Made by a program: the position numbers and the translations under genes
Shown: positions 1 to 64,000 of the stretch, in pieces
How positions within the stretch are numbered: the stretch's first letter is position 1
How the letters are laid out: the number at the start of each line of letters is the position of its first letter
DNA from: Acidobacteriota bacterium
Lineage (GTDB): Bacteria > Acidobacteriota > Vicinamibacteria > Vicinamibacterales > UBA2999
Direction of reading: 5' to 3'
Length of the DNA stretch: 64,000 bases
Assembly: GCA_023265015.1 (NCBI GenBank)
Contig: JAHFUO010000003.1
Location: forward strand, 2,866-66,865
The notes under the pieces: model-generated
What the model was told of the DNA's origin: nothing
The model's input: only the letters and a program-made list of their open reading frames with translations
Databases searched by the model: none

Positions 1-622
1 GCCGTGAGACGCCTCGCAAGCCCACGAGGCGTGCCGCGACGACCACAACCCATACGAGCGGCCCGGAGTCGAGTGTCAGCGTCGCGACCACGAACAGGAC
101 CGCGGCGGCCGTGTCCGCGATGACTCCGCCGTGCGACTGGCACAGCAGGAGCGCGGCGATCGAGAACACGGCGATCTCGATGAAGTGATTGATCGCATAC
201 TCTTCCCACACCATTCCGAGGAACGTGTGCATCCCCGTCAGTACCACGAGCGCATACGTGAACGCGAGCGCGTCATTCTTCGTCCGTACGCGAGCGACGC
301 GGACAAAGACGAAGAACAACGCTGCAATGAACAGGACGTGGAACAATTTGTACGCGAGGTTGTAGTGTCCGCCGGATCCGTCGAGCAGGAGCTTGATCTG
401 CATGAACCGCAGCGGGCGGAAGAAACCGCCACTGTCGATCTTTCCCATCAGGACTTGCCACGCTGACATGTCCTGAACCTTCAGAATCGGCACGAGTGAG
501 TCAGTGATCTGAAGAGGATTCCTCACGACGGCGAGGCACACGACGAGCGCCGTCAGCGAGGCGGCACTCCACGCCATCCACGTCCAGCGCGTGGTTGTCG
601 CAGGTCGAGGGTCCATTCCCAT
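1..622 (-). CDS. Polytopic membrane protein, family D, N-terminal part (gene runs off the left edge); paralog of 46567..47982
   Basis: Not in the ORF track because it is truncated. Hand translation of the minus strand from ATG (complement of 620-622) stays open to position 2: MGMDPRPATTTRWTWMAWSAASLTALVVCLAVVRNPLQITDSLVPILKVQDMSAWQVLMGKIDSGGFFRPLRFMQIKLLLD...TGMHTFLGMVWEEYAINHF. Collinear with 46567..47982 (GIPIQLSDSFANLLQIQG...GGYLRPLLQVQLKIVYD...GIHTFTGTVREAFPINTF). Confidence 0.6.
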   Translation of the reverse strand, partial: MGMDPRPATTTRWTWMAWSAASLTALVVCLAVVRNPLQITDSLVPILKVQDMSAWQVLMGKIDSGGFFRPLRFMQIKLLLDGSGGHYNLAYKLFHVLFIAALFFVFVRVARVRTKNDALAFTYALVVLTGMHTFLGMVWEEYAINHFIEIAVFSIAALLLCQSHGGVIADTAAAVLFVVATLTLDSGPLVWVVVVAARLVGLRGVSR

Positions 623-694
623 ATCAGCGTGTCGTGGAGTTCTGTAACTATACTTATGTAACCACGCGCCATCAACGTGCACGGCGCCAATGTC

Positions 695-2284
695 TCACCT
701 CGCGAAGCACGGAAGTCCGGTCGCGCGATCGATTGCCGTATCCGGGGCCGCGCGCGGCAGCCAGACGCGAATACGCGAATCGATCGATGGGACCGCGTGC
801 TCTTCGAGCGCGCGCTCCCGCACCCATCGACCGAGGTCCGGCCACGAGCTCATGAAGACCGTCGAACCGTCGAGCATCACCGCGGCGCCGACCCGCTCGC
901 GATTCAGCTGCGCGATTGCCCGCGCCACGTCCGCGGGATCGTCGTAGTACCCGGGAATCCATGACGCGAGGCCGCTCGCGAACGGCCGGTGCGCGAGCAC
1001 GGGAATCTCGGGACCGAAGCCGCTCACCAGGACGCGATCGCTCGCCAGCGTGCAGCGCGCCAGGTAATCGACGAGCGGCGCGAGCGCGGGATTCGGCTGA
1101 ATGTCCGGCGACCCATTCTCGAGACGACGCGTCACGCGCACCGCCTGGCGCGCGACACCGGCAGGCGTCACGATCGTGGAACGAGCCGCGGCGGGCATCA
1201 CTGCAAGCACGATCACGACGGCAAGCCCCGCGCTCGCGGCCCTGTTCAGCACGCGCGTCGAGAAGAGATGTCCGGCCACGGCGGCGGCCGCGACCGCCAT
1301 CGGCGCCACGACGTCGGGCAGACGCGCGGCGAGGACATCGCGGAGAAAAACCACGGCAATGAGCAGGACGAGCGCGGACGCTGACGCCAGCTGTGCGCGC
1401 GACAGCCGCGGCCCTCGACTGTGCTCGGGCCGGGGTCCGTCGCGAAACGACAGGAGCACGCCAAGCGCGGGAATCGCGACGAGGACGTAGAAGAGCGCCG
1501 GCGGCGATCCGCCGGCGGTTCGTCGTCCTTCGGTGGCCACGAAGCGAAGCGCGGAGGCAAGGTACTCCGGCACGCCTTCGTACCACTGCACGTACAGCAG
1601 CCACGGGCTGATGAAGAGAAGTGAGAGCGCGGCGTACAGAGCAAGCGTACGCAGCGCCTCGCCGCGCGCATCGGCGTGCCGGACCGCGAGGAGCACGGCG
1701 CTCGAGATCGCGACGTACGCGATGTAGTCGTGCCGCAGCAGGAACGCAATCGCGGTCCATCCGGACAGCGCGACGAGCCGCCTCCTGCCGGGCGCGTCCG
1801 CGTACCCCCACGCGAGCCAGATCGCCACGACCGGCACGATGACCTTCGTCGTGTTGTACATCCGTGGAGAGATCAGGATCGTGATCGCGGCGGCGGCCAC
1901 ACCGGCGATCGCGCTGCCGCTCGCGCGCCGCACGAGCAGATACGTGACCGCCACGGTGGCGCTGAGGAACAGGAGGCAGAGCACGATGTTCACCAGCAGC
2001 GTCGGGCCGAAGATCGCCGCGGCCGCGGTGGAAACGAGATATGCGAGCGGCTGACCCGGATCGACGAAATCCCGCACGGGCCAGTCGCCGTAGAGCACCT
2101 GGTGCGCGCGCGCCAGCATCACGAAATGATCGTTTTCGATCGCGCCGGTGGTCACGTACCGGTACAGGAACGCCGCGCCGCCGAGGATTACCGCGGCTTG
2201 CCCCGAGCGAAGTCGAGGGGCCGCCGGTGAGAGCCGCAATCTCTCCACGCCTTCAGTCCACGGTTGCGACGAGGCCGACGACAT
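695..2284 (-). CDS. Polytopic membrane protein, family C (GT-C-like candidate); distant paralog of 40238..41845 and 41842..43548
   Basis: 529-aa ORF with many hydrophobic helices. NDHFVMLARAHQVLYGDWPVRDFVDPGQPLAY matches NDHFVYISGGRQMLFGEWPTRDFIDPGLPLMF of the other two. Shared C-terminal soluble part (RVLVSGFGPEIPVLAHRPFASG vs RILVGGFLPEIPFYAQRLFAGG; ends TGLPCFAR vs ETGWPCFR). Confidence 0.7.
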   Translation of the reverse strand: MSSASSQPWTEGVERLRLSPAAPRLRSGQAAVILGGAAFLYRYVTTGAIENDHFVMLARAHQVLYGDWPVRDFVDPGQPLAYLVSTAAAAIFGPTLLVNIVLCLLFLSATVAVTYLLVRRASGSAIAGVAAAAITILISPRMYNTTKVIVPVVAIWLAWGYADAPGRRRLVALSGWTAIAFLLRHDYIAYVAISSAVLLAVRHADARGEALRTLALYAALSLLFISPWLLYVQWYEGVPEYLASALRFVATEGRRTAGGSPPALFYVLVAIPALGVLLSFRDGPRPEHSRGPRLSRAQLASASALVLLIAVVFLRDVLAARLPDVVAPMAVAAAAVAGHLFSTRVLNRAASAGLAVVIVLAVMPAAARSTIVTPAGVARQAVRVTRRLENGSPDIQPNPALAPLVDYLARCTLASDRVLVSGFGPEIPVLAHRPFASGLASWIPGYYDDPADVARAIAQLNRERVGAAVMLDGSTVFMSSWPDLGRWVRERALEEHAVPSIDSRIRVWLPRAAPDTAIDRATGLPCFAR

Positions 2285-3215
2285 CGCCCAGGTTCAGCGG
2301 GACGCGCGCCCCGGGCGCCAGGCGGAGCGGCAGGGCAGCCGCATGCGCGGCGCGCAGCAGCAGGCTGCCGCGCGACAGCTCGCGAAGACGCCGTTCGATG
2401 TATGAAAAGCGGTAGCGCCGGCCCACAGTGCGGTGCTCGATGACGCTGAATCTGCACTCGCGCAGCAGCCTGGCGAGATTCGAGGCGCTGAACAGGGAAA
2501 TGTGCTGGGCAAGGTCGACGTAGTACCAGTGCGGGCCGAGAAGTCGGGCAATGGGACTTCCGGTGTCGGGGGTCGTGATGAACAGGTGTCCACCGCCGAC
2601 CAGGTACCGGCGACATCGCTCCAACGCAGCCCGCGGATCCGGCAGATGCTCGATGACATCGAACATCGTCACCGCATCGAACCGGCCGACGTATGCGGGA
2701 TGCTCTGCTTCAATCGATCCCGGTTCGAGGCAGACATTGAAATGCTCGCGGCCCCATGCGACGACGGTGGGACTCGGTTCGATGCCGATGGCCGTGTACC
2801 GTTGCTGCGCCTCGCGAATGAAGTGACCGAGGTTCGCGCCGACGTCGAGCAGCGCGCGTCCCGCCGGGAGGAACCGGCTCACCCATTCGAGCTTGTCACG
2901 GGCCGCTTCGACGGTGGCCGCGTCCTGGTAGTAATCCTTGTACACATCCGTGAAGAAGATCGGCTCGTCCGATTCGTAAATCGACTCTCCGGTACTCGTT
3001 CTTGACACACCCTGGGGCACCCACGCAAATCGGCACTGGCTGCAACGAAGGAGCTGACGTTCGCGGTGTGCCGTCCACAACGATCCCCTGCCGCCGCACA
3101 GCAGGCAGCGACTTGTCCGCCGAAGCTCGGAGAGCGAAGGCGGATCGCGTGGACGATCGCGATCAGGCGACATTCTGCGGCGCCGACTGAGGGCGCTTTC
3201 GGCGATCGGCTGCAA
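2253..3215 (-). CDS. Class I SAM-dependent methyltransferase with N-terminal zinc ribbon
   Basis: CLLCGG...CSQCRF cysteine pairs, then SAM motif I LLDVGANLGHF and FDAVTMFDVIEHLPDP...GGHLFITTPD. Start may be an internal Met (3173). Confidence 0.8.
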   Translation of the reverse strand: MQPIAESALSRRRRMSPDRDRPRDPPSLSELRRTSRCLLCGGRGSLWTAHRERQLLRCSQCRFAWVPQGVSRTSTGESIYESDEPIFFTDVYKDYYQDAATVEAARDKLEWVSRFLPAGRALLDVGANLGHFIREAQQRYTAIGIEPSPTVVAWGREHFNVCLEPGSIEAEHPAYVGRFDAVTMFDVIEHLPDPRAALERCRRYLVGGGHLFITTPDTGSPIARLLGPHWYYVDLAQHISLFSASNLARLLRECRFSVIEHRTVGRRYRFSYIERRLRELSRGSLLLRAAHAAALPLRLAPGARVPLNLGDVVGLVATVD

Positions 3216-6012
3216 TCAGCATCACGCCCACGAGAAGTCCGCAGGCGCTGAGAACCGTGCCGGCGCGCTTGGTCGTTGACGCGAACTCGAATGTGACCGT
3301 GTGGCGGCCGGCGGGAACAACGACTCCCTGCAGCGCGACATCGGTCCGGCGCACGGGCGCGATGCTGCCGTCGATCCGCGCGCGCCAACCGGGATAATCC
3401 GCCTCGCTCAGCACGAGGAACCCGCCGCCGCTTGTGGAGACATTGACGGTGATCCGACCGTCTGCGATCCGGTCGACCCTCGCGCTTCCCTGGCCGGGGC
3501 GAAACGGGCCAGGCACGCCGCCCTCCTCCGGGTCCACGATCGCCATCCGGCGCGGATCGAAGCGCGTGCCGCCGGGAAGCTGAGCGCGGCGCGCGGCTTC
3601 CAGCGCGTCGCTGTCCGGCAGCGCCTTCACGTCGGTCACCACCCACGCCCGTGGGAGGGCGCGCAAGTTTTCGTACACGACGTACGGAATCTCGTCCGCG
3701 ATCGGCTCATCCACGCCCCGGTCCGTGATCCGTGATGTCTCGAAGTGCCGGATTGCACGCCAGCGCGCCGAATCCGCAAGCCACATACCCGGCGCGCTCA
3801 TCGGGTGCGACATCCCGGCATCGTCGATCAGCGTGAGCCGATCAATGGTGAGCCATCCTCCGGTGCCCGGCGCGGTGAGCTCGAGATGGCCGCCGCGCGC
3901 CGGCGCCGGCAGCGGGATGCGCGTGATGAATCGCAATGCCTGACCGGCGTCGGGATCGTCGAATCGGTTCGGCGGTATCTGATGGCGCGCGCGCCGCAGC
4001 ACGCCGGGATCCGAGAGTCCGGTTTCCGCCGTTTCGATTCCGGCGCGCAGCTGCTGCTCGCCGATCGCTCCAGCGGGGACGGCCACGCGTATCGCACCCG
4101 CCTCGCCGCCCTGCGGCACGTTCTCCGAACACCGGAGGTGCGTGACGACCGCTATCTCGCGGACCGACACGTCCGGCGGGAGCGGAATAGTCGTCGACCG
4201 CGCATACTCCTTGCCGCAATCGGGACGGCCGATCGGCATGCCGAGCTCGCTGGCGTCCCACGTGACGCCGTCGCGTTCGATCGTGCCCGGCGGCGCGACG
4301 TCGTCACGCTGCACGAGGATGTACCGTACCGCCAGCAGATCCAGCGCGACATCGTCGGAGCCGAGAACGGCCGGCCGCACCGAGCCGTTGGTTCCCATGG
4401 TCGCGAGCTCGGAGTAGCGCTCCAGCAGCATCGGCCCGTAGCCGCCCGCGATAGGGACGTTCCAGAGCCGCGCGAACGCCGCGGGGATGACCGCGTCGAG
4501 GTGCGTGCCGCCGATGGCGAGTGCACGCTGGCGGAGCGGCTGCAGCTCGCGCGCGAGCCGCTGCGCGTGAACGCTCGGCGCGACTGCAGAGGATGGGATG
4601 GTGATCGGAACGAGTCCGGTGATCCCGACGGGGTACGGCAACGAGTAGAGGTTATCGGCGAACAGGATCGCCATGAGGATCGCGATCGATGCGACGAACC
4701 GCCGCCTCTGCGCCACCACGAACACGGCGGCAACGGTGATCGCCGCGATCGCGAGCTGCACCCACACGCCGTCGTTCCAGATCGGCAGGTGCCACGCCGG
4801 CGTGTAGCGGACTTCGTAGTTGAACGGCTGTGGCCACGCGGCAAGAATCGCCGCACCGGCGACCACGAGCGCCAGCAACGCGCTCGCTGCCGATCGAGCC
4901 CGGACGCGCCCGACCTCGGCGCGCTGGATGGCCGCAATCGCGAAGCCCGCGAGGAACGCCGCGCCGAATGCGGCAAGAAAGAGATGCCGCGCGCCGACGC
5001 GGAACTTCCGGTACAGCGGAACGATTGCGTAGAGCAGCTTCGGGATCGGAGTCGCGTCGCCGGCGCCGATCACGAGCGCAAGGATCGCGACGCACATCCA
5101 GAAGGCGACGCGCCAGTGGCGCCGGAAGAGCGACGCGCCGACGAACGCGAACACGAGCGTCGCGAGCCCGACGTAGGTGGGCGCTTCCCGTCCTTCGTGA
5201 AGGATCGTGGGAAACAGGATCGACAGCATCTGCGCCGGCGTGTTGCCGTGCGCGGTGAACTGTTCGACGTTCACCTGCTGCCTGGCCATCAGGAAGCTGG
5301 CCTCGACGAGCGGGATCGCTTTGATCGAGGCGAGGACGCCGCCAAGCACGAACATCGCGGCGACCGACAGGTAGTAACGCCGGTCCGACCGCTCTGCGAT
5401 TCCTCCGACGAGCGCGTACAACGCGGTGAAGTACACCGTGTAGACGGCCGGCTGCGGATGTCCCGACAGGAACGAGGCCGCGACTGCGACGCCGCCCACG
5501 GTGATCCATGTCCGGCGACGCTCGCCGTGCACGCCTTCGATCGACAGCAGGATCAACGGCAGCCACGCAAAGGAGTGCATCGTGCCGAGGTGCGGCAACC
5601 GCTCGACGAGCGCCTCCGACATGCCGTACGCCAGCCCGGCAAACGCGGCGGCGGTGCGCGACCGCGTGATGCCGTAGACGTACGCGTAGGTGAACGACGC
5701 CGCCAGGACGAACGCGCAGATCACGAAGCCGGTCCACGACCCGAGGATGCGAGCGAAGAAGAAGTGCGGGGGATAGGAGATGAAATCGCCCGGGTCGGCA
5801 AACGCCGGCAGGCCCGAGAACTCGAAGCTGGACCACGTCGTGATCGGCGCGAGAAAAATCGGCAAGTAGTACTCGTAGAGATCCGATTCCGAAAGATAGC
5901 GATGGCTGATGATCGATTGCGCGAACAACCAGGTGAACAGGATCGAGTACGCGGCGACGACGAGGAAGGCGTGAAGGGCGGCGGAGTATCGTGGCCGCGG
6001 CGCTGTGCTCAT
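3163..6012 (-). CDS. Large polytopic membrane protein, YfhO-like (GT-C-type glycosyltransferase candidate)
   Basis: 949-aa ORF. The first ~470 aa are highly hydrophobic, followed by a soluble domain and a last TM helix (TVLSACGLLVGVMLIAA). N-terminal SESDLYEYYLPIFLAPITTW...FADPGDFISYPPHFFF and C-terminal ADYPGWRARIDGSIAPVRRTDVALQGVVVPAGRHTVTFEF resemble YfhO-family proteins as I remember them. Confidence 0.55.
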   Translation of the reverse strand: MSTAPRPRYSAALHAFLVVAAYSILFTWLFAQSIISHRYLSESDLYEYYLPIFLAPITTWSSFEFSGLPAFADPGDFISYPPHFFFARILGSWTGFVICAFVLAASFTYAYVYGITRSRTAAAFAGLAYGMSEALVERLPHLGTMHSFAWLPLILLSIEGVHGERRRTWITVGGVAVAASFLSGHPQPAVYTVYFTALYALVGGIAERSDRRYYLSVAAMFVLGGVLASIKAIPLVEASFLMARQQVNVEQFTAHGNTPAQMLSILFPTILHEGREAPTYVGLATLVFAFVGASLFRRHWRVAFWMCVAILALVIGAGDATPIPKLLYAIVPLYRKFRVGARHLFLAAFGAAFLAGFAIAAIQRAEVGRVRARSAASALLALVVAGAAILAAWPQPFNYEVRYTPAWHLPIWNDGVWVQLAIAAITVAAVFVVAQRRRFVASIAILMAILFADNLYSLPYPVGITGLVPITIPSSAVAPSVHAQRLARELQPLRQRALAIGGTHLDAVIPAAFARLWNVPIAGGYGPMLLERYSELATMGTNGSVRPAVLGSDDVALDLLAVRYILVQRDDVAPPGTIERDGVTWDASELGMPIGRPDCGKEYARSTTIPLPPDVSVREIAVVTHLRCSENVPQGGEAGAIRVAVPAGAIGEQQLRAGIETAETGLSDPGVLRRARHQIPPNRFDDPDAGQALRFITRIPLPAPARGGHLELTAPGTGGWLTIDRLTLIDDAGMSHPMSAPGMWLADSARWRAIRHFETSRITDRGVDEPIADEIPYVVYENLRALPRAWVVTDVKALPDSDALEAARRAQLPGGTRFDPRRMAIVDPEEGGVPGPFRPGQGSARVDRIADGRITVNVSTSGGGFLVLSEADYPGWRARIDGSIAPVRRTDVALQGVVVPAGRHTVTFEFASTTKRAGTVLSACGLLVGVMLIAADRRKRPQSAPQNVA

Positions 6013-6048
6013 TGCGTGTGTGAGCCGCCATCGTACACCAGGGCACGT

Positions 6049-6113
6049 GGGGAACCAGGGAACCGGGGAACGAGGGAGCCCTTGTCCCGTCGTCCCCTAG
6101 TCCCCCTGTCCCC
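6049..6113. repeat. G-tract / C-tract imperfect palindrome filling the divergent intergenic region (G-quadruplex motif on both strands)
   Basis: GGGGaaccaGGGaaccGGGGaacgaGGGagcccttgtCCCgtcgtCCCCtagtCCCCCtgtCCCC. Four G-runs on the plus strand are followed by four C-runs. GGGGA blocks can pair with TCCCC blocks, separated by 3-4-nt bubbles. Confidence 0.6.
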
Positions 6114-6141
6114 TGGGTTACACTCGGATGTTCCCTCTCTC

Positions 6142-7683
6142 ATGAACGGTCGATTCCAACAGCTCGTGCAGCTCCCGAGAAGTGTGCTCTCGCTGTTCGT
6201 CCACGGCTCCGGACGGATCCAGCAGGTGGCCGACGACACGAGGCGCGCGTCGAAGATCGGCGCAGAGACCGCGAAGGTCACGGGCGAGATCGGCACGCGC
6301 ACGTTGAAGCTGGAATCGGAGGTCGGATCGCTCGCCAAGGACATGCGGGCGCTCATGGGCGAGCTGCGCCTGCTTCGCGAGGAGCTGCACGATCGGCTGC
6401 TGCAGTACAACCTTCAGCTCGGCCGGCTCTCGCGTATCGCGATCGAGGAGGAGGGCGACGCACCGCGCCTCTCGGCGCGCATCGTGTCGTACGACGTCGA
6501 GGACGAAGAGGCGCCCGACTGGGAAACGGTCGGCAATCAGCCGCATCCGGATCCCGAAGGACGCGAGTGGCTCGTGCTCGACGCGTGCCCGATGTGCCGC
6601 CACGCGGAGCGGACGATCGTCAACGAGTGGAACAAGCTCGTGCTGCTGCACAAGGCGCCCGATCCCGCATCTGCGCGATACGACTTCGCCGTCTGTCATG
6701 CGTGCGGCGTGACGTACGCGACGCGCCGCCCCATCGGCCAGCGCTACAAGTTTCTGAACCTGAATTTCGGAGAGGTGACCGCCAAGCACGGCGGCGATGC
6801 GGAGTTCACGAACCCGCTGCTGAATCCGTATCCGCTCACCGATGCCGATCGCGAGATCCTCAGGCGCCGCGCCGGGCGAGGCGTGTTCGTCTCGGAGCAC
6901 CTGGGACTGCGATCGAACGAGTACCTCGAAGGCTTGATCAAGGATCGATTCGAGAACAGCGTTCACCTCGATCTGATCGGGGCGCTGCTCTCGCCGACGG
7001 GCGCGCGCGTGCTCGAGATCCGGCCGAGGACGGGGATGATCTCCGAAGGGCTCCGCCGGCTGTACGGCGCCGACGTCCACACGATGCCGATCTGGGAGAG
7101 CCAGGAGTTTCTCCTGAAGGAGGTCTACGGCATCGAGTCCGACGGCCTCGTGGACTACGACCAGTTCGACATCCCCGGCGACGGCACCTTCGATCTCATC
7201 ATCTGCAATCACATGCTGACGCATGCCGTGCGGCCCGAGCGATTCTTCGCCGCGGTGCACCGGCGGCTGGCGCCGGGTGGCCACGTCTACTTCTACAACG
7301 AGCCCGACGATGCGGAATACCTGTCGGGGAACCAGTCGATGCTCGCCACGCTGAACCCGCTGCACATGCAGGCGTTCGATCAGAAGTCGTTCGCCCGCGC
7401 GCTCGGGGCGAACGGGTTCGAGATGGTGTTTCACAAGCGCCGCAACGAAAACCACATCTGCCTGGCGAAGATGACGGAGACATCCTGGACACCGATGACC
7501 GACAAGGAGCGCGGCAAGCGCATCCGCGCCTATCGCCGCGCGCGCGATCGGGCGATTCTCGGCCTGCGTGGAGACGTGCGCGCGCGCTTCGCCGACGAAT
7601 GGCAGCAGATCGTCGAGCGCAGCGTCGCCGAGGGGATCGCGGAGTTCGACGCCGAAGGGAACCTTCGTCTCATCGCGCGATGA
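6142..7683 (+). CDS. SAM-dependent methyltransferase with N-terminal coiled-coil region and zinc ribbon
   Basis: Only the 3' 1.5 kb of track ORF 3745..7683 is credible. In-frame ATG at 6142 (MNGRFQQLVQL). Heptad-like KLESEVGSLAKDMRALMGELRLLREELHDRLLQYNLQL; CPMC...CHAC; ARVLEIRPRTGMISEGL...FDLIICNHMLTHAVRPERFF...GGHVYFYNEPD. Confidence 0.7.
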   Translation: MNGRFQQLVQLPRSVLSLFVHGSGRIQQVADDTRRASKIGAETAKVTGEIGTRTLKLESEVGSLAKDMRALMGELRLLREELHDRLLQYNLQLGRLSRIAIEEEGDAPRLSARIVSYDVEDEEAPDWETVGNQPHPDPEGREWLVLDACPMCRHAERTIVNEWNKLVLLHKAPDPASARYDFAVCHACGVTYATRRPIGQRYKFLNLNFGEVTAKHGGDAEFTNPLLNPYPLTDADREILRRRAGRGVFVSEHLGLRSNEYLEGLIKDRFENSVHLDLIGALLSPTGARVLEIRPRTGMISEGLRRLYGADVHTMPIWESQEFLLKEVYGIESDGLVDYDQFDIPGDGTFDLIICNHMLTHAVRPERFFAAVHRRLAPGGHVYFYNEPDDAEYLSGNQSMLATLNPLHMQAFDQKSFARALGANGFEMVFHKRRNENHICLAKMTETSWTPMTDKERGKRIRAYRRARDRAILGLRGDVRARFADEWQQIVERSVAEGIAEFDAEGNLRLIAR

Positions 7684-7703
7684 CGCGCGTATCGGATTGA
7701 GAC

Positions 7704-8183
7704 GTGGCAGACAAAGACGAGCGCGAGAAGGCGCAGCGGCTCATCGCCGAGAACCGCAAGGCGCGCCACGACTATCACATCCTCGAGACCTTTGAAGCCG
7801 GTGTCGCGCTCCTCGGCACCGAGGTGAAAGCGATTCGCGAAGGACGCGTCAACCTGCGCGACAGCTACGCGCGCGCCGACAAGGGCGAGGTGTGGATGAT
7901 GAACGTCCACATCAGCTCGTACAGCCATCGGGGCTACGCCGACCACGCGGAGATGCGGCAGCGCAAGCTGCTCATGCACAGTCACGAGATACGCAAGCTG
8001 ATTGGACGCACCGCCGAAAAGGGGCTCACCCTTGTCCCACTGCAGCTGTACTTCAAGAAGGGGCGGGTGAAGGTGCTGCTCGGGCTCGCCAAGGGCAAGC
8101 AGGAACATGACAAGCGCGAGACGATCCGGCGCCGCGAGGTCGACCGCGAGACGCGCGCGGCCGTCAAAGCACGCCAGCGATGA
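7704..8183 (+). CDS. smpB: SsrA-binding protein SmpB
   Basis: 159 aa. IAENRKARHDYHILETFEAGVALLGTEVKAIREGRVNLRDSYA...LLMHSHEIRKLIGRTAEKGLTLVPLQLYFKKGRVKVLLGLAKGKQEHDKRE is the canonical SmpB pattern. Confidence 0.95.
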   Translation: MADKDEREKAQRLIAENRKARHDYHILETFEAGVALLGTEVKAIREGRVNLRDSYARADKGEVWMMNVHISSYSHRGYADHAEMRQRKLLMHSHEIRKLIGRTAEKGLTLVPLQLYFKKGRVKVLLGLAKGKQEHDKRETIRRREVDRETRAAVKARQR

Positions 8184-8205
8184 TACGATCTCGGCACCGT
8201 TACCC

Positions 8206-10761
<2,556 letters not shown>

Positions 10762-11832
10762 TCGAAGGCCGGCGAGGTCCTGACGAAGTCCACGAACCGG
10801 CGATAGGCGTCCAGCATCTCAGGGTTCCCCGAGAATCGGCGCTCGCAATGCGTCAACAGCATCACGACGCCGCGGGCGGCCGCGACCGCCCTGGCGTTCT
10901 GCTCCCACATCTCGCCGATGTCGCTCGGCTGATACCCGAGGAACCTCACGCTGCCGTCACGCCACATCGTGATCGGTATCTCCAGCGTCCGGCCGATCCT
11001 GAACGGTCGAACGCTTGCGCAGCCGTTGTTGAAGACCGGGAACGGCCCGCCGGAGGTCGGGATGCTCGAATCGTAGCGGTAGTAGCGTCCGAGGTCGTCG
11101 ATGAGCGGCGCGGTCCGCACGAGGGATGGCGCGCGATATCCCTGCGGCGAATACATCGCCAGCGCCTGGCGCCCTGCCGTCAGCCGGCGCTGCCGCTCTT
11201 CGGCGTCAAGAAATGCCGTGCGATTGGAATGGTCGTACCCGTGAACGCCGATGTCATGGCCTCGCGCGATCACTTCGCGCAGCAAACCGTGATCGAGTGG
11301 CCAGCCGGCGGGAACGACGTAGCTGGTCGATCGCGCACCAGCGGCCTCCTCCACCGGCAGGAACATCTCGACGAGGTTCCGGAGCCCCTCGGGGGATTCG
11401 ATGTCGTGCGTCAGGAGCGCCGGCGCACGGGACGACGACGGAAGCAGCTCGTCGCCGCTCGTCCAGTCGTTGACGAAGTCGGCGCTGAGGTCGAGCGGCC
11501 AGTCGGGATACCGCGACCACTCGGCGCGGCGCGCCCGAAGCCGCCGGCCGATCTGGCGCGCGATATACGAGCGCAACAGAGGGGGCACGCGCTGATAGTT
11601 GAAAGGGAGTTTCTTCGAGACGGGAGGCTGCGTGGTAAACGCCGCTCTCAGGCGAAGATCCTCCGCCAGGCCGTTCAACGACGGCGGTGGAATCACGCGG
11701 AGATCCAGGCTGGTGACGCCGGGCGACCCGGCGGCCGAGCCAAGCATCGCCGACGGGAGTGACACTTCTCGACCGACGGCCCACTCGAGGCGCGGCATGT
11801 GAACGGCGGTGATCCGAACCCGCCGGAGCTCG

Positions 11833-12810
11833 TTACCGGACATCCATTCCCACCGGCGTTCGGGCTTCCGTCGTCGCGCTGACGAAATACAGAGGCCGGC
11901 GTACGACCTCCGCATAAATCCGGTAGAGGTACTCGCCTGTCACCCCCATCATCAGGAACTGCAACCCGAAGAACAACGTCAGCGGGAGCATGACGCTGGT
12001 CCAGCCGGGAATCGGATGCCCAGCGAGGCGGTGATACAACACATACCCGGCGATCGGCAGCGTGAGCATCGACACGACCGCGCCGGCAATCGTCATCACG
12101 CGGATCGGCATCTGCGAAAAGCCGATGAATGTGTCGTACATCGTCTTGACCATCCGCCCGTAGGTCCAGCCGGATATGCCGAAGCGCCGCTGCTGCCGAT
12201 GATATTCGACGATCGCCTCGGAAAATCCCGCCCATGCCACCAGGGCGAACGTCACGCGGTTGTGCTCCTGGAACTGCGCGAAGCACTCGGCGACCTTCCG
12301 GTCGACGAGCAGGAAGCTGCCCGTCGTGAATCGCGATCCGGTCGGCATCGCGTACTTCCGGATGAGCGATTCGAAGATGCGGCTGGTCCACACCTTGAGA
12401 GACGATTCGTCACGCGAGACTCGCTTTCCCCAGACGATGTCCGCGCCGCGCTTCCACGTGTCGATGAACTGCGAGACGACCGCCGGTGGATCCTGCAGAT
12501 CACACGCGAGAGTGGCCACGGCATCGGCGTCGCCGATGTTCGCGAATCCGGCGCTCAGCGCGATGTGCGATCCGTAGTTGCGCGACAGGCGGATCCCGCG
12601 GACGCGCGGATCCCGTGCGGCAATCTCGCAGATCTTCTGCCAGCTGTCGTCGGCGCTGCCGTCCTCGATGAACAGGACGCGCACGCTGCAATCGGTCCGC
12701 GACAGCAGCGTCGTCCGCACGGCCTGCTCGTACGCCGCGAGGCCCGCCGTCTCGTTGTAGACGGGCGTGAGAATCAGGACGACCGGCGGGCGGCCTGGCT
12801 GAAGGCTCAC
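11833..12810 (-). CDS. GT2 polyprenyl-phosphate glycosyltransferase (ArnC/CsbB/GtrB-like)
   Basis: LILTPVYNETAGL, LFIEDGSADDS, LACDLQDPP, plus two C-terminal TM helices ending GLQFLMMGVTGEYLYRIYAEVVRRPLYFV. Confidence 0.8.
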   Translation of the reverse strand: MSLQPGRPPVVLILTPVYNETAGLAAYEQAVRTTLLSRTDCSVRVLFIEDGSADDSWQKICEIAARDPRVRGIRLSRNYGSHIALSAGFANIGDADAVATLACDLQDPPAVVSQFIDTWKRGADIVWGKRVSRDESSLKVWTSRIFESLIRKYAMPTGSRFTTGSFLLVDRKVAECFAQFQEHNRVTFALVAWAGFSEAIVEYHRQQRRFGISGWTYGRMVKTMYDTFIGFSQMPIRVMTIAGAVVSMLTLPIAGYVLYHRLAGHPIPGWTSVMLPLTLFFGLQFLMMGVTGEYLYRIYAEVVRRPLYFVSATTEARTPVGMDVR

Positions 12811-13571
12811 GGTTCATCCCACGTGGCGAATTCAGGCCCCAGGAGCTGCGCCAGCTGCCGCCCCGGCTCCCCGTAGCGCTCTCGCAGGCGATCGCGCACG
12901 GCGTCGGGCATCGAGTCGCCGCGGTTTTCCGACGGGTTCACGACGTCCAGTCCTTGTGCATCGTCTGGGCGCGGGGTGACGCCGATGAAGCGGTGAAGTC
13001 GCGACGCCAGCTCACCCGGCTTGTGGATGATAGCGTCGAATTTGAGGCACAACACGTGGTCGCGCGGAAAGAGCGCGAAATACGGACGCAGCATCGCCGC
13101 GTACAAACCGCGCGAAACGTAGGCGTGCGGCCGCGCGTATCGCAGCGTGGGCGGGAGCTGCCGCTCGCGCTCCTCTTCCATGGCGATGGCCGTGTCGAAG
13201 TCCTCGGTCTCCATTCCGTTCATCCGCGACCAAGCCCAGTTCGAGTACGCGCGCTCAGCCGGCTCGCGCAGGATGAACACGAGCTTCACATCGGGGAGAT
13301 CGTGGTGAATCCGCTGCGCGGCGGTCACGCTCTCGAGATAGTTCGTGGATTTCTCGCCAGAGGCGGGATACGACTCCGCGCCCGCGAACCACGTGTCGAC
13401 GTAATGCCGGATGCCGCGCGCGTACATCTCGTCGACGAGGAAGAACTTCGGCTCGGGCCGCGCCGGCTTCGCCATGTAGACATCCGGATGCCGATCGAGA
13501 AGCTGATACAGCCAGGTGGTTCCCGAGCGCGGCGCGCCGGCAATGATGAAGGTTGGGCCCTGTCGGCTCAT
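12807..13571 (-). CDS. PAPS-dependent sulfotransferase
   Basis: 5'-PSB loop IIAGAPRSGTTWLYQLL and 3'-PB-like LVFILREPAERAYSNW. 254 aa. Confidence 0.8.
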   Translation of the reverse strand: MSRQGPTFIIAGAPRSGTTWLYQLLDRHPDVYMAKPARPEPKFFLVDEMYARGIRHYVDTWFAGAESYPASGEKSTNYLESVTAAQRIHHDLPDVKLVFILREPAERAYSNWAWSRMNGMETEDFDTAIAMEEERERQLPPTLRYARPHAYVSRGLYAAMLRPYFALFPRDHVLCLKFDAIIHKPGELASRLHRFIGVTPRPDDAQGLDVVNPSENRGDSMPDAVRDRLRERYGEPGRQLAQLLGPEFATWDEP

Positions 13572-13714
13572 TCAGGAGGGAGGTTGGTTCGGATGAGGGA
13601 CTCGGTAGGTTATACAGCAAGCGGGTCCTCGATCGCCCGTTCGACGCCGCTCTGAACCTCGACAAATCTGCCCGGACGGGACGCAAAAACCCGTCGGAAC
13701 CCCCACTGTCCGCG

Positions 13715-13744
13715 TTGACCGGATCGAGCCAAATCACTTATTAT
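13715..13744 (+). promoter_or_regulatory. Candidate sigma70-type promoter for the plus-strand mega-operon
   Basis: TTGACC (13715-13720), 18-nt spacer, TATTAT (13739-13744), in the only AT-rich patch of the 404-bp gap. It would give a leader of roughly 230 nt before ATG 13976. Confidence 0.3.
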
Positions 13745-13975
13745 TCAATGCTTAAAGCCGCGCTTTGGCACACCACACCAACCTGGGTCTCAGCAACAGC
13801 CGACCTCCTTTTCCGGGGAACGTACGTCAGATACGGGCTGTCGAGCACATCAAGACCTAGTGCTCGCCCGGGCAAGGTGTGAAAGGCAGGCGCGGTAAAT
13901 CCGCCAAGTGGAGCGGTATTGCGCCTTGTCTTCGCCTGTCGTGTGGGTGAAAGGGCGAAGCTCTATCCGATCTTC

Positions 13976-16900
13976 ATGAGGATTCTCTTTTCAGTCGGCA
14001 GCTTCGGGTTCCTCCGGAACTTCGAGCCGGCTCTCCGCCTGCTCGCGGAGCGCGGTCATGACCTGCACCTCATGGCCGACCGCAAAGACAGCGTAGGCGG
14101 AACGAAGACGCTCGACCTGCTGCTGCGCGATTACCCGGATCGCATCCGCCACAGCTACGCACCTGCGCGCAAGGATTCGATGTGGCAGCCGCTCGCCACG
14201 CAGCTGCGCCTCACGCTCGACTACTGGCGGTATCTCGATCCCCGGTACGACCATTCGCCGAGTCTCCGCGCGCGCGGCTCGTCGCAGGCGCCGGCGCTTG
14301 CGTCGCGCCTCACGCGCAGTTCGTTGATGCGCTCGCGTCCCGCGCTTCGCGCCATGCGCGCAGTCGTGAGCACGCTCGAGCACGCGGCACCGCACGGGCA
14401 TCGCATCGAGGCGTTTCTGCGCAAGGAGAAGCCCGATCTCCTGCTCGTGACGCCGCTTTTGTATTTCGGATCGCAGCAGGTCGATTACGTGCGCGCGGCG
14501 CGGGCGCTCGGCATCCCGACCGTGCTTGGCGTCGGCAGTTGGGATCACCTCACGACGAAGGGGCTGATTCACGAGCAGCCGGACCGCGTGATGGTGTGGA
14601 ACGAAGCGCAGCGCGCGGAGGCAGGCGAGCTGCACGGCATCCCAGCCGAGCGCGTAACGGTGACCGGCGCCCAGGCCTACGACCACTGGTTCGTGCAGAG
14701 ACCGGCGCTGTCGCGCAAGGCGTTCTGCGCGAAGGTGGGCGTCCCGCACGATCGACCCCTGCTGCTGTATCTCTGCTCGTCGCCGTTCATCACCCCGCAC
14801 GAAGTTGGCTTCGTCCGCCGATGGATTGAAACGATTCGCGCCTCGTCTGATGAGGTCCTGCGCCGCGCGGCGATCCTGATCCGTCCGCATCCGCAGAACG
14901 CGGATCAGTGGCACGACTTCGACCCGGGCGAGTACGACGCCGTCGGCATCTGGCCGCGCGCGGGCGCGAATCCGGTCGACACCGAGGCGCGCGCCGACTA
15001 CTTCGACTCGATGTTCTACAGCGTCGCGGTCGTCGGCGTGAACACGAGCGCGCTGATCGAAGCCGGCATCGTCGGGCGTCCCGTCTATACCGTCCTCGCC
15101 GAGGAATTCGCGGGACAGCAGGAAGGCACCCTGCACTTTCAGCATCTGAAGAACGTCAATGGCGGGCTGCTGACCGTTGCGGCGTCGCTCCCGGAGCACG
15201 TCGCCCAGCTGGCGGACGCCGTGCGGCGCCGGCCGGAGCGTGACGAGAAGAGCCGCGCGTTCGTCGAATCGTTCGTGCGTCCCTACGGATTCGACGTGCC
15301 GGCCGCGGGCCGGTTCGTCGAGGCGATTGAAGCGCAGGTTGCGCAGCCGCGCCCTGCTCCGGTTCCACGCCGGCTGAGCCAGCGCGCGCTGACGTTCCTG
15401 ATGCGCCCGTTGGCGCTCGCCGCGGCGGCACGCGCGCGTCGGAGGCGCAGCGGGAGGGCGGCTGTTTCCACCGGCGCGCCGGGCCGGCCGGCGCGCTTCA
15501 TGTTCGCGGTCTCCTCGCCCGAGTTCCTCCGCTATTTCGACTCGACGATGGAGATGCTCGTGGAACGCGGGCATCACGTGAGCGTGGCGGTCAACTGGCT
15601 GCGCGAACGCAAGAAGGCGCGTCTCGACGAGTTGATCGGCGATCCACGCATCGAGGTCGTTGGCGTCATCCCGAAGCGCGGCGACATGTGGACGCCGATG
15701 GCGCGGGCGGTCCGCGGGACGATGGACTTCGTGCGGTACCTGGATCCCCGGTTTGCCGATACGCCTGCGCTGCGCGCCCGGATGGTGCGCAAGTCATTGC
15801 CGTCGCTGCTCGAGCCACTCGATCGTATCCGTTCGCTCAGCAGCGCGTCGGTCGAGAGGCTGCAGCGGGTTCTTCAGCGCGTCGAGCGCGCGATTCCGGT
15901 TGGCGAGCGCCTGCTGCTGTTCCTCGACACGCATCGACCGGATGTTGTCGTCGTGTCCCCGCTCGTCGATGCATCCTCCGACCAGGTCGATCTCGTGCGC
16001 GCATCGCACGCGGCGGGCATCCGCTCGGTCGCGGCCATCGCCAGCTGGGACAACTTGACGAACAAGGGCCACATGCGCGTCGTGCCGGATCTCGTGACGG
16101 TCTGGAACGAGCGCCAGCGCGAGGAGGCCACCGCGCTGCACGGCGTGCCGGCGGCGAACGTGGCCGTCACCGGAGCGCAGCTCTTCGACCGCTGGTTCGA
16201 GCGGCAGCCCAGCCAGCCGCGCGACGCGTTCTGCGCGATGGTCGGCCTGCCAACCGACCGCCCGATCGTGCTCTATACCGGATCGTCGGTGTTCATCGCG
16301 CGGTCTGAATTCGAAGTGCCGTTTGTTCGCCGCTGGATGGGCACGCTGCGCCGCAGCGGGCATCCGCTGCTGCGCGACGCGGCCATCCTCGTCCGGCCGC
16401 ATCCGTTCAACTGCGACGCGTGGGAGCACGCGGACTTCAGCGAGTTCGGGCCCGTGGCTGTCTGCCCGCGGCAGCGCTACACGCCGGCGGCGGAAAGCGC
16501 GCGTGCCTCGCTCTTCGACTCGCTCTTCTACAGCGCGGCGGTCGTCGGCATCAACACGAGCGCGATGATCGAGGCGGCGATTCTCGGCAAACCGGTCCTG
16601 TCGCTGATGACGGGCGACTTCGCCGGCACGCAGGAGGGCACGCTGCACTTCAGATACCTGCTGCCCGAGAACGGCGGATTCCTTCGCGTGGCGTCGACAC
16701 TCGAGCAGCACGCCGGGCAGCTCGCCGAGGTGCTGCGCGATCCGGACGTGACGCGCGCGCAGACGATGAACTTCGTGCGCCACTTCCTGCGGCCGCACGG
16801 GCTCGATCGGCCCTGCACGCCGATCCTCGTGGAGGCATTCGAGCGCGTCGCCGCAGCGGGGCCGCGGAGCGCGGAGGCCGACACATTCGGGACGAAATCT

Positions 16901-17137
16901 CTTCGGGTCGCGGTTGCTCCGCTGGCCGCGACGATGCGGGCCGCCGATCGTCTCGGGGGCGTGAACGCGGCGAAGGTGGCGCACGACGCCCGGCGGCGCA
17001 CGCGCAAGATCTTGTACGAAAGCTATTCGACCGTGCGGCGGGGCTCACGGCTCGCGTATTCACGGATGGTGAAGAAGCCGTCGCGCCGTGCCATCAAGGC
17101 GGTGCGCCTGATGCTGCGCGGCGAAGAATCCAGGTGA
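13976..17137 (+). CDS. Two-module family A protein (tandem internal duplication of a GT-B-like RPHP module)
   Basis: Module 1: MRILFSVGSFGFLRNFEPALRLLAERGHDLHL, SWDHLTTKG, VTGAQAYDHWF, ILIRPHPQNADQW, VVGVNTSALIEAGIVGRPV, EGTLHFQHL. Module 2 from ~15490: RFMFAVSSPEFLRYFDSTMEMLVERGHHVSV, SWDNLTNKG, VTGAQLFDRWF, ILVRPHPFNCDAW, VVGINTSAMIEAAILGKPV, EGTLHFRYL. Start moved to ATG 13976 by alignment with paralog N-termini. Confidence 0.75.
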   Translation: MRILFSVGSFGFLRNFEPALRLLAERGHDLHLMADRKDSVGGTKTLDLLLRDYPDRIRHSYAPARKDSMWQPLATQLRLTLDYWRYLDPRYDHSPSLRARGSSQAPALASRLTRSSLMRSRPALRAMRAVVSTLEHAAPHGHRIEAFLRKEKPDLLLVTPLLYFGSQQVDYVRAARALGIPTVLGVGSWDHLTTKGLIHEQPDRVMVWNEAQRAEAGELHGIPAERVTVTGAQAYDHWFVQRPALSRKAFCAKVGVPHDRPLLLYLCSSPFITPHEVGFVRRWIETIRASSDEVLRRAAILIRPHPQNADQWHDFDPGEYDAVGIWPRAGANPVDTEARADYFDSMFYSVAVVGVNTSALIEAGIVGRPVYTVLAEEFAGQQEGTLHFQHLKNVNGGLLTVAASLPEHVAQLADAVRRRPERDEKSRAFVESFVRPYGFDVPAAGRFVEAIEAQVAQPRPAPVPRRLSQRALTFLMRPLALAAAARARRRRSGRAAVSTGAPGRPARFMFAVSSPEFLRYFDSTMEMLVERGHHVSVAVNWLRERKKARLDELIGDPRIEVVGVIPKRGDMWTPMARAVRGTMDFVRYLDPRFADTPALRARMVRKSLPSLLEPLDRIRSLSSASVERLQRVLQRVERAIPVGERLLLFLDTHRPDVVVVSPLVDASSDQVDLVRASHAAGIRSVAAIASWDNLTNKGHMRVVPDLVTVWNERQREEATALHGVPAANVAVTGAQLFDRWFERQPSQPRDAFCAMVGLPTDRPIVLYTGSSVFIARSEFEVPFVRRWMGTLRRSGHPLLRDAAILVRPHPFNCDAWEHADFSEFGPVAVCPRQRYTPAAESARASLFDSLFYSAAVVGINTSAMIEAAILGKPVLSLMTGDFAGTQEGTLHFRYLLPENGGFLRVASTLEQHAGQLAEVLRDPDVTRAQTMNFVRHFLRPHGLDRPCTPILVEAFERVAAAGPRSAEADTFGTKSLRVAVAPLAATMRAADRLGGVNAAKVAHDARRRTRKILYESYSTVRRGSRLAYSRMVKKPSRRAIKAVRLMLRGEESR

Positions 17138-18834
17138 AGATCCTTTTCCTCGGGCGGCACTACACCTACTTCCGAAACTTCGAGTCGGTGCTGCGCGGTC
17201 TCGCCGGGCGCGGGCACACGATTCACCTGGCTGTGGAGCGTGACGAGACGCTTGGCGGGCTCAGCATGGTGCAGACGCTTGCCGCTGAATTCCCCTCGAT
17301 GACCCACGGCGAAGCGCCAGGTCGCGCAGACGACGACTGGTCGTGGGTGGTCGATCGGCTGCGCCTCGGGCTGGACTACCTGCGGTATCAGCATCCGGTG
17401 TTCGACACGGCGCGGAAGCTGCGCGATCGGTCCCGCGATCGAACGCCGGGCGCGTTCGTCGCGCTCGGCCGCGTGATCCGCGCTGCCGGCGGCTGGTCGC
17501 GGGGCATCGTGTCGGCCGTTGTGCGGCGGCTGGAGCGCGCGGTGCCGGAGGACCCGGCGATCCGCGAATACCTCGAGGCCGAGCGCCCCGACATCGTGCT
17601 GCTCACGCCGCTCATCGACCTCGGGTCGTCGCAGATCGAGTACCTGCGTGCCGCGCGCGCGCTGCGCATCCCGGCCGGCTTGTGCGTGTGGAGCTGGGAC
17701 CACCTGTCGAGCAAGGCGCTGATCCGCGAGACGCCGGATCGCGTATTCGTGTGGAACCTGACGCAGAAGCGCGAAGCGATCGAGCTGCACGGCGTGCCGG
17801 CGGATCGCGTCGTGGTGACCGGCGCGCAGTGCTTCGATCAATGGTTCAACCGGGAGCCGTCGCGCGATCGCGAGACGTTCTGCCGCCAGGCCGGCCTCCC
17901 CTCGTCACCGCCGTTCGTGCTGTACGTCTGCTCGGCGCTGTTCGCGGGGAGCCCGGTCGAAGCCGGGTTCGTCGTGAAGTGGATCCGCGCGCTTCGCGGC
18001 GGCGCATCGGCACGGCTTCGGTCGGCGCCGATTCTCGTGCGTCCGCATCCGTCGCGGCTGGCGGAATGGGAAGGCGTCGATTTGCGCGAGCTCAACGCCG
18101 TGCTGTGGGGCGGCAACCCCGTTGATGCGCAGTCGCGCGCCGACTACTTCGACACGCTCTATCACAGCGCCGCGGTCGTCGGCATCAACACCAGCGCCTT
18201 CATCGAGGCCGGCATCGTCGGGCGGCCGGTTCACACGATCGTCCTGCCCGAGATGGCGGACAACCAGACCGGCACCGTGCATTTCAACTACTTGCTGAAT
18301 GCCGGCGGCGGGCTGCTCGAGGTGGCGCACAGCGTCGATGAGCACGTCCGGCAGCTCGACGCCTCGCTCGCGAAGGCCGACGCGGGTGAGGTCAAGCCGT
18401 TTGTGCGCGAATTCGTGCGGCCTCACGGCCTGGATGTCGCGGCGACACCGCTCTTTGTCGAGCTCGTCGAGTCGATGCGCGATCTCAGAACATCGGCGCC
18501 CGACCGAGATCCGCTCGCGGCTGTCTGGCGCTGGCTGGCGGCGCGCGCGGCGCGCACCCGAGACGACGAGCGGTACGAGCCGTGGACGCTGTCGGAGCGT
18601 GAGCTCGCGTCGCTCCAGAAGCTGCGCGGGGCGCGGCAGGTCAAGGCGAGCCGTCGTGCCGAGGCGCGGCGGGCGCGCGAGGCCGAACGCGAGGCGAGCA
18701 TCCGCGATCGCGAACAGCGGCACCTGGCGGACGAGCAGCAGCGCGCGGAGAAGGCGGTGGAGAAGGCGAGGCGGCTTGCGGAAAAGCGCGAGCGCGTCGA
18801 TGCTGAACGGGCAGCCAGGCAGCGCGTCGGATAG
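17134..18834 (+). CDS. Family A protein (GT-B-like, RPHP motif) with charged C-terminal helix
   Basis: GTG 17134 overlaps the upstream TGA (GTGA). VKILFLGRHYTYFRNFESVLRGLAGRGHTIHL, SWDHLSSKALI, VTGAQCFDQWF, ILVRPHPSRLAEW, VVGINTSAFIEAGIVGRPV, TGTVHFNYLL. Tail RRAEARRAREAEREASIRDREQRHLADEQQRAEKAVEKARRLAEKRE. Confidence 0.75.
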   Translation: MKILFLGRHYTYFRNFESVLRGLAGRGHTIHLAVERDETLGGLSMVQTLAAEFPSMTHGEAPGRADDDWSWVVDRLRLGLDYLRYQHPVFDTARKLRDRSRDRTPGAFVALGRVIRAAGGWSRGIVSAVVRRLERAVPEDPAIREYLEAERPDIVLLTPLIDLGSSQIEYLRAARALRIPAGLCVWSWDHLSSKALIRETPDRVFVWNLTQKREAIELHGVPADRVVVTGAQCFDQWFNREPSRDRETFCRQAGLPSSPPFVLYVCSALFAGSPVEAGFVVKWIRALRGGASARLRSAPILVRPHPSRLAEWEGVDLRELNAVLWGGNPVDAQSRADYFDTLYHSAAVVGINTSAFIEAGIVGRPVHTIVLPEMADNQTGTVHFNYLLNAGGGLLEVAHSVDEHVRQLDASLAKADAGEVKPFVREFVRPHGLDVAATPLFVELVESMRDLRTSAPDRDPLAAVWRWLAARAARTRDDERYEPWTLSERELASLQKLRGARQVKASRRAEARRAREAEREASIRDREQRHLADEQQRAEKAVEKARRLAEKRERVDAERAARQRVG

Positions 18835-18845
18835 CCGGATACTTA

Positions 18846-18921
18846 AACCACGAAGAACACGAAGAACACGAAGGCAAAAACAAGAATGCTCTTCTTCGCG
18901 ACCTTCGCGTTTTTCGTGGTT
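18846..18921. repeat. CACGAAG-family intergenic palindrome, copy 1
   Basis: aaccacgaagaacacgaagaacacgaagg ... cttcttcgcgaccttcgcgtttttcgtggtt. The arms are about 80 percent complementary with a 9-nt periodicity. Confidence 0.8.
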
Positions 18922-18932
18922 CACAACGTCGA

Positions 18933-20087
18933 ATGAGAAAAGTCTGCGTCGTCGTCGGGTCGCGCGCCAATTACAGCAGCATCAAGTCCGTGATGTGCGC
19001 CGTCCGCGCGAATCCGGACCTGAAGCTGCAGCTCATCGTCGGCGCCTCGGCGCTGCTCGATCGGTTCGGATCGGTCGTGGACGTGATCGAGGCCGACGGG
19101 TTCGAGGCGGACGCCAAGGTCACGATGATCGTCGAAGGCGAAACGCCGGGGACGATGGCAAAGTCGACGGGCCTTGGCCTGCTCGAGCTTCCCACGATTT
19201 ACGGGATGCTCAAGCCGGACGTCGTCGTCAGCGTCGGCGATCGGTTCGAGACGATGGCGACCGCGGTGGCGGCGGCGTACATGAACATCCCGCTCGCGCA
19301 CACGATGGGCGGCGAGATCAGCGGCACGATCGACGAGAGCATTCGTCACGCGGTGACGAAGCTCTCGCATCTGCACTTCCCGGCGAACAGGCAGGCGGCG
19401 GAGCGGATCATCCGGATGGGCGAGGACCCAACGATGGTCCACGTGGTCGGATGTCCGCGCATCGACCTGGTGGCCGAGATCGCGAAAGGCGACGGCCACC
19501 TCGAGTCGCCCGACTGGCTCGAGCGCGAAGGCGCGGGCGCGCACATCACGCTCGACACGCCATTCCTTCTCGTGAGCCAGCATCCTGTGACGACCGAGTA
19601 CGGCCAGGGCGAGCCGCAGATCGTCGAGACGCTGGCGGCGCTCCACGATCTGCGGATGCCGACGATCATGCTCTGGCCGAACGCCGACGCCGGCTCCGAG
19701 GACGTCTCGCGCGGCATGCGGAAGTTCCGCGAGAAGTACCGGCCGGAGTACATCCGCTTCTACAAGAACTTTCCGATCGAGACCTACGCACGGCTGATGC
19801 TGAGTTGCGGGTGCGCTCTCGGCAACTCGAGCGCGCCGCTCCGCGAGGGCGCGTACATGGGGGTGCCGTCGGTGAACATCGGCACGCGCCAGCAGGGGCG
19901 TGACCGGGCGGACAACGTCGTGGACGTCCCGCACGAGCGGCGCGCGATCGTCGCGGCGGTGAAAAGCCAGCTCGCGCACGGCCGGTATCCGTCGAACCAC
20001 CTGTACGGCGACGGCGATGCCGGCGGCCGCATCGCGAAGATTCTCGTAGAGTCGCCGCTTCGCGTCCAGAAGCGGTTGGCCTACTAA
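18933..20087 (+). CDS. neuC: UDP-N-acetylglucosamine 2-epimerase, hydrolysing (NeuC/LegG-type), copy 1
   Basis: VCVVVGSRANYSSIKSV, VVSVGDRFETMATAVAAAYMNIPLAHTMGGEISGTIDESIRHAVTKLSHLHF. The GGE..G..DE..RH..TK motif marks the hydrolysing type rather than WecB. Confidence 0.85.
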   Translation: MRKVCVVVGSRANYSSIKSVMCAVRANPDLKLQLIVGASALLDRFGSVVDVIEADGFEADAKVTMIVEGETPGTMAKSTGLGLLELPTIYGMLKPDVVVSVGDRFETMATAVAAAYMNIPLAHTMGGEISGTIDESIRHAVTKLSHLHFPANRQAAERIIRMGEDPTMVHVVGCPRIDLVAEIAKGDGHLESPDWLEREGAGAHITLDTPFLLVSQHPVTTEYGQGEPQIVETLAALHDLRMPTIMLWPNADAGSEDVSRGMRKFREKYRPEYIRFYKNFPIETYARLMLSCGCALGNSSAPLREGAYMGVPSVNIGTRQQGRDRADNVVDVPHERRAIVAAVKSQLAHGRYPSNHLYGDGDAGGRIAKILVESPLRVQKRLAY

Positions 20088-20155
20088 AACCACGAAGGCC
20101 ACGAAGACCACGAAGGAACATTTGGGTCTTTCGTGTCCTTCGAGACTTCGTGGTT
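20088..20155. repeat. CACGAAG-family intergenic palindrome, copy 2
   Basis: aaccacgaaggccacgaagaccacgaagga acatttggg tctttcgtgtccttcgagacttcgtggtt. Starts directly after the neuC stop. Confidence 0.8.
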
Positions 20156-20166
20156 GATACAACACA

Positions 20167-20871
20167 TTGCAGATATTGGGTGTGATTCCGGCGCGCGGAG
20201 GCTCGAAGGGGATTCCCAACAAGAACCTCGCGACGGTGTGCGGACGTCCGCTGCTCGCGTACACGGCAGATGCCGTGAAGCAGAGCACGCGACTCACGCG
20301 CGCCATCGTCAGCACCGATGACGAGCGGATTGCGGACTGCGCCAGGTCGCTCGGCCTCGAGGTGCCGTTCATGCGTCCCGCCTCGCTCGCAGCGGACGAT
20401 ACGCCCATGCTTCCGGTGCTGCAGCACGCCCTCGGCACGTTGAAATCAGATGGGTTCGAGGCCGACATCGTCGTGCTGCTCCAGCCGACATCGCCGCTGC
20501 GACGAGGCGAGCACATCGACGCTGCCGTCGACTGGCTCCAGCGTGCCGGCGGCGAATCAGTGGTGTCAGTTGTCGAGGTGCCGCATCAGTTCAGTCCGGT
20601 ATCGGTCATGCGCGTTGACGATGGCTATTTGTTTCCGTTTCTCGACGGACCCCCGATCGTGCGCCGACAGGACAAACCGCGCCTCTATGCGCGTAACGGG
20701 CCTGCCGTTCTTGCGGTGCGGGCATCCGTGCTTGTCGGCGGGTCGCTCTACGGCAACAAGTCGTGGCCGCTCGTCATGAAGCAGGAAGAGTCGCTCGACG
20801 TCGATACGCCATGGGATCTGTCGCTGGTCGAATTCGCGCTGACCGCGCGCATCAATGCAAATTCCTTATAG
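20167..20871 (+). CDS. neuA: Acylneuraminate/nonulosonate cytidylyltransferase (NeuA/LegF/PseF-type), copy 1
   Basis: GVIPARGGSKGIPNKNLATVCGRPLLAYT...VSTDDERIADCARSLGLEVPFMRPASLAADDTPMLPVLQHAL...LLQPTSPLRR. TTG start, uncertain by a few codons. Confidence 0.85.
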   Translation: MQILGVIPARGGSKGIPNKNLATVCGRPLLAYTADAVKQSTRLTRAIVSTDDERIADCARSLGLEVPFMRPASLAADDTPMLPVLQHALGTLKSDGFEADIVVLLQPTSPLRRGEHIDAAVDWLQRAGGESVVSVVEVPHQFSPVSVMRVDDGYLFPFLDGPPIVRRQDKPRLYARNGPAVLAVRASVLVGGSLYGNKSWPLVMKQEESLDVDTPWDLSLVEFALTARINANSL

Positions 20872-21859
20872 GCGAGTGTCCGAGTATCAGCCGGTCGATG
20901 TCAGCCGGCTGCGCCCCGGGCGCTCGTACAAGAGCCTGATCGAGAAGCGCACGCACCCGATCGACGATCTCGTCGCGCGGTTCGGCCGCATTCCCGAGCA
21001 GCTGCTCACGCGCCGCGCATGTCCCACGTGCGGCAGCACGGACGAGTCGCTCGAGCTCGAGAAGGATCACATGCGGATCGTCCGCTGCAAGGCGTGCGAT
21101 CTCGTGTACGTGAATCCCACGTTCGACGAGGCGCACTACAAGGAGGTCTACGCGTCACAGGCGTACCAGGACATCGTTCGCGATCTCGGCATCACCAGCC
21201 ACGAGTATCGCGCGGGACGATTCGGAACCGAGCGCGTCGGCCTGATGGCAGAGCACCTCCGCATGCCCAACGGCAGCACGCCGCGCTATCTCGACGTCGG
21301 ATGCAGCACCGGGTTCGTCGTGGAAGCGGCGCGCGACAAGGGGTGGGATGCGATCGGCATCGATCTCAATCCATCTGCGATTGAGTACGGCCGCACCCGG
21401 GGTCTCGATCTTCGCACCGTCGCACTCGAGGATGCGGGTTTCGCACCGGCCAGCTTCGACGCCGTGTCGCTCTTCGATGTGCTCGAGCATCTGCTCGATC
21501 CGCGGCGAACGCTCCGCGCGTGCGCGGATCTGCTGGCGCCGGGCGGCATCCTGTTTCTCTATGTGCCGAACTTCGACTCCGCATCGCGACTGCTGATGGG
21601 CGCCAACGCGCACTTCATCTGGCCGACGCATCACCTGAACTACTACACGCCCACGACGATCCGCGACCTGATGCTGCGCCACGGCCTCACGCCGGAGCTG
21701 ATCGTCACCGAGGGGCTCGATATCGAGGACTACCTCTGGTACCGCCGCGAGGTCCTCAATCGCAGCGACGATGGGATGGCGGAGATCGCGGACGTGCTGC
21801 AGTTCCTCGCGAACGCCGGCTGCTACGGGAAAAACCTGAGGGTGATCGCGCGCAAATGA
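20855..21859 (+). CDS. SAM-dependent methyltransferase with N-terminal zinc ribbon
   Basis: CPTCGS...CKACDLVYVNP; YLDVGCSTGFVVEAA...FDAVSLFDVLEHLLDP...GGILFLYVPN...HHLNYYT. Confidence 0.8.
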   Translation: MQIPYRRVSEYQPVDVSRLRPGRSYKSLIEKRTHPIDDLVARFGRIPEQLLTRRACPTCGSTDESLELEKDHMRIVRCKACDLVYVNPTFDEAHYKEVYASQAYQDIVRDLGITSHEYRAGRFGTERVGLMAEHLRMPNGSTPRYLDVGCSTGFVVEAARDKGWDAIGIDLNPSAIEYGRTRGLDLRTVALEDAGFAPASFDAVSLFDVLEHLLDPRRTLRACADLLAPGGILFLYVPNFDSASRLLMGANAHFIWPTHHLNYYTPTTIRDLMLRHGLTPELIVTEGLDIEDYLWYRREVLNRSDDGMAEIADVLQFLANAGCYGKNLRVIARK

Positions 21860-23604
21860 AGTTTCTCTTTACCGCGCTGCATTTTGCGAACTACCGGAAC
21901 TTCGAGTCGGTGATCCGCGATCTTGCGTCGCGCGGCCACGAAGTGCACCTCCTGGCCGACGAGGAGGAGAGCTTTGGCGGACAGGCGCTCGTCGAGCGGC
22001 TCGCGGCCGAGTACCCGGCCGTCACGTGGGGCTGGACGCCGTCGCCGGCGGAGGAGCCGTGGTTTCCCGTCGCGCAGAAGCTCCGGTTCGCGCTCGACTA
22101 CGTCCGCTACCTCGATCCGCAGTACGCCGAAGCAAGAAAACTGCGGCTGCGCAACATCGAGCGCACGCCGCGCATCGTGCGCTGGATGACGTCAGGCATC
22201 GGTGGCGCCGTTGTCGGACACCGTGCCATCGCGGGCGTCCTCAAGGCCGCGGAGCGGATGCTGCCGCGCAGTCGCGCGATCACGCGGATGCTCGAAGAGC
22301 AACGTCCCGACGCCGTGCTGCTGACGTCGCTCACGTTCTCGCGCTCGCTCGCGATGGACCAGTTGAAAGCGGCACGCGCGCTCGGCATTCCGACCGCGGC
22401 ATGCATCATGAGCTGGGACCATCTCTCGAGCAAGGCGCTTGTGCACATTCCGCCCGACAAGACGATCGTCTGGAACGACGTGCAGAAGCGCGAGGCGTCG
22501 GAGATGCACGGCATCCGCGACGACAGCGTCGTCGTCACCGGCGCGCAGTGTTACGACCAGTGGTTCGAGAAGAAGCCTGCGCGCTCGCGCGAGGAGTTCT
22601 GCCGGGCGGTGGGCCTCGATCCGTCGAAGCCGTTTGTGCTCTACGTCTGCTCGGCCATGAGTCCGGTGCCGGATCCGGTCGAACCCGTGTTCGTGAAGGA
22701 GTGGATCGAGGCGGTGCGCGCGAGCGGCGATCCGGCGCTGCGGACCGCGGGCGTGCTCGTCCGCCCGCACCCCGAGCGGGTCCGCGAGTGGAGCGGCGTC
22801 AGCCTCGACGGTCTCGAGCACGTCGTCGTGCACGGGCGCACGCCGATCGACAGCGACGCCAAGGCCGATTATTTCGACTCGCTGTACTACAGCAGCGCGG
22901 TCGTGGGTCTGTGCACCAGCGTGTTTGTCGAGGCGGCGATCGTCGGTCGTCCCGTGCTGACAATGCTGTTGCCCGCGTATCGCATGCACCAGGACGGCAT
23001 GGCGCACTTCCGCTACCTGCTGAACGTCGAAGGCGGATTGCTTCACACGGCGCCCGACGTCCCCGCGCACCTCGCGCAGCTGGCTGACGCGATGAAGGAC
23101 GCCGGCTCGCGCGATGCGCGCAATCGCCGCTTCCTCACCGCGTTCGTCCGCCCGCAGGGGCTCGACATGCCATCTACGCCGCGCTTCGTTGAAGCGGCGG
23201 AGCAGCTGGCACGAAGCGGCCGCCGCGATCCGGATCCACTGTTGACGCGCCCATCGCCGATCCGCGCGATCGTCGGGCGTCTTGCCGTCGCCGGAACAAG
23301 CGGCATCGGCGCATGGCTGCTGATGGACAGCTTCGACGAGCAGCGTGCCATGAGCGAGCGCGAGCGGGAGCAGCAGAAGCGCGCGGTCCTTGACGAGCGC
23401 GCGGCGCGCTGGGAAGCCGAGCGGCGCGAACGCGACGAGAAGCTGCGGCGCAAGCAGGCGCAGCGCGACGCGAAGACGCGGATCCAGACGAAGAGAGAGC
23501 ACAAGCAGCAGTGGCGGCGCTGGCGCTACGCGCTCGGGACGAGCGGAGCCGTGGCGCGGTTGAAGGGCGGCCTCAAGCTGCTGATCGGGGCGCGCCACCA
23601 GTGA
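21856..23604 (+). CDS. Family A protein (GT-B-like, RPHP motif) with charged C-terminal helix
   Basis: ATGA overlap with the upstream gene. MKFLFTALHFANYRNFESVIRDLASRGHEVHL, SWDHLSSKALV, VTGAQCYDQWF, VLVRPHPERVREW, VVGLCTSVFVEAAIVGRPV, DGMAHFRYLL. Tail SEREREQQKRAVLDERAARWEAERRERDEKLRRKQAQRDAK. Confidence 0.75.
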   Translation: MKFLFTALHFANYRNFESVIRDLASRGHEVHLLADEEESFGGQALVERLAAEYPAVTWGWTPSPAEEPWFPVAQKLRFALDYVRYLDPQYAEARKLRLRNIERTPRIVRWMTSGIGGAVVGHRAIAGVLKAAERMLPRSRAITRMLEEQRPDAVLLTSLTFSRSLAMDQLKAARALGIPTAACIMSWDHLSSKALVHIPPDKTIVWNDVQKREASEMHGIRDDSVVVTGAQCYDQWFEKKPARSREEFCRAVGLDPSKPFVLYVCSAMSPVPDPVEPVFVKEWIEAVRASGDPALRTAGVLVRPHPERVREWSGVSLDGLEHVVVHGRTPIDSDAKADYFDSLYYSSAVVGLCTSVFVEAAIVGRPVLTMLLPAYRMHQDGMAHFRYLLNVEGGLLHTAPDVPAHLAQLADAMKDAGSRDARNRRFLTAFVRPQGLDMPSTPRFVEAAEQLARSGRRDPDPLLTRPSPIRAIVGRLAVAGTSGIGAWLLMDSFDEQRAMSEREREQQKRAVLDERAARWEAERRERDEKLRRKQAQRDAKTRIQTKREHKQQWRRWRYALGTSGAVARLKGGLKLLIGARHQ

Positions 23605-24626
23605 CGCCGCGCACCGTGCTCGGCATGACGCTCTACAACAACGCAGGGCATCTGCGCGAAGCAACCGACTCGATCCTCGCCCAGACGAACGCCGACTTCG
23701 CGCTGTTGATGCTCGACGATGGATCGAGCGACGAGGCGGAGGCGATCGCGCGCGAATACGAGCGGCGCGATGCACGCGTGCGCTACCGGCGGCATGGGCA
23801 GCGGCAGGGGATGGTGCCCACCTGGAAGGAAGTGGTCGAGATCGCCCGCCGGGAATATCCGCACGCCGAGTATTTCTCGTGGGTCAGCGATCACGATCGC
23901 TGGAATCCGCAGTGGCTCGCGCGCATGGTTGCGGAGCTCGACGCGCATCCTGCGGTGGTGCTCGCGTACCCGTTCACGCTGCGCATCGATGAACACGGAG
24001 AGCTGACGGATAAGGAGCCGCGAGTGTTCGACACGGCAGGCGTTGCGGATCAACGCGAACGCTGGCGCCGCTTCTGCTGGAACGGCTTCGGTTCGGGCGA
24101 CATGGTGTACGGCCTGATGCGCCTTCGAGCGCTGGAAGCGGCCGGCATCTTTCGTCCCGTGCTCAACCCCGATCGCCTGCTCATCGCGGAGCTCACGCTT
24201 CAGGGCGAGGTTCGGCAGGTCGCGGAGCCGCTGTGGTCGCGCAGGCAATCGAGCGTCGGCAGCGTGACGCGTCAGGGCGCCTCGCTCTTCGCCGGCGAGA
24301 CGCCGCCGCGCTTCGCGTGGCCTCCCTCACTCCAGCACGCCGTGATCCTGCGGCGCGGGGGCGTTGGGGCGTCGATGATTGCGACCTACGTCGTTGCCTC
24401 GGCCTGGCGCGCCACGCGCAAGACCGACACGTCGAAGAGCATCGGCCGCGGCGCCGACCACGCGCACTTCGTGAAGAAGGTCGTCAAGAAGGCCTTTCGC
24501 CACGCCGTCTACTGCACGCTGGTCGGTGCGCGCATGCTGGCCGGACGCAGCCGCCGCATCGGCCGCAAGGTCGTCTACGAAATCCTGATGTTCACGCACC
24601 GCACGGGGCTGCGCGGCAACAAGTGA
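23601..24626 (+). CDS. GT2-family glycosyltransferase
   Basis: LGMTLYNNAGHLREATDSILAQTNADFALLMLDDGSSDEAEAIAREY...WVSDHDRW. Start placed at GTG 23601 (GTGA overlap). Confidence 0.7.
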   Translation: MTPRTVLGMTLYNNAGHLREATDSILAQTNADFALLMLDDGSSDEAEAIAREYERRDARVRYRRHGQRQGMVPTWKEVVEIARREYPHAEYFSWVSDHDRWNPQWLARMVAELDAHPAVVLAYPFTLRIDEHGELTDKEPRVFDTAGVADQRERWRRFCWNGFGSGDMVYGLMRLRALEAAGIFRPVLNPDRLLIAELTLQGEVRQVAEPLWSRRQSSVGSVTRQGASLFAGETPPRFAWPPSLQHAVILRRGGVGASMIATYVVASAWRATRKTDTSKSIGRGADHAHFVKKVVKKAFRHAVYCTLVGARMLAGRSRRIGRKVVYEILMFTHRTGLRGNK

Positions 24627-26185
24627 AGGTCCTGTTCGCCGCGCTGCATTACGGCTACTTCCGGAACCTCGAGTCGGTGGTCGACGAGCTCGCGCGGCGC
24701 GGGCACGACATTCATCTGACCGCCGAGCGCCCCGACTCGGCGTTGGGCGGGCGCTCGATCGTCGAGCGGCTGGCGGCCAGCCACGGACACGTCACGTTCG
24801 GCATGATGCCGCGGCGCGAGCGCGCGTATTTCTTTCTTGCCTCGAAGCTTCGACTCTCGCTCGACTACCTCCGCTACCTGCAGCCCGCCTACGCGAAAAC
24901 ACCGGCGCTTCGCCGCCGCGCGCGCGTGCGGACGCCCCGCGGCCTGCTCCGGGTGCTGCGCCTGCCGCTGCTGGCGACGCCCGGCGGCCGGCGGCTCGTG
25001 TCGCGCGCGCTCGACAGCGTCGATCACGCGATTCCGCCAAGCCCCGCCATCGATCGGTTCGTCGACGAGCAGCGTCCCGACCTCGTGATCATCACCCCGC
25101 TCGTCGGCGTCGTCGCCTCGTCGCAGCTCGACCTGCTGCGCAGCGTGCAGGCGCGACGCGTGCCTGCGGCCGTCTGCGTGTGGAGCTGGGATCACCTCTC
25201 GAGCAAGGCGATCATCCGCGACCTTCCCGATCGCCTGCTCGTCTGGAACGACGTGCAGAAGCGAGAAGCGATCGAGATGCACGGCGTTCCCCCCGATCGC
25301 GTCGTCGTCACCGGCGCCCAGTGTTTCGATCGCTGGTTCGATCGGCAGCCGGCGCGCGGTCGCGCGGAGTTCGCGCGCCGCGTCGGGTTTCCCGACGATC
25401 GGCCCTACGTGCTGTGGGTGTGTTCAGCGCTCTTTCCCGGGAGCCCGTCGGAAGCGGAGTTCGTGATGAAGTGGGCCGCGCACCTGCGCGCCTCGTCCGA
25501 TCCGCGCATCCACGGGGCGGCGATTCTGATTCGCCCGCATCCCTCGCGTGCGCGCGAGTGGGAGTCCGTTGACTGGCGCAGCGTCAGCGGCGTGGCGTTC
25601 CGGGGAGGCAACCCGATAGACGAGGAGTCGCGCGGGGACTACTACGATTCGCTGCACCACAGCGCCGCCGTTGTGGGCCTCAACACCAGCGCGTTCATCG
25701 AGGCCGGCATCGCGCAGCGTCCGGTGATGGCGATTCTCCCCGCGGAGTTCAAGGCAAACCAGGAAGGGACGCTGCACTTCCGCTACCTGACTGAAGGCGG
25801 ATTGCTGACCACGTCGCGATCGCTCGACGAGCACGAGCGTCAGCTTGCCGCGATTCTCGCGGGCCCGCCGACCTCCGTCATGCAGCGGCAGCGGGGATTC
25901 ATCGAGTCGTTCGTGCGGCCGCGAGGCCTGACCGTGTCGGCGACGACGGTCATGGCCGACGAGCTGGAGCAGCTGGCAGCGGCCGGGCCGGCGCGCGCGC
26001 CGAGCGCCGTGCCGCTGACCGGCAGGCTCGGGCTCGCGATGCTTCGCGCGTTCGCGCGCGTCCCGGTGGGACGCCGGCTGCTGCTCGACGAGCGCGAGGT
26101 CAAGGCCAGGAAGCGGCGCGCCGAAGAGGAAGGACGAAGCGCCAAGAAAGAAGAGCCGCGCGGAGCCGCCGACATCGCCCGATGA
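24623..26185 (+). CDS. Family A protein (GT-B-like, RPHP motif)
   Basis: GTG 24623 (GTGA overlap). VKVLFAALHYGYFRNLESVVDELARRGHDIHL, SWDHLSSKAII, VTGAQCFDRWF, ILIRPHPSRAREW, VVGLNTSAFIEAGIAQRPV, EGTLHFRYL. Basic tail KARKRRAEEEGRSAKKEE. Confidence 0.75.
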   Translation: MKVLFAALHYGYFRNLESVVDELARRGHDIHLTAERPDSALGGRSIVERLAASHGHVTFGMMPRRERAYFFLASKLRLSLDYLRYLQPAYAKTPALRRRARVRTPRGLLRVLRLPLLATPGGRRLVSRALDSVDHAIPPSPAIDRFVDEQRPDLVIITPLVGVVASSQLDLLRSVQARRVPAAVCVWSWDHLSSKAIIRDLPDRLLVWNDVQKREAIEMHGVPPDRVVVTGAQCFDRWFDRQPARGRAEFARRVGFPDDRPYVLWVCSALFPGSPSEAEFVMKWAAHLRASSDPRIHGAAILIRPHPSRAREWESVDWRSVSGVAFRGGNPIDEESRGDYYDSLHHSAAVVGLNTSAFIEAGIAQRPVMAILPAEFKANQEGTLHFRYLTEGGLLTTSRSLDEHERQLAAILAGPPTSVMQRQRGFIESFVRPRGLTVSATTVMADELEQLAAAGPARAPSAVPLTGRLGLAMLRAFARVPVGRRLLLDEREVKARKRRAEEEGRSAKKEEPRGAADIAR

Positions 26186-28857
26186 AGATCCTCCTTTTCG
26201 TGCGGCACTATTCGTACCTGCGGCTGTTCGAGTCGGGGATCACCGAGCTCGCGCGGCGCGGGCATCGGATCCATCTCTCCGCCGATCGCGAAGAGTCGAT
26301 GGGCGGCCGCCGCATGGCCGAGCGCCTCGCGGAGACGCATCCGAACATCACGCTCGGGACGACCCCGGGCCGGGCGCCGGGCGCGTGGGCGGAGTTCGCG
26401 AGGCGCCTGCGCCTCGGGATTGATTACCTCCGGTATCTCGATCCGCGGTACGACAACACGCCGCACCTCAAGGCGCGGGCGCGCGATCGCGCGCCGCGCA
26501 GTGTCGTGGCGATTGCGGAGCACCTCCAGGGCACACACGCGCGTGACCTGCTCGCGCGCGTGCTGCGCACGCTCGAGCGTGGGGTGCCGCCGAGCGCGCA
26601 TCTCGAGAACTGCATCCGGCAGCAGGCGCCCGACATCGTGCTGATCACACCGCTCGTGGAGCTCGGGTCCCCGCAGATGGATCATCTGGCGGCCGCCAAG
26701 GCGCTCGGTGTGCGCACCGCGCTGCCGGTGGCGAGCTGGGATCACCTGTCGAGCAAGGCGGTCGTGCGGAACCATCCCGACATGCTGCTGGTCTGGAACG
26801 ACATCCAGAAGCAGGAAGCGATCGAGATGCACGGCGTGGCGCCTGAGCGGGTCGTCGTCACCGGCGCGCATTGCTACGACCAGTGGTTCGACCGCGCGCC
26901 CTCGTGCAGCCGCGAGAGCTTCTGCTCGCGCGTGGGCCTGCGGTCCGACCGCCCGTTCGTGTTGTATCTCTGCTCGTCGCTGTTCCGCGGCACCGCGAGC
27001 GAGGCGGCGTTTGTCGAGCGATGGGTCGAGGCGATCCGCACGAGCGCCGATCCGCGGCTGAAGGACATCGGCATCCTGATCCGGCCGCATCCGGTGCGCC
27101 TCGACGAGTGGAAGGAGATCGACCTCTCCGGATACAGAAACATCGCATTCTGGGGCGCGCACCCGGTCGATGACGAGGCGAAGAACGACTACTTCGACTC
27201 GATGTATTACAGCGCCGGCGTCGTCGGCCTGAACACGAGCGCCTTCCTCGAAGCGGCCGTCGTCGAGAAGCCTGTCCACACGGTGCTCGTCGACGACATC
27301 TCGCGGCACAACCAGGAAGGGACGATTCACTTCCACTATCTGCTCGACGTGAACGGCGGCCTGCTGCGCGTGGCGCGCACGCTCGATGAGCACGTGCGCC
27401 TGCTTGCGGATTCGCTCGCGCCGGAAGGCGGCGGCGATACGAAGGCGCACCGCTTCGTCGAAGGCTTCATCCGTCCGTTCGGCGCGACCGTGCCGGCGAC
27501 GCCGCGCTTCGCGGACGCGCTCGAGACGCTCGGCGCATCGCCGTCGCCTCGTCCTGTCGGCGACGGGCTGACCGAGCGCGTCCTGCGCCTCGTGTTGTAT
27601 CCAGCGGTTGGCGCGCTGCAATTGCTCCTGGTGACGCAGCCGCATCGGAAGCGGGTGCGGCTGCAGCTTCGCAAGTGGTTCCAGGATGGCCGCCGCCGCG
27701 TGTTCGTGACGCTGAAGCAGTTCGCCCAGAACCAGCTTGGCGAAAAGGAGCTGACCGCGGCGCCGCTCGGACCGCCGTCGGCGCTCACGCCGAAGCCTGG
27801 CCGACCGCGCGATCCCGCGAAGAAGCTCGCCGGCTGGAACCTGCCGGAGGCCGAAGAGACGCGCGAGCTGATCACCGCCCTCGGTCGAAGCGGCCGGCCG
27901 ATCCTGATCGGGCCGTGGCTCTCGGAGGCGGGATTCGAGCTGCTCTACTGGATTCCGTTCCTCGCCTGGGCGAAGGCGTACGGCAATCTCGATCCGTCAC
28001 AGCTCGTCGTGATCTCGCGCGGCGGCGCCTCGTCCTGGTATCGCGACGTCACGACCAACTACGAAGACGTCCTGTCGTTCTACACGCCCGACCAGTTCCG
28101 CGCGCGCAACGAGGCGCGCATCATCGAGCAGCGCGGCCGGATGAAGCACGTTGAGATCTCGAGCTTCGACCGCGAGATCATCGCGAAGGTCACCGAGAAG
28201 CGCGGGCTGAGCGGCGTCCGCCTGCTGCATCCGTCGACGATGTACCGGTTGTTCGATCATTTCTGGTTCCAGCGTGTGCCGGTGACGCTGATCGAGGCGT
28301 TCACGTCGTTCGGCCCGCTGCCGCCGGTCGAGATCGGCGACCTTCGAGGCCGCCTGCCGGAGCGCTACGTGGCCGCGAAGTTCTACGGCAACACGGCGCT
28401 GCCCGACACCCCGGAAAACCATGCGTTCGTCGCGTCGTACCTCGAGGAGCTGACACGGCACATCGACGTCGTGCTGCTCAACACCGGGCACCGGTTCGAT
28501 GACCACGAGGACATGCCGCGCGTGAATCGAAGCCGGATTCACACGGTTGATCACCTGATGACGCCGGCGACGAACCTCGACGTGCAGACGCGGATCATCG
28601 CGGGCGCCGAGGCATACGTCGGCACGTATGGCGGCTTCTCGTACGTGGCGCCGCTCGCCGGCACGCACGCGCTCACGTTCTACTCGCACATCACCGGCTT
28701 CCGCTTCGACCACCTCGAGGTGGCCAAGCGCGTCTTCTCCGGCCTGAAGCAGGGGAGCTTCGTCGAGGTCGATCTGCGGTCGGTCGATCTGCTGCGCCTC
28801 GGGTTTGGCGGCGGTTCTCCTGTGACCGATGCCCTGGCTGGGGTGACTCGAGGGTGA
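26182..28857 (+). CDS. Family A - family B fusion protein (891 aa)
   Basis: A module, ~26182-27560: MKILLFVRHYSYLRLFESGITELARRGHRIHL, SWDHLSSKAVV, VTGAHCYDQWF, ILIRPHPVRLDEW, EGTIHFHYLL. B module, ~27830-28857: ILIGPWLSEAGFELLYWIPFLAWA, VISRGGASSWY, LLHPSTMYRL, ERYVAAKFYG, AYVGTYGGFSYVAPLAGT. One uninterrupted ORF. Confidence 0.8.
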   Translation: MKILLFVRHYSYLRLFESGITELARRGHRIHLSADREESMGGRRMAERLAETHPNITLGTTPGRAPGAWAEFARRLRLGIDYLRYLDPRYDNTPHLKARARDRAPRSVVAIAEHLQGTHARDLLARVLRTLERGVPPSAHLENCIRQQAPDIVLITPLVELGSPQMDHLAAAKALGVRTALPVASWDHLSSKAVVRNHPDMLLVWNDIQKQEAIEMHGVAPERVVVTGAHCYDQWFDRAPSCSRESFCSRVGLRSDRPFVLYLCSSLFRGTASEAAFVERWVEAIRTSADPRLKDIGILIRPHPVRLDEWKEIDLSGYRNIAFWGAHPVDDEAKNDYFDSMYYSAGVVGLNTSAFLEAAVVEKPVHTVLVDDISRHNQEGTIHFHYLLDVNGGLLRVARTLDEHVRLLADSLAPEGGGDTKAHRFVEGFIRPFGATVPATPRFADALETLGASPSPRPVGDGLTERVLRLVLYPAVGALQLLLVTQPHRKRVRLQLRKWFQDGRRRVFVTLKQFAQNQLGEKELTAAPLGPPSALTPKPGRPRDPAKKLAGWNLPEAEETRELITALGRSGRPILIGPWLSEAGFELLYWIPFLAWAKAYGNLDPSQLVVISRGGASSWYRDVTTNYEDVLSFYTPDQFRARNEARIIEQRGRMKHVEISSFDREIIAKVTEKRGLSGVRLLHPSTMYRLFDHFWFQRVPVTLIEAFTSFGPLPPVEIGDLRGRLPERYVAAKFYGNTALPDTPENHAFVASYLEELTRHIDVVLLNTGHRFDDHEDMPRVNRSRIHTVDHLMTPATNLDVQTRIIAGAEAYVGTYGGFSYVAPLAGTHALTFYSHITGFRFDHLEVAKRVFSGLKQGSFVEVDLRSVDLLRLGFGGGSPVTDALAGVTRG

Positions 28858-29981
28858 GCGGCTTTCTTCACACGCTGAGGCGGCCGATTCGCGACATGCT
28901 GCGCCATCGCGCGGAGCTGCGCGAGCAGCGTCAGTGGTCGCGCGTCGCATGGCAGGTCGAGCGCGAGATCGAGGATGTGGTCGGCAGGGGCCGCACGCTG
29001 GTCGTCGGCCCGTGGCTCTCCGAGGTCGGCTACGAAGCGCTCTACTGGATTCCGTTTCTGCGCTGGGTCACGGCGGCGTTCCGTCTCGATCCCGGTCGCG
29101 TCGTCGCGGTGTCGCGCGGCGGGGTCGGCTCGTGGTACGACGGGATTGCCGGACGCTACGTTGAAATCTGGGACGAAGTCGATCCGGCCGAGTTCGCGCG
29201 GCGCGGGGCCGAGCGTGGTGCGGCCAAGCAGCTCGAGATCTCCGCGTTCGATCGTGAAGTCATAGCCGCGGTGGAGCGGCGCATCGGCGCGCCGGTCGAC
29301 GTGCTGCACCCGTCGCTCATGTACCGACTGTTCTCGCTGTTCTGGTCGGGGCAGCGGCCGCTCAGCTTTCTCGACAGCCACACGCGGTTCGAGCCGATCG
29401 CGCCGCCGCGGATCCTCGATCCAGGCCGTCTGCCGCGCGAGTACGTCGCGGTGAAGTTCTACGCCGCGCGGTCGCTGCCCGATACGCCGGACATCAGGCG
29501 GGTGCTCGCGTGGTTTGTCGAGAGCCTGGCCGAGCGCACGAATGTCGTGCTGCTCGATACCGGCCTTGCCCTGGATGAGCACACCGATTACGCGTTCGGT
29601 CCCGCCTACGCGTCGGAGACGCTACGGCGCGGCGAGCCGTCAAGCCGCGTGATCAGCGCGAAGCCGTGGATGACGCCGTCGAACAATCTCGGGGTGCAGA
29701 CGCAGATTATCGCCGGCGCGCAGGCGTTCGTCGGCACCTGCGGCAGCGTCGCGTGGCTGGCGCCGATGCTGGGCGTCAACACCTCCGCGGTGTACGTCGA
29801 CCCGAAGTGGCTGCATGCGCACCTTGGCGTGGAGCTTCGCGCGTGCCACCGCGCGGGCGCCGGGCGGTTTGCGGCGCTCGACCTGCGTGCGCTCGAACCG
29901 TTGGCCGTTGCGCCACACGTCGGCTCAAGGCTCACGGCTCAAGCCTCAGGCGGCTTTAGCCTTAGGCCCCTTGAGCCCTAA
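28854..29981 (+). CDS. Family B protein, copy B3
   Basis: GTGA overlap. LVVGPWLSEVGYEALYWIPFLRWV, AVSRGGVGSWY, VLHPSLMYRL, REYVAVKFYA, AFVGTCGSVAWLAPMLGV. The last ~20 codons are encoded by the GGCTCAAG repeat. Confidence 0.75.
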   Translation: MSGFLHTLRRPIRDMLRHRAELREQRQWSRVAWQVEREIEDVVGRGRTLVVGPWLSEVGYEALYWIPFLRWVTAAFRLDPGRVVAVSRGGVGSWYDGIAGRYVEIWDEVDPAEFARRGAERGAAKQLEISAFDREVIAAVERRIGAPVDVLHPSLMYRLFSLFWSGQRPLSFLDSHTRFEPIAPPRILDPGRLPREYVAVKFYAARSLPDTPDIRRVLAWFVESLAERTNVVLLDTGLALDEHTDYAFGPAYASETLRRGEPSSRVISAKPWMTPSNNLGVQTQIIAGAQAFVGTCGSVAWLAPMLGVNTSAVYVDPKWLHAHLGVELRACHRAGAGRFAALDLRALEPLAVAPHVGSRLTAQASGGFSLRPLEP

Positions 29982-29998
29982 GCCTTGGGCCCTGAGCC
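29922..29998. repeat. GGCTCAAG/GAGCC-family palindrome, copy 1
   Basis: ggctcaaggctcacggctcaagcctcaggcgg cttt agccttaggccccttgagccctaagccttgggccctgagcc. About 8-nt periodicity. Overlaps the 3' end of the upstream CDS and ends 4 nt before ATG 30003. Confidence 0.8.
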
Positions 29999-30002
29999 TT
30001 CC

Positions 30003-31061
30003 ATGACGTCCAACGCACATCCCGCGCTGACTGGTCTTGGATCCGGACGGTGCCTGATCATCGGCGAGGTTGCGCTCACGCACGATGGAAGCGTGGGTCT
30101 CGCGCACGCGTTCGTCGACGCGATCGCGAGCGCTGGCGCGGACGCGGTGAAGTTTCAGACGCACATTGCGGCGGCGGAGAGCACGCCGTCAGAGCCGTTC
30201 CGCGTGAAGTTCAGCAAGCAGGAGGAGACACGCTACGACTACTGGAAGCGGATGGAGTTCACCGAGGAGCAGTGGCGCGGCCTCGCAGATCACGCGCGCG
30301 AGCGCGGCATCCTCTTCCTGTCGTCGCCGTTCTCGATCGAGGCGATCGAGCTGCTCGACCGCCTCGGGATGCCGCTCTGGAAGATTGCGTCCGGCGAGAC
30401 CTCGAACGCGATGCTGCTCGACCGCATCCTCGACACGCGCGCGCCGGTGCTGCTCTCCACGGGCATGAGCCCGATCGAGGAGGTTGACGCCGCCGTCGCC
30501 CGTGTGCGCGCGCGCACGGTGGACGTCGGCGTGTTTCAGTGCACGACCGCGTATCCGTGCCCGCCGGACAAAATCGGCCTCAACCTGATCCCGTTCTACC
30601 GCGAGCGGTACGGGTGCTGGGTGGGCCTCTCTGATCATTCGGCGACGATCTATCCGGGGCTTGCCGGCGCGGCGCTCGGCATGGACATGCTCGAGGTGCA
30701 CGTCGCGCTGTCGCGCGAGCAGTTCGGGCCGGACGTGATCGCGTCGGTGACGACCGCGGAGCTTCGCCAGCTGGTCGACGGCGTCCGCTTCATCGAGCGG
30801 ATGCGCGCCAACCCGATCGACAAGAACGCCTCGGCGCAGGAAACCGCGCCGCTACGAAACCTGTTTACCCGCAGCCTGGTGGCGAGCGCCGACCTGCCCG
30901 CCGGCACCGTCATCACGCGCGACCATGTCGCGATCAAGAAGCCGGGGACCGGCCTGCCGCCCGGTCGGCTCGAGGACATCATCGGCCGCCGCCTGGCGCG
31001 GCCCGTTGCCGCGGATCAACTTCTGGCCGTGGAGGACATCGAGGGACTCGCCCGCTCGTGA
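30003..31061 (+). CDS. neuB: Nonulosonic acid synthase, bacterial NeuB/LegI/PseI-type, with C-terminal SAF domain
   Basis: CLIIGEVALTHDGSVGLAHAFVDAIASAGADAVKFQTH, LFLSSPFSIEAIELLDRLGMPLWKIASGE, GLSDHS, SLVASADLPAGTVITRDHVAIKKPGTGL. Confidence 0.85.
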   Translation: MTSNAHPALTGLGSGRCLIIGEVALTHDGSVGLAHAFVDAIASAGADAVKFQTHIAAAESTPSEPFRVKFSKQEETRYDYWKRMEFTEEQWRGLADHARERGILFLSSPFSIEAIELLDRLGMPLWKIASGETSNAMLLDRILDTRAPVLLSTGMSPIEEVDAAVARVRARTVDVGVFQCTTAYPCPPDKIGLNLIPFYRERYGCWVGLSDHSATIYPGLAGAALGMDMLEVHVALSREQFGPDVIASVTTAELRQLVDGVRFIERMRANPIDKNASAQETAPLRNLFTRSLVASADLPAGTVITRDHVAIKKPGTGLPPGRLEDIIGRRLARPVAADQLLAVEDIEGLARS

Positions 31062-32215
31062 GCACACGAAAAATCTGCGTCGTGGTCACCGCCCGCCCGA
31101 GCTACTCGCGTATCCGCACGGCGCTCACAGCCATCAACGCGCATCCCGATCTCGAGCTGCAGCTCGTGGTTGCCGCGTCGGCGCTGCTCGATCGCTACGG
31201 CAACGCCGTCCAGGCGATCGAGCGCGACGGGTTTCCGATCGCCGCGCGCGTCTACATGGTGCTCGAGGGAGAGAACCTCGTCACGTCCGCGAAGTCCACG
31301 GGCCTTGGGCTCGTGGAGCTCGCCACGGTGTTCGACAACCTCAAGCCGGACGCCGTGGTGACGGTCGCGGATCGATACGAGACGCTCGCGACGGCCGTGG
31401 CCGCGTCGTACATGAACATTCCAGTCGTGCACGTGCAGGGCGGCGAGGTCACGGGATCGATCGACGAGAAGGTCCGTCACGCGGTGACCAAGCTCGCCAA
31501 CCTGCACCTCGTCTCGACGAAGCGTGCCGCGGAGCGCGTCCGCCGATTGGGTGAGGAAGCGGACAGCGTCCACGTCACGGGCTGCCCGTCGATCGACATC
31601 GCGGCAGAGGTTGCCGCCAGCCAGAAGATGGATTTCGATCCGTTCGTGAAGTACGGCGGCGTCGGCCCGATGACCGACCTGTCGCGCGGCTACCTCGTCG
31701 TGATGCAGCATCCCGTGACGACGGAATACGAAGAGGCGCGGCAGCAGATCGACGAGACGCTGTATGCAGCGAAGGATTTCGGGCTGCCCGTGCTCTGGTT
31801 CTGGCCGAACGTCGATGCCGGCTCCGACGGGACGTCGAAAGGCATCCGCGTCTTCCGCGAGAAGGAGGACCCGGCGAACTTCCACCTGTTCCGCAACATG
31901 TTTCCCGAAGACTTCCTCCGGCTGCTGTGCGGCGCCACCGCGATCGTCGGCAACTCGAGCGTCGCGATCCGCGAGTGCTCGTATCTCGGCGTGCCGGCCG
32001 TCAACATCGGCAGCCGTCAGCTGGGACGCGAGCGCGGGCAGAACGTCATCGACGTCGGTCACGACCGGAAGGAGATTGCCGACGCGGTCCGTACGCACGT
32101 CACGCGCGGCAGGCCGGCGCGCGATCTGCTCTACGGCGACGGCAAGGCGGGCGCGCGAATCGCGGATTGTCTCTCGAGTGCGGAGTTGAAGATCGAGAAG
32201 AGGTTGACCTATTAG
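31058..32215 (+). CDS. neuC: UDP-N-acetylglucosamine 2-epimerase, hydrolysing (NeuC/LegG-type), copy 2
   Basis: ICVVVTARPSYSRIRTAL, VVTVADRYETLATAVAASYMNIPVVHVQGGEVTGSIDEKVRHAVTKLANLHL. GTGA overlap with neuB. Confidence 0.85.
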   Translation: MSTRKICVVVTARPSYSRIRTALTAINAHPDLELQLVVAASALLDRYGNAVQAIERDGFPIAARVYMVLEGENLVTSAKSTGLGLVELATVFDNLKPDAVVTVADRYETLATAVAASYMNIPVVHVQGGEVTGSIDEKVRHAVTKLANLHLVSTKRAAERVRRLGEEADSVHVTGCPSIDIAAEVAASQKMDFDPFVKYGGVGPMTDLSRGYLVVMQHPVTTEYEEARQQIDETLYAAKDFGLPVLWFWPNVDAGSDGTSKGIRVFREKEDPANFHLFRNMFPEDFLRLLCGATAIVGNSSVAIRECSYLGVPAVNIGSRQLGRERGQNVIDVGHDRKEIADAVRTHVTRGRPARDLLYGDGKAGARIADCLSSAELKIEKRLTY

Positions 32216-32282
32216 GGCCGGCTAAAGCCGGCCCCTACGAGCCGGCCCCTACGAGCCGGCCCCTACGAGCCGGCCCCTACGT
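32216..32282. repeat. Hairpin-CCTACG family: hairpin plus 4 tandem copies of a 14-bp unit
   Basis: ggccggc-taaa-gccggcc hairpin, then gccggcccctacga at 32227, 32241, 32255 and 32269 (last copy ends cgt). Confidence 0.9.
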
Positions 32283-32311
32283 ACGAATGGTGAATACGCG
32301 CGAATGTCCCG

Positions 32312-33235
32312 ATGGTAACCACGTCCGCTGATCGCCGAGAGCGCATCGCCGCGCTCGACTATGACTACGCGTCGCAGCCGAAGCAGGCGCTCACCGCCTG
32401 CAACCTGTGCGGCGCGTCTGAGTTCGTCGTGCTCACGCACCGCGATCGCTACGGCTATCCCGCGCAGGCGCATGCGTGCCGGCGCTGCGGGCTCGTGTTT
32501 CTCAACCCGCGCATGGACGCAGAGGCCTACGGCCGCTTCTACAACGGCATCTATCGCCCGCTCGTAAGCGCGTTCCACGGCCGCCTGATCGATGCGCGCA
32601 CGATCCAGGACGAGCAGCGCGACTACGCCGCAGAGCGGGCGGAGTTCATCCGCCCATTCGTCGGGAAGAGCGGCGGGCAGACGATGCTCGACATCGGCGG
32701 ATCGACCGGCGTCGTGGCGCATCACTTCGCCCGCGAGTTCGGCCTGAGCGGCACGGTGATCGATCCGGCCCCGCTCGAAGTCGAGCAGGCGCGGGGCCTC
32801 GGGCTCGAGACGATCACCGGCCTCGTCGAAGAGCACGACTTCGACACGCGCCGGTTCGACGTCGTGATCATCTGTCAGACCGTCGACCATCTGCTCGACG
32901 TCGCCGGCACGCTCGCGCGCGTGCGCCAGTTGCTGGCGAAGGGCGGCCTCCTCTTCATCGACATCGTCGACTTCCGCGCGGCGTACCTTCGCCACTGGTC
33001 GGTCGAGGACGCCGTGAAGATCGATCATCCGTACTACCTGACGGAGCCGACGATGGCCGCGTACTTGAGGATGTCGGGCTTCGAGGTGCTGCGGAGCGAT
33101 TTCGCGGCGGACCATCTGCACGTGAGCTACGTGTGCCGCCCGGTTGTCGCGCACGCCGACGGTCTGCCGCATGCGGCATCGGTGGAAGCGCTGCTGCGCG
33201 AAGTGCGCGAAGTGCAAAGCCGGCTCAAGGCTTAG
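32312..33235 (+). CDS. SAM-dependent methyltransferase with N-terminal zinc ribbon
   Basis: CNLCGA...CRRCGLVFLNP; MLDIGGSTGVVAHHF...FDVVIICQTVDHLLD...GGLLFIDIVD...HPYYLT. Confidence 0.8.
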   Translation: MVTTSADRRERIAALDYDYASQPKQALTACNLCGASEFVVLTHRDRYGYPAQAHACRRCGLVFLNPRMDAEAYGRFYNGIYRPLVSAFHGRLIDARTIQDEQRDYAAERAEFIRPFVGKSGGQTMLDIGGSTGVVAHHFAREFGLSGTVIDPAPLEVEQARGLGLETITGLVEEHDFDTRRFDVVIICQTVDHLLDVAGTLARVRQLLAKGGLLFIDIVDFRAAYLRHWSVEDAVKIDHPYYLTEPTMAAYLRMSGFEVLRSDFAADHLHVSYVCRPVVAHADGLPHAASVEALLREVREVQSRLKA

Positions 33236-33310
33236 GTCTCAAGGCTCAAGCCCAAAGCCCCTTAGGCCCCGAGCCCCGAGCCCTGAGCCCTAAGCCCTGA
33301 GCCCTAAGCC
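33222..33310. repeat. GGCTCAAG/GAGCC-family palindrome, copy 2
   Basis: ggctcaaggcttaggtctcaaggctcaagccc aaa gccccttaggccccgagccccgagccctgagccctaagccctgagccctaagcc. Contains the upstream stop codon and ends 1 nt before ATG 33312. Confidence 0.8.
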
Positions 33311-33311
33311 A

Positions 33312-34001
33312 ATGCTTGTTCTCGGCATCGTTCCGGCGCGCGGTGGATCGAAGGGTGTGCCCGGGAAGAACGTGCGGCCGCTCGCGGGTCACACGCTCCT
33401 CGAGTACACGGCGCGCGCGGCGCGCGAGTCCGGCGTGCTCGATCGCGTCATCCTGAGCACCGACTCGCCGGACATTGCCGACGCGGGGCGGCGGGCCGGG
33501 CTCGAGGTGCCGTTCATGCGGCCCGTGACGCTGGCGGCAGACGACACGCCGATGCTGCCCGTGATCCAGCACGCCCTCGATGCGGTGGCGCGCGGCGGCT
33601 GGTCGCCGGACATCGTCGTCCTGCTGCAGCCGACGTCCCCGCTGCGACGGTCCGACCACATCCGCGACGCGGTCGCCACGCTCTGCGAGACGAAGGCGGA
33701 TTCGGTCGTGACGGTCGTGGAGATCCCACGCCATCTCTCGCCGGATTACGTGATGCGGGTCGAGGGCGGCCGCCTGCAGCCGTTCCTGTCGGACGCGGTG
33801 CGCGCGACCCGTCGCCAGGATGCGCGGCCGGCGTACTCACGCGACGGCACGGTCTACGCCTGCTGGCGCGCGACGGTCGAGCGGTTCGGCAACATCTACG
33901 GCGACGACTGCCGGCCGCTGCTGATCGACGCGCGCGAATCGCTCAGCATCGATTCACCGGCGGATTGGGATGCGGCGGAGCGTCTGCTGGCCGGACGGTA
34001 G
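33312..34001 (+). CDS. neuA: Acylneuraminate/nonulosonate cytidylyltransferase (NeuA-type), copy 2
   Basis: LGIVPARGGSKGVPGKNVRPLAGHTLLEYT...LSTDSPDIADAGRRAGLEVPFMRPVTLAADDTPMLPVIQHAL...LLQPTSPLRR. Confidence 0.85.
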   Translation: MLVLGIVPARGGSKGVPGKNVRPLAGHTLLEYTARAARESGVLDRVILSTDSPDIADAGRRAGLEVPFMRPVTLAADDTPMLPVIQHALDAVARGGWSPDIVVLLQPTSPLRRSDHIRDAVATLCETKADSVVTVVEIPRHLSPDYVMRVEGGRLQPFLSDAVRATRRQDARPAYSRDGTVYACWRATVERFGNIYGDDCRPLLIDARESLSIDSPADWDAAERLLAGR

Positions 34002-34004
34002 ATC

Positions 34005-34084
34005 AACCACGAAAACACGAAGGTCGCGAAGTTCACGAAAGACTTTTTTTGGAAAAAGGTGTGATCTTCGTGTCCTTCGTGGTT
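34005..34084. repeat. CACGAAG-family intergenic palindrome, copy 3
   Basis: aaccacgaaaacacgaaggtcgcgaagttcacgaaaga ctttttttggaaaaaggtgtga tcttcgtgtccttcgtggtt. The left arm is longer than the right, and there is an inner T/A palindrome. Confidence 0.75.
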
Positions 34085-34099
34085 AAGAGGTCTTGAGTT

Positions 34100-35119
34100 T
34101 TGAGCTACTCATCGCTTCGCCGCGTCGTGCCGCGGCCGCTTCGGCTGGCGGCCCGCGCGTTCCTCGCGCGGCGCGGCAGCGCGCAGCTGCAGCGGGACCT
34201 CACGGCGATGGCCGCGCGGCCTGCGCCGATCGTCGCTGGGCCGTGGCTCGGCGAGGTCGGCTTCGAGCTCCTCTACTGGGTTCCGTTCCTCCGATGGTTC
34301 GCCGAGCGCTTCCAGGTGAGCGCGGAGCGGCTCATCGTCATGTCGCGCGGCGGCACCGCGTCGTGGTACCGGCCGTGTGCGGCGCGCTACGTTGACGTCT
34401 TCGACGAGGTGACGCCCGACACGTTTCGCGATCAGCACGATGCGCGCGTGCGGGATCTCGGCGAGCAGAAGCAGACGCGCGTGACCGCGTTCGATCGCAC
34501 GCTCGTCGATGCGGCGGCGCGGCGGGCAAGTGCCCCGGAGTCGTCGCGGCTGCATCCGTCGCGGATGTACGAGCTGTTCAACCCGTACTGGTGGGGCCAC
34601 CTCTCGAGCGACTGGGTGCATGCGCACGCGCGCTACGCGCGTCTGCCGGAGCCGGACCTCGTCGGCGTCGGCGGCCTGCCGGCCCGTTACGTCGCGGTGA
34701 AGTTCTACTTCAACGACTGCTTTCCCGCGACGGATCGCAATCGCACGTTCGTGCGCGATGTGCTGCGGACGCTGGCGGAGCGGGGATCGGTCGTGGCGCT
34801 CTCGACCGGGTTGAACATCGACGACCATGGCGGCGTACGCGTGGACGAGTTCGGCGTGCGCCATCTGCCCGAGGGGATCGACCCGGCGCACAACCTTCAC
34901 GTGCAGAGCGCCGTCGTCTCGCGCGCGCAGGCGTTGGTCGGCACCTACGGCGGGTTTTCGTACATGGCGCCCTTCTACGGGGTGAGATCGCTGGCTTTCT
35001 ACAGCGAACCGGGCGGGTTTTCGCAGAAGCATCTCCACATGGCGCGCTCGGCGTTCGAGACGATCAGCGCGGACGGCCTCTTCGATGTCCGCGACGCAGG
35101 AAATGGGCCCCTTGACTGA
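34100..35119 (+). CDS. Family B protein, copy B4
   Basis: PIVAGPWLGEVGFELLYWVPFLRWF, VMSRGGTASWY, RLHPSRMYEL, ARYVAVKFYF, ALVGTYGGFSYMAPFYGV. TTG start. Confidence 0.7.
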   Translation: MSYSSLRRVVPRPLRLAARAFLARRGSAQLQRDLTAMAARPAPIVAGPWLGEVGFELLYWVPFLRWFAERFQVSAERLIVMSRGGTASWYRPCAARYVDVFDEVTPDTFRDQHDARVRDLGEQKQTRVTAFDRTLVDAAARRASAPESSRLHPSRMYELFNPYWWGHLSSDWVHAHARYARLPEPDLVGVGGLPARYVAVKFYFNDCFPATDRNRTFVRDVLRTLAERGSVVALSTGLNIDDHGGVRVDEFGVRHLPEGIDPAHNLHVQSAVVSRAQALVGTYGGFSYMAPFYGVRSLAFYSEPGGFSQKHLHMARSAFETISADGLFDVRDAGNGPLD

Positions 35120-36314
35120 GCGAGGCTGGGCAGCGGTCGATGCACGCGCCCGTACCGCCAAGCGGGCCGCGTTCGCGGAGACGAAGCGCGGCGTCAAGCT
35201 CGTGCGCGAGCGGATCCGCAACGCCGGCATCGCCGCATTGAACCTGTCCGCAAAACAGCTTCGACGCATGTCATGGCTTGGATCGCGCGTGCAGAAGCAG
35301 GCGCACGAGCTTGGTGAAACGAAGAAGCGCTTCGACACCTATCGCACCGAATGGGTCGTCGAGCGCGACATCGCGCGGGTCGCCTCCGGCTCCGATCCGA
35401 TCATCGTCGGGCCGTGGCTGTCCGAGGTCGGATACGAAGTCCTCTACTGGATCCCGTTTGTGCGCTGGGTCCAGTCGCAGTTCAGCATCGATCCCTCGCG
35501 TCTCGTGGTCGTGACACGCGGCGGCGCGGCGTCGTGGTACGGAGACAGCGCGACGAACGCCGTGGAGCTGTTCGATCTGATGTCGCCGGAGGAGTACGCC
35601 GCGCGCAACGCGCGGCGCAGCGCCGACGATCGCGGCACGCTGAAACAGTTTGGCATCTCACCGATGGATCGGGAGATCGTGGCCGACGTCGAGCGGCGGA
35701 TCGGCGCCCGACGCACGAACGTGCTGCATCCATCGCTGATGTATACGCTCTTTCACCAGTTCTGGCTTGGGCATCGGCCCGCGTCATTCCTCGAGAAGCG
35801 GACGAAGTACAGGCTGGTGTCCGCGCCTGACGTGGCGCTGCCGCCGCTCCCGCCGTCGTACGTCGCGGTGAAGTTCTACACCGCCGCGTCGCTGCCGCCG
35901 ACCGATGAGGTGCGCCGGGCGCTTCAATCGATCGTCCTCGGCATCGCGGAGCGGACACCGGTCGTGATGCTCGACACGGGCCTGGCGCTGGACGATCACG
36001 AGGACTACTCGTTCGAAGACGCGTCGCGCATCCACAGCGTGCGCGCCTCGCTTCAGCCGCGCGACAACCTGGCGGCGCAGGCGGCCATCATCAGCCGCGC
36101 CTCGTCGTTTGTCGGCACGTGCGGAGCGCTCGCGTGGCTCGCGCCGATGCTCGGCGTCGACACGACCGCGGTGCTGGCCGACGCGCGCTTCCTGCACGGG
36201 CACCTGCAGGTCGCGCGCCGCGTGTACCAGGTGATCGGCGGCGGACGATTCTCGCCGCTCGACATCTCCGCGTTCGACCAGCTCGGGCTGTCGTTTATGA
36301 GATTGACGAATTGA
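35085..36314 (+). CDS. Family B protein, copy B5
   Basis: IIVGPWLSEVGYEVLYWIPFVRWV, VVTRGGAASWY, VLHPSLMYTL, PSYVAVKFYT, SFVGTCGALAWLAPMLGV. 35-nt overlap with B4, so the start is uncertain. The last 5 codons lie in the TTGACGAA repeat. Confidence 0.7.
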   Translation: MSATQEMGPLTERGWAAVDARARTAKRAAFAETKRGVKLVRERIRNAGIAALNLSAKQLRRMSWLGSRVQKQAHELGETKKRFDTYRTEWVVERDIARVASGSDPIIVGPWLSEVGYEVLYWIPFVRWVQSQFSIDPSRLVVVTRGGAASWYGDSATNAVELFDLMSPEEYAARNARRSADDRGTLKQFGISPMDREIVADVERRIGARRTNVLHPSLMYTLFHQFWLGHRPASFLEKRTKYRLVSAPDVALPPLPPSYVAVKFYTAASLPPTDEVRRALQSIVLGIAERTPVVMLDTGLALDDHEDYSFEDASRIHSVRASLQPRDNLAAQAAIISRASSFVGTCGALAWLAPMLGVDTTAVLADARFLHGHLQVARRVYQVIGGGRFSPLDISAFDQLGLSFMRLTN

Positions 36315-36390
36315 CGAATTTACGAATCGACACATTTATTGCGTCAATTGCAAATCCGAATTCGTCAATTCGCAGATTCGTCAATTCGAC
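36302..36390. repeat. TTGACGAA-unit intergenic palindrome
   Basis: attgacgaattgacgaatttacgaatcgac acatttatt gcgtcaattgcaaatccgaattcgtcaattcgcagattcgtcaattcgac. 8-nt periodicity. Contains the upstream stop and ends 9 nt before ATG 36400. Confidence 0.8.
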
Positions 36391-36399
36391 AACTCACGC

Positions 36400-37536
<1,137 letters not shown>

Positions 37537-37546
37537 GCCCGAACTT

Positions 37547-37620
37547 CCAACGACCAACGTCCAACTCCCAGGCGTTGGGGTTTGGGATTTGGGATTTGGG
37601 ATAATTTGGGATTTGGGTTT
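37547..37620. repeat. CCAAC/TTGGG-unit intergenic palindrome
   Basis: ccaacgaccaacgtccaactcccagg cgttggggtttgggatttgggatttgggataatttgggatttgggttt. The right arm has about twice as many 7-nt units as the left. Confidence 0.75.
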
Positions 37621-38072
37621 TGCCTGTGATCCTGGAATTCGAGCAGCTGAAGCACTACCGGAAAAAGGTTGCGATGGTGGACGGCGCGTTCGACCCGCTG
37701 CACCGCGGCCACATCGAGCATTTCCGCGCAGCGGCAGCGCGGCTCGACGTGCCGCTCCTCTGCAACCTGGCGTCCGATCACTACGTCAGCACCAAGCATG
37801 CGCCGCTGCTGCCCGAGGATCAGCGCGCGGCCGTGGTCGATGCCATCCGCTACATCAGCTTCACGCACATCAACCGGTTCGACACCGAGACGATCCTCCG
37901 CGAGCTGCAGCCGAAGTACTACGTGAAGGGGCGGGACTGGGACGGCCGCCTCCCACCGGACCAGGTGCGCATCTGCGGCGAGCTGGGCATCGAGGTCGTG
38001 TACCTCGACACCGTCGTCGATTCCTCGAGCCGCATTCTCAAGAGCTACACGGAGCAACAGAGCCAGCGATGA
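37620..38072 (+). CDS. Cytidylyltransferase-family nucleotidyltransferase (TagD / RfaE domain II-like)
   Basis: KKVAMVDGAFDPLHRGHIEHFRAAA (HxGH motif); 150 aa. Start TTG 37620 or GTG 37626. Confidence 0.7.
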   Translation: MPVILEFEQLKHYRKKVAMVDGAFDPLHRGHIEHFRAAAARLDVPLLCNLASDHYVSTKHAPLLPEDQRAAVVDAIRYISFTHINRFDTETILRELQPKYYVKGRDWDGRLPPDQVRICGELGIEVVYLDTVVDSSSRILKSYTEQQSQR

Positions 38073-38752
38073 ACATTACCGAGTTCGAGCAGCGCATCAT
38101 CGACCAGAAGCCGGTCGGATCCGGCCACTACGATTCCGAGTACTTCACCGGCGACTGGCGGGCGGAAGGCAACAACTACAACCTCGAGACGCGGCGGCAG
38201 ATCGAGGCGAAGAATCCATCCCTCATCAGGGACGTGTTTCACCCGAAGAAAGCGCTGGATCTCGGATGCGGTCCTGGCGCGCTGATGCACCTGCTCTGGG
38301 AGCTTGGCGTCGACGTCGAGGGGATCGATTTCGCCGAGAGCAGCAGGCAGCTCGCGACGCCGCAGGTGCGCGATCGTATGACCGTCGGCGTCGTCACCGA
38401 CCAGACGCTGAAGCCCGCGAACGCGTACGACCTCGTGATCTGCCGCGAGGTGCTCGAGCACCTCACGGTGCTGCAGGTGCGGCAGACCGTCTCGAACATG
38501 GTGCGGATGACATCGAAGTTCATCTACGCCACCACGCGTTTCCATCCGAGCCCGGCGAACCTGCTGGACTTCACGACGCAGTTCGATGTCGATCCAACCC
38601 ACATCACGCTGCTCAACAAGGACATGCTCCGCCTGATGTTCGTGCTCGAAGGCTGCCGCTCGCGCCCGGACCTCGAGGCACGCATGGACTGGGGGAACAA
38701 GGGGCGCGTGCTGGTGCTCGAGAAGCTCGGAAGCCGCGATGCCGATCGCTGA
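38069..38752 (+). CDS. Class I SAM-dependent methyltransferase
   Basis: ATGA overlap. ALDLGCGPGALMHLLWELGVDVEGIDF...YDLVICREVLEHL. In frame within track ORF 37277..38752. Confidence 0.75.
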   Translation: MNITEFEQRIIDQKPVGSGHYDSEYFTGDWRAEGNNYNLETRRQIEAKNPSLIRDVFHPKKALDLGCGPGALMHLLWELGVDVEGIDFAESSRQLATPQVRDRMTVGVVTDQTLKPANAYDLVICREVLEHLTVLQVRQTVSNMVRMTSKFIYATTRFHPSPANLLDFTTQFDVDPTHITLLNKDMLRLMFVLEGCRSRPDLEARMDWGNKGRVLVLEKLGSRDADR

Positions 38753-39209
38753 CAGCGTGCGGCTCGGTCGTGACGTCGTGATTCATCATCCGGGTCTCGT
38801 CAACCTGTACGGCTGCGCGATTGGCGACGGCACGAAGATTGGCGCGTTTGTCGAGATCCAGAAGCACGCGTCGATCGGGCGGCTCTGCAAAATCTCGTCG
38901 CACACGTTCGTGTGCGAGGGTGTCGCCATCGAGGATGAAGTGTTCGTGGGACATGGCGTGATGTTCATCAACGATCGCTACCCTCGCGCCACGGCCGCCG
39001 GGGGCCTGCAGACCGAGGCCGACTGGCAGGTTGTGCCAACACGGGTCCGCACGGGCGCGTCGATCGGCAGCGGCGCGGTGATCATGTGCGGCGTCACCAT
39101 CGGCGAGCGCGCGACGGTCGGCGCGGGCGCTGTCGTCACGCACGATGTTCCGGACGATGCGGTCGTGGCGGGCGTGCCGGCGCGCGTCCGCGCGCAGGAG
39201 GCACGATGA
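38739..39209 (+). CDS. Left-handed beta-helix N-acetyltransferase (WbpD/WlbB-like sugar 3-N-acetyltransferase)
   Basis: Hexapeptide repeats throughout: IGDGTKIGAFVEIQKHASIGRLCKISSHTFVCEGVAIEDEVFVGHGVMFINDRYPRA...TGASIGSGAVIMCGVTIGERATVGAGAVVTHDVP. Confidence 0.75.
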   Translation: MPIADSVRLGRDVVIHHPGLVNLYGCAIGDGTKIGAFVEIQKHASIGRLCKISSHTFVCEGVAIEDEVFVGHGVMFINDRYPRATAAGGLQTEADWQVVPTRVRTGASIGSGAVIMCGVTIGERATVGAGAVVTHDVPDDAVVAGVPARVRAQEAR

Positions 39210-40234
39210 TCACCGTCGGCGTGATCGGGTACGGCTACTGGGGACCGAACCTGGTGCGGAATTTCGCGGACACCGCGGGCGCGCGCGTGGGCTTCGTCAC
39301 CGATATGCGGCCGGCGCGCCTCTCCCAGGTGACGTCACGGTATCCGGCGACGAAGGTGTCGACCGATTACCGGGAGCTCATCAACGACCCGTCCGTTGAC
39401 GCCGTCGCGATCGCGACGGCGGTCTCATCGCATTTCGACCTGGCGATGGCGACGCTTCGCGCGGGCAAGCACGTGCTGGTCGAGAAGCCGATGACCTCGA
39501 CGTCGGAGCAGGCGGCTGTGCTGATCGAAGAAGCCGATCGGCGCGGGCTCGTGCTGATGGTCGACCACACGTTCGTCTACACGGACGCGGTCGCGAAGAT
39601 CCGGGAGCTGACGCAGGGCGGAGACCTTGGCGAGATTTACTACTACGACTCCGTGCGGATCAACCTCGGGCTGTTCCAGCACGACGTCAACGTACTCTGG
39701 GATCTCGCCGTTCACGATCTCTCGATCATGGACTACGTCCTGTCGCAGTCGCCCTCCGCCGTGTCGGCGACCGGCCTCGCGCATGTGGCCGGTCAGCCGG
39801 AGAACATCGCGTACATGACGATGTTCTTCGACGGACGGCTGATTGCACACGTGCACGTGAACTGGCTGGCGCCGGTGAAGGTGCGGCGCACGCTGCTCGG
39901 CGGCAGCCGCCGCATGATCGTGTTCGATGACCTCGAGGCCAGCGAGAAGGTCAAGGTGTACGACCGCGGGATCTCCGTGAACCCAAGCCCCGAGAACGTG
40001 TACCAGATGCTTGTCGGCTACCGCGCCGGCGACATGTGGGCGCCGCAGCTTGGCATCAGCGAGGCGCTGCACACCGAAGCACAGCACTTCGTCGAATGCA
40101 TCGAGCAGAAGCGGACACCGCGCACCGACGGTCGTGCCGGCCTTCGCGTGGTGCGGCTGCTCGAGGCCGCCACTCAATCGATGGCGCAGCAGGGACGTCT
40201 CGTCTCGCTCGCGGCATCAACACCCGTGCTGTAG
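39206..40234 (+). CDS. Gfo/Idh/MocA-family oxidoreductase (WbpB/WlbA-like sugar 3-dehydrogenase candidate)
   Basis: ATGA overlap. MITVGVIGYGYWGPNLVRNF...VDAVAIATAVSSHFDLAMATLRAGKHVLVEKPM. Confidence 0.75.
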   Translation: MITVGVIGYGYWGPNLVRNFADTAGARVGFVTDMRPARLSQVTSRYPATKVSTDYRELINDPSVDAVAIATAVSSHFDLAMATLRAGKHVLVEKPMTSTSEQAAVLIEEADRRGLVLMVDHTFVYTDAVAKIRELTQGGDLGEIYYYDSVRINLGLFQHDVNVLWDLAVHDLSIMDYVLSQSPSAVSATGLAHVAGQPENIAYMTMFFDGRLIAHVHVNWLAPVKVRRTLLGGSRRMIVFDDLEASEKVKVYDRGISVNPSPENVYQMLVGYRAGDMWAPQLGISEALHTEAQHFVECIEQKRTPRTDGRAGLRVVRLLEAATQSMAQQGRLVSLAASTPVL

Positions 40235-40237
40235 CAC

Positions 40238-41845
40238 GTGCGACGATGGCCCGCCGCGGTATACGTCGCGTTGTTCGCGCTGACGGCGGCGTTCCGGTTC
40301 CTCGCGCTGAAGAACGGGTTCGTCAACGATCACTTCGTCTACATCAGCGGCGGCCGGCAGATGCTGTTCGGCGAGTGGCCGACGCGCGACTTCATCGACC
40401 CGGGCCTGCCGCTCATGTTCGCGGCCTCCGCGCTGGCGCAGAAGATCTTCGGGCAGACGCTCTTCGCCGAAGCGATGCTAATTTCGGTCGCCTTCGGCCT
40501 CGCCGCGGCGTTCACGGCGGCTGCGGTTCGATCGCTGACCGGATCGATGACGCTGGTGATCGCCGCCGCGCTCATCGAGATCGCCGTCTTCCCGCGGACC
40601 TACAGCTATCCGAAGATCCTCGCCTATGCGATCGAGTTCTGGCTGTACGGGAGATACCTGGCCCGGCCCGGCATCGGCCGCGCGCTCGCGATGGCGGCGG
40701 GCGTGGCGATGGCGTTCATGTTCCGCCACGATCACGGCCTGTTCCTGTGGGGTGGTGGCGTGCTGACGACGATGCTCGATCGCGAGGCGACGACGTGGAA
40801 GGCGTCGCTGCGCGCAGCGGCGGGCTTCAGCGCGTTCGTCATGCTCCTGCTGCTTCCATACCTGCTCTACGTCCAGGTGAACGGCGGGCTCTGGCTGTAC
40901 ATCCAGAACGGCATCCAGTTCAGCGAGCGCGAGGCGGGCCGGCAGTGGCACGTCTGGCCGAGGGTGTTCGGCGACGAGCGGCCGCTTGAATCGGCGCTTG
41001 TCTACGAGCTCCATCTGCTCCCGCTCGTCGCGATCGCGGTCCTGCTGGCGCGAAGAGCGCGTGAGGACTTCCGTGCCGCGGCCGCGAGCCTGCTTCCGCT
41101 TGCTGCGGTTGCCGTGGCGGTGAACGTCAGCTTCATCCGCGATCCGCTGAACACGCGCCTTGCGGACGCGATTGTGCCGGCGGTGATGCTCGGCGCGTGG
41201 CTGGTCTCGCGCGCGTTCGAGTCGTCGAGCCGTCGCGCGCTCACGATTCCGATCGCCTGCGTGTTCACGCTGCTGCTCGGTGCGTCGGTGCTGGCCGTCG
41301 GGTTCACGCACGAAGAGATCAATCGCGCAGGCCTGCTCGGGCGGCGGCAGCAGATTCCAGGCCGGTTTGTCGAGCGCACCGCGGATCTGCAATCGCGCTT
41401 CACCGATTACCAGATGCCGACGCCCGCCGCGCGCCGCCTCGTCCCGTTCTTCAGGTACGTCGATCGCTGCACCGCGCCAACCGATCGGATCCTCGTGGGC
41501 GGCTTTCTGCCCGAGATTCCGTTCTACGCGCAGCGGCTGTTCGCGGGCGGGCAGGGCTATTTCGGCGCCTACTTCGGCTCCGAGGCGAACGAACGGTTCG
41601 CCTTCGACCATCTTCGGCAGCAGCGCGTGCCGTTCGCGATCGTGCCCAGCGATGGTGAGACCGAATTCAACAAGCGATTTCCACTCGTCGCCGGCTACGT
41701 CCGTGCCCGCTATGCACCGCTGGCGGACGTGCCGATTGACGACGAGCAGACGATCCATATCCTCGTGAACCGCGAGATGCCGGCCGCGTCACGGGATCCC
41801 GAAACCGGCTGGCCCTGTTCCCCTCACACGTCGCGAAGCTCATGA
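40238..41845 (+). CDS. Polytopic membrane protein, family C, tandem copy 1 (GT-C-like candidate)
   Basis: 535 aa, GTG start. NDHFVYISGGRQMLFGEWPTRDFIDPGLPLMF just after TM1, then about 11 more hydrophobic helices and a C-terminal soluble domain. Roughly 75-80 percent identical by eye to 41842..43548. Confidence 0.75.
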   Translation: MRRWPAAVYVALFALTAAFRFLALKNGFVNDHFVYISGGRQMLFGEWPTRDFIDPGLPLMFAASALAQKIFGQTLFAEAMLISVAFGLAAAFTAAAVRSLTGSMTLVIAAALIEIAVFPRTYSYPKILAYAIEFWLYGRYLARPGIGRALAMAAGVAMAFMFRHDHGLFLWGGGVLTTMLDREATTWKASLRAAAGFSAFVMLLLLPYLLYVQVNGGLWLYIQNGIQFSEREAGRQWHVWPRVFGDERPLESALVYELHLLPLVAIAVLLARRAREDFRAAAASLLPLAAVAVAVNVSFIRDPLNTRLADAIVPAVMLGAWLVSRAFESSSRRALTIPIACVFTLLLGASVLAVGFTHEEINRAGLLGRRQQIPGRFVERTADLQSRFTDYQMPTPAARRLVPFFRYVDRCTAPTDRILVGGFLPEIPFYAQRLFAGGQGYFGAYFGSEANERFAFDHLRQQRVPFAIVPSDGETEFNKRFPLVAGYVRARYAPLADVPIDDEQTIHILVNREMPAASRDPETGWPCSPHTSRSS

Positions 41846-43548
41846 GTCCATTCGTTGACCTTCGGACGCAGTACCACAGCATCAAGACCGAGATCGACGA
41901 CGCCAGTCTCGCGGGTGTGCCGCCGCGTGAGCGCGTCGTGCCGGTACGGTGGCCGGGCATCCAGGCACGGACAGCCGGGATGCTCGTTCTTCTGTTCGTG
42001 CTGACCGCCGCGTTCCGCTTTCTCGCGCTGAAGTTCGGATTCGTCAACGATCACTTTGAGTACATCAGCGGTGGAAGGCAGATGCTGTTCGGGGAGTGGC
42101 CCACCCGCGATTTCATCGACCCGGGCGAGCCGCTCATGTTCGCCGCGTCGGCGCTGGCGCAGACGGTATTTGGCCAGACGCTGTTCGCGGAAGCGATGCT
42201 CGTGGCGATCGCATTCGGCCTGGCGGCGGCGTTCACGGCGGCCGCGGTTCGCCAGTTGACCGGATCGATTGCGTTGGCGATCCTCGCGGCGCTCTTCGAG
42301 ATCGCCGTGTACCCGCGAACGTACAGCTACCCGAAGATTCTCGCGTATGCGTTCGAGTTCTGGCTGTACGGGAGATACCTCGCGCGTCCGGATCTGCGGC
42401 GCCTGTTCGCGATCGCGGCGGGCGTCGCGATCGCCTTCCTGTTTCGCCACGACCACGGCCTTTTCCTCTGGGCCGGAGGCGTGCTGACGGTGGCGCTGAA
42501 TCGGGAGTCAACATCGTGGAAACGGCCGGCTCGAGCGGCGGCGGTCTTCACCGCGTTGGTGGTGCTGCTGCTCCTTCCGTATCTGATGTACGCGCAGGTG
42601 CACGGCGGCTTGTGGCAGTACTTCCGCACCGGCGTGGAGTACGGGGCACGTGAAGCGAGCCGACAGTGGCACGTCTGGCCTCGGATCGTCGGCGACGCCC
42701 GCCCGCTCGAATCGGCGCTCGTGTACGAGCTGTATCTGCTGCCCGCGATCGCCATTGCGGTAGTCCTGGCTGGACGGGCGCGTGAGGATGCTCGAGCCGT
42801 CGCCGTCCGCGTGCTGCCGCTTGCGGTCGTGGCTCTGCTCGTGAACGTCACCTTCATTCGCGATCCGCTGAACACGCGCCTCGCCGACGCCATCGTGCCC
42901 GCGGTGATGCTTGGCGCCTGGCTGCTCGCCCGCACGCGGAATGCGTCAGCGAGCCGCGCGCTCGCGATCCCGATCGCGATCGTGTGCACGGGGCTGATGG
43001 GCGCCTCGGTACTCGCGGTGGGGCACACGCGCGATGAGATCGATCGCGCAGGACTGCTCGGCCACACTGAGGAAATCCCGGGGCGCTTCGTGGAGCGGAC
43101 TGCCGATCTCCGCGCACGCTTCACGGACTACCAGCTGCCATCGCGGGCCGCACGGCGCCTGATCCCGTTCTTTCGATACGTGGATCGGTGCACCTCGACG
43201 ACAGATCGAATACTCGTTGGCGGATATCTGCCGGAAATTCCCTTCTACGCGCAGCGCTTGTTTGCCGCCGGGCAGGAATATTTCGGCGGGTACTACAGCT
43301 CGGATGCGAACCAGCGGTTTGCGTACGATCACTTTCGGCGCCAGAGTGTTCCGCTCGTCATCATCCCCACTGATTACCAGCAGGAATTCGACAGGCGCTT
43401 TCTACTCGTCGCCGGCTACGTTCACGCCCGGTATGCACCCCTGACGGATGTCCCCGTCGACGATGGGCTGACAATCCATATTCTCGTGAGCCGCGACATG
43501 CCAGCCGCCGCGCGGGATCCCGAGACAGGCTGGCCCTGTTTTCGATGA
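41842..43548 (+). CDS. Polytopic membrane protein, family C, tandem copy 2; the annotated start is a duplicated degT 5' fragment
   Basis: The ORF opens with MSPFVDLRTQYHSIKTEIDDA, matching MIPFADLQSQYRSIKSEIDAA of degT at 43553. Homology to copy 1 begins at MLVLLFVLTAAFRFLALKFGFVNDHFEYISGGRQ (~41977). The true start may therefore be internal. Confidence 0.7.
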   Translation: MSPFVDLRTQYHSIKTEIDDASLAGVPPRERVVPVRWPGIQARTAGMLVLLFVLTAAFRFLALKFGFVNDHFEYISGGRQMLFGEWPTRDFIDPGEPLMFAASALAQTVFGQTLFAEAMLVAIAFGLAAAFTAAAVRQLTGSIALAILAALFEIAVYPRTYSYPKILAYAFEFWLYGRYLARPDLRRLFAIAAGVAIAFLFRHDHGLFLWAGGVLTVALNRESTSWKRPARAAAVFTALVVLLLLPYLMYAQVHGGLWQYFRTGVEYGAREASRQWHVWPRIVGDARPLESALVYELYLLPAIAIAVVLAGRAREDARAVAVRVLPLAVVALLVNVTFIRDPLNTRLADAIVPAVMLGAWLLARTRNASASRALAIPIAIVCTGLMGASVLAVGHTRDEIDRAGLLGHTEEIPGRFVERTADLRARFTDYQLPSRAARRLIPFFRYVDRCTSTTDRILVGGYLPEIPFYAQRLFAAGQEYFGGYYSSDANQRFAYDHFRRQSVPLVIIPTDYQQEFDRRFLLVAGYVHARYAPLTDVPVDDGLTIHILVSRDMPAAARDPETGWPCFR

Positions 43549-43552
43549 CCTC

Positions 43553-44653
43553 ATGATTCCATTTGCCGACCTTCAGTCGCAGTACCGCAGCATCAAAAGC
43601 GAGATCGATGCCGCGATCGGCCGCGTGCTCGAGAGCGCGCAGTTCGTCCTCGGCGAGGAGGTCGCGGGGTTCGAGGGCGACTTCGCGCAGTATTGCCAGG
43701 CGTCGGAGTGCGTGGCGGTGAACTCGGGCACGAGCGCGCTGCACCTGGCGCTGCTGGCCGCCGGCATCGGGCCGGGCGATGAAGTGATCACGGTTCCGTT
43801 CACGTTCGTCGCGACCGTCTCCGCCATCGGCTACACGGGTGCCCGGGCGGTGTTGGTCGACATCGAGCCCGAGTACTTCACGATCGATCCTTCGAAGATC
43901 GAAGCGGCCATCACGCCGCGGACGCGTGCGATCATGCCGGTGCACCTGTACGGCCAGCCGGCCGACATGGATCCGATCCTCGACATCGCGCGCCACCACC
44001 GGCTGACGGTCATCGAGGATGCGGCGCAGGCGCACGGCGCGGAGTATCACGGCCGTCGCTGCGGATCGCTCGCCGAGATTGCCGGCTTCAGCTTCTATCC
44101 GGGCAAGAACCTCGGCGCGTACGGCGAAGGTGGCGCGGTGACGACCGCCCGCGCCGACGTTGCGCCGACCTGCCGCACGTTGCGCGACTGGGGACAGGAG
44201 AAGCGGTACGAGCACCGCGTGAAGGGCTTCAACTACCGGATGGACGGCATCCAGGGCGCGGTTCTCCGTGTCAAGCTGCGCCACCTCGAAGAGTGGACGG
44301 AGAAGCGGCGGCAGGTGGCTTCGTGGTACGCCGAGACGCTGGCTCCGGAGAGCGTGAGGCTGCCGAAGGCGCGGCCCGGATGCCGCCACGTCTATCACGT
44401 CTTCGCCGTGCGCACCGGCGATCGCGACCGGCTGCGCGACGTGCTGGGCAAGGAGGGCATACAGACGGGCATTCACTATCCGATCCCCGTGCACCTGCAG
44501 CCGGCCCACGCGGACCTTGGGTACCGCGCCGGCGATTTTCCGAACGCCGAGGCCGCCGCGCGCGACGTGCTGTCGCTTCCGATGTTTCCAGAAATGACTC
44601 GCGCGCAGGTCGAGCAGGTCGCTTCCGTCATCTCCACGGCGGTTCGCGTGTGA
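43553..44653 (+). CDS. DegT/DnrJ/EryC1/StrS-family PLP-dependent sugar aminotransferase (WbpE-like)
   Basis: FADLQSQYRSIKSEID, AVNSGTSALHLALLAAGIGPGDEVITVPFTFVAT, FSFYPGKNLGAYGEGGAV (PLP lysine). Confidence 0.85.
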   Translation: MIPFADLQSQYRSIKSEIDAAIGRVLESAQFVLGEEVAGFEGDFAQYCQASECVAVNSGTSALHLALLAAGIGPGDEVITVPFTFVATVSAIGYTGARAVLVDIEPEYFTIDPSKIEAAITPRTRAIMPVHLYGQPADMDPILDIARHHRLTVIEDAAQAHGAEYHGRRCGSLAEIAGFSFYPGKNLGAYGEGGAVTTARADVAPTCRTLRDWGQEKRYEHRVKGFNYRMDGIQGAVLRVKLRHLEEWTEKRRQVASWYAETLAPESVRLPKARPGCRHVYHVFAVRTGDRDRLRDVLGKEGIQTGIHYPIPVHLQPAHADLGYRAGDFPNAEAAARDVLSLPMFPEMTRAQVEQVASVISTAVRV

Positions 44654-44666
44654 GCACCAGCGCGAT

Positions 44667-45359
44667 ATGACGTCATCCGGCGCGCGGATCGTCCCGGCTG
44701 TCCACGGCGTGAAGCCAATTGAGCGCGACCCGGACGCCGAGCTGGCGCTCAGCGAGGACCTTCGCCGCCTCAACTCGACTGACGAGCTGCTGGAGCTCGC
44801 GGCCCGTCACGCGCTCGGTGAGGGCGAGATCGCCGCATCGATGCGCCGTGCGGTCTGGCGCGTGCTCGCCCGCCGGTTCGGCCACGGCGTGCGCATCGGC
44901 CGAGGCGCCATCGCCGCGCATCTGGAGACGTTCGAGATTGGCGACGGCGTCTTCATCGGCGAGCAGGCATTCATCCAGGGACGCGTGGGCGGCCGCTGCG
45001 TGATCGGCGACCACGCCTGGATTGGGCCTCAGAGCTATCTCGATGCGCGCGACCTTGTCATCGAGACGTACGTCGGGTGGGGCCCCGGCGCGAGGGCGCT
45101 CGGGTCGCAGCACACCGGGCGGCCGCCAGACGTGCCGATCATCCAGACGGATCTCGTGATCAAGCCGACGCGCATCGGCGAGTGGGCCGACATCGGTGTG
45201 AACGCCGTGATTCTTCCGGGCGTCACCGTCGGCAGGGGCGCGATCGTCGGCGCCGGAGCCGTCGTGACGCGGGACGTCGATCCGTTTTCGATCGTCGTCG
45301 GCGTGCCCGCGAAATTCCTGCGGTGGCGGGACGGCCACGAGCCTTCGCCTACCTTATGA
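44667..45359 (+). CDS. Left-handed beta-helix acyl/acetyltransferase
   Basis: IGDGVFIGEQAFIQGRVGGRCVIGDHAWIGPQSYL...IGEWADIGVNAVILPGVTVGRGAIVGAGAVVTRDV. Confidence 0.7.
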   Translation: MTSSGARIVPAVHGVKPIERDPDAELALSEDLRRLNSTDELLELAARHALGEGEIAASMRRAVWRVLARRFGHGVRIGRGAIAAHLETFEIGDGVFIGEQAFIQGRVGGRCVIGDHAWIGPQSYLDARDLVIETYVGWGPGARALGSQHTGRPPDVPIIQTDLVIKPTRIGEWADIGVNAVILPGVTVGRGAIVGAGAVVTRDVDPFSIVVGVPAKFLRWRDGHEPSPTL

Positions 45360-46582
45360 GTATTTCCATCGCCGCCCAGAATCTCGCGCGGGTCGTCTGG
45401 AACCGTACGGCGAAGCTCTATCGCCGCGGCAGACACTGGACGCTGCGGCACCGGAAGGACGTGCGTGAATCGGGCAAGCATGCGCGCGCGCAAGTGAAGC
45501 AGAGCGGCGAACGCGGCCGCGATGCGGCGCAGAACGCCTACGCCGGCATCGTGCGGACGTCACGGTACTGGGATCGGCTGCGCCGGCGCACGTGGCCCGC
45601 GATCTCGCGTGACGTGTCGGTGCGGCGCACGTTGCGCGCGGTGGCGGCCGGCTCGGGGCCCATCATCCTCGGGCCCTGGCTGTCGGAAGTGGGCTACGAG
45701 GCGCTCTACTGGGTGCCGTTCGTGCGGTGGTTTACCCGCCAATACGACGTCGATCCCGATCGGGTCATCGCGCTGTCGCGAGGCGGCGTGTCAGCGTGGT
45801 ACGGCGGCATTTCGTCCGGGTACGTCGAGCAGTTCGAGTTATTCACGCCGCAGGAGTTTGCAGCACACAACGACGCGCGCCGTGGCGATGCCGATCAGAA
45901 GCAACTCGCGCTGTCGGCCTTCGATCGGGAGATCCTGTCGCGCGCCCGGGCGCGGCTCGGGATCGACGGAGCAACGGTCTGCCATCCGTCGGCGATGTTC
46001 GGGCTCCTTCGCCAGTTCTGGCTCGGCAATGACTCACTGCAGTACGTCCTCGACTACACCGAGTACGCGCCGATCCGGACGATCGCGCCCGTGGAGCTTC
46101 CGGCGCTTCCCGACGAGTTCGTCGCGGTGAAGTTCTATACCGGCCGCGCGCTGATGGACACGCCCGCTCACCGCGACATGCTTCGCGGCCTGGTCGGGCG
46201 CATCGCGCGGAAGTATCCCGTCGTGACGCTCAACACGAACCTGTCGCTCGACGAGCACGAGGACTACGTCTTCCAGGACATTCCCGGGGTCATCACGCTC
46301 GATCGCTGGATGACGCCGCAGAACAATCTCGCCATCCAGACCGAAGTGATCCGCCGGGCGTCGCGGTTTGTCGGCACCTGCGGCAGCCTGGCCTGGCTTG
46401 CCCCGATGCTCGGGACCGACACGCTCGCCGTGTACGCCGACGATCATTTCCTCACGCCGCACCTCTACGCGGCGCGCCACGCGTACGCGTCGATGGAGGC
46501 TGCGCGTTTTACCGCGGTGGATCTCGCCGTCCTCGACCAGATTGACGTCCTCGACCCTGCGGAGCGATGGGTGTCACGGTGA
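45356..46582 (+). CDS. Family B protein, copy B6
   Basis: ATGA overlap. IILGPWLSEVGYEALYWVPFVRWF, ALSRGGVSAWY, VCHPSAMFGL, DEFVAVKFYT, RFVGTCGSLAWLAPMLGT. Basic N-terminal extension of about 95 aa. Confidence 0.75.
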   Translation: MSISIAAQNLARVVWNRTAKLYRRGRHWTLRHRKDVRESGKHARAQVKQSGERGRDAAQNAYAGIVRTSRYWDRLRRRTWPAISRDVSVRRTLRAVAAGSGPIILGPWLSEVGYEALYWVPFVRWFTRQYDVDPDRVIALSRGGVSAWYGGISSGYVEQFELFTPQEFAAHNDARRGDADQKQLALSAFDREILSRARARLGIDGATVCHPSAMFGLLRQFWLGNDSLQYVLDYTEYAPIRTIAPVELPALPDEFVAVKFYTGRALMDTPAHRDMLRGLVGRIARKYPVVTLNTNLSLDEHEDYVFQDIPGVITLDRWMTPQNNLAIQTEVIRRASRFVGTCGSLAWLAPMLGTDTLAVYADDHFLTPHLYAARHAYASMEAARFTAVDLAVLDQIDVLDPAERWVSR

Positions 46583-47982
46583 CATCGACGCCGCGCTGGC
46601 GCCTGGCGGCGTACGCATACGCGCTGGTGCTTGGCTGCGTGACGAGCTATTTCCTCCTGGGTATTCCGATCCAGCTCAGCGACAGCTTTGCCAACCTGCT
46701 GCAGATACAGGGCACGCCGGTATCGCAGGTGTTCGTGCACGAGCTTCGCGGGGGCGGCTACCTGCGGCCGCTGCTCCAGGTGCAGCTCAAGATCGTGTAC
46801 GACCTGGCGCGCGGCGATTACTTCGAGTGGTATCGCGGAATCCAGGCGCTGCAGGTGATCGTCGCGCTGCTCCTGTCGGTCCACCTCCTTCGAATCCGCA
46901 CCGCGACCGAGGCTGCGGTCGTGCCTGTCTGCCTCGCCATCCTGCTTGGCATTCATACGTTCACCGGAACGGTGCGCGAGGCGTTTCCCATCAACACGTT
47001 CCTGACGCTTGTGCTCTGCTGTCTCGCGGCGGCGTGTCTCTCGCAGTCCCGCGGGGGCCGAATCGTCGATCTGCTGTCGGTGCTGCTCCTCGTGTTTTCG
47101 CTCCTGACGCTCGAGACGGGGCTGCTCGTGTGGGTGGTGTTCGTGGCAGCCTATCTACTCCGATATCCGGGCACGTCGCGGCGCGCGGCCATCGCGTGCA
47201 CCGCGATCGTCGCAGCATACGTGCTGGTGCGCTTCCTTGTTCTGCGCGTGGGTACGCCCGGACTGACCGAACGATCGTCCGGCTTCGGCTTCAGCACGCT
47301 CGAACCGGGGGAACTGGTCGCGCGCTTCGGAGCCAACCCGCTCCCCTTCTACGCCTACAACGTCGCGAGTGCCGCGCTGGGACTGCTGTTCGCCGAGCCT
47401 CGAGGCGGCGTCTGGGTATTCGGCGCATTGCAGCCGTGGCACGTTATCAACATCCTGTCGTCCGCGCTCACGACGATTCTCATCGGGTATTACATCGCGC
47501 AGCGATTCGTCGCGTGGCGCCGCAACGAGATCACCGACAACGATCGTCTGGTGCTGCTGTTCCTCGCCGTGCTCCCGGCAAACGCCTTCTTGTGTTTCGC
47601 CTATTCGAAGGAAGTGATCATGAGCCCCGCCGGCGTGTTTTACGCGCTCGCGGCATTCGTGGCGTTCCGCCATCTGCTCGTGGCGCCGCCGGCGTGGTGG
47701 TCGTCTTCACGAGGCGCCGCCGCCGCCGTGCTCATCACGGTGGTTGCGGCCGGCTGGAGTGTGCGTCTCGTCGGGATTCATTACGTGCTTCGTTCGACGG
47801 CTGGAACGGTCCGCACCGAGTGGGCGTTTGTCGACGATTGGCAAGAGCGGAACAGGATCACCATCGCGTCTCCCGAACGGCGACGGCTGAAACAGACCCT
47901 CTACGATGATGCCATCTGGCGGCGGCCGGAACCGCCGCGCGTCGCCCTGCGCTGGGCCGATCGAGTGTTCGACACGCAATGA
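46567..47982 (+). CDS. Polytopic membrane protein, family D (GT-C/polymerase-like candidate)
   Basis: 471 aa, about 12 hydrophobic helices. Paralog of the truncated gene at 1..622. Short C-terminal soluble tail. Confidence 0.7.
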   Translation: MGVTVTSTPRWRLAAYAYALVLGCVTSYFLLGIPIQLSDSFANLLQIQGTPVSQVFVHELRGGGYLRPLLQVQLKIVYDLARGDYFEWYRGIQALQVIVALLLSVHLLRIRTATEAAVVPVCLAILLGIHTFTGTVREAFPINTFLTLVLCCLAAACLSQSRGGRIVDLLSVLLLVFSLLTLETGLLVWVVFVAAYLLRYPGTSRRAAIACTAIVAAYVLVRFLVLRVGTPGLTERSSGFGFSTLEPGELVARFGANPLPFYAYNVASAALGLLFAEPRGGVWVFGALQPWHVINILSSALTTILIGYYIAQRFVAWRRNEITDNDRLVLLFLAVLPANAFLCFAYSKEVIMSPAGVFYALAAFVAFRHLLVAPPAWWSSSRGAAAAVLITVVAAGWSVRLVGIHYVLRSTAGTVRTEWAFVDDWQERNRITIASPERRRLKQTLYDDAIWRRPEPPRVALRWADRVFDTQ

Positions 47983-48509
47983 CCGTCGCAGCCTCGGACA
48001 CGCGATCACGCATTCCCGCGCGCGGCGAGCAGCCGCCGGTCGTGGCGATGGTCGCGATGCTGTCGCCGCCGCTGCTCGCGACTGCGCTTCTCCTCGGCCT
48101 CATCGTCTCGGAAGCTGCCGGCGTTCGAATCGGCACCTTTCCGCAGCCGACGACGGTCTCGGGAGCGCTTGCGCTCGGCGACGCGGCGGCCGCCGTCGCG
48201 ATGATCCGGGCCGGCCGCGATCCGAACGAACGATCGGTCGTGGGCACAGGATTGCTCGATTCGCATCGGAGCGTTCGCGTGACGCCGCTGCAGGCGGCTG
48301 TGCTGGCTCGACGCCCCGAGTTCATTGGGCTGATGCTGCGCCACGGCGCGCGGGTTGACGAGTCGCAGCGCCTTGCGTGCCTCGTTCGCGCGGTCGGCAT
48401 CGTGAAGGATGTGCCGCCCGGAATCATCGCCGTCATCGACAGTCACACTGATGAGGTCCGGGCCGACGGCATCGAGGCGCTCGAGCGCTGCGGCCTTCCG
48501 TCGGAGTGA
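47979..48509 (+). CDS. Small membrane-anchored protein with ankyrin-like repeat(s)
   Basis: ATGA overlap. TM/signal segment VVAMVAMLSPPLLATALLLGLIV. RVTPLQAAVLARRPEFIGLMLRHGARVD fits the ANK consensus TPLhxAxxxxxxxxxxxLLxxGAxxD. Confidence 0.45.
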   Translation: MTVAASDTRSRIPARGEQPPVVAMVAMLSPPLLATALLLGLIVSEAAGVRIGTFPQPTTVSGALALGDAAAAVAMIRAGRDPNERSVVGTGLLDSHRSVRVTPLQAAVLARRPEFIGLMLRHGARVDESQRLACLVRAVGIVKDVPPGIIAVIDSHTDEVRADGIEALERCGLPSE

Positions 48510-48516
48510 GGATCGA

Positions 48517-49533
48517 GTGAGCACACGAGGACTGACGATCGTGACCGGCGGCGCCGGCTTTATCGGATCCGAGCTGGTGCGCCAGCTCGCCGATCACGAC
48601 GCGCGCGTCGCGGTCATCGACAACCTCGTCAACGGAAAGCGCGAGAATCTCGGCGGTCTGACGGGTGACCGCGTCACCCTCCTCGAGCGCGACGTCCGCG
48701 ACGTGTCGGCGTACGCCTCGCTCCTGCGCGAGGCCGACCTGGTCTATCACCTCGCGTGCCTCGGTGTTCGACACTCCGTGCATTCGCCGGTCGAGAATCA
48801 CGAGGTCAACGCGACCGCGACATTGCGGCTGCTCGAGGCGAGCCGCGCTGCCGGCGTGCCGAAGTTCGTCTACGTCTCGAGCTCCGAGGTGTACGGCACG
48901 GCGCGCTGGGCGCCGATGAGCGAGGATCACCCGACGTTTCCCTGTACCGTCTACGGCGGCTCGAAGCTCGCGGGCGAGGCGTACACGCGCGCGTTTCACC
49001 GCACGTACGGCTATCCGACCGTCGTCGTGCGTCCGTTCAACACGTACGGGCCGCGCAGCCATCACGAGGGGGACAGCGGAGAGGTGATCCCGAAGTTCCT
49101 GCTGCGCTGCCTTGCGGGAAAGCCGATGGTGATCTTCGGCGATGGGACGCAGACGCGCGACTTCACCTACGTATCCGATTCCGCGCGCGGCATCATCCTC
49201 GCCGGCACCAGTCCCGCCGCGATCGGACGGACGATCAACCTCGGGAGCGGTCACGAGGTCACGATCAATGATCTCGCGCGCGCGGTCGCGCAGATTGCCG
49301 GACGCCCAGACGCAGCGGTCGTTCACGACGATCCGCGACCCGGCGATGTGCTGCGCCTCTGCGCCGACACGTCGCAGGCACGCACGCTGCTCGACTACGA
49401 CGTGCGCGTGCCGCTCGCCGAAGGGCTGGCGCAGCTGCTTGCCTGGTATCGAGCCGAGGGGACGCCGCCGGAGCAGCTGCTGCAGAACGAAGTGGTTCGC
49501 AACTGGGACGTGAAGCCCGTGGTCGCCCGATGA
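48517..49533 (+). CDS. NAD-dependent epimerase/dehydratase (extended SDR; sugar 4,6-dehydratase / ArnA-C-terminal-like)
   Basis: GTG 48517. LTIVTGGAGFIGSELVRQL, SSSEVYG, YGGSKLAGE (YxxxK), NTYGPRS. Confidence 0.8.
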   Translation: MSTRGLTIVTGGAGFIGSELVRQLADHDARVAVIDNLVNGKRENLGGLTGDRVTLLERDVRDVSAYASLLREADLVYHLACLGVRHSVHSPVENHEVNATATLRLLEASRAAGVPKFVYVSSSEVYGTARWAPMSEDHPTFPCTVYGGSKLAGEAYTRAFHRTYGYPTVVVRPFNTYGPRSHHEGDSGEVIPKFLLRCLAGKPMVIFGDGTQTRDFTYVSDSARGIILAGTSPAAIGRTINLGSGHEVTINDLARAVAQIAGRPDAAVVHDDPRPGDVLRLCADTSQARTLLDYDVRVPLAEGLAQLLAWYRAEGTPPEQLLQNEVVRNWDVKPVVAR

Positions 49534-50693
49534 CCGTCAACACGATGATCCCTGTCGCGCGCCCCTGGATGGACGAGCGCGAAGCCGAAGCGGCGCGCCG
49601 CGCGATCCTCTCCGGCTGGGTGACGCAGGGGCCGGAGGTGGCCGCCTTCGAGCGGGAGTTCGCGGCCGCGGTCGGCGCGCCCCACGCATGCGCCGTGTCG
49701 AGCTGCACCACCGCCTTGCACCTCGCGCTGCTGGCGGCCGGCGTGGGCGCAGGTGACGAGGTCATCACCGTCACTCACTCGTTCATCGCCACCGCGAACG
49801 CGATCCGCTACTGCGGCGCAACACCGGTGTTCGTTGACATCCAGCTCGAGACATTCAACATCGATCCCGCGCTCGTCGAGGCGGCGATATCCGCCCGCAC
49901 GAAGGCGATTCTTGCCGTGCATCAGCTCGGGATGCCGTGCGACCTCGCGTCGCTCATCGAGGTCGCCGGCCGCCGCGGGATTCCTGTTGTCGAGGATGCC
50001 GCGTGCGCGATCGGCAGCGAGATCAGCTGGCAGGGCGCGTGGGAGCGGATCGGCGCGCCGCGCGGCGACATCGCGTGCTTCTCGTTTCATCCGCGCAAGC
50101 TGGTGTCGACCGGCGACGGCGGCATGCTCACGACGAGCGATCCGGCGCTCGACCGGAAGTTCAGGCTGCGTCGACAGCACGGCATGAGCGTGCCGGACTC
50201 CGTGCGCCACGCGTCGAACCAGGTCATCTTCGAGGACTACCCGGTGCTCGGCTACAACTACAGGATGACCGACATCCAGGCGGCGATCGGCCGCGAGCAG
50301 CTGAAGCGCCTTCCGGCGATCGTCGCGCGCCGCCGTGAGCTGGCCGCGCGGTACCAGGCCGGGCTGGAATCGCTCGACGGCATCATCGTGCCGCGCGAGC
50401 CGGCGTGGGCCCGCAGCAACTGGCAGAGCTACGCGGTGCGCATCGGCGCGTGGATCGATCAGCGCACGGTGATGCAGCGGATGCTCGACGCCGGCGTGTC
50501 GACGCGCAGGGGCGCGACGAACGTCCATCGAGAGGCGGCCTATCCGCCGGAGGCCTGGCGCGCGGCGGGCACGCTCGCGCTGAGCGACGAAGCGCTGGAG
50601 ACGGCAATCGTGCTGCCGCTTTACCATCAGCTCACCGAAGAAGATCAGGACAGAGTGATCGACAGTCTCAAATCAGCGGTGCATTCTTCCTGA
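49530..50693 (+). CDS. DegT-family PLP-dependent sugar aminotransferase (ArnB/LegC/PglE-like)
   Basis: ATGA overlap. IPVARPWMDEREAEAARRAILSGWVTQGPEVAAFE, AVSSCTTALHLALLAAGVGAGDEVI, FSFHPRKLVSTGDGGML. Confidence 0.85.
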   Translation: MTVNTMIPVARPWMDEREAEAARRAILSGWVTQGPEVAAFEREFAAAVGAPHACAVSSCTTALHLALLAAGVGAGDEVITVTHSFIATANAIRYCGATPVFVDIQLETFNIDPALVEAAISARTKAILAVHQLGMPCDLASLIEVAGRRGIPVVEDAACAIGSEISWQGAWERIGAPRGDIACFSFHPRKLVSTGDGGMLTTSDPALDRKFRLRRQHGMSVPDSVRHASNQVIFEDYPVLGYNYRMTDIQAAIGREQLKRLPAIVARRRELAARYQAGLESLDGIIVPREPAWARSNWQSYAVRIGAWIDQRTVMQRMLDAGVSTRRGATNVHREAAYPPEAWRAAGTLALSDEALETAIVLPLYHQLTEEDQDRVIDSLKSAVHSS

Positions 50694-50710
50694 GCCCTGA
50701 GCCCCGAGCC
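50691..50710. repeat. Solo GAGCC-unit array (right-arm type of the GGCTCAAG/GAGCC family)
   Basis: tgagccctgagccccgagcc. Begins with the upstream stop codon and ends 3 nt before ATG 50714. No complementary left arm seen. Confidence 0.6.
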
Positions 50711-50713
50711 GAC

Positions 50714-51646
50714 ATGCTTTCCATTCTGACTCCTGCGTTCAACGAGGCCGCCAATCTGCCGGCGCTGTACGACCGCCTGGTCGAGACGATGGGCGTGGTG
50801 GGCGGTGAATGGGAATGGGTCATCGTCGACGATCATTCGCGCGACGAGACGTTCGCGGTCATCGAGCACCTGGCGATGCGCGACGCGCGTGTCCGCGGCG
50901 TGAGGCTGGCGCGCAACTCCGGCTCGCACGTCGCGATCACGTGCGGCCTGCATCACGTGGACGGCCGTGCGGCGGTGATGCTGGCGGCCGATCTCCAGGA
51001 TCCACCGGAGACGCTGACCGCGATGCTCGACAAGTGGCGCCATGGCGCGCAGGTCGTCTGGGCGGTCCGCCGCGAGCGCCCCGGCGAGAAATCGCACGCG
51101 GGGTTTGCCGCGCTGTATTACTGGATCATGCGGCGCGTCGTGGGCATGACGGAGATGCCGGCGCGCGGAACCGACTGTTTCCTCGTCGATCGCGCGGTGA
51201 TCGACGCGTTCCGGCGCTTCCCGGAGCGGAACGTCAGCGTGCTTGCGTTGATCACCTGGCTTGGCTTCCGCCAGGAGCAGGTCGAGTACGACAAGCAGCC
51301 GCGCGCGGGGGGCCAGTCGGGGTGGACGCTGGCGCGCAAGATCACGCTGGTTCTTGATTCGGTCGCGTCGTTCTCCGAGTTTCCGATCCGCCTCTGCTCG
51401 TACGCTGGTGTGGGGCTGATGGTGGTCGCGTGTGTGATCTTCGTTGCGTCGATCATCCTTCTGCCCAGCCTGGGCGGCGGCATCCTGTTCCTCATTGCCC
51501 TGATGATTGGATTGGCCGGGCTTCAGCTCCTGGCTCTCGGCATCGTCGGCGAATATGTCTGGCGGGCGCTCGATGAGGCGCGGCGCCGTCCGGCCTACGT
51601 GATCGAGGCGGTCGCCGGACAGCGCGAACCCGCCAAGCTGCAGTAG
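50714..51646 (+). CDS. GT2 polyprenyl-phosphate glycosyltransferase (ArnC/CsbB/GtrB-like)
   Basis: ILTPAFNEAANLPALYDRL, VIVDDHSRDETF, LAADLQDPPE. Two C-terminal TM helices ending GLQLLALGIVGEYVWRALDEARRRPAYVIE. Confidence 0.8.
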   Translation: MLSILTPAFNEAANLPALYDRLVETMGVVGGEWEWVIVDDHSRDETFAVIEHLAMRDARVRGVRLARNSGSHVAITCGLHHVDGRAAVMLAADLQDPPETLTAMLDKWRHGAQVVWAVRRERPGEKSHAGFAALYYWIMRRVVGMTEMPARGTDCFLVDRAVIDAFRRFPERNVSVLALITWLGFRQEQVEYDKQPRAGGQSGWTLARKITLVLDSVASFSEFPIRLCSYAGVGLMVVACVIFVASIILLPSLGGGILFLIALMIGLAGLQLLALGIVGEYVWRALDEARRRPAYVIEAVAGQREPAKLQ

Positions 51647-51647
51647 A

Positions 51648-52595
51648 ATGACGATTTCCGGTTCGCCCATTTTGATCGACTGTGTCGCCGGGTATCACCT
51701 GAATCCGTTGACGTGCGGCATCGCGAAGTTCAACGCGATTCTCGCGCGTCGTCTCGAGCTGCCCGTCGTGGGGATCCGGTCGGTGGAGCTCGAGGGTTAC
51801 ACACGGCCGCTGCTGTCGCTCAAGATGAACGAGTTCACGGCGGAGGACGCGCTGGCGCTCGACACGTGGATCGATCGTCACGCGGGGCAGTTCGAGCTGT
51901 TCCTGCACGCCTTTGACGACACGGCGCTCGAGAAGCGGATGCTGGCGGCCGCCGCGCGGGTCTGCTGCGGCAATCGCGAGCTGTTCGAGCAGTTGAAGCC
52001 GGCGCGCCCCGATATCGTCGAGGCCTTCTGTCCGGGCACGCTGCTCAACCCGCAGCGGTTCCAGCAGACGGAGCTGTCGGTCTTCACCTTCGGCATGGCG
52101 CACAAGATCCGCGTGCCGCTCTATCGACGGCTCCGCGATCTGCTCGAGGCGACGGGGAAGACCTACTCCGTGTTCGTCTCGACGGCGCTCCACGAGAACA
52201 CCAGCTTTGACGACTCGTTCGTCGTGCGCTTCGAGGAGCTGCAGTCGATCTTCAACGGGCAGGTCTACTTCATGGGGTACCTGTCGGACACGGCGGTGTT
52301 CAATCACCTCGTCGACTGCACGTTCCTGGCGGCGTTCTTCGAGAAGGGACTGCGCGCGAACAACACCACGGTGAACGCCGCGATGGAATGCGGGTGCGCG
52401 GTGATCACGAACCTGGACGAGCATTCGCCCGACGGGCTCATGCACATGAAGAACGTGATCGACATCAATCGATGCGATCGGCTGCCGGACGTGGCGCAGG
52501 CGGAGACGATCGGCCGCGCGGCGCGCGACATCGCGCACGCGGACTACGGCTGGGACCAGCTCGTCGCGCAGCTGCGCCCGGTCGTCCGGACGTAG
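51648..52595 (+). CDS. Hypothetical protein with GT-B (GT1/GT4-like) C-terminal half
   Basis: 315 aa. VYFMGYLSDTAVFNHLVDCTFLAAFFEKGLRANNTTVNAAMECGCAVITN resembles the Glycos_transf_1 donor-binding segment. Confidence 0.45.
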   Translation: MTISGSPILIDCVAGYHLNPLTCGIAKFNAILARRLELPVVGIRSVELEGYTRPLLSLKMNEFTAEDALALDTWIDRHAGQFELFLHAFDDTALEKRMLAAAARVCCGNRELFEQLKPARPDIVEAFCPGTLLNPQRFQQTELSVFTFGMAHKIRVPLYRRLRDLLEATGKTYSVFVSTALHENTSFDDSFVVRFEELQSIFNGQVYFMGYLSDTAVFNHLVDCTFLAAFFEKGLRANNTTVNAAMECGCAVITNLDEHSPDGLMHMKNVIDINRCDRLPDVAQAETIGRAARDIAHADYGWDQLVAQLRPVVRT

Positions 52596-52620
52596 GCGGG
52601 GCGTAAAGCCCCGCCCTACG
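52591..52620. repeat. Hairpin-CCTACG family element (near-perfect palindrome)
   Basis: cgtaggcggggc gtaaa gccccgccctacg. Contains the upstream TAG stop. Confidence 0.8.
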
Positions 52621-52636
52621 ACGTCGGAACATCTGC

Positions 52637-52710
52637 ACGTAGGGCGCCCCTTTACGGGGCGCCATCGGGAATCCAGACGTAGGGCGCCCCTTTACGGGGC
52701 GCCATCGGGA
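52637..52710. repeat. Two identical 34-bp hairpin-CCTACG elements in opposite orientation to 32216, 40-bp period
   Basis: acgtagggcgcccctttacggggcgccatcggga at 52637-52670 and again at 52677-52710. Each carries the hairpin ggcgcccc-tttac-ggggcgcc. Ends 3 nt before ATG 52714. Confidence 0.9.
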
Positions 52711-52713
52711 GAA

Positions 52714-53796
52714 ATGGAATTGGCAGCGACCATCACGATCGGCACGCATGACATCGGCGACCACACGAAGTGCTACGTGATCGCCGAGATCGGCCACAAC
52801 CACCAGGGCAGCGTCGAGAAGGCGCGCGAGCTGTTCCGCGAGGCGAAGCTCGCGGGCGCCAACGCCGTGAAGCTGCAGAAGCGCGAGAACCGCGGTCTCT
52901 ACACGCGCGCGGCGTACAACAAGCCGTACGACAACGAGAACAGCTTCGGCTCCACCTACGGCGAGCATCGCGAGTTTCTCGAGTTCGGCCTCAGGGAATA
53001 CCGCGAGCTGCAGGCGTACGCGCGCGAGCTGGACGTCGACTTCTTCTCGACCGCGTTCGATCTCGCGAGCGCGGAATTCCTGAGACAGCTGGACCTTCCG
53101 GCGTACAAGATCGCCTCCGGCGATCTGAAGAGCACGCCGCTGCTGAAGCACGTGGCCGCCTTCGGCAAGCCGATCATCGTCTCCACCGGCGGCGCGGAGA
53201 TGGCCGACGTGCAGCGCGCGTACGACGCGATCATGCCGATCAACCAGCAGCTCGCGATCCTGCAGTGCACGGCCGGGTATCCCGCGGCGTTCGACGAGCT
53301 CGACCTGCGCGTGATCGGCACGTTCCGCGACCGCTTCCCGGGCGCCGTCATCGGCTTTTCCGGTCACGACAACGGCATCGCGATGCCGGTCGCCGCGTAC
53401 ATGCTCGGCGCGCGCATTGTCGAGAAGCACTTCACGCTGAATCGGGCGATGAAGGGCACCGACCACGCGTTCTCGCTCGAGCCGGTCGGCCTCCGCAAGT
53501 TGGTTCGCGACCTCGAGCGCACGCACAAGGCGCTTGGCAACGGCGTCAAGAAGATCTACGACAGCGAGAGGGCGCCGATCATCAAGATGGGCAAGAGCCT
53601 CGTCGTCGCGCGCGATCTTCCGGCCGGACACGTGATTGGACCGAAGGACATCATGATGAAGTCGCCCGGCGGCGGCATTCCCCCGTACGAGCTGGAGAAG
53701 GTGATCGGCTGCATAACGCTCAAGCCCCTGGTCGAGGATGATTTCCTCACCTTCGACGTCTTGAGCAAGCCGAACGCCGCGCTCGCCCGTTCGTGA
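52714..53796 (+). CDS. neuB: Nonulosonic acid synthase, NANS-like (possible sugar-phosphate-utilising Neu5Ac-9-P/Kdn-9-P synthase type) with SAF domain
   Basis: CYVIAEIGHNHQGSVEKARELFREAKLAGANAVKLQK, SFGSTYGEHREFLEFGLREYRELQAYARELDVDFFSTAFD, YKIASGD, GFSGHDNG, KGTDHAFSLEP, SLVVARDLPAGHVIGPKDIMMKSPG. Confidence 0.8.
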   Translation: MELAATITIGTHDIGDHTKCYVIAEIGHNHQGSVEKARELFREAKLAGANAVKLQKRENRGLYTRAAYNKPYDNENSFGSTYGEHREFLEFGLREYRELQAYARELDVDFFSTAFDLASAEFLRQLDLPAYKIASGDLKSTPLLKHVAAFGKPIIVSTGGAEMADVQRAYDAIMPINQQLAILQCTAGYPAAFDELDLRVIGTFRDRFPGAVIGFSGHDNGIAMPVAAYMLGARIVEKHFTLNRAMKGTDHAFSLEPVGLRKLVRDLERTHKALGNGVKKIYDSERAPIIKMGKSLVVARDLPAGHVIGPKDIMMKSPGGGIPPYELEKVIGCITLKPLVEDDFLTFDVLSKPNAALARS

Positions 53797-54602
53797 ACGA
53801 CGGTTTCCGTCTCGACAGCCAGATCGCCGTTGTCACCGGCGCCTGCGGCAAGCTTGGCCCGATCTGGGTCGAGGCGCTGCTCGGGGCCGGCGCGCGCGTG
53901 GCGGCCCTCGATCTGCCGGGCGCCCCCGTGTCGTCCGCGTTCCGGGCGCTGGCGGATGGCGCCCGCGAGCGGCTTCAGCGCTTCGATTGCGACATCACGA
54001 ACCGGCAGTCGATTGAAGGCGCGGCCGCGGCTGTCGCGACGCGGATGGGATCGCCGGCCGTGCTCGTCAACAACGCCGGCGTCGATCAGCCGCCGGACTC
54101 CAGCGGCAGCCGGTCGCGCATCGACGAGCTTCCGCTCGACCAGTTCCGGAAGATGATCGACGTGAACCTGCTCGGCACGTTCCAGGTCACGCAGGTGTTC
54201 GGCGCGCAGATGGCGAAGCGGGGCAGCGGCTCGATCATCAACATCGGCTCGCTGTACGCGTCGGTCTCGCCCGATCAGCGCCTCTACGATCACCTGGCGG
54301 GCGATCTGCCGTTCCTGAAGTCGCCCGCCTACGGCGCGTCGAAGGCGGCGGTCGTCAACATGACGAAATACTTTGCGACGCTGTGGGGCCGGCAGGGCGT
54401 CCGCGTGAACACGTTGTCGCCCGGCGGCGTGCTTGGCGGCCAGGACGAACAGTTCAAGGCGAAGTACGGCGCACGCGTGCCGCTGGGGCGGATGGCGCAG
54501 GCCGAGGACTTGACGGGACCGCTCGTGTTCCTCGCGTCGCCTGCCTCGTCGTACGTGACTGGACACGAGCTTCGCGTCGATGGAGGGTTTACGGCTTGGT
54601 GA
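53793..54602 (+). CDS. Classical short-chain dehydrogenase/reductase (SDR)
   Basis: GTGA overlap. AVVTGACGKLG, NNAGV, YGASKAAVVNMTKY (YxxxK), LSPGGV. Confidence 0.8.
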   Translation: MNDGFRLDSQIAVVTGACGKLGPIWVEALLGAGARVAALDLPGAPVSSAFRALADGARERLQRFDCDITNRQSIEGAAAAVATRMGSPAVLVNNAGVDQPPDSSGSRSRIDELPLDQFRKMIDVNLLGTFQVTQVFGAQMAKRGSGSIINIGSLYASVSPDQRLYDHLAGDLPFLKSPAYGASKAAVVNMTKYFATLWGRQGVRVNTLSPGGVLGGQDEQFKAKYGARVPLGRMAQAEDLTGPLVFLASPASSYVTGHELRVDGGFTAW

Positions 54603-54608
54603 ACACGA

Positions 54609-54644
54609 TCAACGCCCAACGCCAAACTTTCAACTCCCAAGGCG
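54609..54644. repeat. Solo CCAAC-unit half element (left-arm type of the 37547 palindrome)
   Basis: tcaacgcccaacgccaaactttcaactcccaaggcg vs tccaacgaccaacgtccaactcccaggcg at 37546-37574. No TTGGG arm follows. Confidence 0.6.
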
Positions 54645-54697
54645 CAATCCTCTCAGCGATTCCGTCGACAATCCCGAACCAGATCGGCAGCGACGAT

Positions 54698-56116
54698 ATG
54701 GGGCCGCTCGAGGGCCGCCTGTTCACGAAGATGGATCCGGCAACGGGCCGGGCGCTGTGCCAGGTGGCACGCTCGAGCGCGGCGGACGTGGATCTCGCGG
54801 TCGGCAAAGCAAAGGCGGCGCAGCCTGCCTGGGCGGCGACGACCGTCGTCAAGCGCGGAGACATCCTCAGGCAGATTGCGCTGCTGATGCGCGAGCACCG
54901 CGACGCGATTGCCATGCTCGTCTCGAAGGAGACAGGCAAGTCGAAGAAGGACGCGCTCGGCGAGACCGACGCCGCGATCGAGATGGGTTTTTTCGTCGCC
55001 GGCGAGGGACGCCGTTTCTACGGCCAGACGACCACGAGCGCGGTGCCGAACAAGTCGGCGATGGTGATTCGCCAGCCGCTCGGCGTCGCCGGCCTCATCA
55101 TTGCCGCCAACACGCCGATCGCCAACGTCGCGTGGAAAGCGTTTCCGGCGCTGCTGTGCGGCAACGCGGCGATCCTCAAGGCGGCCGAAGACACGCCGCT
55201 CTCGGCGTGGGCGTTTGGCGTGCTCGCGCGCCAGGCCGGCGTGCCCGACGGCGTCTACACGACGCTGCACGGTCTCGGCAAGGAAGCGGGCGCGCCGCTC
55301 GTCGAGCATCCGGACGTGGCGGTCATCAGCTTCACGGGCTCGTGCGAGGTGGGACGCTGGATCGCCGAGACCGCGGGCCGTCGTCTCGCGAAAGTCTGCC
55401 TCGAGCTTGGCGGCAAGAACCCGTTGATCGTCTGCGACGATGCGGATCTGCAGAATGCGGTGACGTGGACGCTCGGATCGGCGTTCAGCAACGCCGGGCA
55501 GCGGTGCGCGGCCGGCAGTCGGATCATCGTGTTCGACGCTGTGTACGATCGCTTCAGGAACATGCTTGTCGACGCGACGAAGAAGCTGAAGGTCGGCGCC
55601 GGCGATACCGATGATTACGGCCCGGTGATCAATGAAGAGCAGATGACGAACATGCTTGGCGCCGTCGAGCGCGCGAAGCAGTCGGGCGCGGCGGTGCTCA
55701 CCGGCGGCGAGCGGCTGAAGGGCGACCGGTACGGCGACGGGTATTTCATGGCGCCGACCATCGTGGAGCCTGTCGACCCGAACGACGAGATCACGCGCAG
55801 CGAGCTCTTCGGCCCGATCACATGCCTCTATCGCGTGAAGGATTTCGAGGAGGCGATCGCGCTGGCGAACGATTCGCCGTTCGGCCTGACCGCCGCGATT
55901 CACACGCAGAACATCAACCGCGCGATGACCTTCATCGGACGCATCCAGTCGGGCGTCGCCGTGGTGAACGGCGGCACGTACGGCAGCGAGCCGCACATGC
56001 CGTTCGGCGGCCTGCGGCAGTCGGGGAACGGCTGGCGCGAAGCCGGCACGCAGGCGCTCGACGTGTACTCGGATCTCAAGACCGTGTACATCAATCACAA
56101 CCCCAATCTGACGTAA
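54698..56116 (+). CDS. NAD(P)-dependent aldehyde dehydrogenase family protein
   Basis: In frame within track ORF 54383..56116. ISFTGSCEVGRWI, CLELGGKNP, FSNAGQRCAAGSR (catalytic Cys), ELFGPI. Start ATG 54698 chosen because the upstream in-frame stretch is a repeat element. Confidence 0.8.
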   Translation: MGPLEGRLFTKMDPATGRALCQVARSSAADVDLAVGKAKAAQPAWAATTVVKRGDILRQIALLMREHRDAIAMLVSKETGKSKKDALGETDAAIEMGFFVAGEGRRFYGQTTTSAVPNKSAMVIRQPLGVAGLIIAANTPIANVAWKAFPALLCGNAAILKAAEDTPLSAWAFGVLARQAGVPDGVYTTLHGLGKEAGAPLVEHPDVAVISFTGSCEVGRWIAETAGRRLAKVCLELGGKNPLIVCDDADLQNAVTWTLGSAFSNAGQRCAAGSRIIVFDAVYDRFRNMLVDATKKLKVGAGDTDDYGPVINEEQMTNMLGAVERAKQSGAAVLTGGERLKGDRYGDGYFMAPTIVEPVDPNDEITRSELFGPITCLYRVKDFEEAIALANDSPFGLTAAIHTQNINRAMTFIGRIQSGVAVVNGGTYGSEPHMPFGGLRQSGNGWREAGTQALDVYSDLKTVYINHNPNLT

Positions 56117-56197
56117 GGGGTCGGGAGTCATTACAAGAATCGAAATCGAGGTCAGTTGGCGTCGTTTATTTCGATTCTCGTAATGACTCCCGACCCC
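56117..56197. repeat. 30-bp-stem hairpin (1 mismatch, 21-nt loop)
   Basis: ggggtcgggagtcattacaagaatcgaaat (56117-56146) pairs with atttcgattctcgtaatgactcccgacccc (56168-56197). Starts right after the TAA stop and ends 6 nt before ATG 56204. Confidence 0.9.
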
Positions 56198-56203
56198 ATC
56201 ACA

Positions 56204-57010
56204 ATGCCATCCGCAGTCGCACTCATCCCAGCACGCCAGGGTTCCAAGCGCGTTCCGGGCAAGAACGTCCGCGTGCTGCAGGGGCATCCGATGCTCGCGT
56301 ACACGATCGCGCCGGCGCTCGAGAGCGGCGTGTTCACGTCGGTGATCGTGTCGACCGACTCGGAGGAGATCGCAGGAATCGCACGGCACTACGGCGCCGA
56401 GGTCCCGTTTCTGCGGCCGGCCGAGTTCGCCGGCGACACGTCGCCCGATATCGAGTGGGTCGACTACACGCTCGGCGAGCTGAAGCGCCGCGGCCGGACG
56501 TGGGACGGCTTTTCGCTGCTGCGCCCGACGAGCCCGTTCCGCACCGCCGACACGATCCGCCGGGCGTGGGCGCGATTCATCGCGCACGATGGCGCCGATT
56601 CGCTGCGCGCCATCGAGAAATGCGGGCAGCATCCCGCCAAGATGTGGGTGCTGCAGGGCGACCGGATGATTCCATTGATGAAGCCGTCGGATCCGGGCGC
56701 GCCGCCGTGGCACAGCATGCCGTACCAGGCGCTCCCGCCCATTTACGTGCAGAACGCGTCGCTCGAGATCGCCTGGACGCGCGTCGTCCCGGAGACGCAC
56801 ACGATCGCCGGCGCTGTGCTCGTCCCGTTCCTCACGGAAGGCTACGAGGGATTCGATATCAACGATCCGCACGACTGGATGATTGCCGAGCGGCTGCTCG
56901 CCGACGGTGCGGTGACGTTGCCGCGCGTCGCGCAGGAACCGTACGGCGCTGTCCGCCTCTACGACGCGTCGCACGACGATGAAGAACGGCCGAGACACCA
57001 GCGACCGTAG
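56204..57010 (+). CDS. neuA: Acylneuraminate/nonulosonate cytidylyltransferase (NeuA-type), copy 3
   Basis: MPSAVALIPARQGSKRVPGKNVRVLQGHPMLAYT...VSTDSEEIAGIARHYGAEVPFLRPAEFAGDTSPDIEWV...LLRPTSPFR. Track start 56156 lies inside the hairpin. Confidence 0.8.
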   Translation: MPSAVALIPARQGSKRVPGKNVRVLQGHPMLAYTIAPALESGVFTSVIVSTDSEEIAGIARHYGAEVPFLRPAEFAGDTSPDIEWVDYTLGELKRRGRTWDGFSLLRPTSPFRTADTIRRAWARFIAHDGADSLRAIEKCGQHPAKMWVLQGDRMIPLMKPSDPGAPPWHSMPYQALPPIYVQNASLEIAWTRVVPETHTIAGAVLVPFLTEGYEGFDINDPHDWMIAERLLADGAVTLPRVAQEPYGAVRLYDASHDDEERPRHQRP

Positions 57011-57042
57011 AGGCGGCTCTTCAGACCCGCCTGGGAAAACGA

Positions 57043-59016
57043 ATGGGTGACCTGCAGACAGAACAGGGCGAGAGCTTAGAGCTCCGATACGTACCCGTCT
57101 CGGAATTCACGCGCGTGCTCGGCGCGAAGGCGGACGCCGCGGCACGTGCCGAAGCCTTCGCGGCGCTCGCGCGGATCAACACGCTGTACATGATCGCGGG
57201 CGCGTGGTCGGGTCACATCGGCACGAGCTTCAGCTCGCTCGAGATCATGAGCTGGCTGTTTCTCAACGAGCTTCGCGATCTCGACAAGGGGCCTGACGAC
57301 TGCGACGTGTTCTTCTCGTCGAAGGGTCACGACGCTCCAGCGCTCTATTCGGTCCTGATCGGTCTCGGCCTGCTTCCCGGAGACAAGCTGCACCAGCTCC
57401 GCCGCCTCGGCGGATTGCCGGGACATCCGCACGTCGAGACCCCGTTCGTCCAGGCGAACACGGGGTCGCTCGGCATGGGCATCTCCAAGGCAAAGGGGAT
57501 GGCGCTGGCAAACCGGTTGGCGAGCGCCCCGCGCCGCATCTTCGTGCTCACCGGCGACGGCGAGCTGCAGGAAGGCCAGTTCTGGGAGTCGCTCGGATCG
57601 GCGGCGAACATGGGTCTCGGCGAGATCGTCGCGATCGTCGATCACAACAAGATTCAGTCGGACACATGGGTCAAGACAGTCAGCGACCTCGGCGATGTCG
57701 AGGCAAAGCTGCGCGCGTTCGGCTGGCACGTGAGCCGGTGTGACGGCCACGACATGCGCGCGATCGAGCGCGCGTTCCGCGCCCTCGATGCGGTGAAGGA
57801 TCGGCCGAAGGTCATCGTCGCCGACACCGTCAAGGGCCGCGGCGTGTCGTTCATGGAGGGACCGAACGCCCTGAAGAAGGAGAGCGACCTCTACCTGTTT
57901 CATTCGGGCGCGCCGCCGGAGCAGCAGTACATCGACGGCCTGAAGGAGCTGCTCGACGCCGCGGGACGGGCACTCGAGGAGCTCGGCCTCGGATCGCTCA
58001 CGACCGAGACGCGCACGCGCAACCCGCGCCGCGAGCCGCGCGACACGCACAACCTGGTCGCGGCCTACGGCAAGGCGCTCGTGCAGCAGGCGGAGCGCCA
58101 TCCGCATCTCATCGTCCTCGATGCGGATCTGATCAAGGACTGCGGCCTGCTGGACTTTGCCGCGAAGTTCCCCGAGCGGTTTGTCGAGTGCGGCATCGCG
58201 GAGCAGGACATGGCGTCGATGGCGTGCGGCATGGCGCGCCGCGGCGCGCTGCCGATCGCTCATTCGTTCGCGTGCTTCCTGTCCACGCGGCCGAACGAGC
58301 AGATCTATAACCAGTGCAGCGAGGGATCGAAGGCGATCTACGTCGGCTCGCTTGCCGGTGTGCTCCCGGGCGGACCCGGCCACTCGCACCAGTCCGTGCG
58401 CGACATCAGCGCGCTGAGCGCCGTGCCCAACCTGCTGATGGCGGAGCCGGCGGCCGAAGGCGAGGTGCACGCGCTGGTCGATTACCTCGTCAACGACGCG
58501 GCGGAGAGCGCGTACCTGCGCCTCGTGTCGGTGAAGTGGCCGCTGCCGTTCACGTATCCCATCAACACCCGCGTGCAGCCGGGCAGGGGCTGGATCGTGC
58601 GGCCGGGCAACGACGCGGTCGTGTTCGGGTACGGGCCGTGGCTGCTGTCGAACGCATGGCACGCCGCGGAGGACATCGAGACGACGACGGGAGCGCGTCT
58701 CCGGATCGTCGACCTGCCGTGGCTGAATCGCGTGGACGCCGTCTGGCTGCGCGACACGATCGGCTCCACCCGCACGATCATCACCCTCGACAATCATTAC
58801 GTGCACGGTGGACAGGGAGAGATGCTGGGCGCGGCGATCGCGGAGCTCAGCCTCGAGCCGGCCGCGCGCGTCTCGCGCATCGGCGTCACCGGGCTGCCCG
58901 AGTGCGGCACCAATGACGAGGTGCTCGCGTACCACGGTCTCGACGTGGCCGGGCTGGTGACGCAGTTCCGCGCGGCGCTCGGGCGGAAGGCGGGCACGGT
59001 CTCGCAGATTGCGTGA
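57043..59016 (+). CDS. Transketolase-family ThDP enzyme; N-terminal (PP) and C-terminal (Pyr + TKC) parts in one 657-aa chain
   Basis: GHIGTSFSSLEIM, FFSSKGHDAPALYSVL, GSLGMGISKAKGMA, LTGDGELQEGQFWESL...IVDHNKIQSD, then FVECGIAEQDMASMACGMA. Confidence 0.8.
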   Translation: MGDLQTEQGESLELRYVPVSEFTRVLGAKADAAARAEAFAALARINTLYMIAGAWSGHIGTSFSSLEIMSWLFLNELRDLDKGPDDCDVFFSSKGHDAPALYSVLIGLGLLPGDKLHQLRRLGGLPGHPHVETPFVQANTGSLGMGISKAKGMALANRLASAPRRIFVLTGDGELQEGQFWESLGSAANMGLGEIVAIVDHNKIQSDTWVKTVSDLGDVEAKLRAFGWHVSRCDGHDMRAIERAFRALDAVKDRPKVIVADTVKGRGVSFMEGPNALKKESDLYLFHSGAPPEQQYIDGLKELLDAAGRALEELGLGSLTTETRTRNPRREPRDTHNLVAAYGKALVQQAERHPHLIVLDADLIKDCGLLDFAAKFPERFVECGIAEQDMASMACGMARRGALPIAHSFACFLSTRPNEQIYNQCSEGSKAIYVGSLAGVLPGGPGHSHQSVRDISALSAVPNLLMAEPAAEGEVHALVDYLVNDAAESAYLRLVSVKWPLPFTYPINTRVQPGRGWIVRPGNDAVVFGYGPWLLSNAWHAAEDIETTTGARLRIVDLPWLNRVDAVWLRDTIGSTRTIITLDNHYVHGGQGEMLGAAIAELSLEPAARVSRIGVTGLPECGTNDEVLAYHGLDVAGLVTQFRAALGRKAGTVSQIA

Positions 59017-59026
59017 CAGCGTCGTG

Positions 59027-59815
59027 ATGACCGTTCTCTTCTGGGACATCGACGGCACGCTGCTGACGACCGGCAGGGCCGGGGTGCCGGCGTGGGAAGC
59101 CGCGGTTCGCGAGACGACGGGGAAGGACTTCGAGCTGTCGTCGATTCGCGTGCCGGGGCTCACCGATTATCAGATCGCGGTGCAGACGTTCGAGCTTCTC
59201 GGCGTGACGGCGACCGCCGAGCTGCTCGCGCGGATGGTCACGCGTTACGAGGAGATGCTGCCGTCGACGCTGCCGCTCAAGCAGGGACGCGTGCTGCCGA
59301 ACGTGCGCGAGGTTCTCGAGGCGCTGCGGGACCGCGACGATGTGCGGTCGTACCTGCTGACCGGCAACACGCGCGCCGGCGCGCGCGCGAAGCTGACACA
59401 CTACGACCTGTTCCAGTATTTTCCTGACGGGGCGTTTGCCGAGGACCAGGGGAACCGGGCGTCGATCGCGACGCGCGCGCTGGAGCTGGCGCGGCGCGGC
59501 GGCCCGGTTGCCGGCGATCGGATCTTCGTGATCGGCGACACGCCGCACGACATCGAGTGCGCGGCCGCCATCGACGCGCGCACGATCGCCGTCGCGACCG
59601 GCGGCTACACGGTGGAGGAGCTGTCGACGCATCAACCCTGGCGCGTGTGTGCCGAGCTTCCGCCTCCCTCCGAGTTTCTGCCGATGATCGACGAGCCGCG
59701 ATCGGCATCCGCTCGGGAGATGGGCCGGCTGTCCGCCTCCGCGCGAGGCGCTACGGACGGACCGGCCGAAGCACAGGGCGAAGGCGGGAAGCCCGCCCCT
59801 ACGGTGCGCGGATGA
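59027..59815 (+). CDS. HAD-superfamily hydrolase (phosphatase candidate)
   Basis: MTVLFWDIDGTLL (DxDGT), LLTGNTR, FVIGDTPHDIECA. Low-complexity C-terminal tail. Confidence 0.75.
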   Translation: MTVLFWDIDGTLLTTGRAGVPAWEAAVRETTGKDFELSSIRVPGLTDYQIAVQTFELLGVTATAELLARMVTRYEEMLPSTLPLKQGRVLPNVREVLEALRDRDDVRSYLLTGNTRAGARAKLTHYDLFQYFPDGAFAEDQGNRASIATRALELARRGGPVAGDRIFVIGDTPHDIECAAAIDARTIAVATGGYTVEELSTHQPWRVCAELPPPSEFLPMIDEPRSASAREMGRLSASARGATDGPAEAQGEGGKPAPTVRG

Positions 59816-61530
59816 GGCATGTCATCCGGAACTTTCCGGCGCTCTGGCGGGCGAGCCGCCTCGCACGGCGTTGGTACTACGCGCGATGGAACGCCTATCC
59901 GGACTGGCGGGAGCCGCTGGCGGCCGATCGCGGGCTGTGGGACTCCGCGCGCACCGCGGCGCAGGGCGGGCCGCGCGTGCTGATGGCGACGTCGATCGGC
60001 TCGTACGCGCACGCGGTGACGCTCGAGAGCGCGCTCGCGGCAGCGCTCACGTTCCGCGGCGCCGAGGTCCACGCACTCCTCTGCGACGGCGCGATGACCG
60101 CCTGCGCGGAATGCGAAGCGTCGCTCTATCCGAACCTGAAGCACTTCGCCGACCACGGCCCGTCGCGCGATTTGTGCCGTGACTGCCGGTGGCCCGCCGA
60201 GCGCGTCTACGCGCAGCTTGGCCTCAAGGTCCATCGCTTCGGCGACTGGCTCACCCCCGCCGATCGAGCAGACGCGCATCGCATCGCGTCGACGCTGGCT
60301 GTCGGCGAGGTCGAACACTTCAGCCTCGACGGCCTCGCGATTGGCGAGCACGCGCATGCCGGCGCGCTTCGGTTCTTCGCGACCGGCTCGCTGGATCAGG
60401 AACCCTACTCCGAGGCCATCCAGCGCCGTTACCTCGAATCGGCCCTGCTGACCGCCTCCGCCACGAGGCGGCTCATGCGCGAAGTCGGGTTCTCCTCGGC
60501 GGTCTTCACGCACGGCATCTACGTGCCGTGGGGGATTGTCGGCGAGGTGGCGCGTCGCGAGGGCGTGCGCGTCTCCAACTGGAACGTCGCCTATCGGAAG
60601 CGCCGCTTCATCTTCAGCCACGGCGACACGTACCATCACACGCTGCTGAGCGAGCCGCGCGAGCACTGGGAGCAGCTCGAGATCTCCCCGGCGCAGGAGC
60701 GCGAGCTGATGCAGTACCTCGCAAGCCGCCGCGAGGGGATGTTCGACTGGATCGTCTTCCATCGGCCGACGAAACAGGACCCGCAGGAGATCGCCCGGGC
60801 AATCGGACTCGACCCGTCGAAGCCGGCGATCGGCCTGCTGACCAACGTGTCGTGGGACGCGCAGCTGCATTATCCCGCCAACGCGTTCCCGAACATGCTC
60901 GAGTGGCTCGTGCAGACATGCGAGTACTTCGCGACGCGTCCGGACCTGCAGCTGCTCATTCGCGTGCACCCGGCGGAGATCAGCGGCTTCCCGCCGTCGC
61001 GCCAGCCGATCCTCGCGGAGCTGCGCACGCGCCTCCCGCGCCTCTCGCCGAACATCATCGTCGTGCCGCCGGAGAGCGGCTTGAGCACGTACGCGCTCAT
61101 GTCGCTGTGCAATTCGGCGATCATCTATGGCACCAAGATGGGCGTGGAGCTGACGAGCGTCGGGCTGCCGGTGATCGTGGCGGGCGAAGCGTGGATCCGC
61201 AACAAGGGGATCACGCTCGATGCGACCACGCCTGAGGAATATTTCCGGCTGCTGTCGCAGCTCCCGTGTGCCGATCGCCTCGCCTCGGCGCAGCTGGCTC
61301 GCGCGCGCCGCTACGCGTATCACTTCTTCTTCAACCGCATGATTCCGCTGCCGTTCATCGAGCCGAAGGCCGGATATCCGATCTACCGCCTGAAGCTCGA
61401 TCGGCTGCAGCAGCTGCTGCCGGGCGCGTCCCCGGGGCTCGACACGATCTGCAACGGCATCCTCGCCAGCGCGCCGTTCGTGCTGCGCGACAAGGGGAGC
61501 AGGACGCCGGAGCTTACCGCCGCCCGTTGA
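59812..61530 (+). CDS. Cys-rich GT-B-like protein with HP motif (capsule-biosynthesis KpsS/KpsC-like candidate; distant relative of family A)
   Basis: ATGA overlap. VLMATSIGSYAHAVTLESALAAALTFRGAEVHALLCDGAMTACAECEA...CRDCRW; LLIRVHPAEISGF; CNSAIIYGTKMGVELTSVGLPVIVAG. Confidence 0.5.
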   Translation: MRHVIRNFPALWRASRLARRWYYARWNAYPDWREPLAADRGLWDSARTAAQGGPRVLMATSIGSYAHAVTLESALAAALTFRGAEVHALLCDGAMTACAECEASLYPNLKHFADHGPSRDLCRDCRWPAERVYAQLGLKVHRFGDWLTPADRADAHRIASTLAVGEVEHFSLDGLAIGEHAHAGALRFFATGSLDQEPYSEAIQRRYLESALLTASATRRLMREVGFSSAVFTHGIYVPWGIVGEVARREGVRVSNWNVAYRKRRFIFSHGDTYHHTLLSEPREHWEQLEISPAQERELMQYLASRREGMFDWIVFHRPTKQDPQEIARAIGLDPSKPAIGLLTNVSWDAQLHYPANAFPNMLEWLVQTCEYFATRPDLQLLIRVHPAEISGFPPSRQPILAELRTRLPRLSPNIIVVPPESGLSTYALMSLCNSAIIYGTKMGVELTSVGLPVIVAGEAWIRNKGITLDATTPEEYFRLLSQLPCADRLASAQLARARRYAYHFFFNRMIPLPFIEPKAGYPIYRLKLDRLQQLLPGASPGLDTICNGILASAPFVLRDKGSRTPELTAAR

Positions 61531-63314
61531 TATATCTCCCAATCGCGTTCCTCATCTCGCTGGCTGCCAGCGTCGCTCTGTGCGCGATCGTTCGCCGCGC
61601 GGCGCCGGCGATCGGGGCGATCGTTCCGCCCAGCGCCGACCGCTGGCACAGCGAGCCGACGCCGACGATGGGCGGCCTGGCGATCGCGGCGGCGACGGTG
61701 CTTGGGTTCGGCGCGGTGGTGGCGCGCGTGGACGTGACGGCGGTGCCCGCCGCATGGCTGCCGATTCCGCTTGCCGCGGTTGCCATGTTCATCGTCGGCG
61801 TGCTCGACGATCGCCTGCAGCTGTCGCCGCTGGCGAAGCTCGTGTCGTCGCTCATCATCGGGGCGTTTCTCGTGTTCTCGATGGCGACGAGACCGGACGC
61901 GGCGCTGCCATGGACCCACACCCTCGTCGCGACGATCTGGTTTGCAGGTGTGTGCCACGCGCTGAACTTGCTGGACAACATGGACGGGCTTGCCGCCGGC
62001 GTGGCGCTGATTGCCGCGGCGTTCCTGGCGTGGCTGCTCGCGCCGGCGCTCGGCGGCCCGCTCGTGCTGCTGCTCGTCGGCCTGTGCGGCGCGCTCCTGG
62101 GATTTCTGTACTGGAACCGTCCCCCGGCGCGCCTGTTCATGGGCGATTGCGGGAGCCTGTTCATCGGCGCCGTGCTCGCGGGAGCGTCGCTGACGCCGGC
62201 CCTGCAGGAGCGAAGCAGCTTTCCGTGGACGTCGGTGCTCGTCGTGGTCGTCCTGGTCGTGCCGCTGTTCGACACCGGGTTCGTGCTCGTGCTCCGGCGC
62301 TTCGCCGGCCGCAGCGCCACGCGCGGCGGCACCGATCACGTGTCGCATCGGCTCGTGTCGCTCGGCTTCTCGGAGCGAAGCGCCGTCCGCATCCTGTATC
62401 TCGTGGGAATCGTCGGCGGATTGACCGCGTGGGGGCTCGTGCTCGGCGGCATCGATCAGATGCTGCCGCTGGCGGCGCTTTTCGCCGTCGTCGTGACGCT
62501 GGTGGGAGTCTATCTCGCACGGGTGCAGGCGTACAACGCGCAGGACTTCGCGGCGCTCGAGAGCTCGTCGTTCGCGCCGCTCCTCAAGGACCTGACGTTC
62601 CGGTGGCACGCGGGCGAGGTGATGCTCGACCTGGTGCTGATCGCCGCGTGCTACTACTTCGCGTACCGCCTCCGCTTCGAGGGCGAGAGCCTCGACCACT
62701 TCCTCCCGTACTTCACCGCATCCCTGCCGGTCGTGCTCGGCTGCAAGCTCGCGTCGCTGTATGGCTCCGGACTGTACCAACGCTCGTGGGAGACCTTCGG
62801 CCTGCGCGACGTGGCGGTCGTGCTGCGGGGGGTGTTCATGGGTTCGCTGCTCTCGATCCTCGCCGCGGCCTATTTCTACCGCCTCGAGGGCTTCTCGCGC
62901 GTGGTCTTCATGCTCGATGCGCTGCTGCTGACGGTGGCGATCATCGGCACGCGCGCCTCGTTTCGCAGCATGAGCCTTGTCGCCGCATCGCGGAACAAGA
63001 GGAGCCGCCGCGTGCTCGTGTACGGCGCGGGCGCGTTCGGCCAGATGATCGTGCGCGAGATGCGCGCCAACACCGAGTGGGCGATGAACCCGGTCGCGTT
63101 CATCGACGACGACCCGACGAAGGCGCATCGCTGGATCATGGGCGTGCCGGTGCGCGGCGCGCTCGGCGAGCTCGAGGCGACGATGCGCCGCTACTCGGTG
63201 GACGAAGTGATCCTGAGCAGCCCGTCGATCAACGGCACGATCGAGCACCGGATTCGTGAAGTCTGCCTGGAGCTCGAGTGTCCCGTGCGCCGGCTTCACA
63301 TGGACATTCAGTGA
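61527..63314 (+). CDS. WecA/MraY-family polyprenyl-phosphate HexNAc-1-phosphate transferase fused to a C-terminal TM + Rossmann (CoA-binding-like) module
   Basis: VLDDRLQLSPLAKL, NLLDNMDGLAAG, LFMGDCGSLFIG. C-terminal RVLVYGAGAFGQMIVREM...AFIDDDPTKAHRWIMGVPVRG...VDEVILSSP resembles the N-terminal module of WbaP/PglF/CapD-type proteins. TTG 61527 start inferred (TTGA overlap). Confidence 0.7.
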   Translation: MIYLPIAFLISLAASVALCAIVRRAAPAIGAIVPPSADRWHSEPTPTMGGLAIAAATVLGFGAVVARVDVTAVPAAWLPIPLAAVAMFIVGVLDDRLQLSPLAKLVSSLIIGAFLVFSMATRPDAALPWTHTLVATIWFAGVCHALNLLDNMDGLAAGVALIAAAFLAWLLAPALGGPLVLLLVGLCGALLGFLYWNRPPARLFMGDCGSLFIGAVLAGASLTPALQERSSFPWTSVLVVVVLVVPLFDTGFVLVLRRFAGRSATRGGTDHVSHRLVSLGFSERSAVRILYLVGIVGGLTAWGLVLGGIDQMLPLAALFAVVVTLVGVYLARVQAYNAQDFAALESSSFAPLLKDLTFRWHAGEVMLDLVLIAACYYFAYRLRFEGESLDHFLPYFTASLPVVLGCKLASLYGSGLYQRSWETFGLRDVAVVLRGVFMGSLLSILAAAYFYRLEGFSRVVFMLDALLLTVAIIGTRASFRSMSLVAASRNKRSRRVLVYGAGAFGQMIVREMRANTEWAMNPVAFIDDDPTKAHRWIMGVPVRGALGELEATMRRYSVDEVILSSPSINGTIEHRIREVCLELECPVRRLHMDIQ

Positions 63315-63324
63315 TGCAGGTCAT

Positions 63325-63403
63325 GCCAAATGCAACATTCAAGATGCGAACACTGAGGCCGCAACCACGTCCTGTTTGCATTTTGCATTTTGCGTCTTGA
63401 ATT
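63325..63403. repeat. TTTGCAT-unit imperfect palindrome
   Basis: gccaaatgcaacattcaagatgcgaacac ... tgtttgcattttgcattttgcgtcttgaatt. Partial complementarity (attcaagatgcgaa / ttgcgtcttgaat) and three 7-nt tgcattt-like units. Confidence 0.55.
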
Positions 63404-64000
63404 ACGCGCGCAGACTTCGCGTTGGTTTCGATGGCCGCGCGTTCTCGTCTCCAGCCGCCGGCATCCGGCGCTACTCCACCGAGCTGGTGGGCGCGCTCCT
63501 CTCGCTCGGCGAGCCGATTGAGATCGTGGCGCTCGGCGGCAGCCCGGACGCGCTTCCCGGCGGTCTCGAGCGGCTGTCGGAATCCGCGCATCTTCCGACC
63601 AACGCCGGCTGGACGCTGATCGGCCTCCCGCGCACCGCCGCTCGCGCCAGGGTCGATCTGATTCACGCCCCCGCCTACACCGCTCCCTTCTGGGCCGGCG
63701 TTCCCGTCGTGCTCACCATCCACGACGTCAGCTACGAAACCCATCCCGAGTGGTATCCGTATCGCCGCGACTGGCTGCGGCGGTACTTCTACCGCCGGAG
63801 CGCGCGCTCGGCGGCGCGGGTGCTGACCGTCTCCGCGTTTTCGGCCGCGGAGATCGCGAAGGCGTACGGCATCCCGCGGTCGCGCATCATCGTCACGCCG
63901 CCGGGCGTCCGCTCGACCTTCGGCGCCGGCGATCCGGACGTGCCAGCGGATCTGCCCTCGAACGTCACCGAGCCGTTCCTGCTTCATGTCGGCGATCTGC
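63397..64000 (+). CDS. GT4-family (GT-B) glycosyltransferase, N-terminal part (runs off the right edge)
   Basis: Hand translation: LNYARRLRVGFDGRAFSSPAAGIRRYSTELVGALLSLG...DLIHAPAYTAPFWAGVPVVLTIHDVSYETHPEWY...ARVLTVSAFSAAEIAKAYGIPRSRIIVTPPGV. This is the typical Glyco_trans_4 N-domain. The only upstream in-frame start candidate is TTG 63397. Confidence 0.6.
   Translation, partial: MNYARRLRVGFDGRAFSSPAAGIRRYSTELVGALLSLGEPIEIVALGGSPDALPGGLERLSESAHLPTNAGWTLIGLPRTAARARVDLIHAPAYTAPFWAGVPVVLTIHDVSYETHPEWYPYRRDWLRRYFYRRSARSAARVLTVSAFSAAEIAKAYGIPRSRIIVTPPGVRSTFGAGDPDVPADLPSNVTEPFLLHVGDL

Follow-up and report, generated by a model that had tools for sequence, protein, structure and literature searches.

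To our knowledge, enzymes attaching bacterial sialic-acid-like sugars (legionaminic, pseudaminic and related acids) are scarce, a handful having been defined by genetics or biochemistry (Maf proteins, Tanf_01245 and KpsS1 of family GT118). The locus described here belongs to Vicinamibacterales, an order of Acidobacteriota whose members turn up in many metagenomes of soil, groundwater and lakes. Literature searches on nonulosonic acids in Vicinamibacter or Acidobacteria returned nothing relevant. The stretch of DNA analyzed, hereafter the window, comprises 64,000 nucleotides from a soil Acidobacteriota bacterium (contig JAHFUO010000003.1, positions 2,866 to 66,865). In one co-directional array, it encodes three CMP-nonulosonate synthetases, two NeuB-type synthases and two bona fide NeuC enzymes, along with a LegB-like dehydratase, DegT aminotransferases and acetyltransferases. 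The same array holds six copies of a module of ~465 residues, here called family A. They probably represent the missing enzymes for attachment of such sialic-acid-like nine-carbon sugars to a surface polymer, and we propose, with a probability of roughly 0.58, that family A is an unnamed family of CMP-nonulosonate-dependent, probably inverting, GT-B glycosyltransferases.

Organization of the Locus

The following features are considered:

13976–17137, + strand: ORF with modules A1 (residues 1 to ~505) and A2 (residues ~506 to ~972)
13976–15490, + strand: family A module A1, N-terminal half of ORF 13976–17137 (blastp, 42–47% identity to the other modules; RPHP at residue 302)
15491–17137, + strand: family A module A2, the most divergent copy (blastp, 36–39% identity), and an 81-residue basic tail
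17134–18834, + strand: family A module A3 and an Arg/Glu-rich tail (blastp, alignment; module modeled with AlphaFold)
18933–20087, + strand: NeuC-type hydrolyzing UDP-GlcNAc 2-epimerase (TIGR03568, 371.6 bits for a cutoff of 235.9; Pfam Epimerase_2)
20167–20871, + strand: CMP-nonulosonate synthetase 1 (CTP_transf_3; PseF-like, E 1e-40, below cutoff)
20855–21859, + strand: SAM methyltransferase (MT), member of the conserved block described below
21856–23604, + strand: family A module A4 and a tail with a hydrophobic stretch, then Arg/Glu/Lys-rich
23601–24626, + strand: GT2 glycosyltransferase
24623–26185, + strand: family A module A5 and a charged tail (blastp, alignment)
26182–27750, + strand: family A module A6 and linker, N-terminal part of ORF 26182–28857 (blastp, alignment)
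27832–28857, + strand: family B domain fused to A6, GT9-like, unnamed and GT-B-like (blastp, 34–44% identity to five stand-alone B genes)
28854–29981, + strand: family B stand-alone copy (blastp; AlphaFold2 and Foldseek of paralog 28956–29981)
30003–31061, + strand: NeuB-type nonulosonate synthase 1 (profile match)
31058–32215, + strand: NeuC-type hydrolyzing 2-epimerase 2 (TIGR03568, 370 bits, above cutoff)
33312–34001, + strand: CMP-nonulosonate synthetase 2 (profile match)
34100–36314: family B on the other flank of the cassette
37620–38072: small CTP_transf_like gene, RfaE-domain-II-like nucleotidyltransferase
52714–53796, + strand: NeuB-type nonulosonate synthase 2 (profile match)
56183–57010, + strand: CMP-nonulosonate synthetase 3 (profile match)
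61527–63314, + strand: WecA/MraY-family polyprenyl-phosphate priming transferase (Glycos_transf_4 and CoA_binding_3; 12 TM-like segments by hydropathy)

The three CMP-nonulosonate synthetases share the co-directional array of the modules, as had been predicted, and the WecA/MraY-family enzyme likely starts the lipid-linked acceptor. The five family A ORFs have a strong third-position GC bias (0.85–0.88) and their stop and start codons overlap; no tRNA or tmRNA was found in a scan of the window.

Six Paralogous Modules

The prediction of six related modules in five genes was borne out at the coordinates listed above. In pairwise blastp comparisons, the modules share 36–51% identity across 450–520 residues with E-values of 1e-89 to 1e-152, a similarity therefore far beyond chance, and their six-way alignment contains ~70 invariant columns. 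ORF 13976–17137 alone holds two modules, while each of the other four begins with a single one. Allowing one or two substitutions, every motif of the original prediction occupies the same position in all six copies, and [IV]RPHP is strictly invariant (6/6). The statement that every copy keeps these motifs was slightly overstated, since SWDHL reads SWDNL in A2, VTGAQ reads VTGAH in A6, EGT(L/I)HFxYL is strict in three of the six copies and A2 has a degenerate version of the N-terminal (K/R)(I/V/F)LF...RNFES motif.

Three copies end, as anticipated, in charged tails: 104 residues with 48% R/K/E/D in A3, 117 residues with 38% in A4 and 55 residues with 45% in A5. ORF 26182–28857 is of another kind, A6 being fused to an unrelated domain of ~340 residues. 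Its description as a module plus tail was ruled out, as blastp matches the C-terminal part to stand-alone genes of a second unnamed GT-B-like family, family B, which is often fused to family A and counts six copies in the window, one fused and five stand-alone.

Predicted Fold and Structural Neighbors

The AlphaFold2 model of A3 (pLDDT 90.8, pTM 0.89) consists of two Rossmann halves and its Foldseek matches in PDB and BFVD are exclusively GT-B-fold proteins, those in BFVD being generic GT-B proteins and nothing more specific. According to this model, the fold of family A is GT-B, in agreement with the layout originally predicted. The expected structural nearness to GT38, GT52, GT80, GT99 and GT107 was not recovered: UDP-GlcNAc 2-epimerases and NeuC occupy the top ranks (E 5e-11, TM-scores of 0.5–0.55), followed by GT1 and GT4 enzymes, and no structure of these five families, nor of TagF, appears among the 50 Foldseek matches listed.

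These best matches share 10–16% identity with family A, together with a V-T-G...D linker motif and a G-N-(S/T)-S...E motif. They differ by the lack of (K/R)XHP and of multi-module architectures. In addition, the N-terminal domain of the family A model contains a basic helical insert of ~80 residues, including the DYLRY motif, without counterpart in the 2-epimerases, which are ~100 residues shorter (359–384 versus 467). The NeuC enzymes of the window carry a QHP motif, apparently one strand earlier than RPHP. Two observations argue against equivalence of the two His residues: 1) a weak hhalign alignment (P 0.012) places the epimerase His on the C-S-A-L-F segment which follows C-beta1, one beta-alpha unit before RPHP, and 2) its spacing to the N-S-S/N-T-S motif is 82 residues, versus 48 in family A. 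As these NeuC enzymes are UDP-dependent and yet carry QHP, the HP dipeptide alone is not diagnostic, and it is a weaker indication than its original designation as a hallmark of CMP-sugar enzymes implied.

A Putative CMP-Binding Signature

Conservation was scored over 48 diverse representatives, taken from clusters at 50% identity. R303, H305 and E358 are invariant among them, so that the proposed check on the RPHP His turned out favorably for the Arg as well, and P304, P306, T353 and S354 are conserved at ≥90%. In the A3 model, RPHP follows strand 300–303, i.e., it lies after C-beta2, and T-S-x-x-x-E lies after C-beta4.

Conservation of a (K/R)XHP motif has been reported for sialyltransferases as well as for retaining Kdo transferases (PMC12887879). 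In the crystal structure of KrkA (GT140), CMP binding involves H227 and S271/S272 at the phosphate, E276 at the ribose and P228, which stacks against the cytosine (PMC12887879). The spacing of T353-S354-x3-E358 in family A is identical to that of S271-S272-x3-E276 in KrkA, and the His-to-(S/T) distance is 48–52 residues versus 44, as judged by comparison of sequence and secondary structure. Family A thus appears, from its sequences and model, to combine three features of GT-B transferases using CMP-ulosonic acids, namely the GT-B fold, (K/R)XHP and (S/T)S-x3-E. However, the G-x-N-(S/T)-S-A-x-x-E motif which follows C-beta4 in family A is also similar to the motif with which NeuC binds UDP (GNSSAPLRE), and therefore cytidine is indicated specifically only by the Arg at position -2 and by the location of HP relative to the strands.

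Retaining Kdo transferases possess, ~34–38 residues before the HP His, a QXXXD motif which comprises a carboxylate-binding Gln and the nucleophilic Asp. In the alignment of the 48 representatives, this motif is absent from family A after C-beta1: positions 266–276 read C-S-(A/S)-x-F-...-E276, and neither a Gln nor an Asp is conserved at the corresponding spacing. Q232-x-x-D235 (VTGAQxxD) was rejected as a candidate, its spacing being 3 instead of 4, its Gln being replaced by His in A6, and its location being the interdomain linker, ~70 residues before the His instead of ~34–38. Absence of the QXXXD nucleophile makes a single-displacement, inverting reaction similar to that of GT38, GT52 and GT80 more likely. 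The D/E-D/E-G motif of these enzymes is not found in family A as such. Its N-terminal domain has an invariant S-W-D189 and E214 among the 48 representatives, D189 being a candidate base.

Nearest Named Families

No Pfam family covers the module (scan of the five proteins, E ≤ 1). At this threshold, the sub-threshold matches are limited to the generic GT-B N-domains Glyco_transf_4 and MGDG_synth, and Capsule_synth (GT107), Glyco_transf_52 (GT52), GT80 and Glyphos_transf (TagF) give no match. When PDB sequences were searched with the profiles of families A and B, noise alone was returned, and neither this search nor the Pfam scan detected any profile similarity of family A to GT38, GT52 or GT80. 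A tblastn search of 72,556 annotated plasmids gave no match.

The original prediction could not name the family and this holds for Pfam; a nearest named relative does exist. By sequence, it is NCBIfam NF046086 (BFO_1060), with matches in each of the five window proteins (E 1e-17 to 4e-5) and in 47 of the 48 representatives (best 2.6e-10), and the sole named model matched consistently. The scores (22.9–64.1 bits) stay far below the 200-bit cutoff and the match is confined to model positions ~43–184 of 365, corresponding to the end of the N-domain and the linker (best stretch in ORF 13976–17137: residues 650–770, in A2). Family A is homologous to NF046086 without being a member of it. NF046086 includes Tanf_01245 and TFUB4_00887 of Tannerella forsythia, which are needed for decoration of the O-glycan with a pseudaminic (Pse) or a legionaminic (Leg) acid derivative, respectively, as established by knock-out, complementation and mass spectrometry (PMC5420450). 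TIGR04396 is matched, weakly but significantly, by six of the 48 representatives (E ≤ 0.01, best 1.6e-7). The score of ORF 13976–17137 is 16.3 bits for a cutoff of 125, far below membership, and its match (residues 803–879, in A2) covers the RPHP-to-NTS stretch. In Herbaspirillum, a TIGR04396 gene is located directly downstream of neuABC (PMC6679464). These profile matches show remote homology of family A to NF046086 and TIGR04396.

Distribution and Gene Context

Family A comprises ~6,900 clusters at 50% identity, 2,076 of them with E ≤ 1e-30. The named matches listed are all labeled hypothetical, and a precomputed Pfam tag (PF13439) occurs in 2 of the 120 listed. Among 149 representative clusters, 26 A-A, one A-A-A, 30 A-B and one A-B-A fusions were found, and family A arrays reach eight modules in Vicinamibacterales. 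Such tandem and fused architectures are typically found in transferases and polymerases which assemble glycans rather than in enzymes which modify sugars.

The nonulosonate context of the original prediction is real and also conserved in relatives, recurring with family A in Vicinamibacterales metagenome-assembled genomes. Two relatives' loci (L002 and L003) reproduce the block A-A / A / NeuC / CMP-synthetase / MT / A / GT2. A third (L001) keeps the A-A / A / A / GT2 backbone only, its stretch containing no Epimerase_2, CTP_transf_3 or methyltransferase gene. Across 47 relatives' loci of at least 15 kb, NeuB, the CMP-synthetase and NeuC are present within 10 kb in 26, 24 and 26 loci, respectively. 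Two singleton family A genes (L007 and L060) have no nonulosonate genes within 10 kb and adjoin a carbamoyltransferase-deacetylase fusion.

Alternative Functions

Family A might instead use an ordinary NDP-sugar (UDP, GDP or ADP), nonulosonate transfer being performed by family B or another enzyme of the locus. Family B is indeed present on both sides of the NeuB-NeuC-MT-CMP-synthetase cassette (28854–29981 and 34100–36314) and co-occurs with family A in 39 of the 47 loci. It is at least as tightly tied to nonulosonate cassettes, and therefore context alone cannot assign the nonulosonate transferase role to family A. The polysialyltransferase 5wcn is a weak structural match of family B (rank 43), and for family A, the best of the 50 Foldseek matches listed are UDP-binding GT-B proteins, the sub-threshold Pfam matches are Glyco_transf_4 and MGDG_synth N-domains and the C-beta4 motif is like that of UDP-dependent NeuC. 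We nevertheless consider this explanation unlikely. The full R-x-H-P with invariant Arg and His is found in family A, whereas a weak hhalign alignment places D-E-H at this position in family B, which lacks the Pro as well as a basic residue at -2. NF046086, which contains the Pse and Leg transferases, and TIGR04396 are matched by family A only. Moreover, the best TM-scores of the family B model are with GT9 heptosyltransferases, the RfaE-domain-II-like nucleotidyltransferase of the locus could supply family B with an ADP-sugar, and neither EX7E nor another GT4/GT1 donor motif is conserved in family A (48 representatives). A precedent calls for caution: SpsB of Bacillus subtilis has HP motifs and its gene neighbors a CMP-Leg pathway, but Leg transfer does not require it (PMC7439481), so that inference from HP motifs and context can fail.

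A TagF/TagB-like phosphotransferase, using a CDP-activated alditol- or sugar-phosphate donor to build a teichoic-acid-like phosphodiester polymer, is far less probable. The cytidine signature does not discriminate CMP-sugars from CDP-alcohols, and the T. forsythia relatives were first annotated with a TagB superfamily domain (PMC5420450). Gene 37620–38072 weakly matches glycerol-3-phosphate cytidylyltransferase (E 5e-7), but is much nearer to heptose-1-P adenylyltransferase (E 1e-16) and lies outside the conserved family A block, which does contain NeuC and a CMP-nonulosonate synthetase. The missing Glyphos_transf match and the absence of TagF among the 50 Foldseek matches listed also argue against it.

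The least probable reading, a divergent UDP-sugar 2-epimerase or hydrolase modifying nucleotide sugars without any transfer, draws on the top structural matches, on a topologically consistent but weak hhalign alignment and on weak matches of 2 of the 48 members to the NeuC model TIGR03568 (7.7e-4; the Pfam scan of the five window proteins gave no Epimerase_2 match), against which stand the two NeuC genes above family cutoff already present in the locus, the apparently displaced QHP, the ~80-residue insert and the six paralogs, A-A and A-A-A proteins and fusions to a second GT-like domain, not known for epimerases.

Proposed Mechanism

Returning to the proposal that family A transfers nonulosonic acids, we infer the donor, the residue roles, the stereochemistry and the nature of the product as follows. 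The donors would be CMP-activated nonulosonic acids, sialic-acid-like sugars of legionaminic type produced by the same locus. The C-terminal Rossmann domain would bind the CMP moiety, R303 contacting the cytosine, H305 and T353/S354 the phosphate and E358 the ribose, while a Pro of RPHP would stack on the base. Acceptor binding and the general base would fall to the N-terminal Rossmann domain, which comprises the basic insert and the invariant S-W-D189-(H/N)-L...K194 loop. Each of the six modules would add one nonulosonate, with its own donor, acceptor and linkage specificity, to a lipid-linked glycan for which the WecA-like enzyme would provide the priming step. The six GT9-like family B modules and several GT2/GT4 enzymes would act alongside, and methyl and sulfate groups would be present on the product. 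A role in oligomerization, or in association with the membrane or a partner, is possible for the charged helical tails.

More tentatively, families A and B could constitute a cytoplasmic assembly line of modular design, restricted to Vicinamibacteria and related Acidobacteriota, in which the conserved A-A proteins would be KpsC-like alternating-linkage polymerases and whose product would be a methylated, sulfated surface polymer with several nine-carbon acidic sugars, a glycan class so far unreported from soil bacteria; we regard this extended scheme as possible, though doubtful.

If the assignment of family A is true, thousands of candidate nonulosonate transferases are gained, nonulosonate-rich surface polymers are a major feature of uncultured soil Vicinamibacterales, the modules constitute a toolbox for chemoenzymatic nonulosonoside synthesis and the family merits a new CAZy number. 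Should an NDP-sugar be the donor instead, two large GT-B-like families, both unnamed, are nonetheless defined by the locus.

Comparison With Known Systems

In sequence, the Tannerella enzymes of NF046086 are the closest functional precedent. Like family A, they have a predicted GT-B/TagB-like architecture, an HP motif and genes adjoining a CMP-nonulosonate pathway. The alignment extends over ~80–130 residues, HMMER leaving unaligned the DXD, D/E-D/E-G and HP region described for these enzymes, and the family A module is ~20–60 residues longer, contains the helical insert and occurs in multi-module proteins. The "surface carbohydrate biosynthesis proteins" of TIGR04396 are uncharacterized and resemble family A in the RPHP-to-NTS region.

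GT38, GT52 and GT80 have, like family A, a GT-B fold and an HP motif; in these enzymes, the His of this motif interacts with the phosphate of the CMP-sugar donor. Their catalytic base is located in the N-terminal domain, an arrangement proposed for family A by exclusion of the retaining signature.

WbbB (GT99), KpsC/KpsS (GT107), KpsS1 (GT118, Pse) and KrkA (GT140) likewise share with family A a GT-B-derived fold, (K/R)XHP after C-beta2 and (S/T)S-x3-E after C-beta4. They differ from it by their retaining QXXXD motif and by the location of the helical subdomain, which is formed by the linker and a C-terminal extension in these enzymes and is inserted into the N-terminal domain in family A. Their structures, including those of GT118 and GT140, do not figure in the 50 Foldseek matches listed. 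Association with coiled-coil segments, as in WbbB, may be a further shared trait. Finally, the tandem A-A protein resembles the two-module KpsC and may, like it, form alternating linkages.

Family A modules in the window

The window holds six modules (A1-A6) of family A, a genuine GT-B family of very large size that has no name. We assign a probability of roughly 0.58 to its being a new CMP-nonulosonate-dependent, probably inverting, glycosyltransferase family; its donor sugar is one that we infer from the features described below.

The window (64-70% GC) carries, from ~13.9 kb to its end, a long co-directional gene array with strong third-position GC bias and overlapping stop and start codons. 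Translation of the five ORFs agreed with the original prediction, and all-against-all blastp of the window proteins confirmed six copies of a ~465-aa module, one opening each of the last four ORFs:

13976-17137 (ORF1): A1 (aa 1-~505) and A2 (aa ~506-~972), then an 81-aa basic tail
17134-18834: A3, then a charged tail of 104 aa (48% R/K/E/D)
21856-23604: A4, then a charged tail of 117 aa (38%)
24623-26185: A5, then a charged tail of 55 aa (45%)
26182-28857: A6, then a separate family-B domain (C-terminal ~340 aa), no tail

The predicted charged tails are thus present, the last ORF excepted. Pairwise identity among modules is 36-51% across 450-520 residues (blastp E 1e-89 to 1e-152), with ~70 invariant columns in the six-way alignment. 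The motifs said to be kept in every copy do occupy the same position in each when one or two substitutions are allowed in a regex search, but their strictness had been overstated: [IV]RPHP is strictly invariant, A2 has SWDNL for SWDHL, A6 has VTGAH for VTGAQ, and EGT(L/I)HFxYL and the N-terminal motifs are looser than described.

Fold and named relatives

From 30 sequences, AlphaFold2 modelled A3 with good confidence (mean pLDDT 90.8, pTM 0.89) as two Rossmann-like halves, with strands at residues 2-7, 29-34, 56-60, 154-158, 181-184, 203-206 and 226-228 in the N-domain and 261-265, 300-303, 322-324, 345-350, 366-369 and 395-398 in the C-domain (A3 numbering is used for residues hereafter). In the model, an N-domain insertion of ~80 residues (68-150) forms four helices and includes DYLRY along with many conserved arginines. 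A Foldseek search against the PDB returned 248 matches at E <= 1e-3, and the 50 listed are all GT-B-fold proteins, which together with the model bears out the proposed fold. UDP-GlcNAc/UDP-ManNAc3NAcA 2-epimerases and NeuC come first (E 5e-11 to 1e-8, TM ~0.5-0.55, 10-16% identity), followed by GT1 and GT4 enzymes; against BFVD, only generic viral GT-B glycosyltransferases were found. Sialyl-, polysialyl- and Kdo-transferases are all missing from the 50 listed of the 248 PDB matches, as is TagF, and the kinship with GT38/52/80/99/107 that had been anticipated is not seen at the whole-module level among them. This ranking, obtained with a predicted structure, counts against a CMP-nonulosonate transferase. 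A TagF-like enzyme, allowed for in the original prediction as another user of a cytidine-nucleotide donor, is improbable, TagF being equally missing from that list.

A Pfam scan of the five proteins gave nothing above threshold and only sub-threshold matches to Glyco_transf_4 and the MGDG_synth N-domain, and a family-A profile found no match among PDB sequences. In NCBIfam, NF046086 ("BFO_1060 family glycosyltransferase") is matched by all five window proteins (E 1.2e-17 for the two-module ORF, 4e-5 to 5e-6 for the other four) and by 47 of 48 diverse family-A representatives (best 2.6e-10). This match extends only over model positions ~43-184 of 365 (the N-domain end and linker), and its scores fall well short of the 200-bit cutoff; family A is a distant homolog outside this family's membership. 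BFO_1060 is the strain-92A2 ortholog of Tannerella forsythia Tanf_01245 and TFUB4_00887, which have been shown by deletion, complementation, cross-complementation and O-glycan mass spectrometry to be required for adding the terminal Pse or Leg derivative (PMC5420450). TIGR04396 ("surface carbohydrate biosynthesis protein") is matched by six of the 48 (best 1.6e-7), the A2 match spanning aa 803-879, from RPHP to NTS; a TIGR04396 gene lies immediately downstream of neuABC in a Herbaspirillum strain of clinical origin (PMC6679464). TIGR03568 (NeuC) is matched by two of the 48 (7.7e-4). Family A falls outside the membership of every named family and, judged from these alignments, the partial extent of the matches also counts against a CMP-nonulosonate transferase.

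Nucleotide-binding signature and mechanism

The 2026 paper describing the KrkA (GT140) structure states that sialyltransferases and retaining Kdo transferases share a conserved (K/R)XHP motif. In most cases its K/R forms a hydrogen bond to cytosine O2/N3; its His contacts the CMP phosphate (KrkA H227A is inactive) and its Pro stacks on cytosine, while KrkA S271 and S272 bind phosphate and E276 binds the ribose 3'-OH (PMC12887879). Across the 48 family-A representatives, which share only 39-53% identity with the query, R303, H305 and E358 are invariant, so that the RPHP His is conserved in orthologs as the original prediction required, and P304, P306, N352, T353 and S354 are conserved at >=90%. 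The T353-S354-x-x-x-E358 spacing equals that of KrkA S271-S272-x-x-x-E276, whereas the His-to-(S/T) distance is 48-52 in family A versus 44 in KrkA. In the A3 model, RPHP follows C-beta2 and NTS follows C-beta4. Compared by sequence and secondary structure, family A would share the CMP-binding signature.

HP and N-(S/T)-S...E are not unique to CMP enzymes, since the UDP-dependent NeuC enzymes of the window carry QHP and GNSSAPLRE. However, the NeuC His lies 82 residues ahead of its N-S-S, has no basic residue at -2, and is set by a weak hhalign alignment (P 0.012) against the C-S-A-L-F of family A after C-beta1, away from RPHP. Next to these differences, an epimerase-like activity, to which the head of the Foldseek list would point, is very improbable.

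Retaining Kdo transferases (GT99, GT107, GT140) possess a QXXXD motif after C-beta1 whose Asp forms a covalent adduct; in KrkA, its Gln lies 38 residues ahead of the HP His. At that site, family A has C266-S267-(A/S)-x-F...E276, and a conserved Gln/Asp at the right spacing is absent. With the retaining signature excluded, the more likely mechanism is single displacement assisted by an N-domain base, candidates being the invariant D189 of S-W-D-(H/N)-L or E214. Q232-x-x-D235 of VTGAQxxD was considered as a QXXXD motif and rejected: its spacing is wrong, it lies in the interdomain linker and its Gln is His in A6.

Distribution and genomic context

A word-indexed search retrieved >5,300 homologs; among the 120 matches listed, all source-given names are "hypothetical protein", the named ones are Vicinamibacterales, and only two had already been tagged with a Pfam family (PF13439). 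When 1.84 billion 50%-identity representatives were searched exhaustively with a profile, 6,872 clusters matched at E <= 1e-3, of which 2,076 reach E <= 1e-30. At least 575 stretches of GTDB contigs (one genome per species) encode a relative, the best 80 coming almost all from Vicinamibacterales, Vicinamibacteria or Acidobacteriota MAGs of soil, groundwater and lakes. On this evidence the window itself almost certainly belongs to a Vicinamibacterales genome. Architectures in the 149 best representatives are A (91), A-B (30), A-A (26), A-A-A (1) and A-B-A (1).

Genes accompanying family A in the window

18933-20087, 31058-32215: NeuC-type hydrolysing epimerases, above the TIGR03568 cutoff
30003-31061, 52714-53796: NeuB-type synthases
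20167-20871, 33312-34001, 56183-57010: CMP-nonulosonate synthetases
61527-63314: WecA/MraY-type priming transferase (array)
Array: one LegB-like dehydratase, two DegT aminotransferases, two hexapeptide acyltransferases, several SAM methyltransferases (MT), GT2 and GT4 enzymes
Array: polytopic membrane proteins, namely family C (three copies), a 10-TM protein and a YfhO-like protein
Upstream, opposite strand: sulfotransferase, APS kinase, deacetylase, further GT2

The block A-A / A / NeuC / CMP-synthetase / MT / A / GT2 is kept in two relatives' loci (L002, L003); a third (L001) retains the A-A / A / A / GT2 backbone, its Epimerase_2, CTP_transf_3 and methyltransferase genes being absent from the same stretch. 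The 47 relatives' loci of >=15 kb hold 1-8 family-A modules per ~21 kb, together with family B (39/47), GT2 (30/47), NeuB (26/47), NeuC (26/47) and CMP-synthetase (24/47), counts that are not independent because the loci are phylogenetically related. A second, conserved context is the divergent pairing of single family-A genes, 64-65% identical to A3, with a ~950-1000-aa carbamoyltransferase and polysaccharide-deacetylase fusion (L007 6356-11590, L060 6730-11584). Within 10 kb of these two genes there are no nonulosonate genes, which counts against a CMP-nonulosonate transferase.

The APS kinase (9458-9997, -) and sulfotransferase (12807-13571, -) adjoin GT2, deacetylase and methyltransferase genes on the opposite strand, implying a sulfated glycan; the sulfotransferase/APS-kinase/GT2 trio also occurs in L002. 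Adjoining the second NeuB and third CMP-synthetase genes, an unusual set (SDR, aldehyde dehydrogenase, transketolase-like enzyme, HAD hydrolase; 53793-59815, +) may equip the third nonulosonate with a non-standard side chain or N-acyl group. As in L001, the glycan locus is bordered upstream by smpB (7704-8183, +); no tmRNA or tRNA genes were detected across the 64 kb.

Family B and other unnamed families

Family B has six window copies (34-49% identity) and no Pfam or NCBIfam match:

8206-9498, 27832-28857, 28854-29981, 34100-35119, 35085-36314, 45323-46582 (all +): family B

Its AlphaFold2 model is GT-B-like (pLDDT 85), with best TM-scores to GT9 heptosyltransferases, and its invariant motifs include GPWxxExGxExLYWxPF, SRGG..(S/A)WY, HPSxM and D-x-H-x-D. 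It is fused C-terminal to A in 30 of the 149 representative clusters. A 150-aa nucleotidyltransferase (37620-38072, +), closest to RfaE domain II (heptose-1-phosphate adenylyltransferase, E 1e-16; TagD 5e-7), could plausibly supply an ADP-sugar donor for this GT9-like family.

The family-C membrane proteins (40238-41845, +; 41842-43548, +; 695-2284, -) are polytopic, have 7-8 TM-like segments and give no Pfam match; they may be Wzy-like polymerases or GT-C-type enzymes. The tandem copies are 74% identical, suggesting a recent duplication. The second copy and the DegT aminotransferase gene 43553-44653 share 67% identity over their first 21 residues (blastp E 7e-4; 41842-41904 and 43553-43615), which may be a remnant of that duplication. 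Two further membrane proteins are related to each other (46567-47982, +; 2-622, -; 35% identity across ~200 aa) and could be a flippase, polymerase or ligase; the complete one has 10 TM-like segments and no Pfam match.

Donor assignment and comparison with known systems

The main alternative, possible though rather unlikely, is that family A is a GT-B transferase acting on another nucleotide sugar, the nonulosonates being handled by family B or another enzyme. Because family B sits on both sides of the NeuB-NeuC-MT-CMP-synthetase cassette, context alone cannot assign nonulosonates to A or B; the assignment to A follows from R-x-H-P and the NF046086/TIGR04396 similarity, both absent from B.

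Few nonulosonate transferases are known, and family A is huge and unannotated. As a CMP-nonulosonate-dependent family, it would suggest that surface glycans rich in nonulosonates occur in an abundant soil lineage, most of which is uncultured. It would then be a distant relative of the Tannerella Pse/Leg transferases, judging from profile similarity, and its CMP-binding signature would be common to sialyl- and Kdo-transferases.

Follow-up and report, generated by a model that had tools for sequence, protein, structure and literature searches.

Does the long open reading frame at 13976..17137 encode one genuine protein with two glycosyltransferase modules, and if so, which sugars would such an enzyme transfer? 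The frame lies in a window of 64,000 nucleotides (the whole stretch of DNA that was analysed). An earlier note had read its 1053-aa product as two complete modules of a type called family A, with the GT-B fold, diverged from each other and joined by an Ala/Arg-rich linker. On the evidence of conservation, fusion history and gene neighbourhood, the most likely role of the fused protein is to attach two sialic-acid-like sugars, one after the other, to a surface glycan in this soil Acidobacterium.

According to the ORF analysis, the frame is open from a TTG at 13919 to the stop at 17135-17137. The ATG at 13976 gives 1053 aa, and the N-terminus that starts there, MRILF, is common to all paralogues. 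The gene and its parts are as follows.

13715..13744, + strand: promoter-like site (TTGACC-18-TATTAT) within the 404 bp that separate the fused gene from its divergent upstream neighbour
13976..17137, + strand: fused two-module family A gene, 1053 aa plus stop, which opens the + strand glycan operon
13976..15355, + strand: module 1 (M1), aa 1-460, GT-B module of the M1-type orthogroup
15356..15493, + strand: linker, aa 461-506, pI 12, with 11 Arg and zero acidic residues
15494..16855, + strand: module 2 (M2), aa 507-960, GT-B module of the M2-type orthogroup
16856..17134, + strand: C-terminal tail, aa 961-1053, pI 11.8, with long basic amphipathic helices

The motifs named in the earlier note were all found. 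M1 carries SWDHLTTKG at aa 188-196 (14537-14563), RPHP at aa 303-306 (14882-14893) and NTSA at aa 356-359 (15041-15052), and M2 carries SWDNLTNKG at aa 690-698 (16043-16069), RPHP at aa 807-810 (16394-16405) and NTSA at aa 860-863 (16553-16564). The Ala/Arg-rich string of the linker, RPLALAAAARARRRRSGRAAVSTGAPGRP, spans aa 477-505 (nt 15404-15490) and is indeed basic; the stretch RFMFAVSSPEFLRYFDS occupies aa 507-523. Linker and tail are both more basic than the core, which has a pI of about 9. No transmembrane segment was found in the fused protein, and the tail is a probable peripheral membrane or polyanion anchor, by analogy with the C-terminal helix of KpsC (PMC10148158). The promoter-like site agrees with the consensus at 10 of 12 positions (one site found against 0.1 expected), is a consensus match only, and likely marks the start of the long + strand operon. 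An Rfam search of the whole window gave no matches, and the 230-nt leader hence showed no riboswitch.

The two halves are clearly related to each other and to their neighbours. In tblastn searches of the window with each half, M1 and M2 matched each other with 44-45% identity over 468-500 aa (E 1e-117), and each half also matched the four genes starting at 17134, 21856, 24623 and 26182, with 35-47% identity. A comparison of 282 family modules showed that both halves retain all 45 positions conserved in at least 95% of the family, and that M1 and M2 are told apart by 11 fixed type-specific differences. In 56 orthologues, RPHP and NTS are invariant in each half, SWD is either invariant or at least 90% conserved, and dozens of further residues per half do not vary. 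This conservation indicates that both modules are under selection. The architecture is also kept in orthologous loci: more than 120 orthologue clusters with both modules (1025-1130 aa, 60-99% identity) were collected from independent assemblies, mostly Vicinamibacterales MAGs. The fused gene hence carries two complete modules within one conserved ORF, a multi-module glycosyltransferase architecture.

The predicted structure agrees with the GT-B assignment. The AlphaFold2 model of the fused protein (pLDDT 87) consists of two Rossmann-pair modules whose halves are each built of alternating beta-alpha units, and the N-domain of module 1 contains a helical insert at aa ~71-151. A Foldseek search of the PDB with this model gave 279 matches at E<=1e-3, with target-normalised TM-scores of up to 0.71, and GT-B enzymes accounted for all 50 of the matches listed. 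On the model, both modules are members of the GT-B superfamily. Their mutual orientation is uncertain (pTM 0.55), and pLDDT falls below 50 at linker residues 496-502. PDB chains searched with the full protein and with a six-module profile gave chance matches only. Neither this sequence search nor the 50 fold matches listed provided a link to a solved sialyltransferase, KpsC or WbbB.

The history of the fusion can be read from trees, which were all constructed by neighbour joining. M1 and M2 fall into separate ancient clades, and their shared ancestor spans 260 of the 282 modules. The distance between the two modules is no smaller than that to other paralogues, and a recent internal duplication is therefore rejected, in line with what the earlier note had proposed. 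In sister lineages, M1 and M2 are separate adjacent genes. Unfused pairs were found in 10 loci, and in nine of them the stop and start codons overlap by 4 nt (GTGA/ATGA) or 1 nt, with the two frames offset by +2. Trees of M1 and of M2 are congruent with each other. The fused clade F1 has 100% bootstrap support, as has a second fused clade, which joins the unfused pairs of loci L014 and L040 at 95%, and a single clade of all fused genes has 0%. The trees indicate that the same M1-M2 pair was fused at least twice (bootstrap 95-100%). The column of the former M2 start codon holds CTG, CTC, CGA, GCG, CTA and other codons among fused orthologues (GCG, Ala504, in the gene described here), and for this reason separate translation of M2 from an internal start was also rejected. 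The linker corresponds to the former C-terminal membrane-anchor tail (amphipathic and basic) of the separate M1 gene. Taken together, the comparisons identify the gene as a genuine, conserved fusion of neighbouring genes for two anciently diverged paralogous GT-B modules.

Two rival readings concern the fused gene itself. The continuous ORF might be an assembly or sequencing artefact joining two genes, since close lineages do carry two overlapping genes one frame apart, and one long-read MAG (L006) has the pair in two frames. However, the same continuous ORF recurs in the more than 120 independent orthologue clusters, which for practical purposes rules out a local frameshift or assembly error. 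GC3 remains at 0.76-0.90 in an unchanged frame through the module junction, the M2 start codon has been lost, and the fused clade is monophyletic with full bootstrap support. The probability of an artefact is therefore negligible. It is very unlikely, though less extremely so, that only one module is catalytic and the other a degenerate scaffold or acceptor-binding domain. Pseudo-glycosyltransferase domains occur in other multi-domain enzymes, and at position 191 M2 has Asn (N693), where M1 and the four single-module genes of the window have His. Yet Asn is the commonest residue at this position in the rest of the family (53%), stand-alone genes of the M2 type exist, and the family-wide conserved positions, together with dozens of invariant residues, are present in both halves.

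What the two modules might transfer has to be judged from their surroundings and relatives. The window contains 6 family A modules, 6 copies of a second uncharacterised GT-B family (family B, GT9-like), 2 NeuB, 2 NeuC and 3 CMP-synthetase genes. The genes around the fusion are listed below.

9458-9997, - strand: APS kinase
12807..13571, - strand: sulfotransferase, divergent from the fused gene
17134..18834, + strand: single-module family A gene, 566 aa
18933..20087, + strand: NeuC-type hydrolysing UDP-GlcNAc 2-epimerase (TIGR03568, 371 bits, above cutoff)
20167..20871, + strand: CMP-nonulosonate synthetase (CTP_transf_3)
20855..21859, + strand: SAM-dependent methyltransferase
21856..23604, + strand: single-module family A gene, 582 aa
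23511..24626, + strand: GT2 glycosyltransferase
24623..26185, + strand: single-module family A gene, 520 aa
26182..28857, + strand: family A module fused to a family B module, 891 aa
28854..29981, + strand: family B gene, 375 aa, uncharacterised GT-B protein, GT9-like by fold
29985..34001, + strand: NeuB-like synthase, NeuC, methyltransferase and CMP-nonulosonate synthetase
34100..36314, + strand: two more family B genes (34100-35119 and 35085-36314)
37620-38072: small cytidylyl/adenylyl-transferase-like gene, closer by score to RfaE domain II than to TagD, below cutoff for both

Downstream of the fused gene come another family A gene and then the NeuC, CMP-synthetase and methyltransferase genes. 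The GTG start of the gene at 17134 overlaps the TGA stop of the fused gene (GTGA), and the order of M1, M2 and the 17134-type gene is kept in related loci. Among 46 related loci, 25 have a nonulosonate gene within 10 kb and 21 have none, including L001, which carries an orthologue of the fused gene. Family B genes accompany family A in 42 of the 46, and family B proteins gave no matches to Pfam or NCBIfam. In L001 and L081, family A genes have genes for ABC-transporter export at their flanks; a presumed "permease" of L081 proved to be a family B protein. A tblastn search of the 64-kb window with the ATPases of these two loci did not identify an ABC-transporter ATPase, and no linked capsule export genes of the KpsMT/Wzm-Wzt type were found in the window.

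Profile searches of Pfam and NCBIfam gave no match above the curated cutoff for any family A protein. The Pfam models for TagF/TagB-like proteins (PF04464, Glyphos_transf; five family A proteins searched) and for KpsC/KpsS (PF05159, Capsule_synth, GT107/GT99) did not match even at E<=1, and the Pfam sialyltransferase models did not match family A either. The NCBIfam profile NF046086 (BFO_1060 family) gave a weak but significant match to the fused protein, with 64 bits (E 1.2e-17) where the cutoff is 200, in two stretches that correspond to the two modules. Of the 365 positions of the profile, only 43-170 are matched, or roughly one third. The single-module paralogues reached 23-26 bits with this profile. 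A search of a plasmid collection yielded one distant match, which bridged family A to a cultured organism. In profile-profile comparison (hhalign), family A matched the TagF-like subfamily A6 with 99.9% probability (E 1e-33), and 18 of 33 A6 members match PF04464 at E<=0.01. A6 genes lie inside a NeuB/NeuC/CMP-synthetase cluster in all four loci examined, and in three of these they directly adjoin the NeuC gene, the CMP-synthetase gene or both. In cultured bacteria they are found between the genes for NeuC and CMP-nonulosonate synthetase; Rhizobium sp. WL3 and Polaromonas sp. YR568 are cultured strains with the A6 subfamily. These comparisons place family A in the TagF-like/BFO_1060-like GT-B group, as an uncharacterised branch. 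The family is large, with 6881 clusters at 50% identity (2076 at E<=1e-30); nearly all of it stems from uncultured Acidobacteriota and further environmental phyla, and it occurs in arrays of 2-7 paralogues beside nonulosonate pathways. The relation to the TagF-like/BFO_1060 group and the link to nonulosonic acid genes were absent from the earlier note. Literature searches found no paper on nonulosonic acid glycosyltransferases of Acidobacteria, and no relevant paper on glycosyltransferases of Vicinamibacter.

If the donors were not CMP-activated nonulosonic acids, two other classes would have to be considered. The modules could be ordinary Leloir GT-B enzymes using UDP, GDP or ADP sugars, with the nonulosonate genes merely co-located and the nonulosonic acids added by family B or another enzyme. 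Such a role is compatible with the UDP/TDP-binding GT1, GT4 and 2-epimerase folds among the Foldseek neighbours, with weak Pfam matches to the Glyco_transf_4 N-domain, with the 21 loci that lack nonulosonate genes nearby, and with the linkage of family B, itself a possible nonulosonate transferase, to the loci as tightly as family A. We nevertheless consider it unlikely, because EX7E-type or other NDP-sugar signatures were never significant, the RPHP motif is invariant, the homology is to BFO_1060 and CMP-releasing TagF-like families, and A6 genes sit between those for NeuC and CMP-synthetase. It is more unlikely still that the modules are TagF-like phosphotransferases, which would use CDP-activated alditol-phosphate or sugar-phosphate donors and build a teichoic-acid-like phosphodiester polymer. 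The TagF-like link permits CDP-activated alditol-phosphate donors equally well, more than half of the bridging A6 members match Glyphos_transf, the best Foldseek E-value belongs to Cps3D with its TagF-like CgoT domain, and a cytidylyl/adenylyl-transferase-like gene is present at 37620-38072. That gene, however, scores higher as RfaE domain II than as TagD, with both scores below cutoff, and family A itself lacks a Glyphos_transf match. Moreover, the tightest linkage, for the window and for A6 genes alike, is to NeuC and CMP-nonulosonate synthetases, and nonulosonate transferases of Tannerella likewise have a TagB-like domain.

The preferred reading, with CMP-nonulosonic acids as donors, can be compared with known systems. 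The sialyl- and polysialyltransferases of families GT38, GT52 and GT80 and the bifunctional capsule polymerases NmW/Y share with family A a GT-B fold, the proposed CMP-nonulosonate donor and an HP motif that follows a C-domain strand. The motif set of these sialyltransferases is given as D/E-D/E-G and HP (Freiberger 2007, as quoted in PMC5420450). In family A no D/E-D/E-G motif was recognised, the nearest invariant acidic motif being SWD(H/N)L, and there is no Pfam or PDB sequence match. The HP motif is present as the RPHP invariant in both modules, but it is short and common to several families. Few bacterial transferases for legionaminic, pseudaminic and related acids are known (PMC5420450). 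Among them are Tanf_01245 and TFUB4_00887 of Tannerella forsythia, transferases for Pse/Leg derivatives whose role is genetically supported (PMC5420450). These members of the NF046086 family are GT-B/TagB-like proteins with an HP motif and are implicated by genetics in transferring CMP-activated nonulosonic acids (PMC5420450), and their profile matches both modules in part. They are single-module proteins of about 445 aa, whereas the fused protein has two modules and no recognisable D/E-D/E-G.

The closest parallel in architecture is KpsC (GT107), a dual-module retaining beta-Kdo transferase of group 2 capsule biosynthesis (PMC10148158). Like the fused protein, it is a single polypeptide made of two paralogous, diverged modules of the GT-B type, both of which contain a helical insert and an HP motif. 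KpsC uses a CMP-activated ulosonic acid, as would the fused protein, and it has a basic, non-polar linker, a C-terminal amphipathic helix as membrane anchor, electropositive active-site surroundings for a polyanionic acceptor, and two modules that form two different linkages (PMC10148158). The differences are also clear: there is no detectable sequence relationship, no PF05159 match, no KpsC among the 50 fold matches listed and no capsule export genes in the window, and the donor here would be a nine-carbon nonulosonic acid rather than Kdo. The best Foldseek E-value was obtained for the capsule polymerase Cps3D (PDB 8qoy; PMC11666461), which has two alternately acting GT-B catalytic domains in one chain, one of them TagF-like and CMP-releasing. 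The match extends over 1030 columns, but its TM-score of just 0.23 shows a different arrangement of the domains. In Cps3D, two GT-B types that are unrelated to each other are joined to a TPR domain; the fused protein has no TPR domain, and its modules are paralogues.

On balance we consider it probable that the fused protein is a bifunctional peripheral-membrane GT-B enzyme that catalyses two consecutive or alternating transfers from CMP-nonulosonic donors. Its ancestor was a pair of adjacent, translationally coupled genes with a 4-nt stop/start overlap. A frame-restoring change deleted the stop of the first gene, whose basic amphipathic C-terminal tail became the inter-module linker, and the start codon of the second gene decayed. 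Both modules are predicted from conservation to be catalytically competent, and the basic helices may hold the protein on the cytoplasmic face of the membrane. The donors are most likely the CMP-activated nonulosonic acids made by the NeuC, NeuB and CMP-synthetase genes of the operon, and two consecutive transfers would take place onto a lipid-linked or growing acidic glycan. Reactions of the TagF-like/BFO_1060-like group release CMP. On this reading, the His of the invariant RPHP motif would help CMP to leave, and the invariant Asp of SWD(H/N)L is a candidate for the role of base or nucleophile. As in KpsC, and in the capsule polymerases with which the earlier note compared the protein, the transfers may possibly alternate in a polymerising mode, but the enzyme could instead make two sequential single additions.

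A wider scheme is tentative and rather doubtful. Families A and B may together form the catalytic core of an unrecognised, widespread system that assembles nonulosonic-acid-rich surface polymers, maybe methylated and sulfated, in Vicinamibacterales as well as in further phyla of soil and water. In that case family A would be a new CAZy family of nonulosonate transferases, and the M1-M2 protein a KpsC-like polymerase making an oligo- or poly-nonulosonate with two alternating linkages or two different, alternating nonulosonic acids.

That one pair of genes has been fused more than once is in itself a clean Rosetta-stone signal that their functions are coupled. If the proposed donors are correct, family A would be a new enzyme family for sialic-acid-like glycans, and it would explain how abundant soil bacteria build acidic surface polymers. 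The gene pair would also offer ready-made natural experiments, since its fused and unfused versions show which modules cooperate.

The longest open reading frame over the fused gene runs from a TTG at 13919 to the stop codon at 17135-17137. The ATG at 13976 gives a product of 1053 aa that begins with MRILF, an N-terminus common to all paralogues, which makes this codon the likely start. The earlier note had claimed, from the sequence, that this polypeptide carries two modules of family A, an uncharacterised GT-B family (M1, N-terminal; M2, C-terminal). The claim is borne out by tblastn searches of the window with each half, which match the halves to each other with 44-45% identity over 468-500 aa (E 1e-117), by the quoted strings, which are all at their expected places (SWDHLTTKG, SWDNLTNKG, RPHP twice, NTSA twice, the Ala/Arg linker and RFMFAVSSPEFLRYFDS), and by a GC3 of 0.76-0.90 in a single frame through the junction of the modules. 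The same searches also recover four single-module genes, with starts at 17134, 21856, 24623 and 26182.

The two-module ORF is conserved and is not an artefact. A search of 5.8 billion proteins found more than 120 clusters of 1025-1130 aa, with 60-99% identity, that cover both modules. They stem from independent ENA, JGI, NCBI and Logan assemblies, most of them named Vicinamibacterales, and every one is annotated "hypothetical". In an alignment of 56 orthologues, dozens of residues per half are invariant, RPHP and NTS among them; so is SWD in M2, while in M1 its conservation is at least 90%. Across 282 family modules, 45 positions reach 95% conservation or more, and both modules retain every one of them.

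An internal duplication as the origin of the gene is ruled out. In a neighbour-joining tree of the 282 modules, M1 and M2 fall into different clades whose common ancestor spans 260 of the 282, and M1 is no nearer to M2 than to other paralogues (distances 0.88-0.92). The modules are thus ancient paralogues; the earlier note had taken them to be diverged and not recently duplicated. The M1-type and M2-type subtrees are congruent, and in 10 loci the two orthologues are separate, adjacent genes. In all 10 of these unfused pairs the downstream gene lies in the +2 frame, and in 9 stop and start overlap as GTGA or ATGA, or by 1 nt; a GTGA overlap likewise joins the fused gene of the window to the family A gene that follows it. 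In alignments the linker corresponds to the C-terminal tail, first amphipathic and then basic, of every single-module paralogue. The column of the former M2 start codon contains CTG, CTC, ATG, TTG, CGA, CTA or GCG in fused orthologues and, judged from this variety, separate initiation of M2 has been lost.

Bootstrap support from concatenated M1 and M2 (500 replicates)
Fused clade with the window gene: 100%
Second fused clade (locus L017 and protein P0122): 100%
Second fused clade with the unfused loci L014 and L040: 95%
Monophyly of all fused genes: 0%

By this pattern, the same gene pair has been fused at least twice; a history of one fusion followed by several splits is less parsimonious. 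The second M1/M2 fusion (L017 5203-8478 and P0122) is independent of that in the window, and its nearest relatives (L014 9980-13170, L040 4745-7974) are two separate genes with a GTGA overlap. Other fusions join an M2-type module to the next paralogue type (protein P0124) or three modules (P0121), and independent pairs are seen both in Planctomycetota (L036) and in a further Acidobacteriota MAG (L068). Such repeated fusion of neighbours argues that family A modules work jointly.

The family is large. An exhaustive profile search over 1.84 billion representatives yielded 6881 clusters at E<=1e-3 and 2076 at E<=1e-30, mostly single modules of 500-600 aa or a module with an extra domain of ~400 aa. 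Of the best 150 matches, 18 contain two complete modules, and a single protein, P0121 (1546 aa), contains three. At least 581 coding stretches came up in a genome scan, chiefly in Vicinamibacterales MAGs, with others in Acidimicrobiia, Planctomycetota, Chloroflexota, Thermoleophilia, Nitrospinota and further groups. In 76 fetched loci the genes nearly always form arrays of 2-7 paralogues per ~21 kb. The three-module gene (L081 2430-7070) adjoins genes for an ABC-transporter ATPase, a family B protein, methyltransferases and a Capsule_synth (KpsC/KpsS-like) protein, and this neighbourhood suggests an ABC-transporter-dependent polymer in that organism. Split-frame modules, either pseudogenes or indel errors, are found in L001 (13191-15054, genes of 199 aa and 392 aa in two frames) and in the long-read MAG locus L006 (9923-13058, an M1/M2 orthologue in two frames).

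AlphaFold2, run on the 56-orthologue alignment, gave a model (pLDDT 87.4, pTM 0.55) with GT-B modules at aa 1 to ~460 and 507 to ~960; in both, the N-domain contains a helical insert of ~80 residues. Confidence is low at aa 496-502, and long C-terminal helices span aa 971-1050. Foldseek found 279 PDB matches at E<=1e-3, and the best 50 of these are all GT-B enzymes (GT1, GT4, UDP-GlcNAc 2-epimerases), with target-normalised TM up to 0.71 among the matches listed. The best E-value (1.8e-11, 1030 columns, TM 0.23) is that of Cps3D, a capsule polymerase with TagF-like and GT4-like GT-B domains on one chain (PMC11666461). Sequence searches found no match among PDB chains, and family A reached no Pfam or NCBIfam model; there were weak matches to the Glyco_transf_4/MGDG_synth N-domain and a partial one to NCBIfam BFO_1060 (64 bits against a cutoff of 200, E 1e-17).

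BFO_1060 comprises Tannerella forsythia pseudaminic/legionaminic-acid transferases with a TagB-like domain and HP motif (PMC5420450). A distant family A homologue, RS03400 of the cultured Rhizobium sp. WL3, directly follows neuC and an acylneuraminate cytidylyltransferase gene in an O-antigen-type locus. Its subfamily, A6, aligns with family A in hhalign (99.9%, E 1e-33, 304 columns) over a region that covers SWD...K, HG..P..V, RxHP and following motifs, and 18 of 33 A6 members match Pfam Glyphos_transf, a TagF-like family (best E-value 9e-12). In two MAGs, one of them from Rickettsiales, NeuC and CTP_transf_3 flank the A6 gene and NeuB is close by. In Polaromonas, NeuB, NeuC and CTP_transf_3 belong to the same cluster and are ~2.6 kb upstream of the A6 gene, and one examined A6 locus also has sulfotransferases. 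CMP is released in both TagF-type phosphotransfer and nonulosonate transfer. This shared release, together with the TagB-like signature of the Tannerella enzymes, suggests, on grounds of homology and linkage, a cytidine-nucleotide donor for family A, most likely a CMP-nonulosonic acid. On the Rhizobium sp. WL3 plasmid (L080 478-6327), four consecutive hypothetical genes of 449-513 aa upstream of NeuB each have an HP motif and a weak match to Capsule_synth, BFO_1060, TIGR04396 or family A; in this cultured strain they resemble a further array of candidate CMP-sugar transferases.

The fused gene is the first of a long + strand operon, with a leader of ~230 nt after the promoter-like site.

Features upstream of the fused gene
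9458-9997, - strand, APS kinase, adjoins the glycan operon
12807-13571, - strand, sulfotransferase, adjoins the glycan operon
13572-13975, divergent intergenic region, 404 bp, lower GC, no Rfam match
13715-13744, promoter-like, sigma-70-like site, the only one in the region

The operon order is M1-M2 fusion, A, NeuC, CMP-nonulosonate synthetase, methyltransferase, A, GT2, A, A-B fusion, B, NeuB, NeuC, methyltransferase, CMP-synthetase, B, B. A second nonulosonate pathway follows downstream of these genes (LegB-like dehydratase, two PseC/LegC-like aminotransferases, acetyltransferase, NeuB, third CMP-synthetase); with it come a WecA/MraY-type initiating transferase and multi-TM membrane proteins, some of them GT-C-like. 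The nonulosonic-acid regions (18933-20871, 29985-34001, 43553-57010) hold 2 NeuB-like synthases, 2 NeuC and 3 CMP-synthetases besides the dehydratase and aminotransferases; all three CMP-synthetases score below equivalog cutoffs. Their unusual companions (aldehyde dehydrogenase, transketolase-like protein, HAD hydrolase) may indicate modified or novel nonulosonic acids. Upstream, on the opposite strand, the sulfotransferase and the APS kinase are joined by a GT2, a methyltransferase and a deacetylase-like gene. The sulfotransferase and APS kinase, with two sulfotransferases adjoining the A6 gene of the Rickettsiales MAG (L083 10054-12086), hint at sulfated nonulosonate glycans. Multi-TM proteins with weak or no family assignment, among them a YfhO-like protein, one with 10 TM segments and the products of two neighbouring 7-TM genes that share a similar arrangement of TM segments (one matches PMT_2 weakly), are candidates for flippase, polymerase or GT-C transferases of the glycan (3163-6012(-), 695-2284(-), 40238-41845, 41842-43548, 46567-47982). 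The glycan locus has an SmpB gene (7704-8183) at its edge; in the window, no tmRNA gene reached the Rfam threshold.

Family B, the second uncharacterised family, has six copies in the window, with mutual identity of 36-48%.

Family B copies
8107-9498
27700-28854, C-terminal half of the gene starting at 26182, the one case of fusion to a family A module
28854-29981
34100-35119
35085-36314
~45353-46582

Its motifs include SRGG..SWY, LHPSxMY, YVAVKFY and FVGT.G. No match was found in Pfam or NCBIfam, and the AF2 model (pLDDT 84, pTM 0.83) has a GT-B fold nearest to GT9 heptosyltransferases. Among 46 family A loci of at least 15 kb, family B is present in 42, and 25 have a nonulosonate gene no more than 10 kb away.

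Each module of the fused protein has a core pI of ~9 with many invariant arginines, and neither has a TM segment. After each comes a short hydrophobic or amphipathic helix and then a very basic tail (linker pI 12, C-terminal tail pI 11.8). KpsC, which links Kdo by beta-2,4 and beta-2,7 bonds in alternation, likewise consists of two diverged modules and shows helical inserts and an HP motif; it too has a basic linker and a C-terminal amphipathic helix, and the surroundings of its active sites are electropositive (PMC10148158). Eleven residues are fixed differently between M1-type and M2-type modules, and the three beside the invariant SWD motif (H191/N693, T194/N696, H199/R701) would fit different acceptor or linkage specificities. 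From the KpsC-like features and these differences, we propose that one membrane-associated protein carries out two consecutive transfers; these would be either single additions or steps of a polymerisation that alternates. A look for capsule export genes in the window found none, although in L001 and L081 family A genes have ABC-transporter genes beside them.

The observation of the earlier note holds, as does most of its interpretation. The fused gene is of an ordinary kind, a glycosyltransferase whose several modules were brought together by gene fusion. It belongs to a large uncharacterised enzyme family with a clear fusion history, for which a link to nonulosonic-acid transfer is plausible and testable.

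Follow-up and report, generated by a model that had tools for sequence, protein, structure and literature searches.

The hairpins between the genes of the surface-glycan cluster described here are copies of genome-wide repeats of a selfish type and not a control system special to the cluster, and the gaps that hold them are very likely the places where small dispersed palindromic repeats have inserted between genes that once abutted. The elements are of three kinds: REPs carrying a GTAG tag, a palindrome with long terminal inverted repeats (TIRs) that has a Y1 transposase copy elsewhere, and MITE-like palindromes built from short units. They occur throughout the genome and fall into families, they are present, absent or replaced by another family at orthologous junctions, and they lack U-tracts.

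The window, i.e. the whole 64,000-nucleotide stretch that was analysed, comes from the metagenome-assembled genome (MAG, 92% complete) of a soil acidobacterium of the Vicinamibacterales (Acidobacteriota). According to Pfam, the cluster encodes a nonulosonic-acid/surface-glycan (sugar coat) pathway with two NeuB proteins, two UDP-GlcNAc 2-epimerases and CMP-sugar cytidylyltransferases, along with methyltransferases, glycosyltransferases and an aldehyde dehydrogenase. Its 42 junctions comprise 16 exact 4-nt overlaps, 6 other overlaps, 9 gaps of 1-36 nt and 11 gaps of at least 40 nt. The original prediction that genes without an intervening element overlap by 4 nt is thus only partly right. Homologue N-termini back the starts at 20167, 30003, 34100 and 56204, whereas for the gene after 37619 they favour GTG 37626 over the proposed TTG 37620. 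Shine-Dalgarno-like cores are indeed scarce in the cluster (9 of 43 genes), but this is not peculiar to it, the frequency being 25% for all genes and 13% in a control window.

Table 1. The gene cluster and the elements at its junctions (window coordinates; folding z-scores with the folded stretch in brackets where it differs from the element).
Position	Strand	Feature	Structure	Relation to genes	Folding z
13943..64000, extends beyond window end	+	43-gene same-strand cluster (codon-based gene calls, Pfam)			
18846..18921	.	CACGAAG-family palindrome	termini AACCACGAAG...CTTCGTGGTT, three 9-nt units per arm	11 nt 3' of stop; 11 nt 5' of start	-4.7 (18835-18932)
20088..20156	.	CACGAAG-family palindrome		adjoins stop TAA; 10 nt before TTG 20167	-5.0 (20088-20166)
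29922..29998	.	GGCTCAAG/CTTGAGCC-family palindrome		first 60 nt code for last ~17-20 residues and stop of ORF 28854-29981	-3.9 (29922-30002)
32216..32282	.	REP cluster	GC hairpin GGCCGGCTAAAGCCGGCC with CCTACG (= GTAG) tag, then three more copies of unit GAGCCGGCCCCTACG		-0.6 overall (32216-32311)
33222..33310	.	GGCTCAAG/GAGCCC-family palindrome		gives last codons (SRLKA) and stop TAG of ORF 32312-33235; ends 1 nt 5' of ATG 33312	-6.1 (33222-33311)
34005..34091	.	CACGAAG-family palindrome	four units per arm		-4.8 (34002-34099)
36303..36392	.	TTGACGAAT-family palindrome		gives last codons (MRLTN) and stop TGA of ORF 35085-36314	-4.7 (36303-36399)
37537..37619	.	CCAAC / TTGGGAT palindrome		begins right after stop TGA	-3.6
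50689..50710	.	solo (CCTGAGC)x3 array	no inverted partner		+1.8 (50691-50710)
52593..52703	.	three GTAG-tagged REP hairpins	GCGGGGCGTAAAGCCCCGC, then 2x CGTAGGGCGCCCCTTTACGGGGCGCC	GTAG tag of first REP is stop TAG of ORF 51648-52595	-4.8 (52596-52713)
54609..54644	.	solo CCAAC-type array			-0.3
56117..56197	.	near-perfect palindrome	30-bp arms, conserved ~19-nt ends (GGGGTCGGGAGTCATTACG...)		-12.5 (56117-56203)
57011..57042	.	small imperfect GC hairpin (GGCGGCTCTTCAGACCCGCC)		32-nt gap	
63323..63402	.	weak palindrome	TTTGCAT/ATGCAAA units; inverted arms 83% complementary; related copy on C151		-2.0 (63315-63403)

Gap reading and folding confirmed that palindromes occupy nearly every cluster gap of at least 40 nt from stop to start, and the predicted anatomy, with units of 7-9 nt, several families and edge-to-edge filling, was borne out (Table 1). 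The distances of 0-11 nt from stop to element (or a stop within the element) and of 1-15 nt from element to start, with the exceptions foreseen, match the gap sequences. The listed sites are real, and 50691-50710 and 54609-54644 are, as predicted, solo arrays without a hairpin; the list missed one gap, that with the small hairpin at 57011-57042. When each site was folded as RNA against 200 dinucleotide shuffles, 9 of the 13 tested stretches folded far better than the shuffles, of which at most one (0-1 of 200) folded as well; the sites at 32216 and 63323 were weaker. The stems measure 25-35 bp with energies of -33 to -60 kcal/mol. Three upstream cluster genes end in element-encoded C-terminal tails, and the tail of ORF 28854-29981 is not conserved among homologues. 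Rfam gave no match at gathering score in the 64-kb window.

The elements are by no means confined to this locus. Among gaps of 40-200 nt genome-wide, hairpins with z<-3 were found in 56% of the convergent, 32-33% of the same-strand and 11% of the divergent ones, and 30-41% of same-strand gaps of 60-200 nt are occupied. On another contig, 12 of 13 gaps of at least 70 nt are filled in a ribosomal-protein operon (L4, S19, L22, S8 and L6 by Pfam). Counted per junction, the cluster is not enriched (8/42 vs 12% in the genome, p=0.13). Counted per gap of at least 40 nt it is filled more often (8/11 vs 32%, p=0.006), which we attribute to the interiors of operons lacking promoter-bearing gaps; selection for hairpins would predict the same number. 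Tandem arrays between genes number 736 in the whole genome, and in 479 the repeat period is 7; at least 166 pairs of arrays mirror each other (median loop 18 nt, median length 88 nt), with some 50 unit types represented. The original prediction had regarded the elements as specific to the locus and named similar filling of gaps across the genome as what would refute it; such filling is what was found, and with the per-junction count and the ribosomal-protein operon it leaves a punctuated architecture peculiar to the cluster unsupported.

One family of unit-built palindromes, that of CACGAAG, has 51 copies bounded by the termini (N)AACCACGAAG / CTTCGTGGTT(N). Their lengths peak at 79-89 nt (about 80), and they have in common a loop motif and unit variants tied to particular positions. 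Terminal inverted repeats that are conserved, with a small and uniform size, mark a MITE. Pairwise identity between copies has a median of 64% and a maximum of 87%, so the copies are old and give no sign of current activity. The termini were found in 22 of 201 Acidobacteriota genomes, in 15 genera (a control pattern gave 0 matches), distributed patchily across the phylum and identical in distant families. In this 92%-complete MAG no pair of termini lies 300-5000 nt apart and none encloses a gene, as an autonomous CACGAAG element would require, and no link between a transposase and the unit-built families emerged.

Other repeats have comparable features. Correia elements of Neisseria and ERIC/IRU of enterobacteria are MITEs that are co-transcribed and processed; the elements described here are likewise 70-150 nt long with terminal inverted repeats, lie near gene ends and inside operons, would fold into long RNA hairpins and are polymorphic for presence between strains, but their arms are internally tandem, no autonomous partner was found, and target-site duplications are not evident save for one possible case (below). 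Rickettsia palindromic elements are palindromic repeats able to join coding sequence. Three genes here similarly end in element-encoded residues, but only as C-terminal tails and not as internal in-frame insertions, and the sequences are unrelated. Among tandem repeats, the STRR heptamers of cyanobacteria are kindred. A further comparison is with the heptamers GGGAATC of Xanthomonas, with 70-75 convergent pairs per genome, and GGGGA(T/C)T of Nostoc (Rehm et al. 2015, PMC4692102). In both cases units of 7 nt are repeated in tandem within intergenic DNA, seldom where genes diverge, and often in inverted pairs that could fold into hairpins, at positions not conserved between related genomes. GGGGATT-type units and closely spaced convergent 7-nt arrays in intergenic DNA (at least 166 pairs) occur here too. 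The differences are that dozens of unit types are present, many of them not G-rich, which makes a quadruplex reading inapplicable, and that some families, such as CACGAAG, pair a core of 7 nt with a spacer of 2 nt that varies, in an element of fixed termini and length, like a MITE. No G3 tract is found in the window units CACGAAG, TTGACGAAT, GGCTCAAG and TTTGCAT; only GGGATT-type families elsewhere in the genome have them.

REPs of the GTAG super-family, taken as palindromes of 20-40 nt with an unpaired GTAG (CTAC) at one end, are represented by the short GC-rich imperfect palindromes at 32216-32239 (GGCCGGCTAAAGCCGGCCCCTACG) and 52593-52621 (GTAG+GCGGGGCGTAAAGCCCCGC...CCTACG). Across the genome such a tag lies within 8 nt of 188 of 1463 GC hairpins vs 1.6% expected, an enrichment of about 8-fold, and the stems GCCGGCCC, GGCCCGCC and GGCGCCCC recur 44, 38 and 17 times; the repeats are dispersed, multi-copy and mainly extragenic, 3' of genes. 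Six genes in the genome encode a Y1_Tnp domain (PF01797). Four of these (on C161, C150, C79 and C145) have hairpin repeats of other GC-rich types at their flanks, and the one on C114 is flanked by GGCCGGCTTTAGCCGGCC-type REPs like that at 32216, as expected of a cognate RAYT; for the GGCGCCCC sub-family of 52596 no RAYT was found among the six. The elements at 32216-32282 and 52593-52703 thus resemble the GTAG-tagged REP, BIME and REPIN elements that accompany RAYT transposases (Di Nocera et al. 2013, PMC3733652; Bertels & Rainey 2011, PMC3116915) in being short, GC-rich, extragenic palindromes mostly 3' of genes and inside operons, in often supplying the TAG stop of the flanking gene, in being clustered and amplified in place, and in having cognate Y1 genes flanked by matching hairpins. 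They differ in that their families have sequences peculiar to this lineage of acidobacteria, and 8 of the 14 cluster gap elements are not of the REP type.

One of the six Y1_Tnp genes, a 210-aa ORF on C172, stands between inverted copies of the long ends that mark the 56117 family (GGGGTCGGGAGTCATTTCGAA), of which the genome has about 14 short members, 56117-56197 included. A Y1 gene within long TIRs, accompanied by short gene-less palindromes of those ends, recalls the TIRtrons and TIRYT-associated TIR repeat families, which include a distinct group in Acidobacteria (PMC3733652), and makes the C172 protein a candidate member of that group.

Comparison with relatives bears most directly on how the gaps arose. 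At six junctions bearing elements here, 150 of 197 observations (76%) in metagenomic relatives are tight, i.e. an overlap or a gap of a few nt. Element-sized gaps occur in relatives at 21 of 159 junctions that are empty here vs 20 of 197 that bear elements; positions of punctuation are therefore not conserved. Both flanks of the epimerase gene are 3-5 nt or overlapping in relatives at 87-88% identity. Element families are swapped at orthologous gaps, the same junction being filled, empty, reduced to a 19-nt remnant or occupied by another family. The junction of 18846 is 3-5 nt long in L013 and L014, that of 20088 is of the TAATG/TGATG type in most relatives, and the 33222 element is missing in relatives, most of whose gaps are at most 22 nt. 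The 32216 junction is tight in 26 of 27 relatives and has a single REP in L095. The 36303 element is common to L095, L097, L098, L100 and L105, with differing unit counts, and is missing in L093, L094, L099 and L102, where the two genes overlap at ATGA. The 37537 element is common to L095, with a 19-nt remnant of both its ends in L098, and the site is empty in 48 of 61 relatives. At the 34002 junction an ATGA overlap is the empty site in most relatives, L093, L098 and L172 carry a CACGGAG variant and L095 an unrelated CCAAC/TTGGGAG element; at least four families use this junction in different lineages, and the site could be favoured. Within the genus, G006 has one REP at the 52593 junction vs three here and a (CAAATCC)n array at the 54609 junction, and the 56117 element is missing at the syntenic junction of G006, G002, G011 and G009. 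Comparison of filled and empty sites gave one possible target-site duplication, ATGAG at the 36315 junction, and no clear one at 37537, 34002, 20088 or 18835.

These observations can be set against other origins. The preference of the hairpins for gene 3' ends (convergent over same-strand over divergent) would suit terminators or attenuators dividing the locus into separate transcription units. This is extremely unlikely, given that no T-run follows any element, that a scan for intrinsic terminators remained at chance level (11 sites vs 9.0 +/- 3.5 in shuffles, none of them a full element) and that termination would be harmful in the ribosomal-protein operon, where 12 of 13 gaps hold elements. 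No promoter-like site was found after the elements either, and with the next starts only 1-15 nt past the hairpin there is no room for one. Another origin would be growth in place, by slippage of a short seed that template switching then mirrors, with no movement at all. Unit numbers do vary between orthologous copies at the 36315 junction, solo arrays stand at 50689 and 54609, a REP was amplified locally from one copy to three, and heptamers dominate as in the over-represented heptameric repeats of Xanthomonas and Nostoc (PMC4692102). It is nevertheless a very improbable origin: the 51 CACGAAG copies agree in termini, length, loop motif and position-specific unit variants, and the identical terminus is present in distant families of the phylum; the spacer dinucleotides vary from one unit to the next, an outcome not expected if a 9-mer had slipped, and filled and empty sites differ by a whole element at once.

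The hairpins might instead be kept by selection as adaptive punctuation that splits the polycistronic mRNA into blocks of differing stability or translation, for instance by blocking 3' exonucleases or by being cut by RNase III. Long stems placed exactly between stop and start, without U-tracts, would enter the mRNA, and REPs (malE-malF) and Correia/ERIC elements act in this manner elsewhere. Proposed mRNA roles of these elements have been listed (PMC3733652). The frequent filling of the larger cluster gaps and the use of the 34002 junction by several families also speak for it. We consider it improbable, however: the orthologous junctions are mostly tight and element-sized gaps as common where this genome has none, elements are absent, replaced or deleted in close relatives, and filling is alike in the ribosomal-protein operon and genome-wide. 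Selection at the RNA level might leave a bias towards the sense strand, but neither the energy of folding nor G-U pairing showed one (sense minus antisense -0.76 kcal/mol, p=0.17).

Insertion of dispersed repeats would account for the layout as follows. The ancestral cluster would have been packed stop on start, with ATGA-type overlaps or spacers of a few nt, and members of several genome-wide families, the MITE-like ones with arms of three to four tandem 7-9-nt units and fixed termini and length, would have inserted at or beside stop codons. Only insertions at junctions would persist, since others would break genes; with an original spacer of about 0 nt the gap would equal the insert, which would thus fill it from edge to edge, and where the landing point lay just inside a gene end the element would supply the last codons and the stop. 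That nearly all gaps in the ribosomal-protein operon contain them suggests that the elements are co-transcribed as stable, non-terminating hairpins. Should they influence mRNA cleavage, decay or translational coupling, this would be incidental and not the reason for their presence.

The unit-built palindromes may be related to PF05635 genes, which encode a small four-helix-bundle protein of the '23S rRNA intervening-sequence protein' family (Avd-like) and may lie between inverted arrays of their own 7-8-nt unit. All six PF05635 genes of the host genome have an array upstream and three are bracketed by single inverted arms, one of them by the GGCTCAAG units also present at 29922 and 33222. Of 10 PF05635 genes sampled from four distant Acidobacteriota, 8 are bracketed in this way. 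In four genomes rich in CACGAAG, 29 PF05635 loci were compared with the CACGAAG arrays, and no such array adjoins any of them. We suggest only tentatively, as a rather unlikely reading, that the palindromes are the gene-less partners of a gene-in-hairpin element with a PF05635 gene in its loop, an as yet undescribed analogue of RAYT and REP. If the hairpins are cut from RNA by RNase III, like rRNA intervening sequences, insertions would be tolerated even in ribosomal-protein operons, and the operon mRNAs would in effect be cut into pieces.

The palindromic and hairpin elements in the gaps of the nonulosonic-acid/surface-glycan cluster add new members to kinds of intergenic palindromic repeat that are already known. 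The observation behind the original prediction is confirmed; its reading of the elements as a locus-specific punctuation of the operon is unsupported. Genes were called in the assembly (175 contigs, 3.18 Mb, G+C 65.7%; the window is C89:2866-66865) with a codon-usage finder trained on this genome. It places 43 genes on one strand, the first at 13943 and the last past the end of the window. The finder is crude, with some starts off (30093 for 30003, 56273 for 56204) and five of the six Y1 transposase genes missed, the codon use of which is therefore atypical, and the genome-wide gap statistics inherit its error. The starts at 20167, 30003, 34100 and 56204 are backed by homologue N-termini. The Pfam content that assigns the cluster to nonulosonic-acid/surface-glycan synthesis is listed in the table.

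Gap features and Pfam content of the cluster, and PF05635 genes in six other loci
Location	Feature	Remark
32216-32311	GC hairpin, then three further copies of unit GAGCCGGCCCCTACG	Not significant overall
50691-50710	Solo array	
54609-54644	Solo array	
57011-57042	Imperfect GC hairpin in small gap	Absent from the original prediction
63315-63403	Weak fold	z -2.0
Cluster	NeuB, two copies	Pfam
Cluster	UDP-GlcNAc 2-epimerase, two copies	Pfam
Cluster	CMP-sugar cytidylyltransferases	Pfam
Cluster	Methyltransferases and glycosyltransferases	Pfam
Cluster	NAD-dependent epimerase/dehydratase	Pfam
Cluster	Aldehyde dehydrogenase	Pfam
L210, L215, L216, L217, L219, L221	PF05635 gene in the 'loop' between two inverted arrays that share one 7-8-nt unit	

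The gap sequences are as they had been described, and the distances also hold: elements start 0-11 nt past the upstream stop codon or contain it, and end 1-15 nt before the next start, apart from the exceptions already allowed for. When fold energies were compared with those of 200 dinucleotide shuffles, nine of the 13 gap stretches folded far beyond them (z -3.6 to -12.5, with at most one shuffle equal). An Rfam search gave zero families at gathering score. The proposal that genes without an element overlap by 4 nt was too simple, since the 42 cluster junctions comprise 16 exact 4-nt overlaps but also six other overlaps and nine gaps of 1-36 nt, besides 11 gaps of at least 40 nt. Most starts indeed lack a Shine-Dalgarno sequence, SD-like cores being found at 9 of 43 cluster genes, but such cores are scarce genome-wide too (25%, and 13% in a control window).

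The edge-to-edge fit of the elements is explained by insertion into junctions of about 0 nt. Three upstream genes owe their stop codon and final 5-20 residues to repeat units (29922-29981, 33222-33235 and 36303-36314); homologues of these genes lack the element-coded tail and end differently there, with tails that are unrelated and variable. The remaining upstream genes have kept their exact C-termini, and the insert begins directly after the stop.

To assess how the elements are distributed, all 1073 gaps of 40-200 nt in the genome were folded, with z<-3 taken as a hairpin. Hairpins were present in 32-33% of same-strand, 56% of convergent and 11% of divergent gaps, and 30-41% of the same-strand gaps of 60-200 nt were occupied. 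The palindrome-free divergent stretch of ~370 nt upstream of the cluster (13572-13942) fits this rarity between divergent genes. Many unit families are represented among the top-ranked gaps (CACGAAG, GGTGCTCGG/GAACC, GGGATTAG, GGCAGC, TTCGAAG, TTGACGAAT, GGTTGGTGG and others). TRF found 736 intergenic arrays with periods of 5-11 (479 of 7, 145 of 8 and 85 of 9) in a genome of which 10.7% is non-coding, and at least 166 strict mirrored array pairs of ~50 unit types were counted, with a median length of 88 nt. Runs of ~100-130 N lie in the middle of several palindromes (contig positions C112:9774-9906, C75:2991-3136, C117:38276-38396, C51:5990-6138, C149:8899-9046 and others), and are either scaffold gaps at hairpins that the assembler failed to cross or masked stretches; the repeat counts are therefore lower bounds.

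Is the cluster nevertheless enriched, as punctuation of this locus would suggest? Per gap of at least 40 nt it is, with 8 of 11 bearing strong hairpins versus 32% in the genome (p=0.006), albeit such an excess is expected if operon-internal gaps hold inserts only and other gaps hold promoters too. Per junction the enrichment is not significant (8 of 42 versus 12% genome-wide, p=0.13). The clearest control against locus-specificity is the ribosomal-protein operon on another contig (C143:44000-57800), in which 12 of the 13 gaps of at least 70 nt contain unit-built palindromes of the GGCAGC type (z<-3.3); genes L4, S19, L22, S8 and L6 were confirmed by Pfam. With the filling of gaps throughout the genome and in this operon, the palindromes are a generic genome feature, the outcome that the original prediction had named as speaking against its own reading. 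The operon comprises L4, L2, S19, L22 ... S8, L6, and such filling is unusual for the most conserved bacterial operon. Its S19 (C143:55318-55707) has a C-terminal tail encoded by a short tandem DNA repeat, apparently a further repeat that was taken up into a coding region.

Relatives argue in the same direction. Junctions were compared in 80 metagenomic contigs anchored on 36400-37536, with spacers of up to 25 nt regarded as tight. The six element-bearing junctions gave 197 observations, of which 150 were tight, 20 had gaps of 26-300 nt and 27 contained extra genes, whereas nine junctions that are tight in the window had 26-300-nt gaps in 21 of 159 observations. Gap rates are thus equal at filled and tight junctions, so that no positions for punctuation are conserved. 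The spacer upstream of the epimerase gene (18933-20087) is 3-5 nt in relatives at 87-88% protein identity; the downstream junction is of the TAATG/TGATG type in most relatives, with unrelated short hairpins or arrays in a few lineages (L014, L025 and L034).

At single junctions, empty and filled states were found side by side. The 36315 junction is an ATGA overlap in four loci of relatives (L093, L094, L099, L102) and is filled by a TTGACGAAT element of varying unit number in five (L095, L097, L098, L100, L105). The 37537 junction is empty in 48 of 61 relatives and has an element of the same CCAAC/TTGGGA family in L095; L098 retains at the junction orthologous to 37537-37619 a 19-nt remnant, GCCCGTTGGGTTTTGAGAT, consisting of only the outer two ends of the element, which looks like the result of a deletion between the arms. 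A swapping of families at orthologous gaps, which had been suggested for comparison, was seen at the 34002 junction, where three relatives carry a CACGGAG variant, L095 an unrelated CCAAC/TTGGGAG element, and L147 and L160 other elements. Comparison of filled and empty junctions for target-site duplications gave one possible case, ATGAG at 36315, and no clear one at 37537, 34002, 20088 or 18835. In four genomes of the same genus the 56117 hairpin is missing from the syntenic junction, and the 52596 junction has three REPs in the window versus one in the same-genus genome G006. Extra genes of 0.3-5 kb occur at junctions 28854|30003, 35085|36400, 36400|37620 and 38069|38739 in one fifth to one half of the relatives (L093-L172); the glycan cluster is reshuffled by cassettes besides being colonised by repeats.

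The elements belong to several kinds. Those described as a GC stem with CCTACG are GTAG-tagged REPs by the definition in PMC3733652, which frequently provide the TAG stop of the adjoining gene (PMC3733652), a property shared by the window REP that supplies the stop at 52593-52595. Of 1463 GC hairpins, 188 have GTAG or CTAC no more than 8 nt away (1.6% expected). Six PF01797 (Y1_Tnp) genes were identified in the genome, on contigs C161, C172, C150, C79, C114 and C145, and every one is bordered by hairpin repeats or long inverted ends of its own; four have GC-rich hairpin repeats on both sides, and the one on C114 is bordered by a GGCCGGC...GCCGGCC REP as at 32216. Some 14 short palindromes have the ends GGGGTCGGGAGTCATTACG, among them the near-perfect hairpin at 56117-56197; their flanks are A/T-rich and often adjoin TAA or ATG. 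The same ends, inverted, border the Y1 transposase ORF on C172, and together they match the TIRtron/TIR-repeat arrangement (PMC3733652).

The behaviour of the unit-built palindromes is that of discrete families. For CACGAAG, 51 copies were counted, with AACCACGAAG/CTTCGTGGTT as termini, a length mode of ~80 nt and a pairwise identity of 64% in the median and 87% at most. Each arm consists of 3-4 units that combine a 7-nt core with a 2-nt spacer of variable sequence, and a loop motif and unit variants tied to particular positions recur among the copies. Of 201 Acidobacteriota genomes sampled, 22, belonging to 15 genera, contain arrays of three CACG(A/G)AG core units, and a reversed control pattern gave no match; the AACCACG(A/G)AG terminus itself was confirmed in five of the 22. 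A search of the genome for long-range terminus pairs revealed no autonomous CACGAAG element. The unit-built families combine a 7-nt core, a variable spacer, fixed ends and a patchy phylum-wide spread. Their nearest kin in the literature are the Xanthomonas and Nostoc heptamer repeats, of which Xanthomonas has 70-75 convergent pairs per genome (PMC4692102). Among the commonest units in the TRF census is GGGGATT/GGGATTT, the word that also makes up the Nostoc heptamer.

PF05635, the family of the 23S rRNA intervening-sequence (IVS) protein, a four-helix bundle, is a concrete lead to the unit-built families, not the explanation. All six PF05635 genes of the genome have an array within ~150 nt upstream, and three are enclosed by single inverted arms that share one unit (C78:5340-5717, C140:14361-14726 and C68, reverse strand, 11115-11429); the C78 unit is GGCTCAAG, the family of 29922 and 33222. 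In four distant Acidobacteriota, eight of ten sampled PF05635 genes had inverted arrays of 7-8-nt units on both sides, separated by 385-495 nt. The arms in L221 resemble the TTGACGAAT family. PF05635 was rejected as partner of CACGAAG (flanking CACGAAG arrays at 0 of 29 PF05635 loci from these four genomes, which are rich in CACGAAG). Bracketing was likewise rejected as an exclusive signature, since other genes in this genome also lie between same-family arrays because full palindromes fill neighbouring gaps.

As to transcripts, terminators were rejected with a consensus scan at chance level that found no full element; no element has a U-tract, and a consensus scan detected no promoter-like site. 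Since almost all gaps of the ribosomal-protein operon contain elements, these probably do not halt transcription. Folding of the sense strand does not differ from that of the antisense strand (p=0.17; similar G-U counts, 836 versus 748). Selection on the RNA form has thus left no signature, albeit by a weak test with which an RNA role is still compatible. REPs and Correia elements act elsewhere as RNase III substrates or exonuclease barriers, and the stems would be long enough for either.

For annotation of Vicinamibacterales, and patchily of Acidobacteriota, this means that an operon-internal gap is usually an inserted repeat and not a regulatory region, that repeats may encode gene ends, and that assemblies break within these palindromes. 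The many matched filled and empty junctions lend themselves to gauging how a 30-bp hairpin between coupled genes affects expression. The genome is a clean natural case of selfish palindromes colonising the sole permissive sites of tightly packed operons, the ribosomal-protein operon included.
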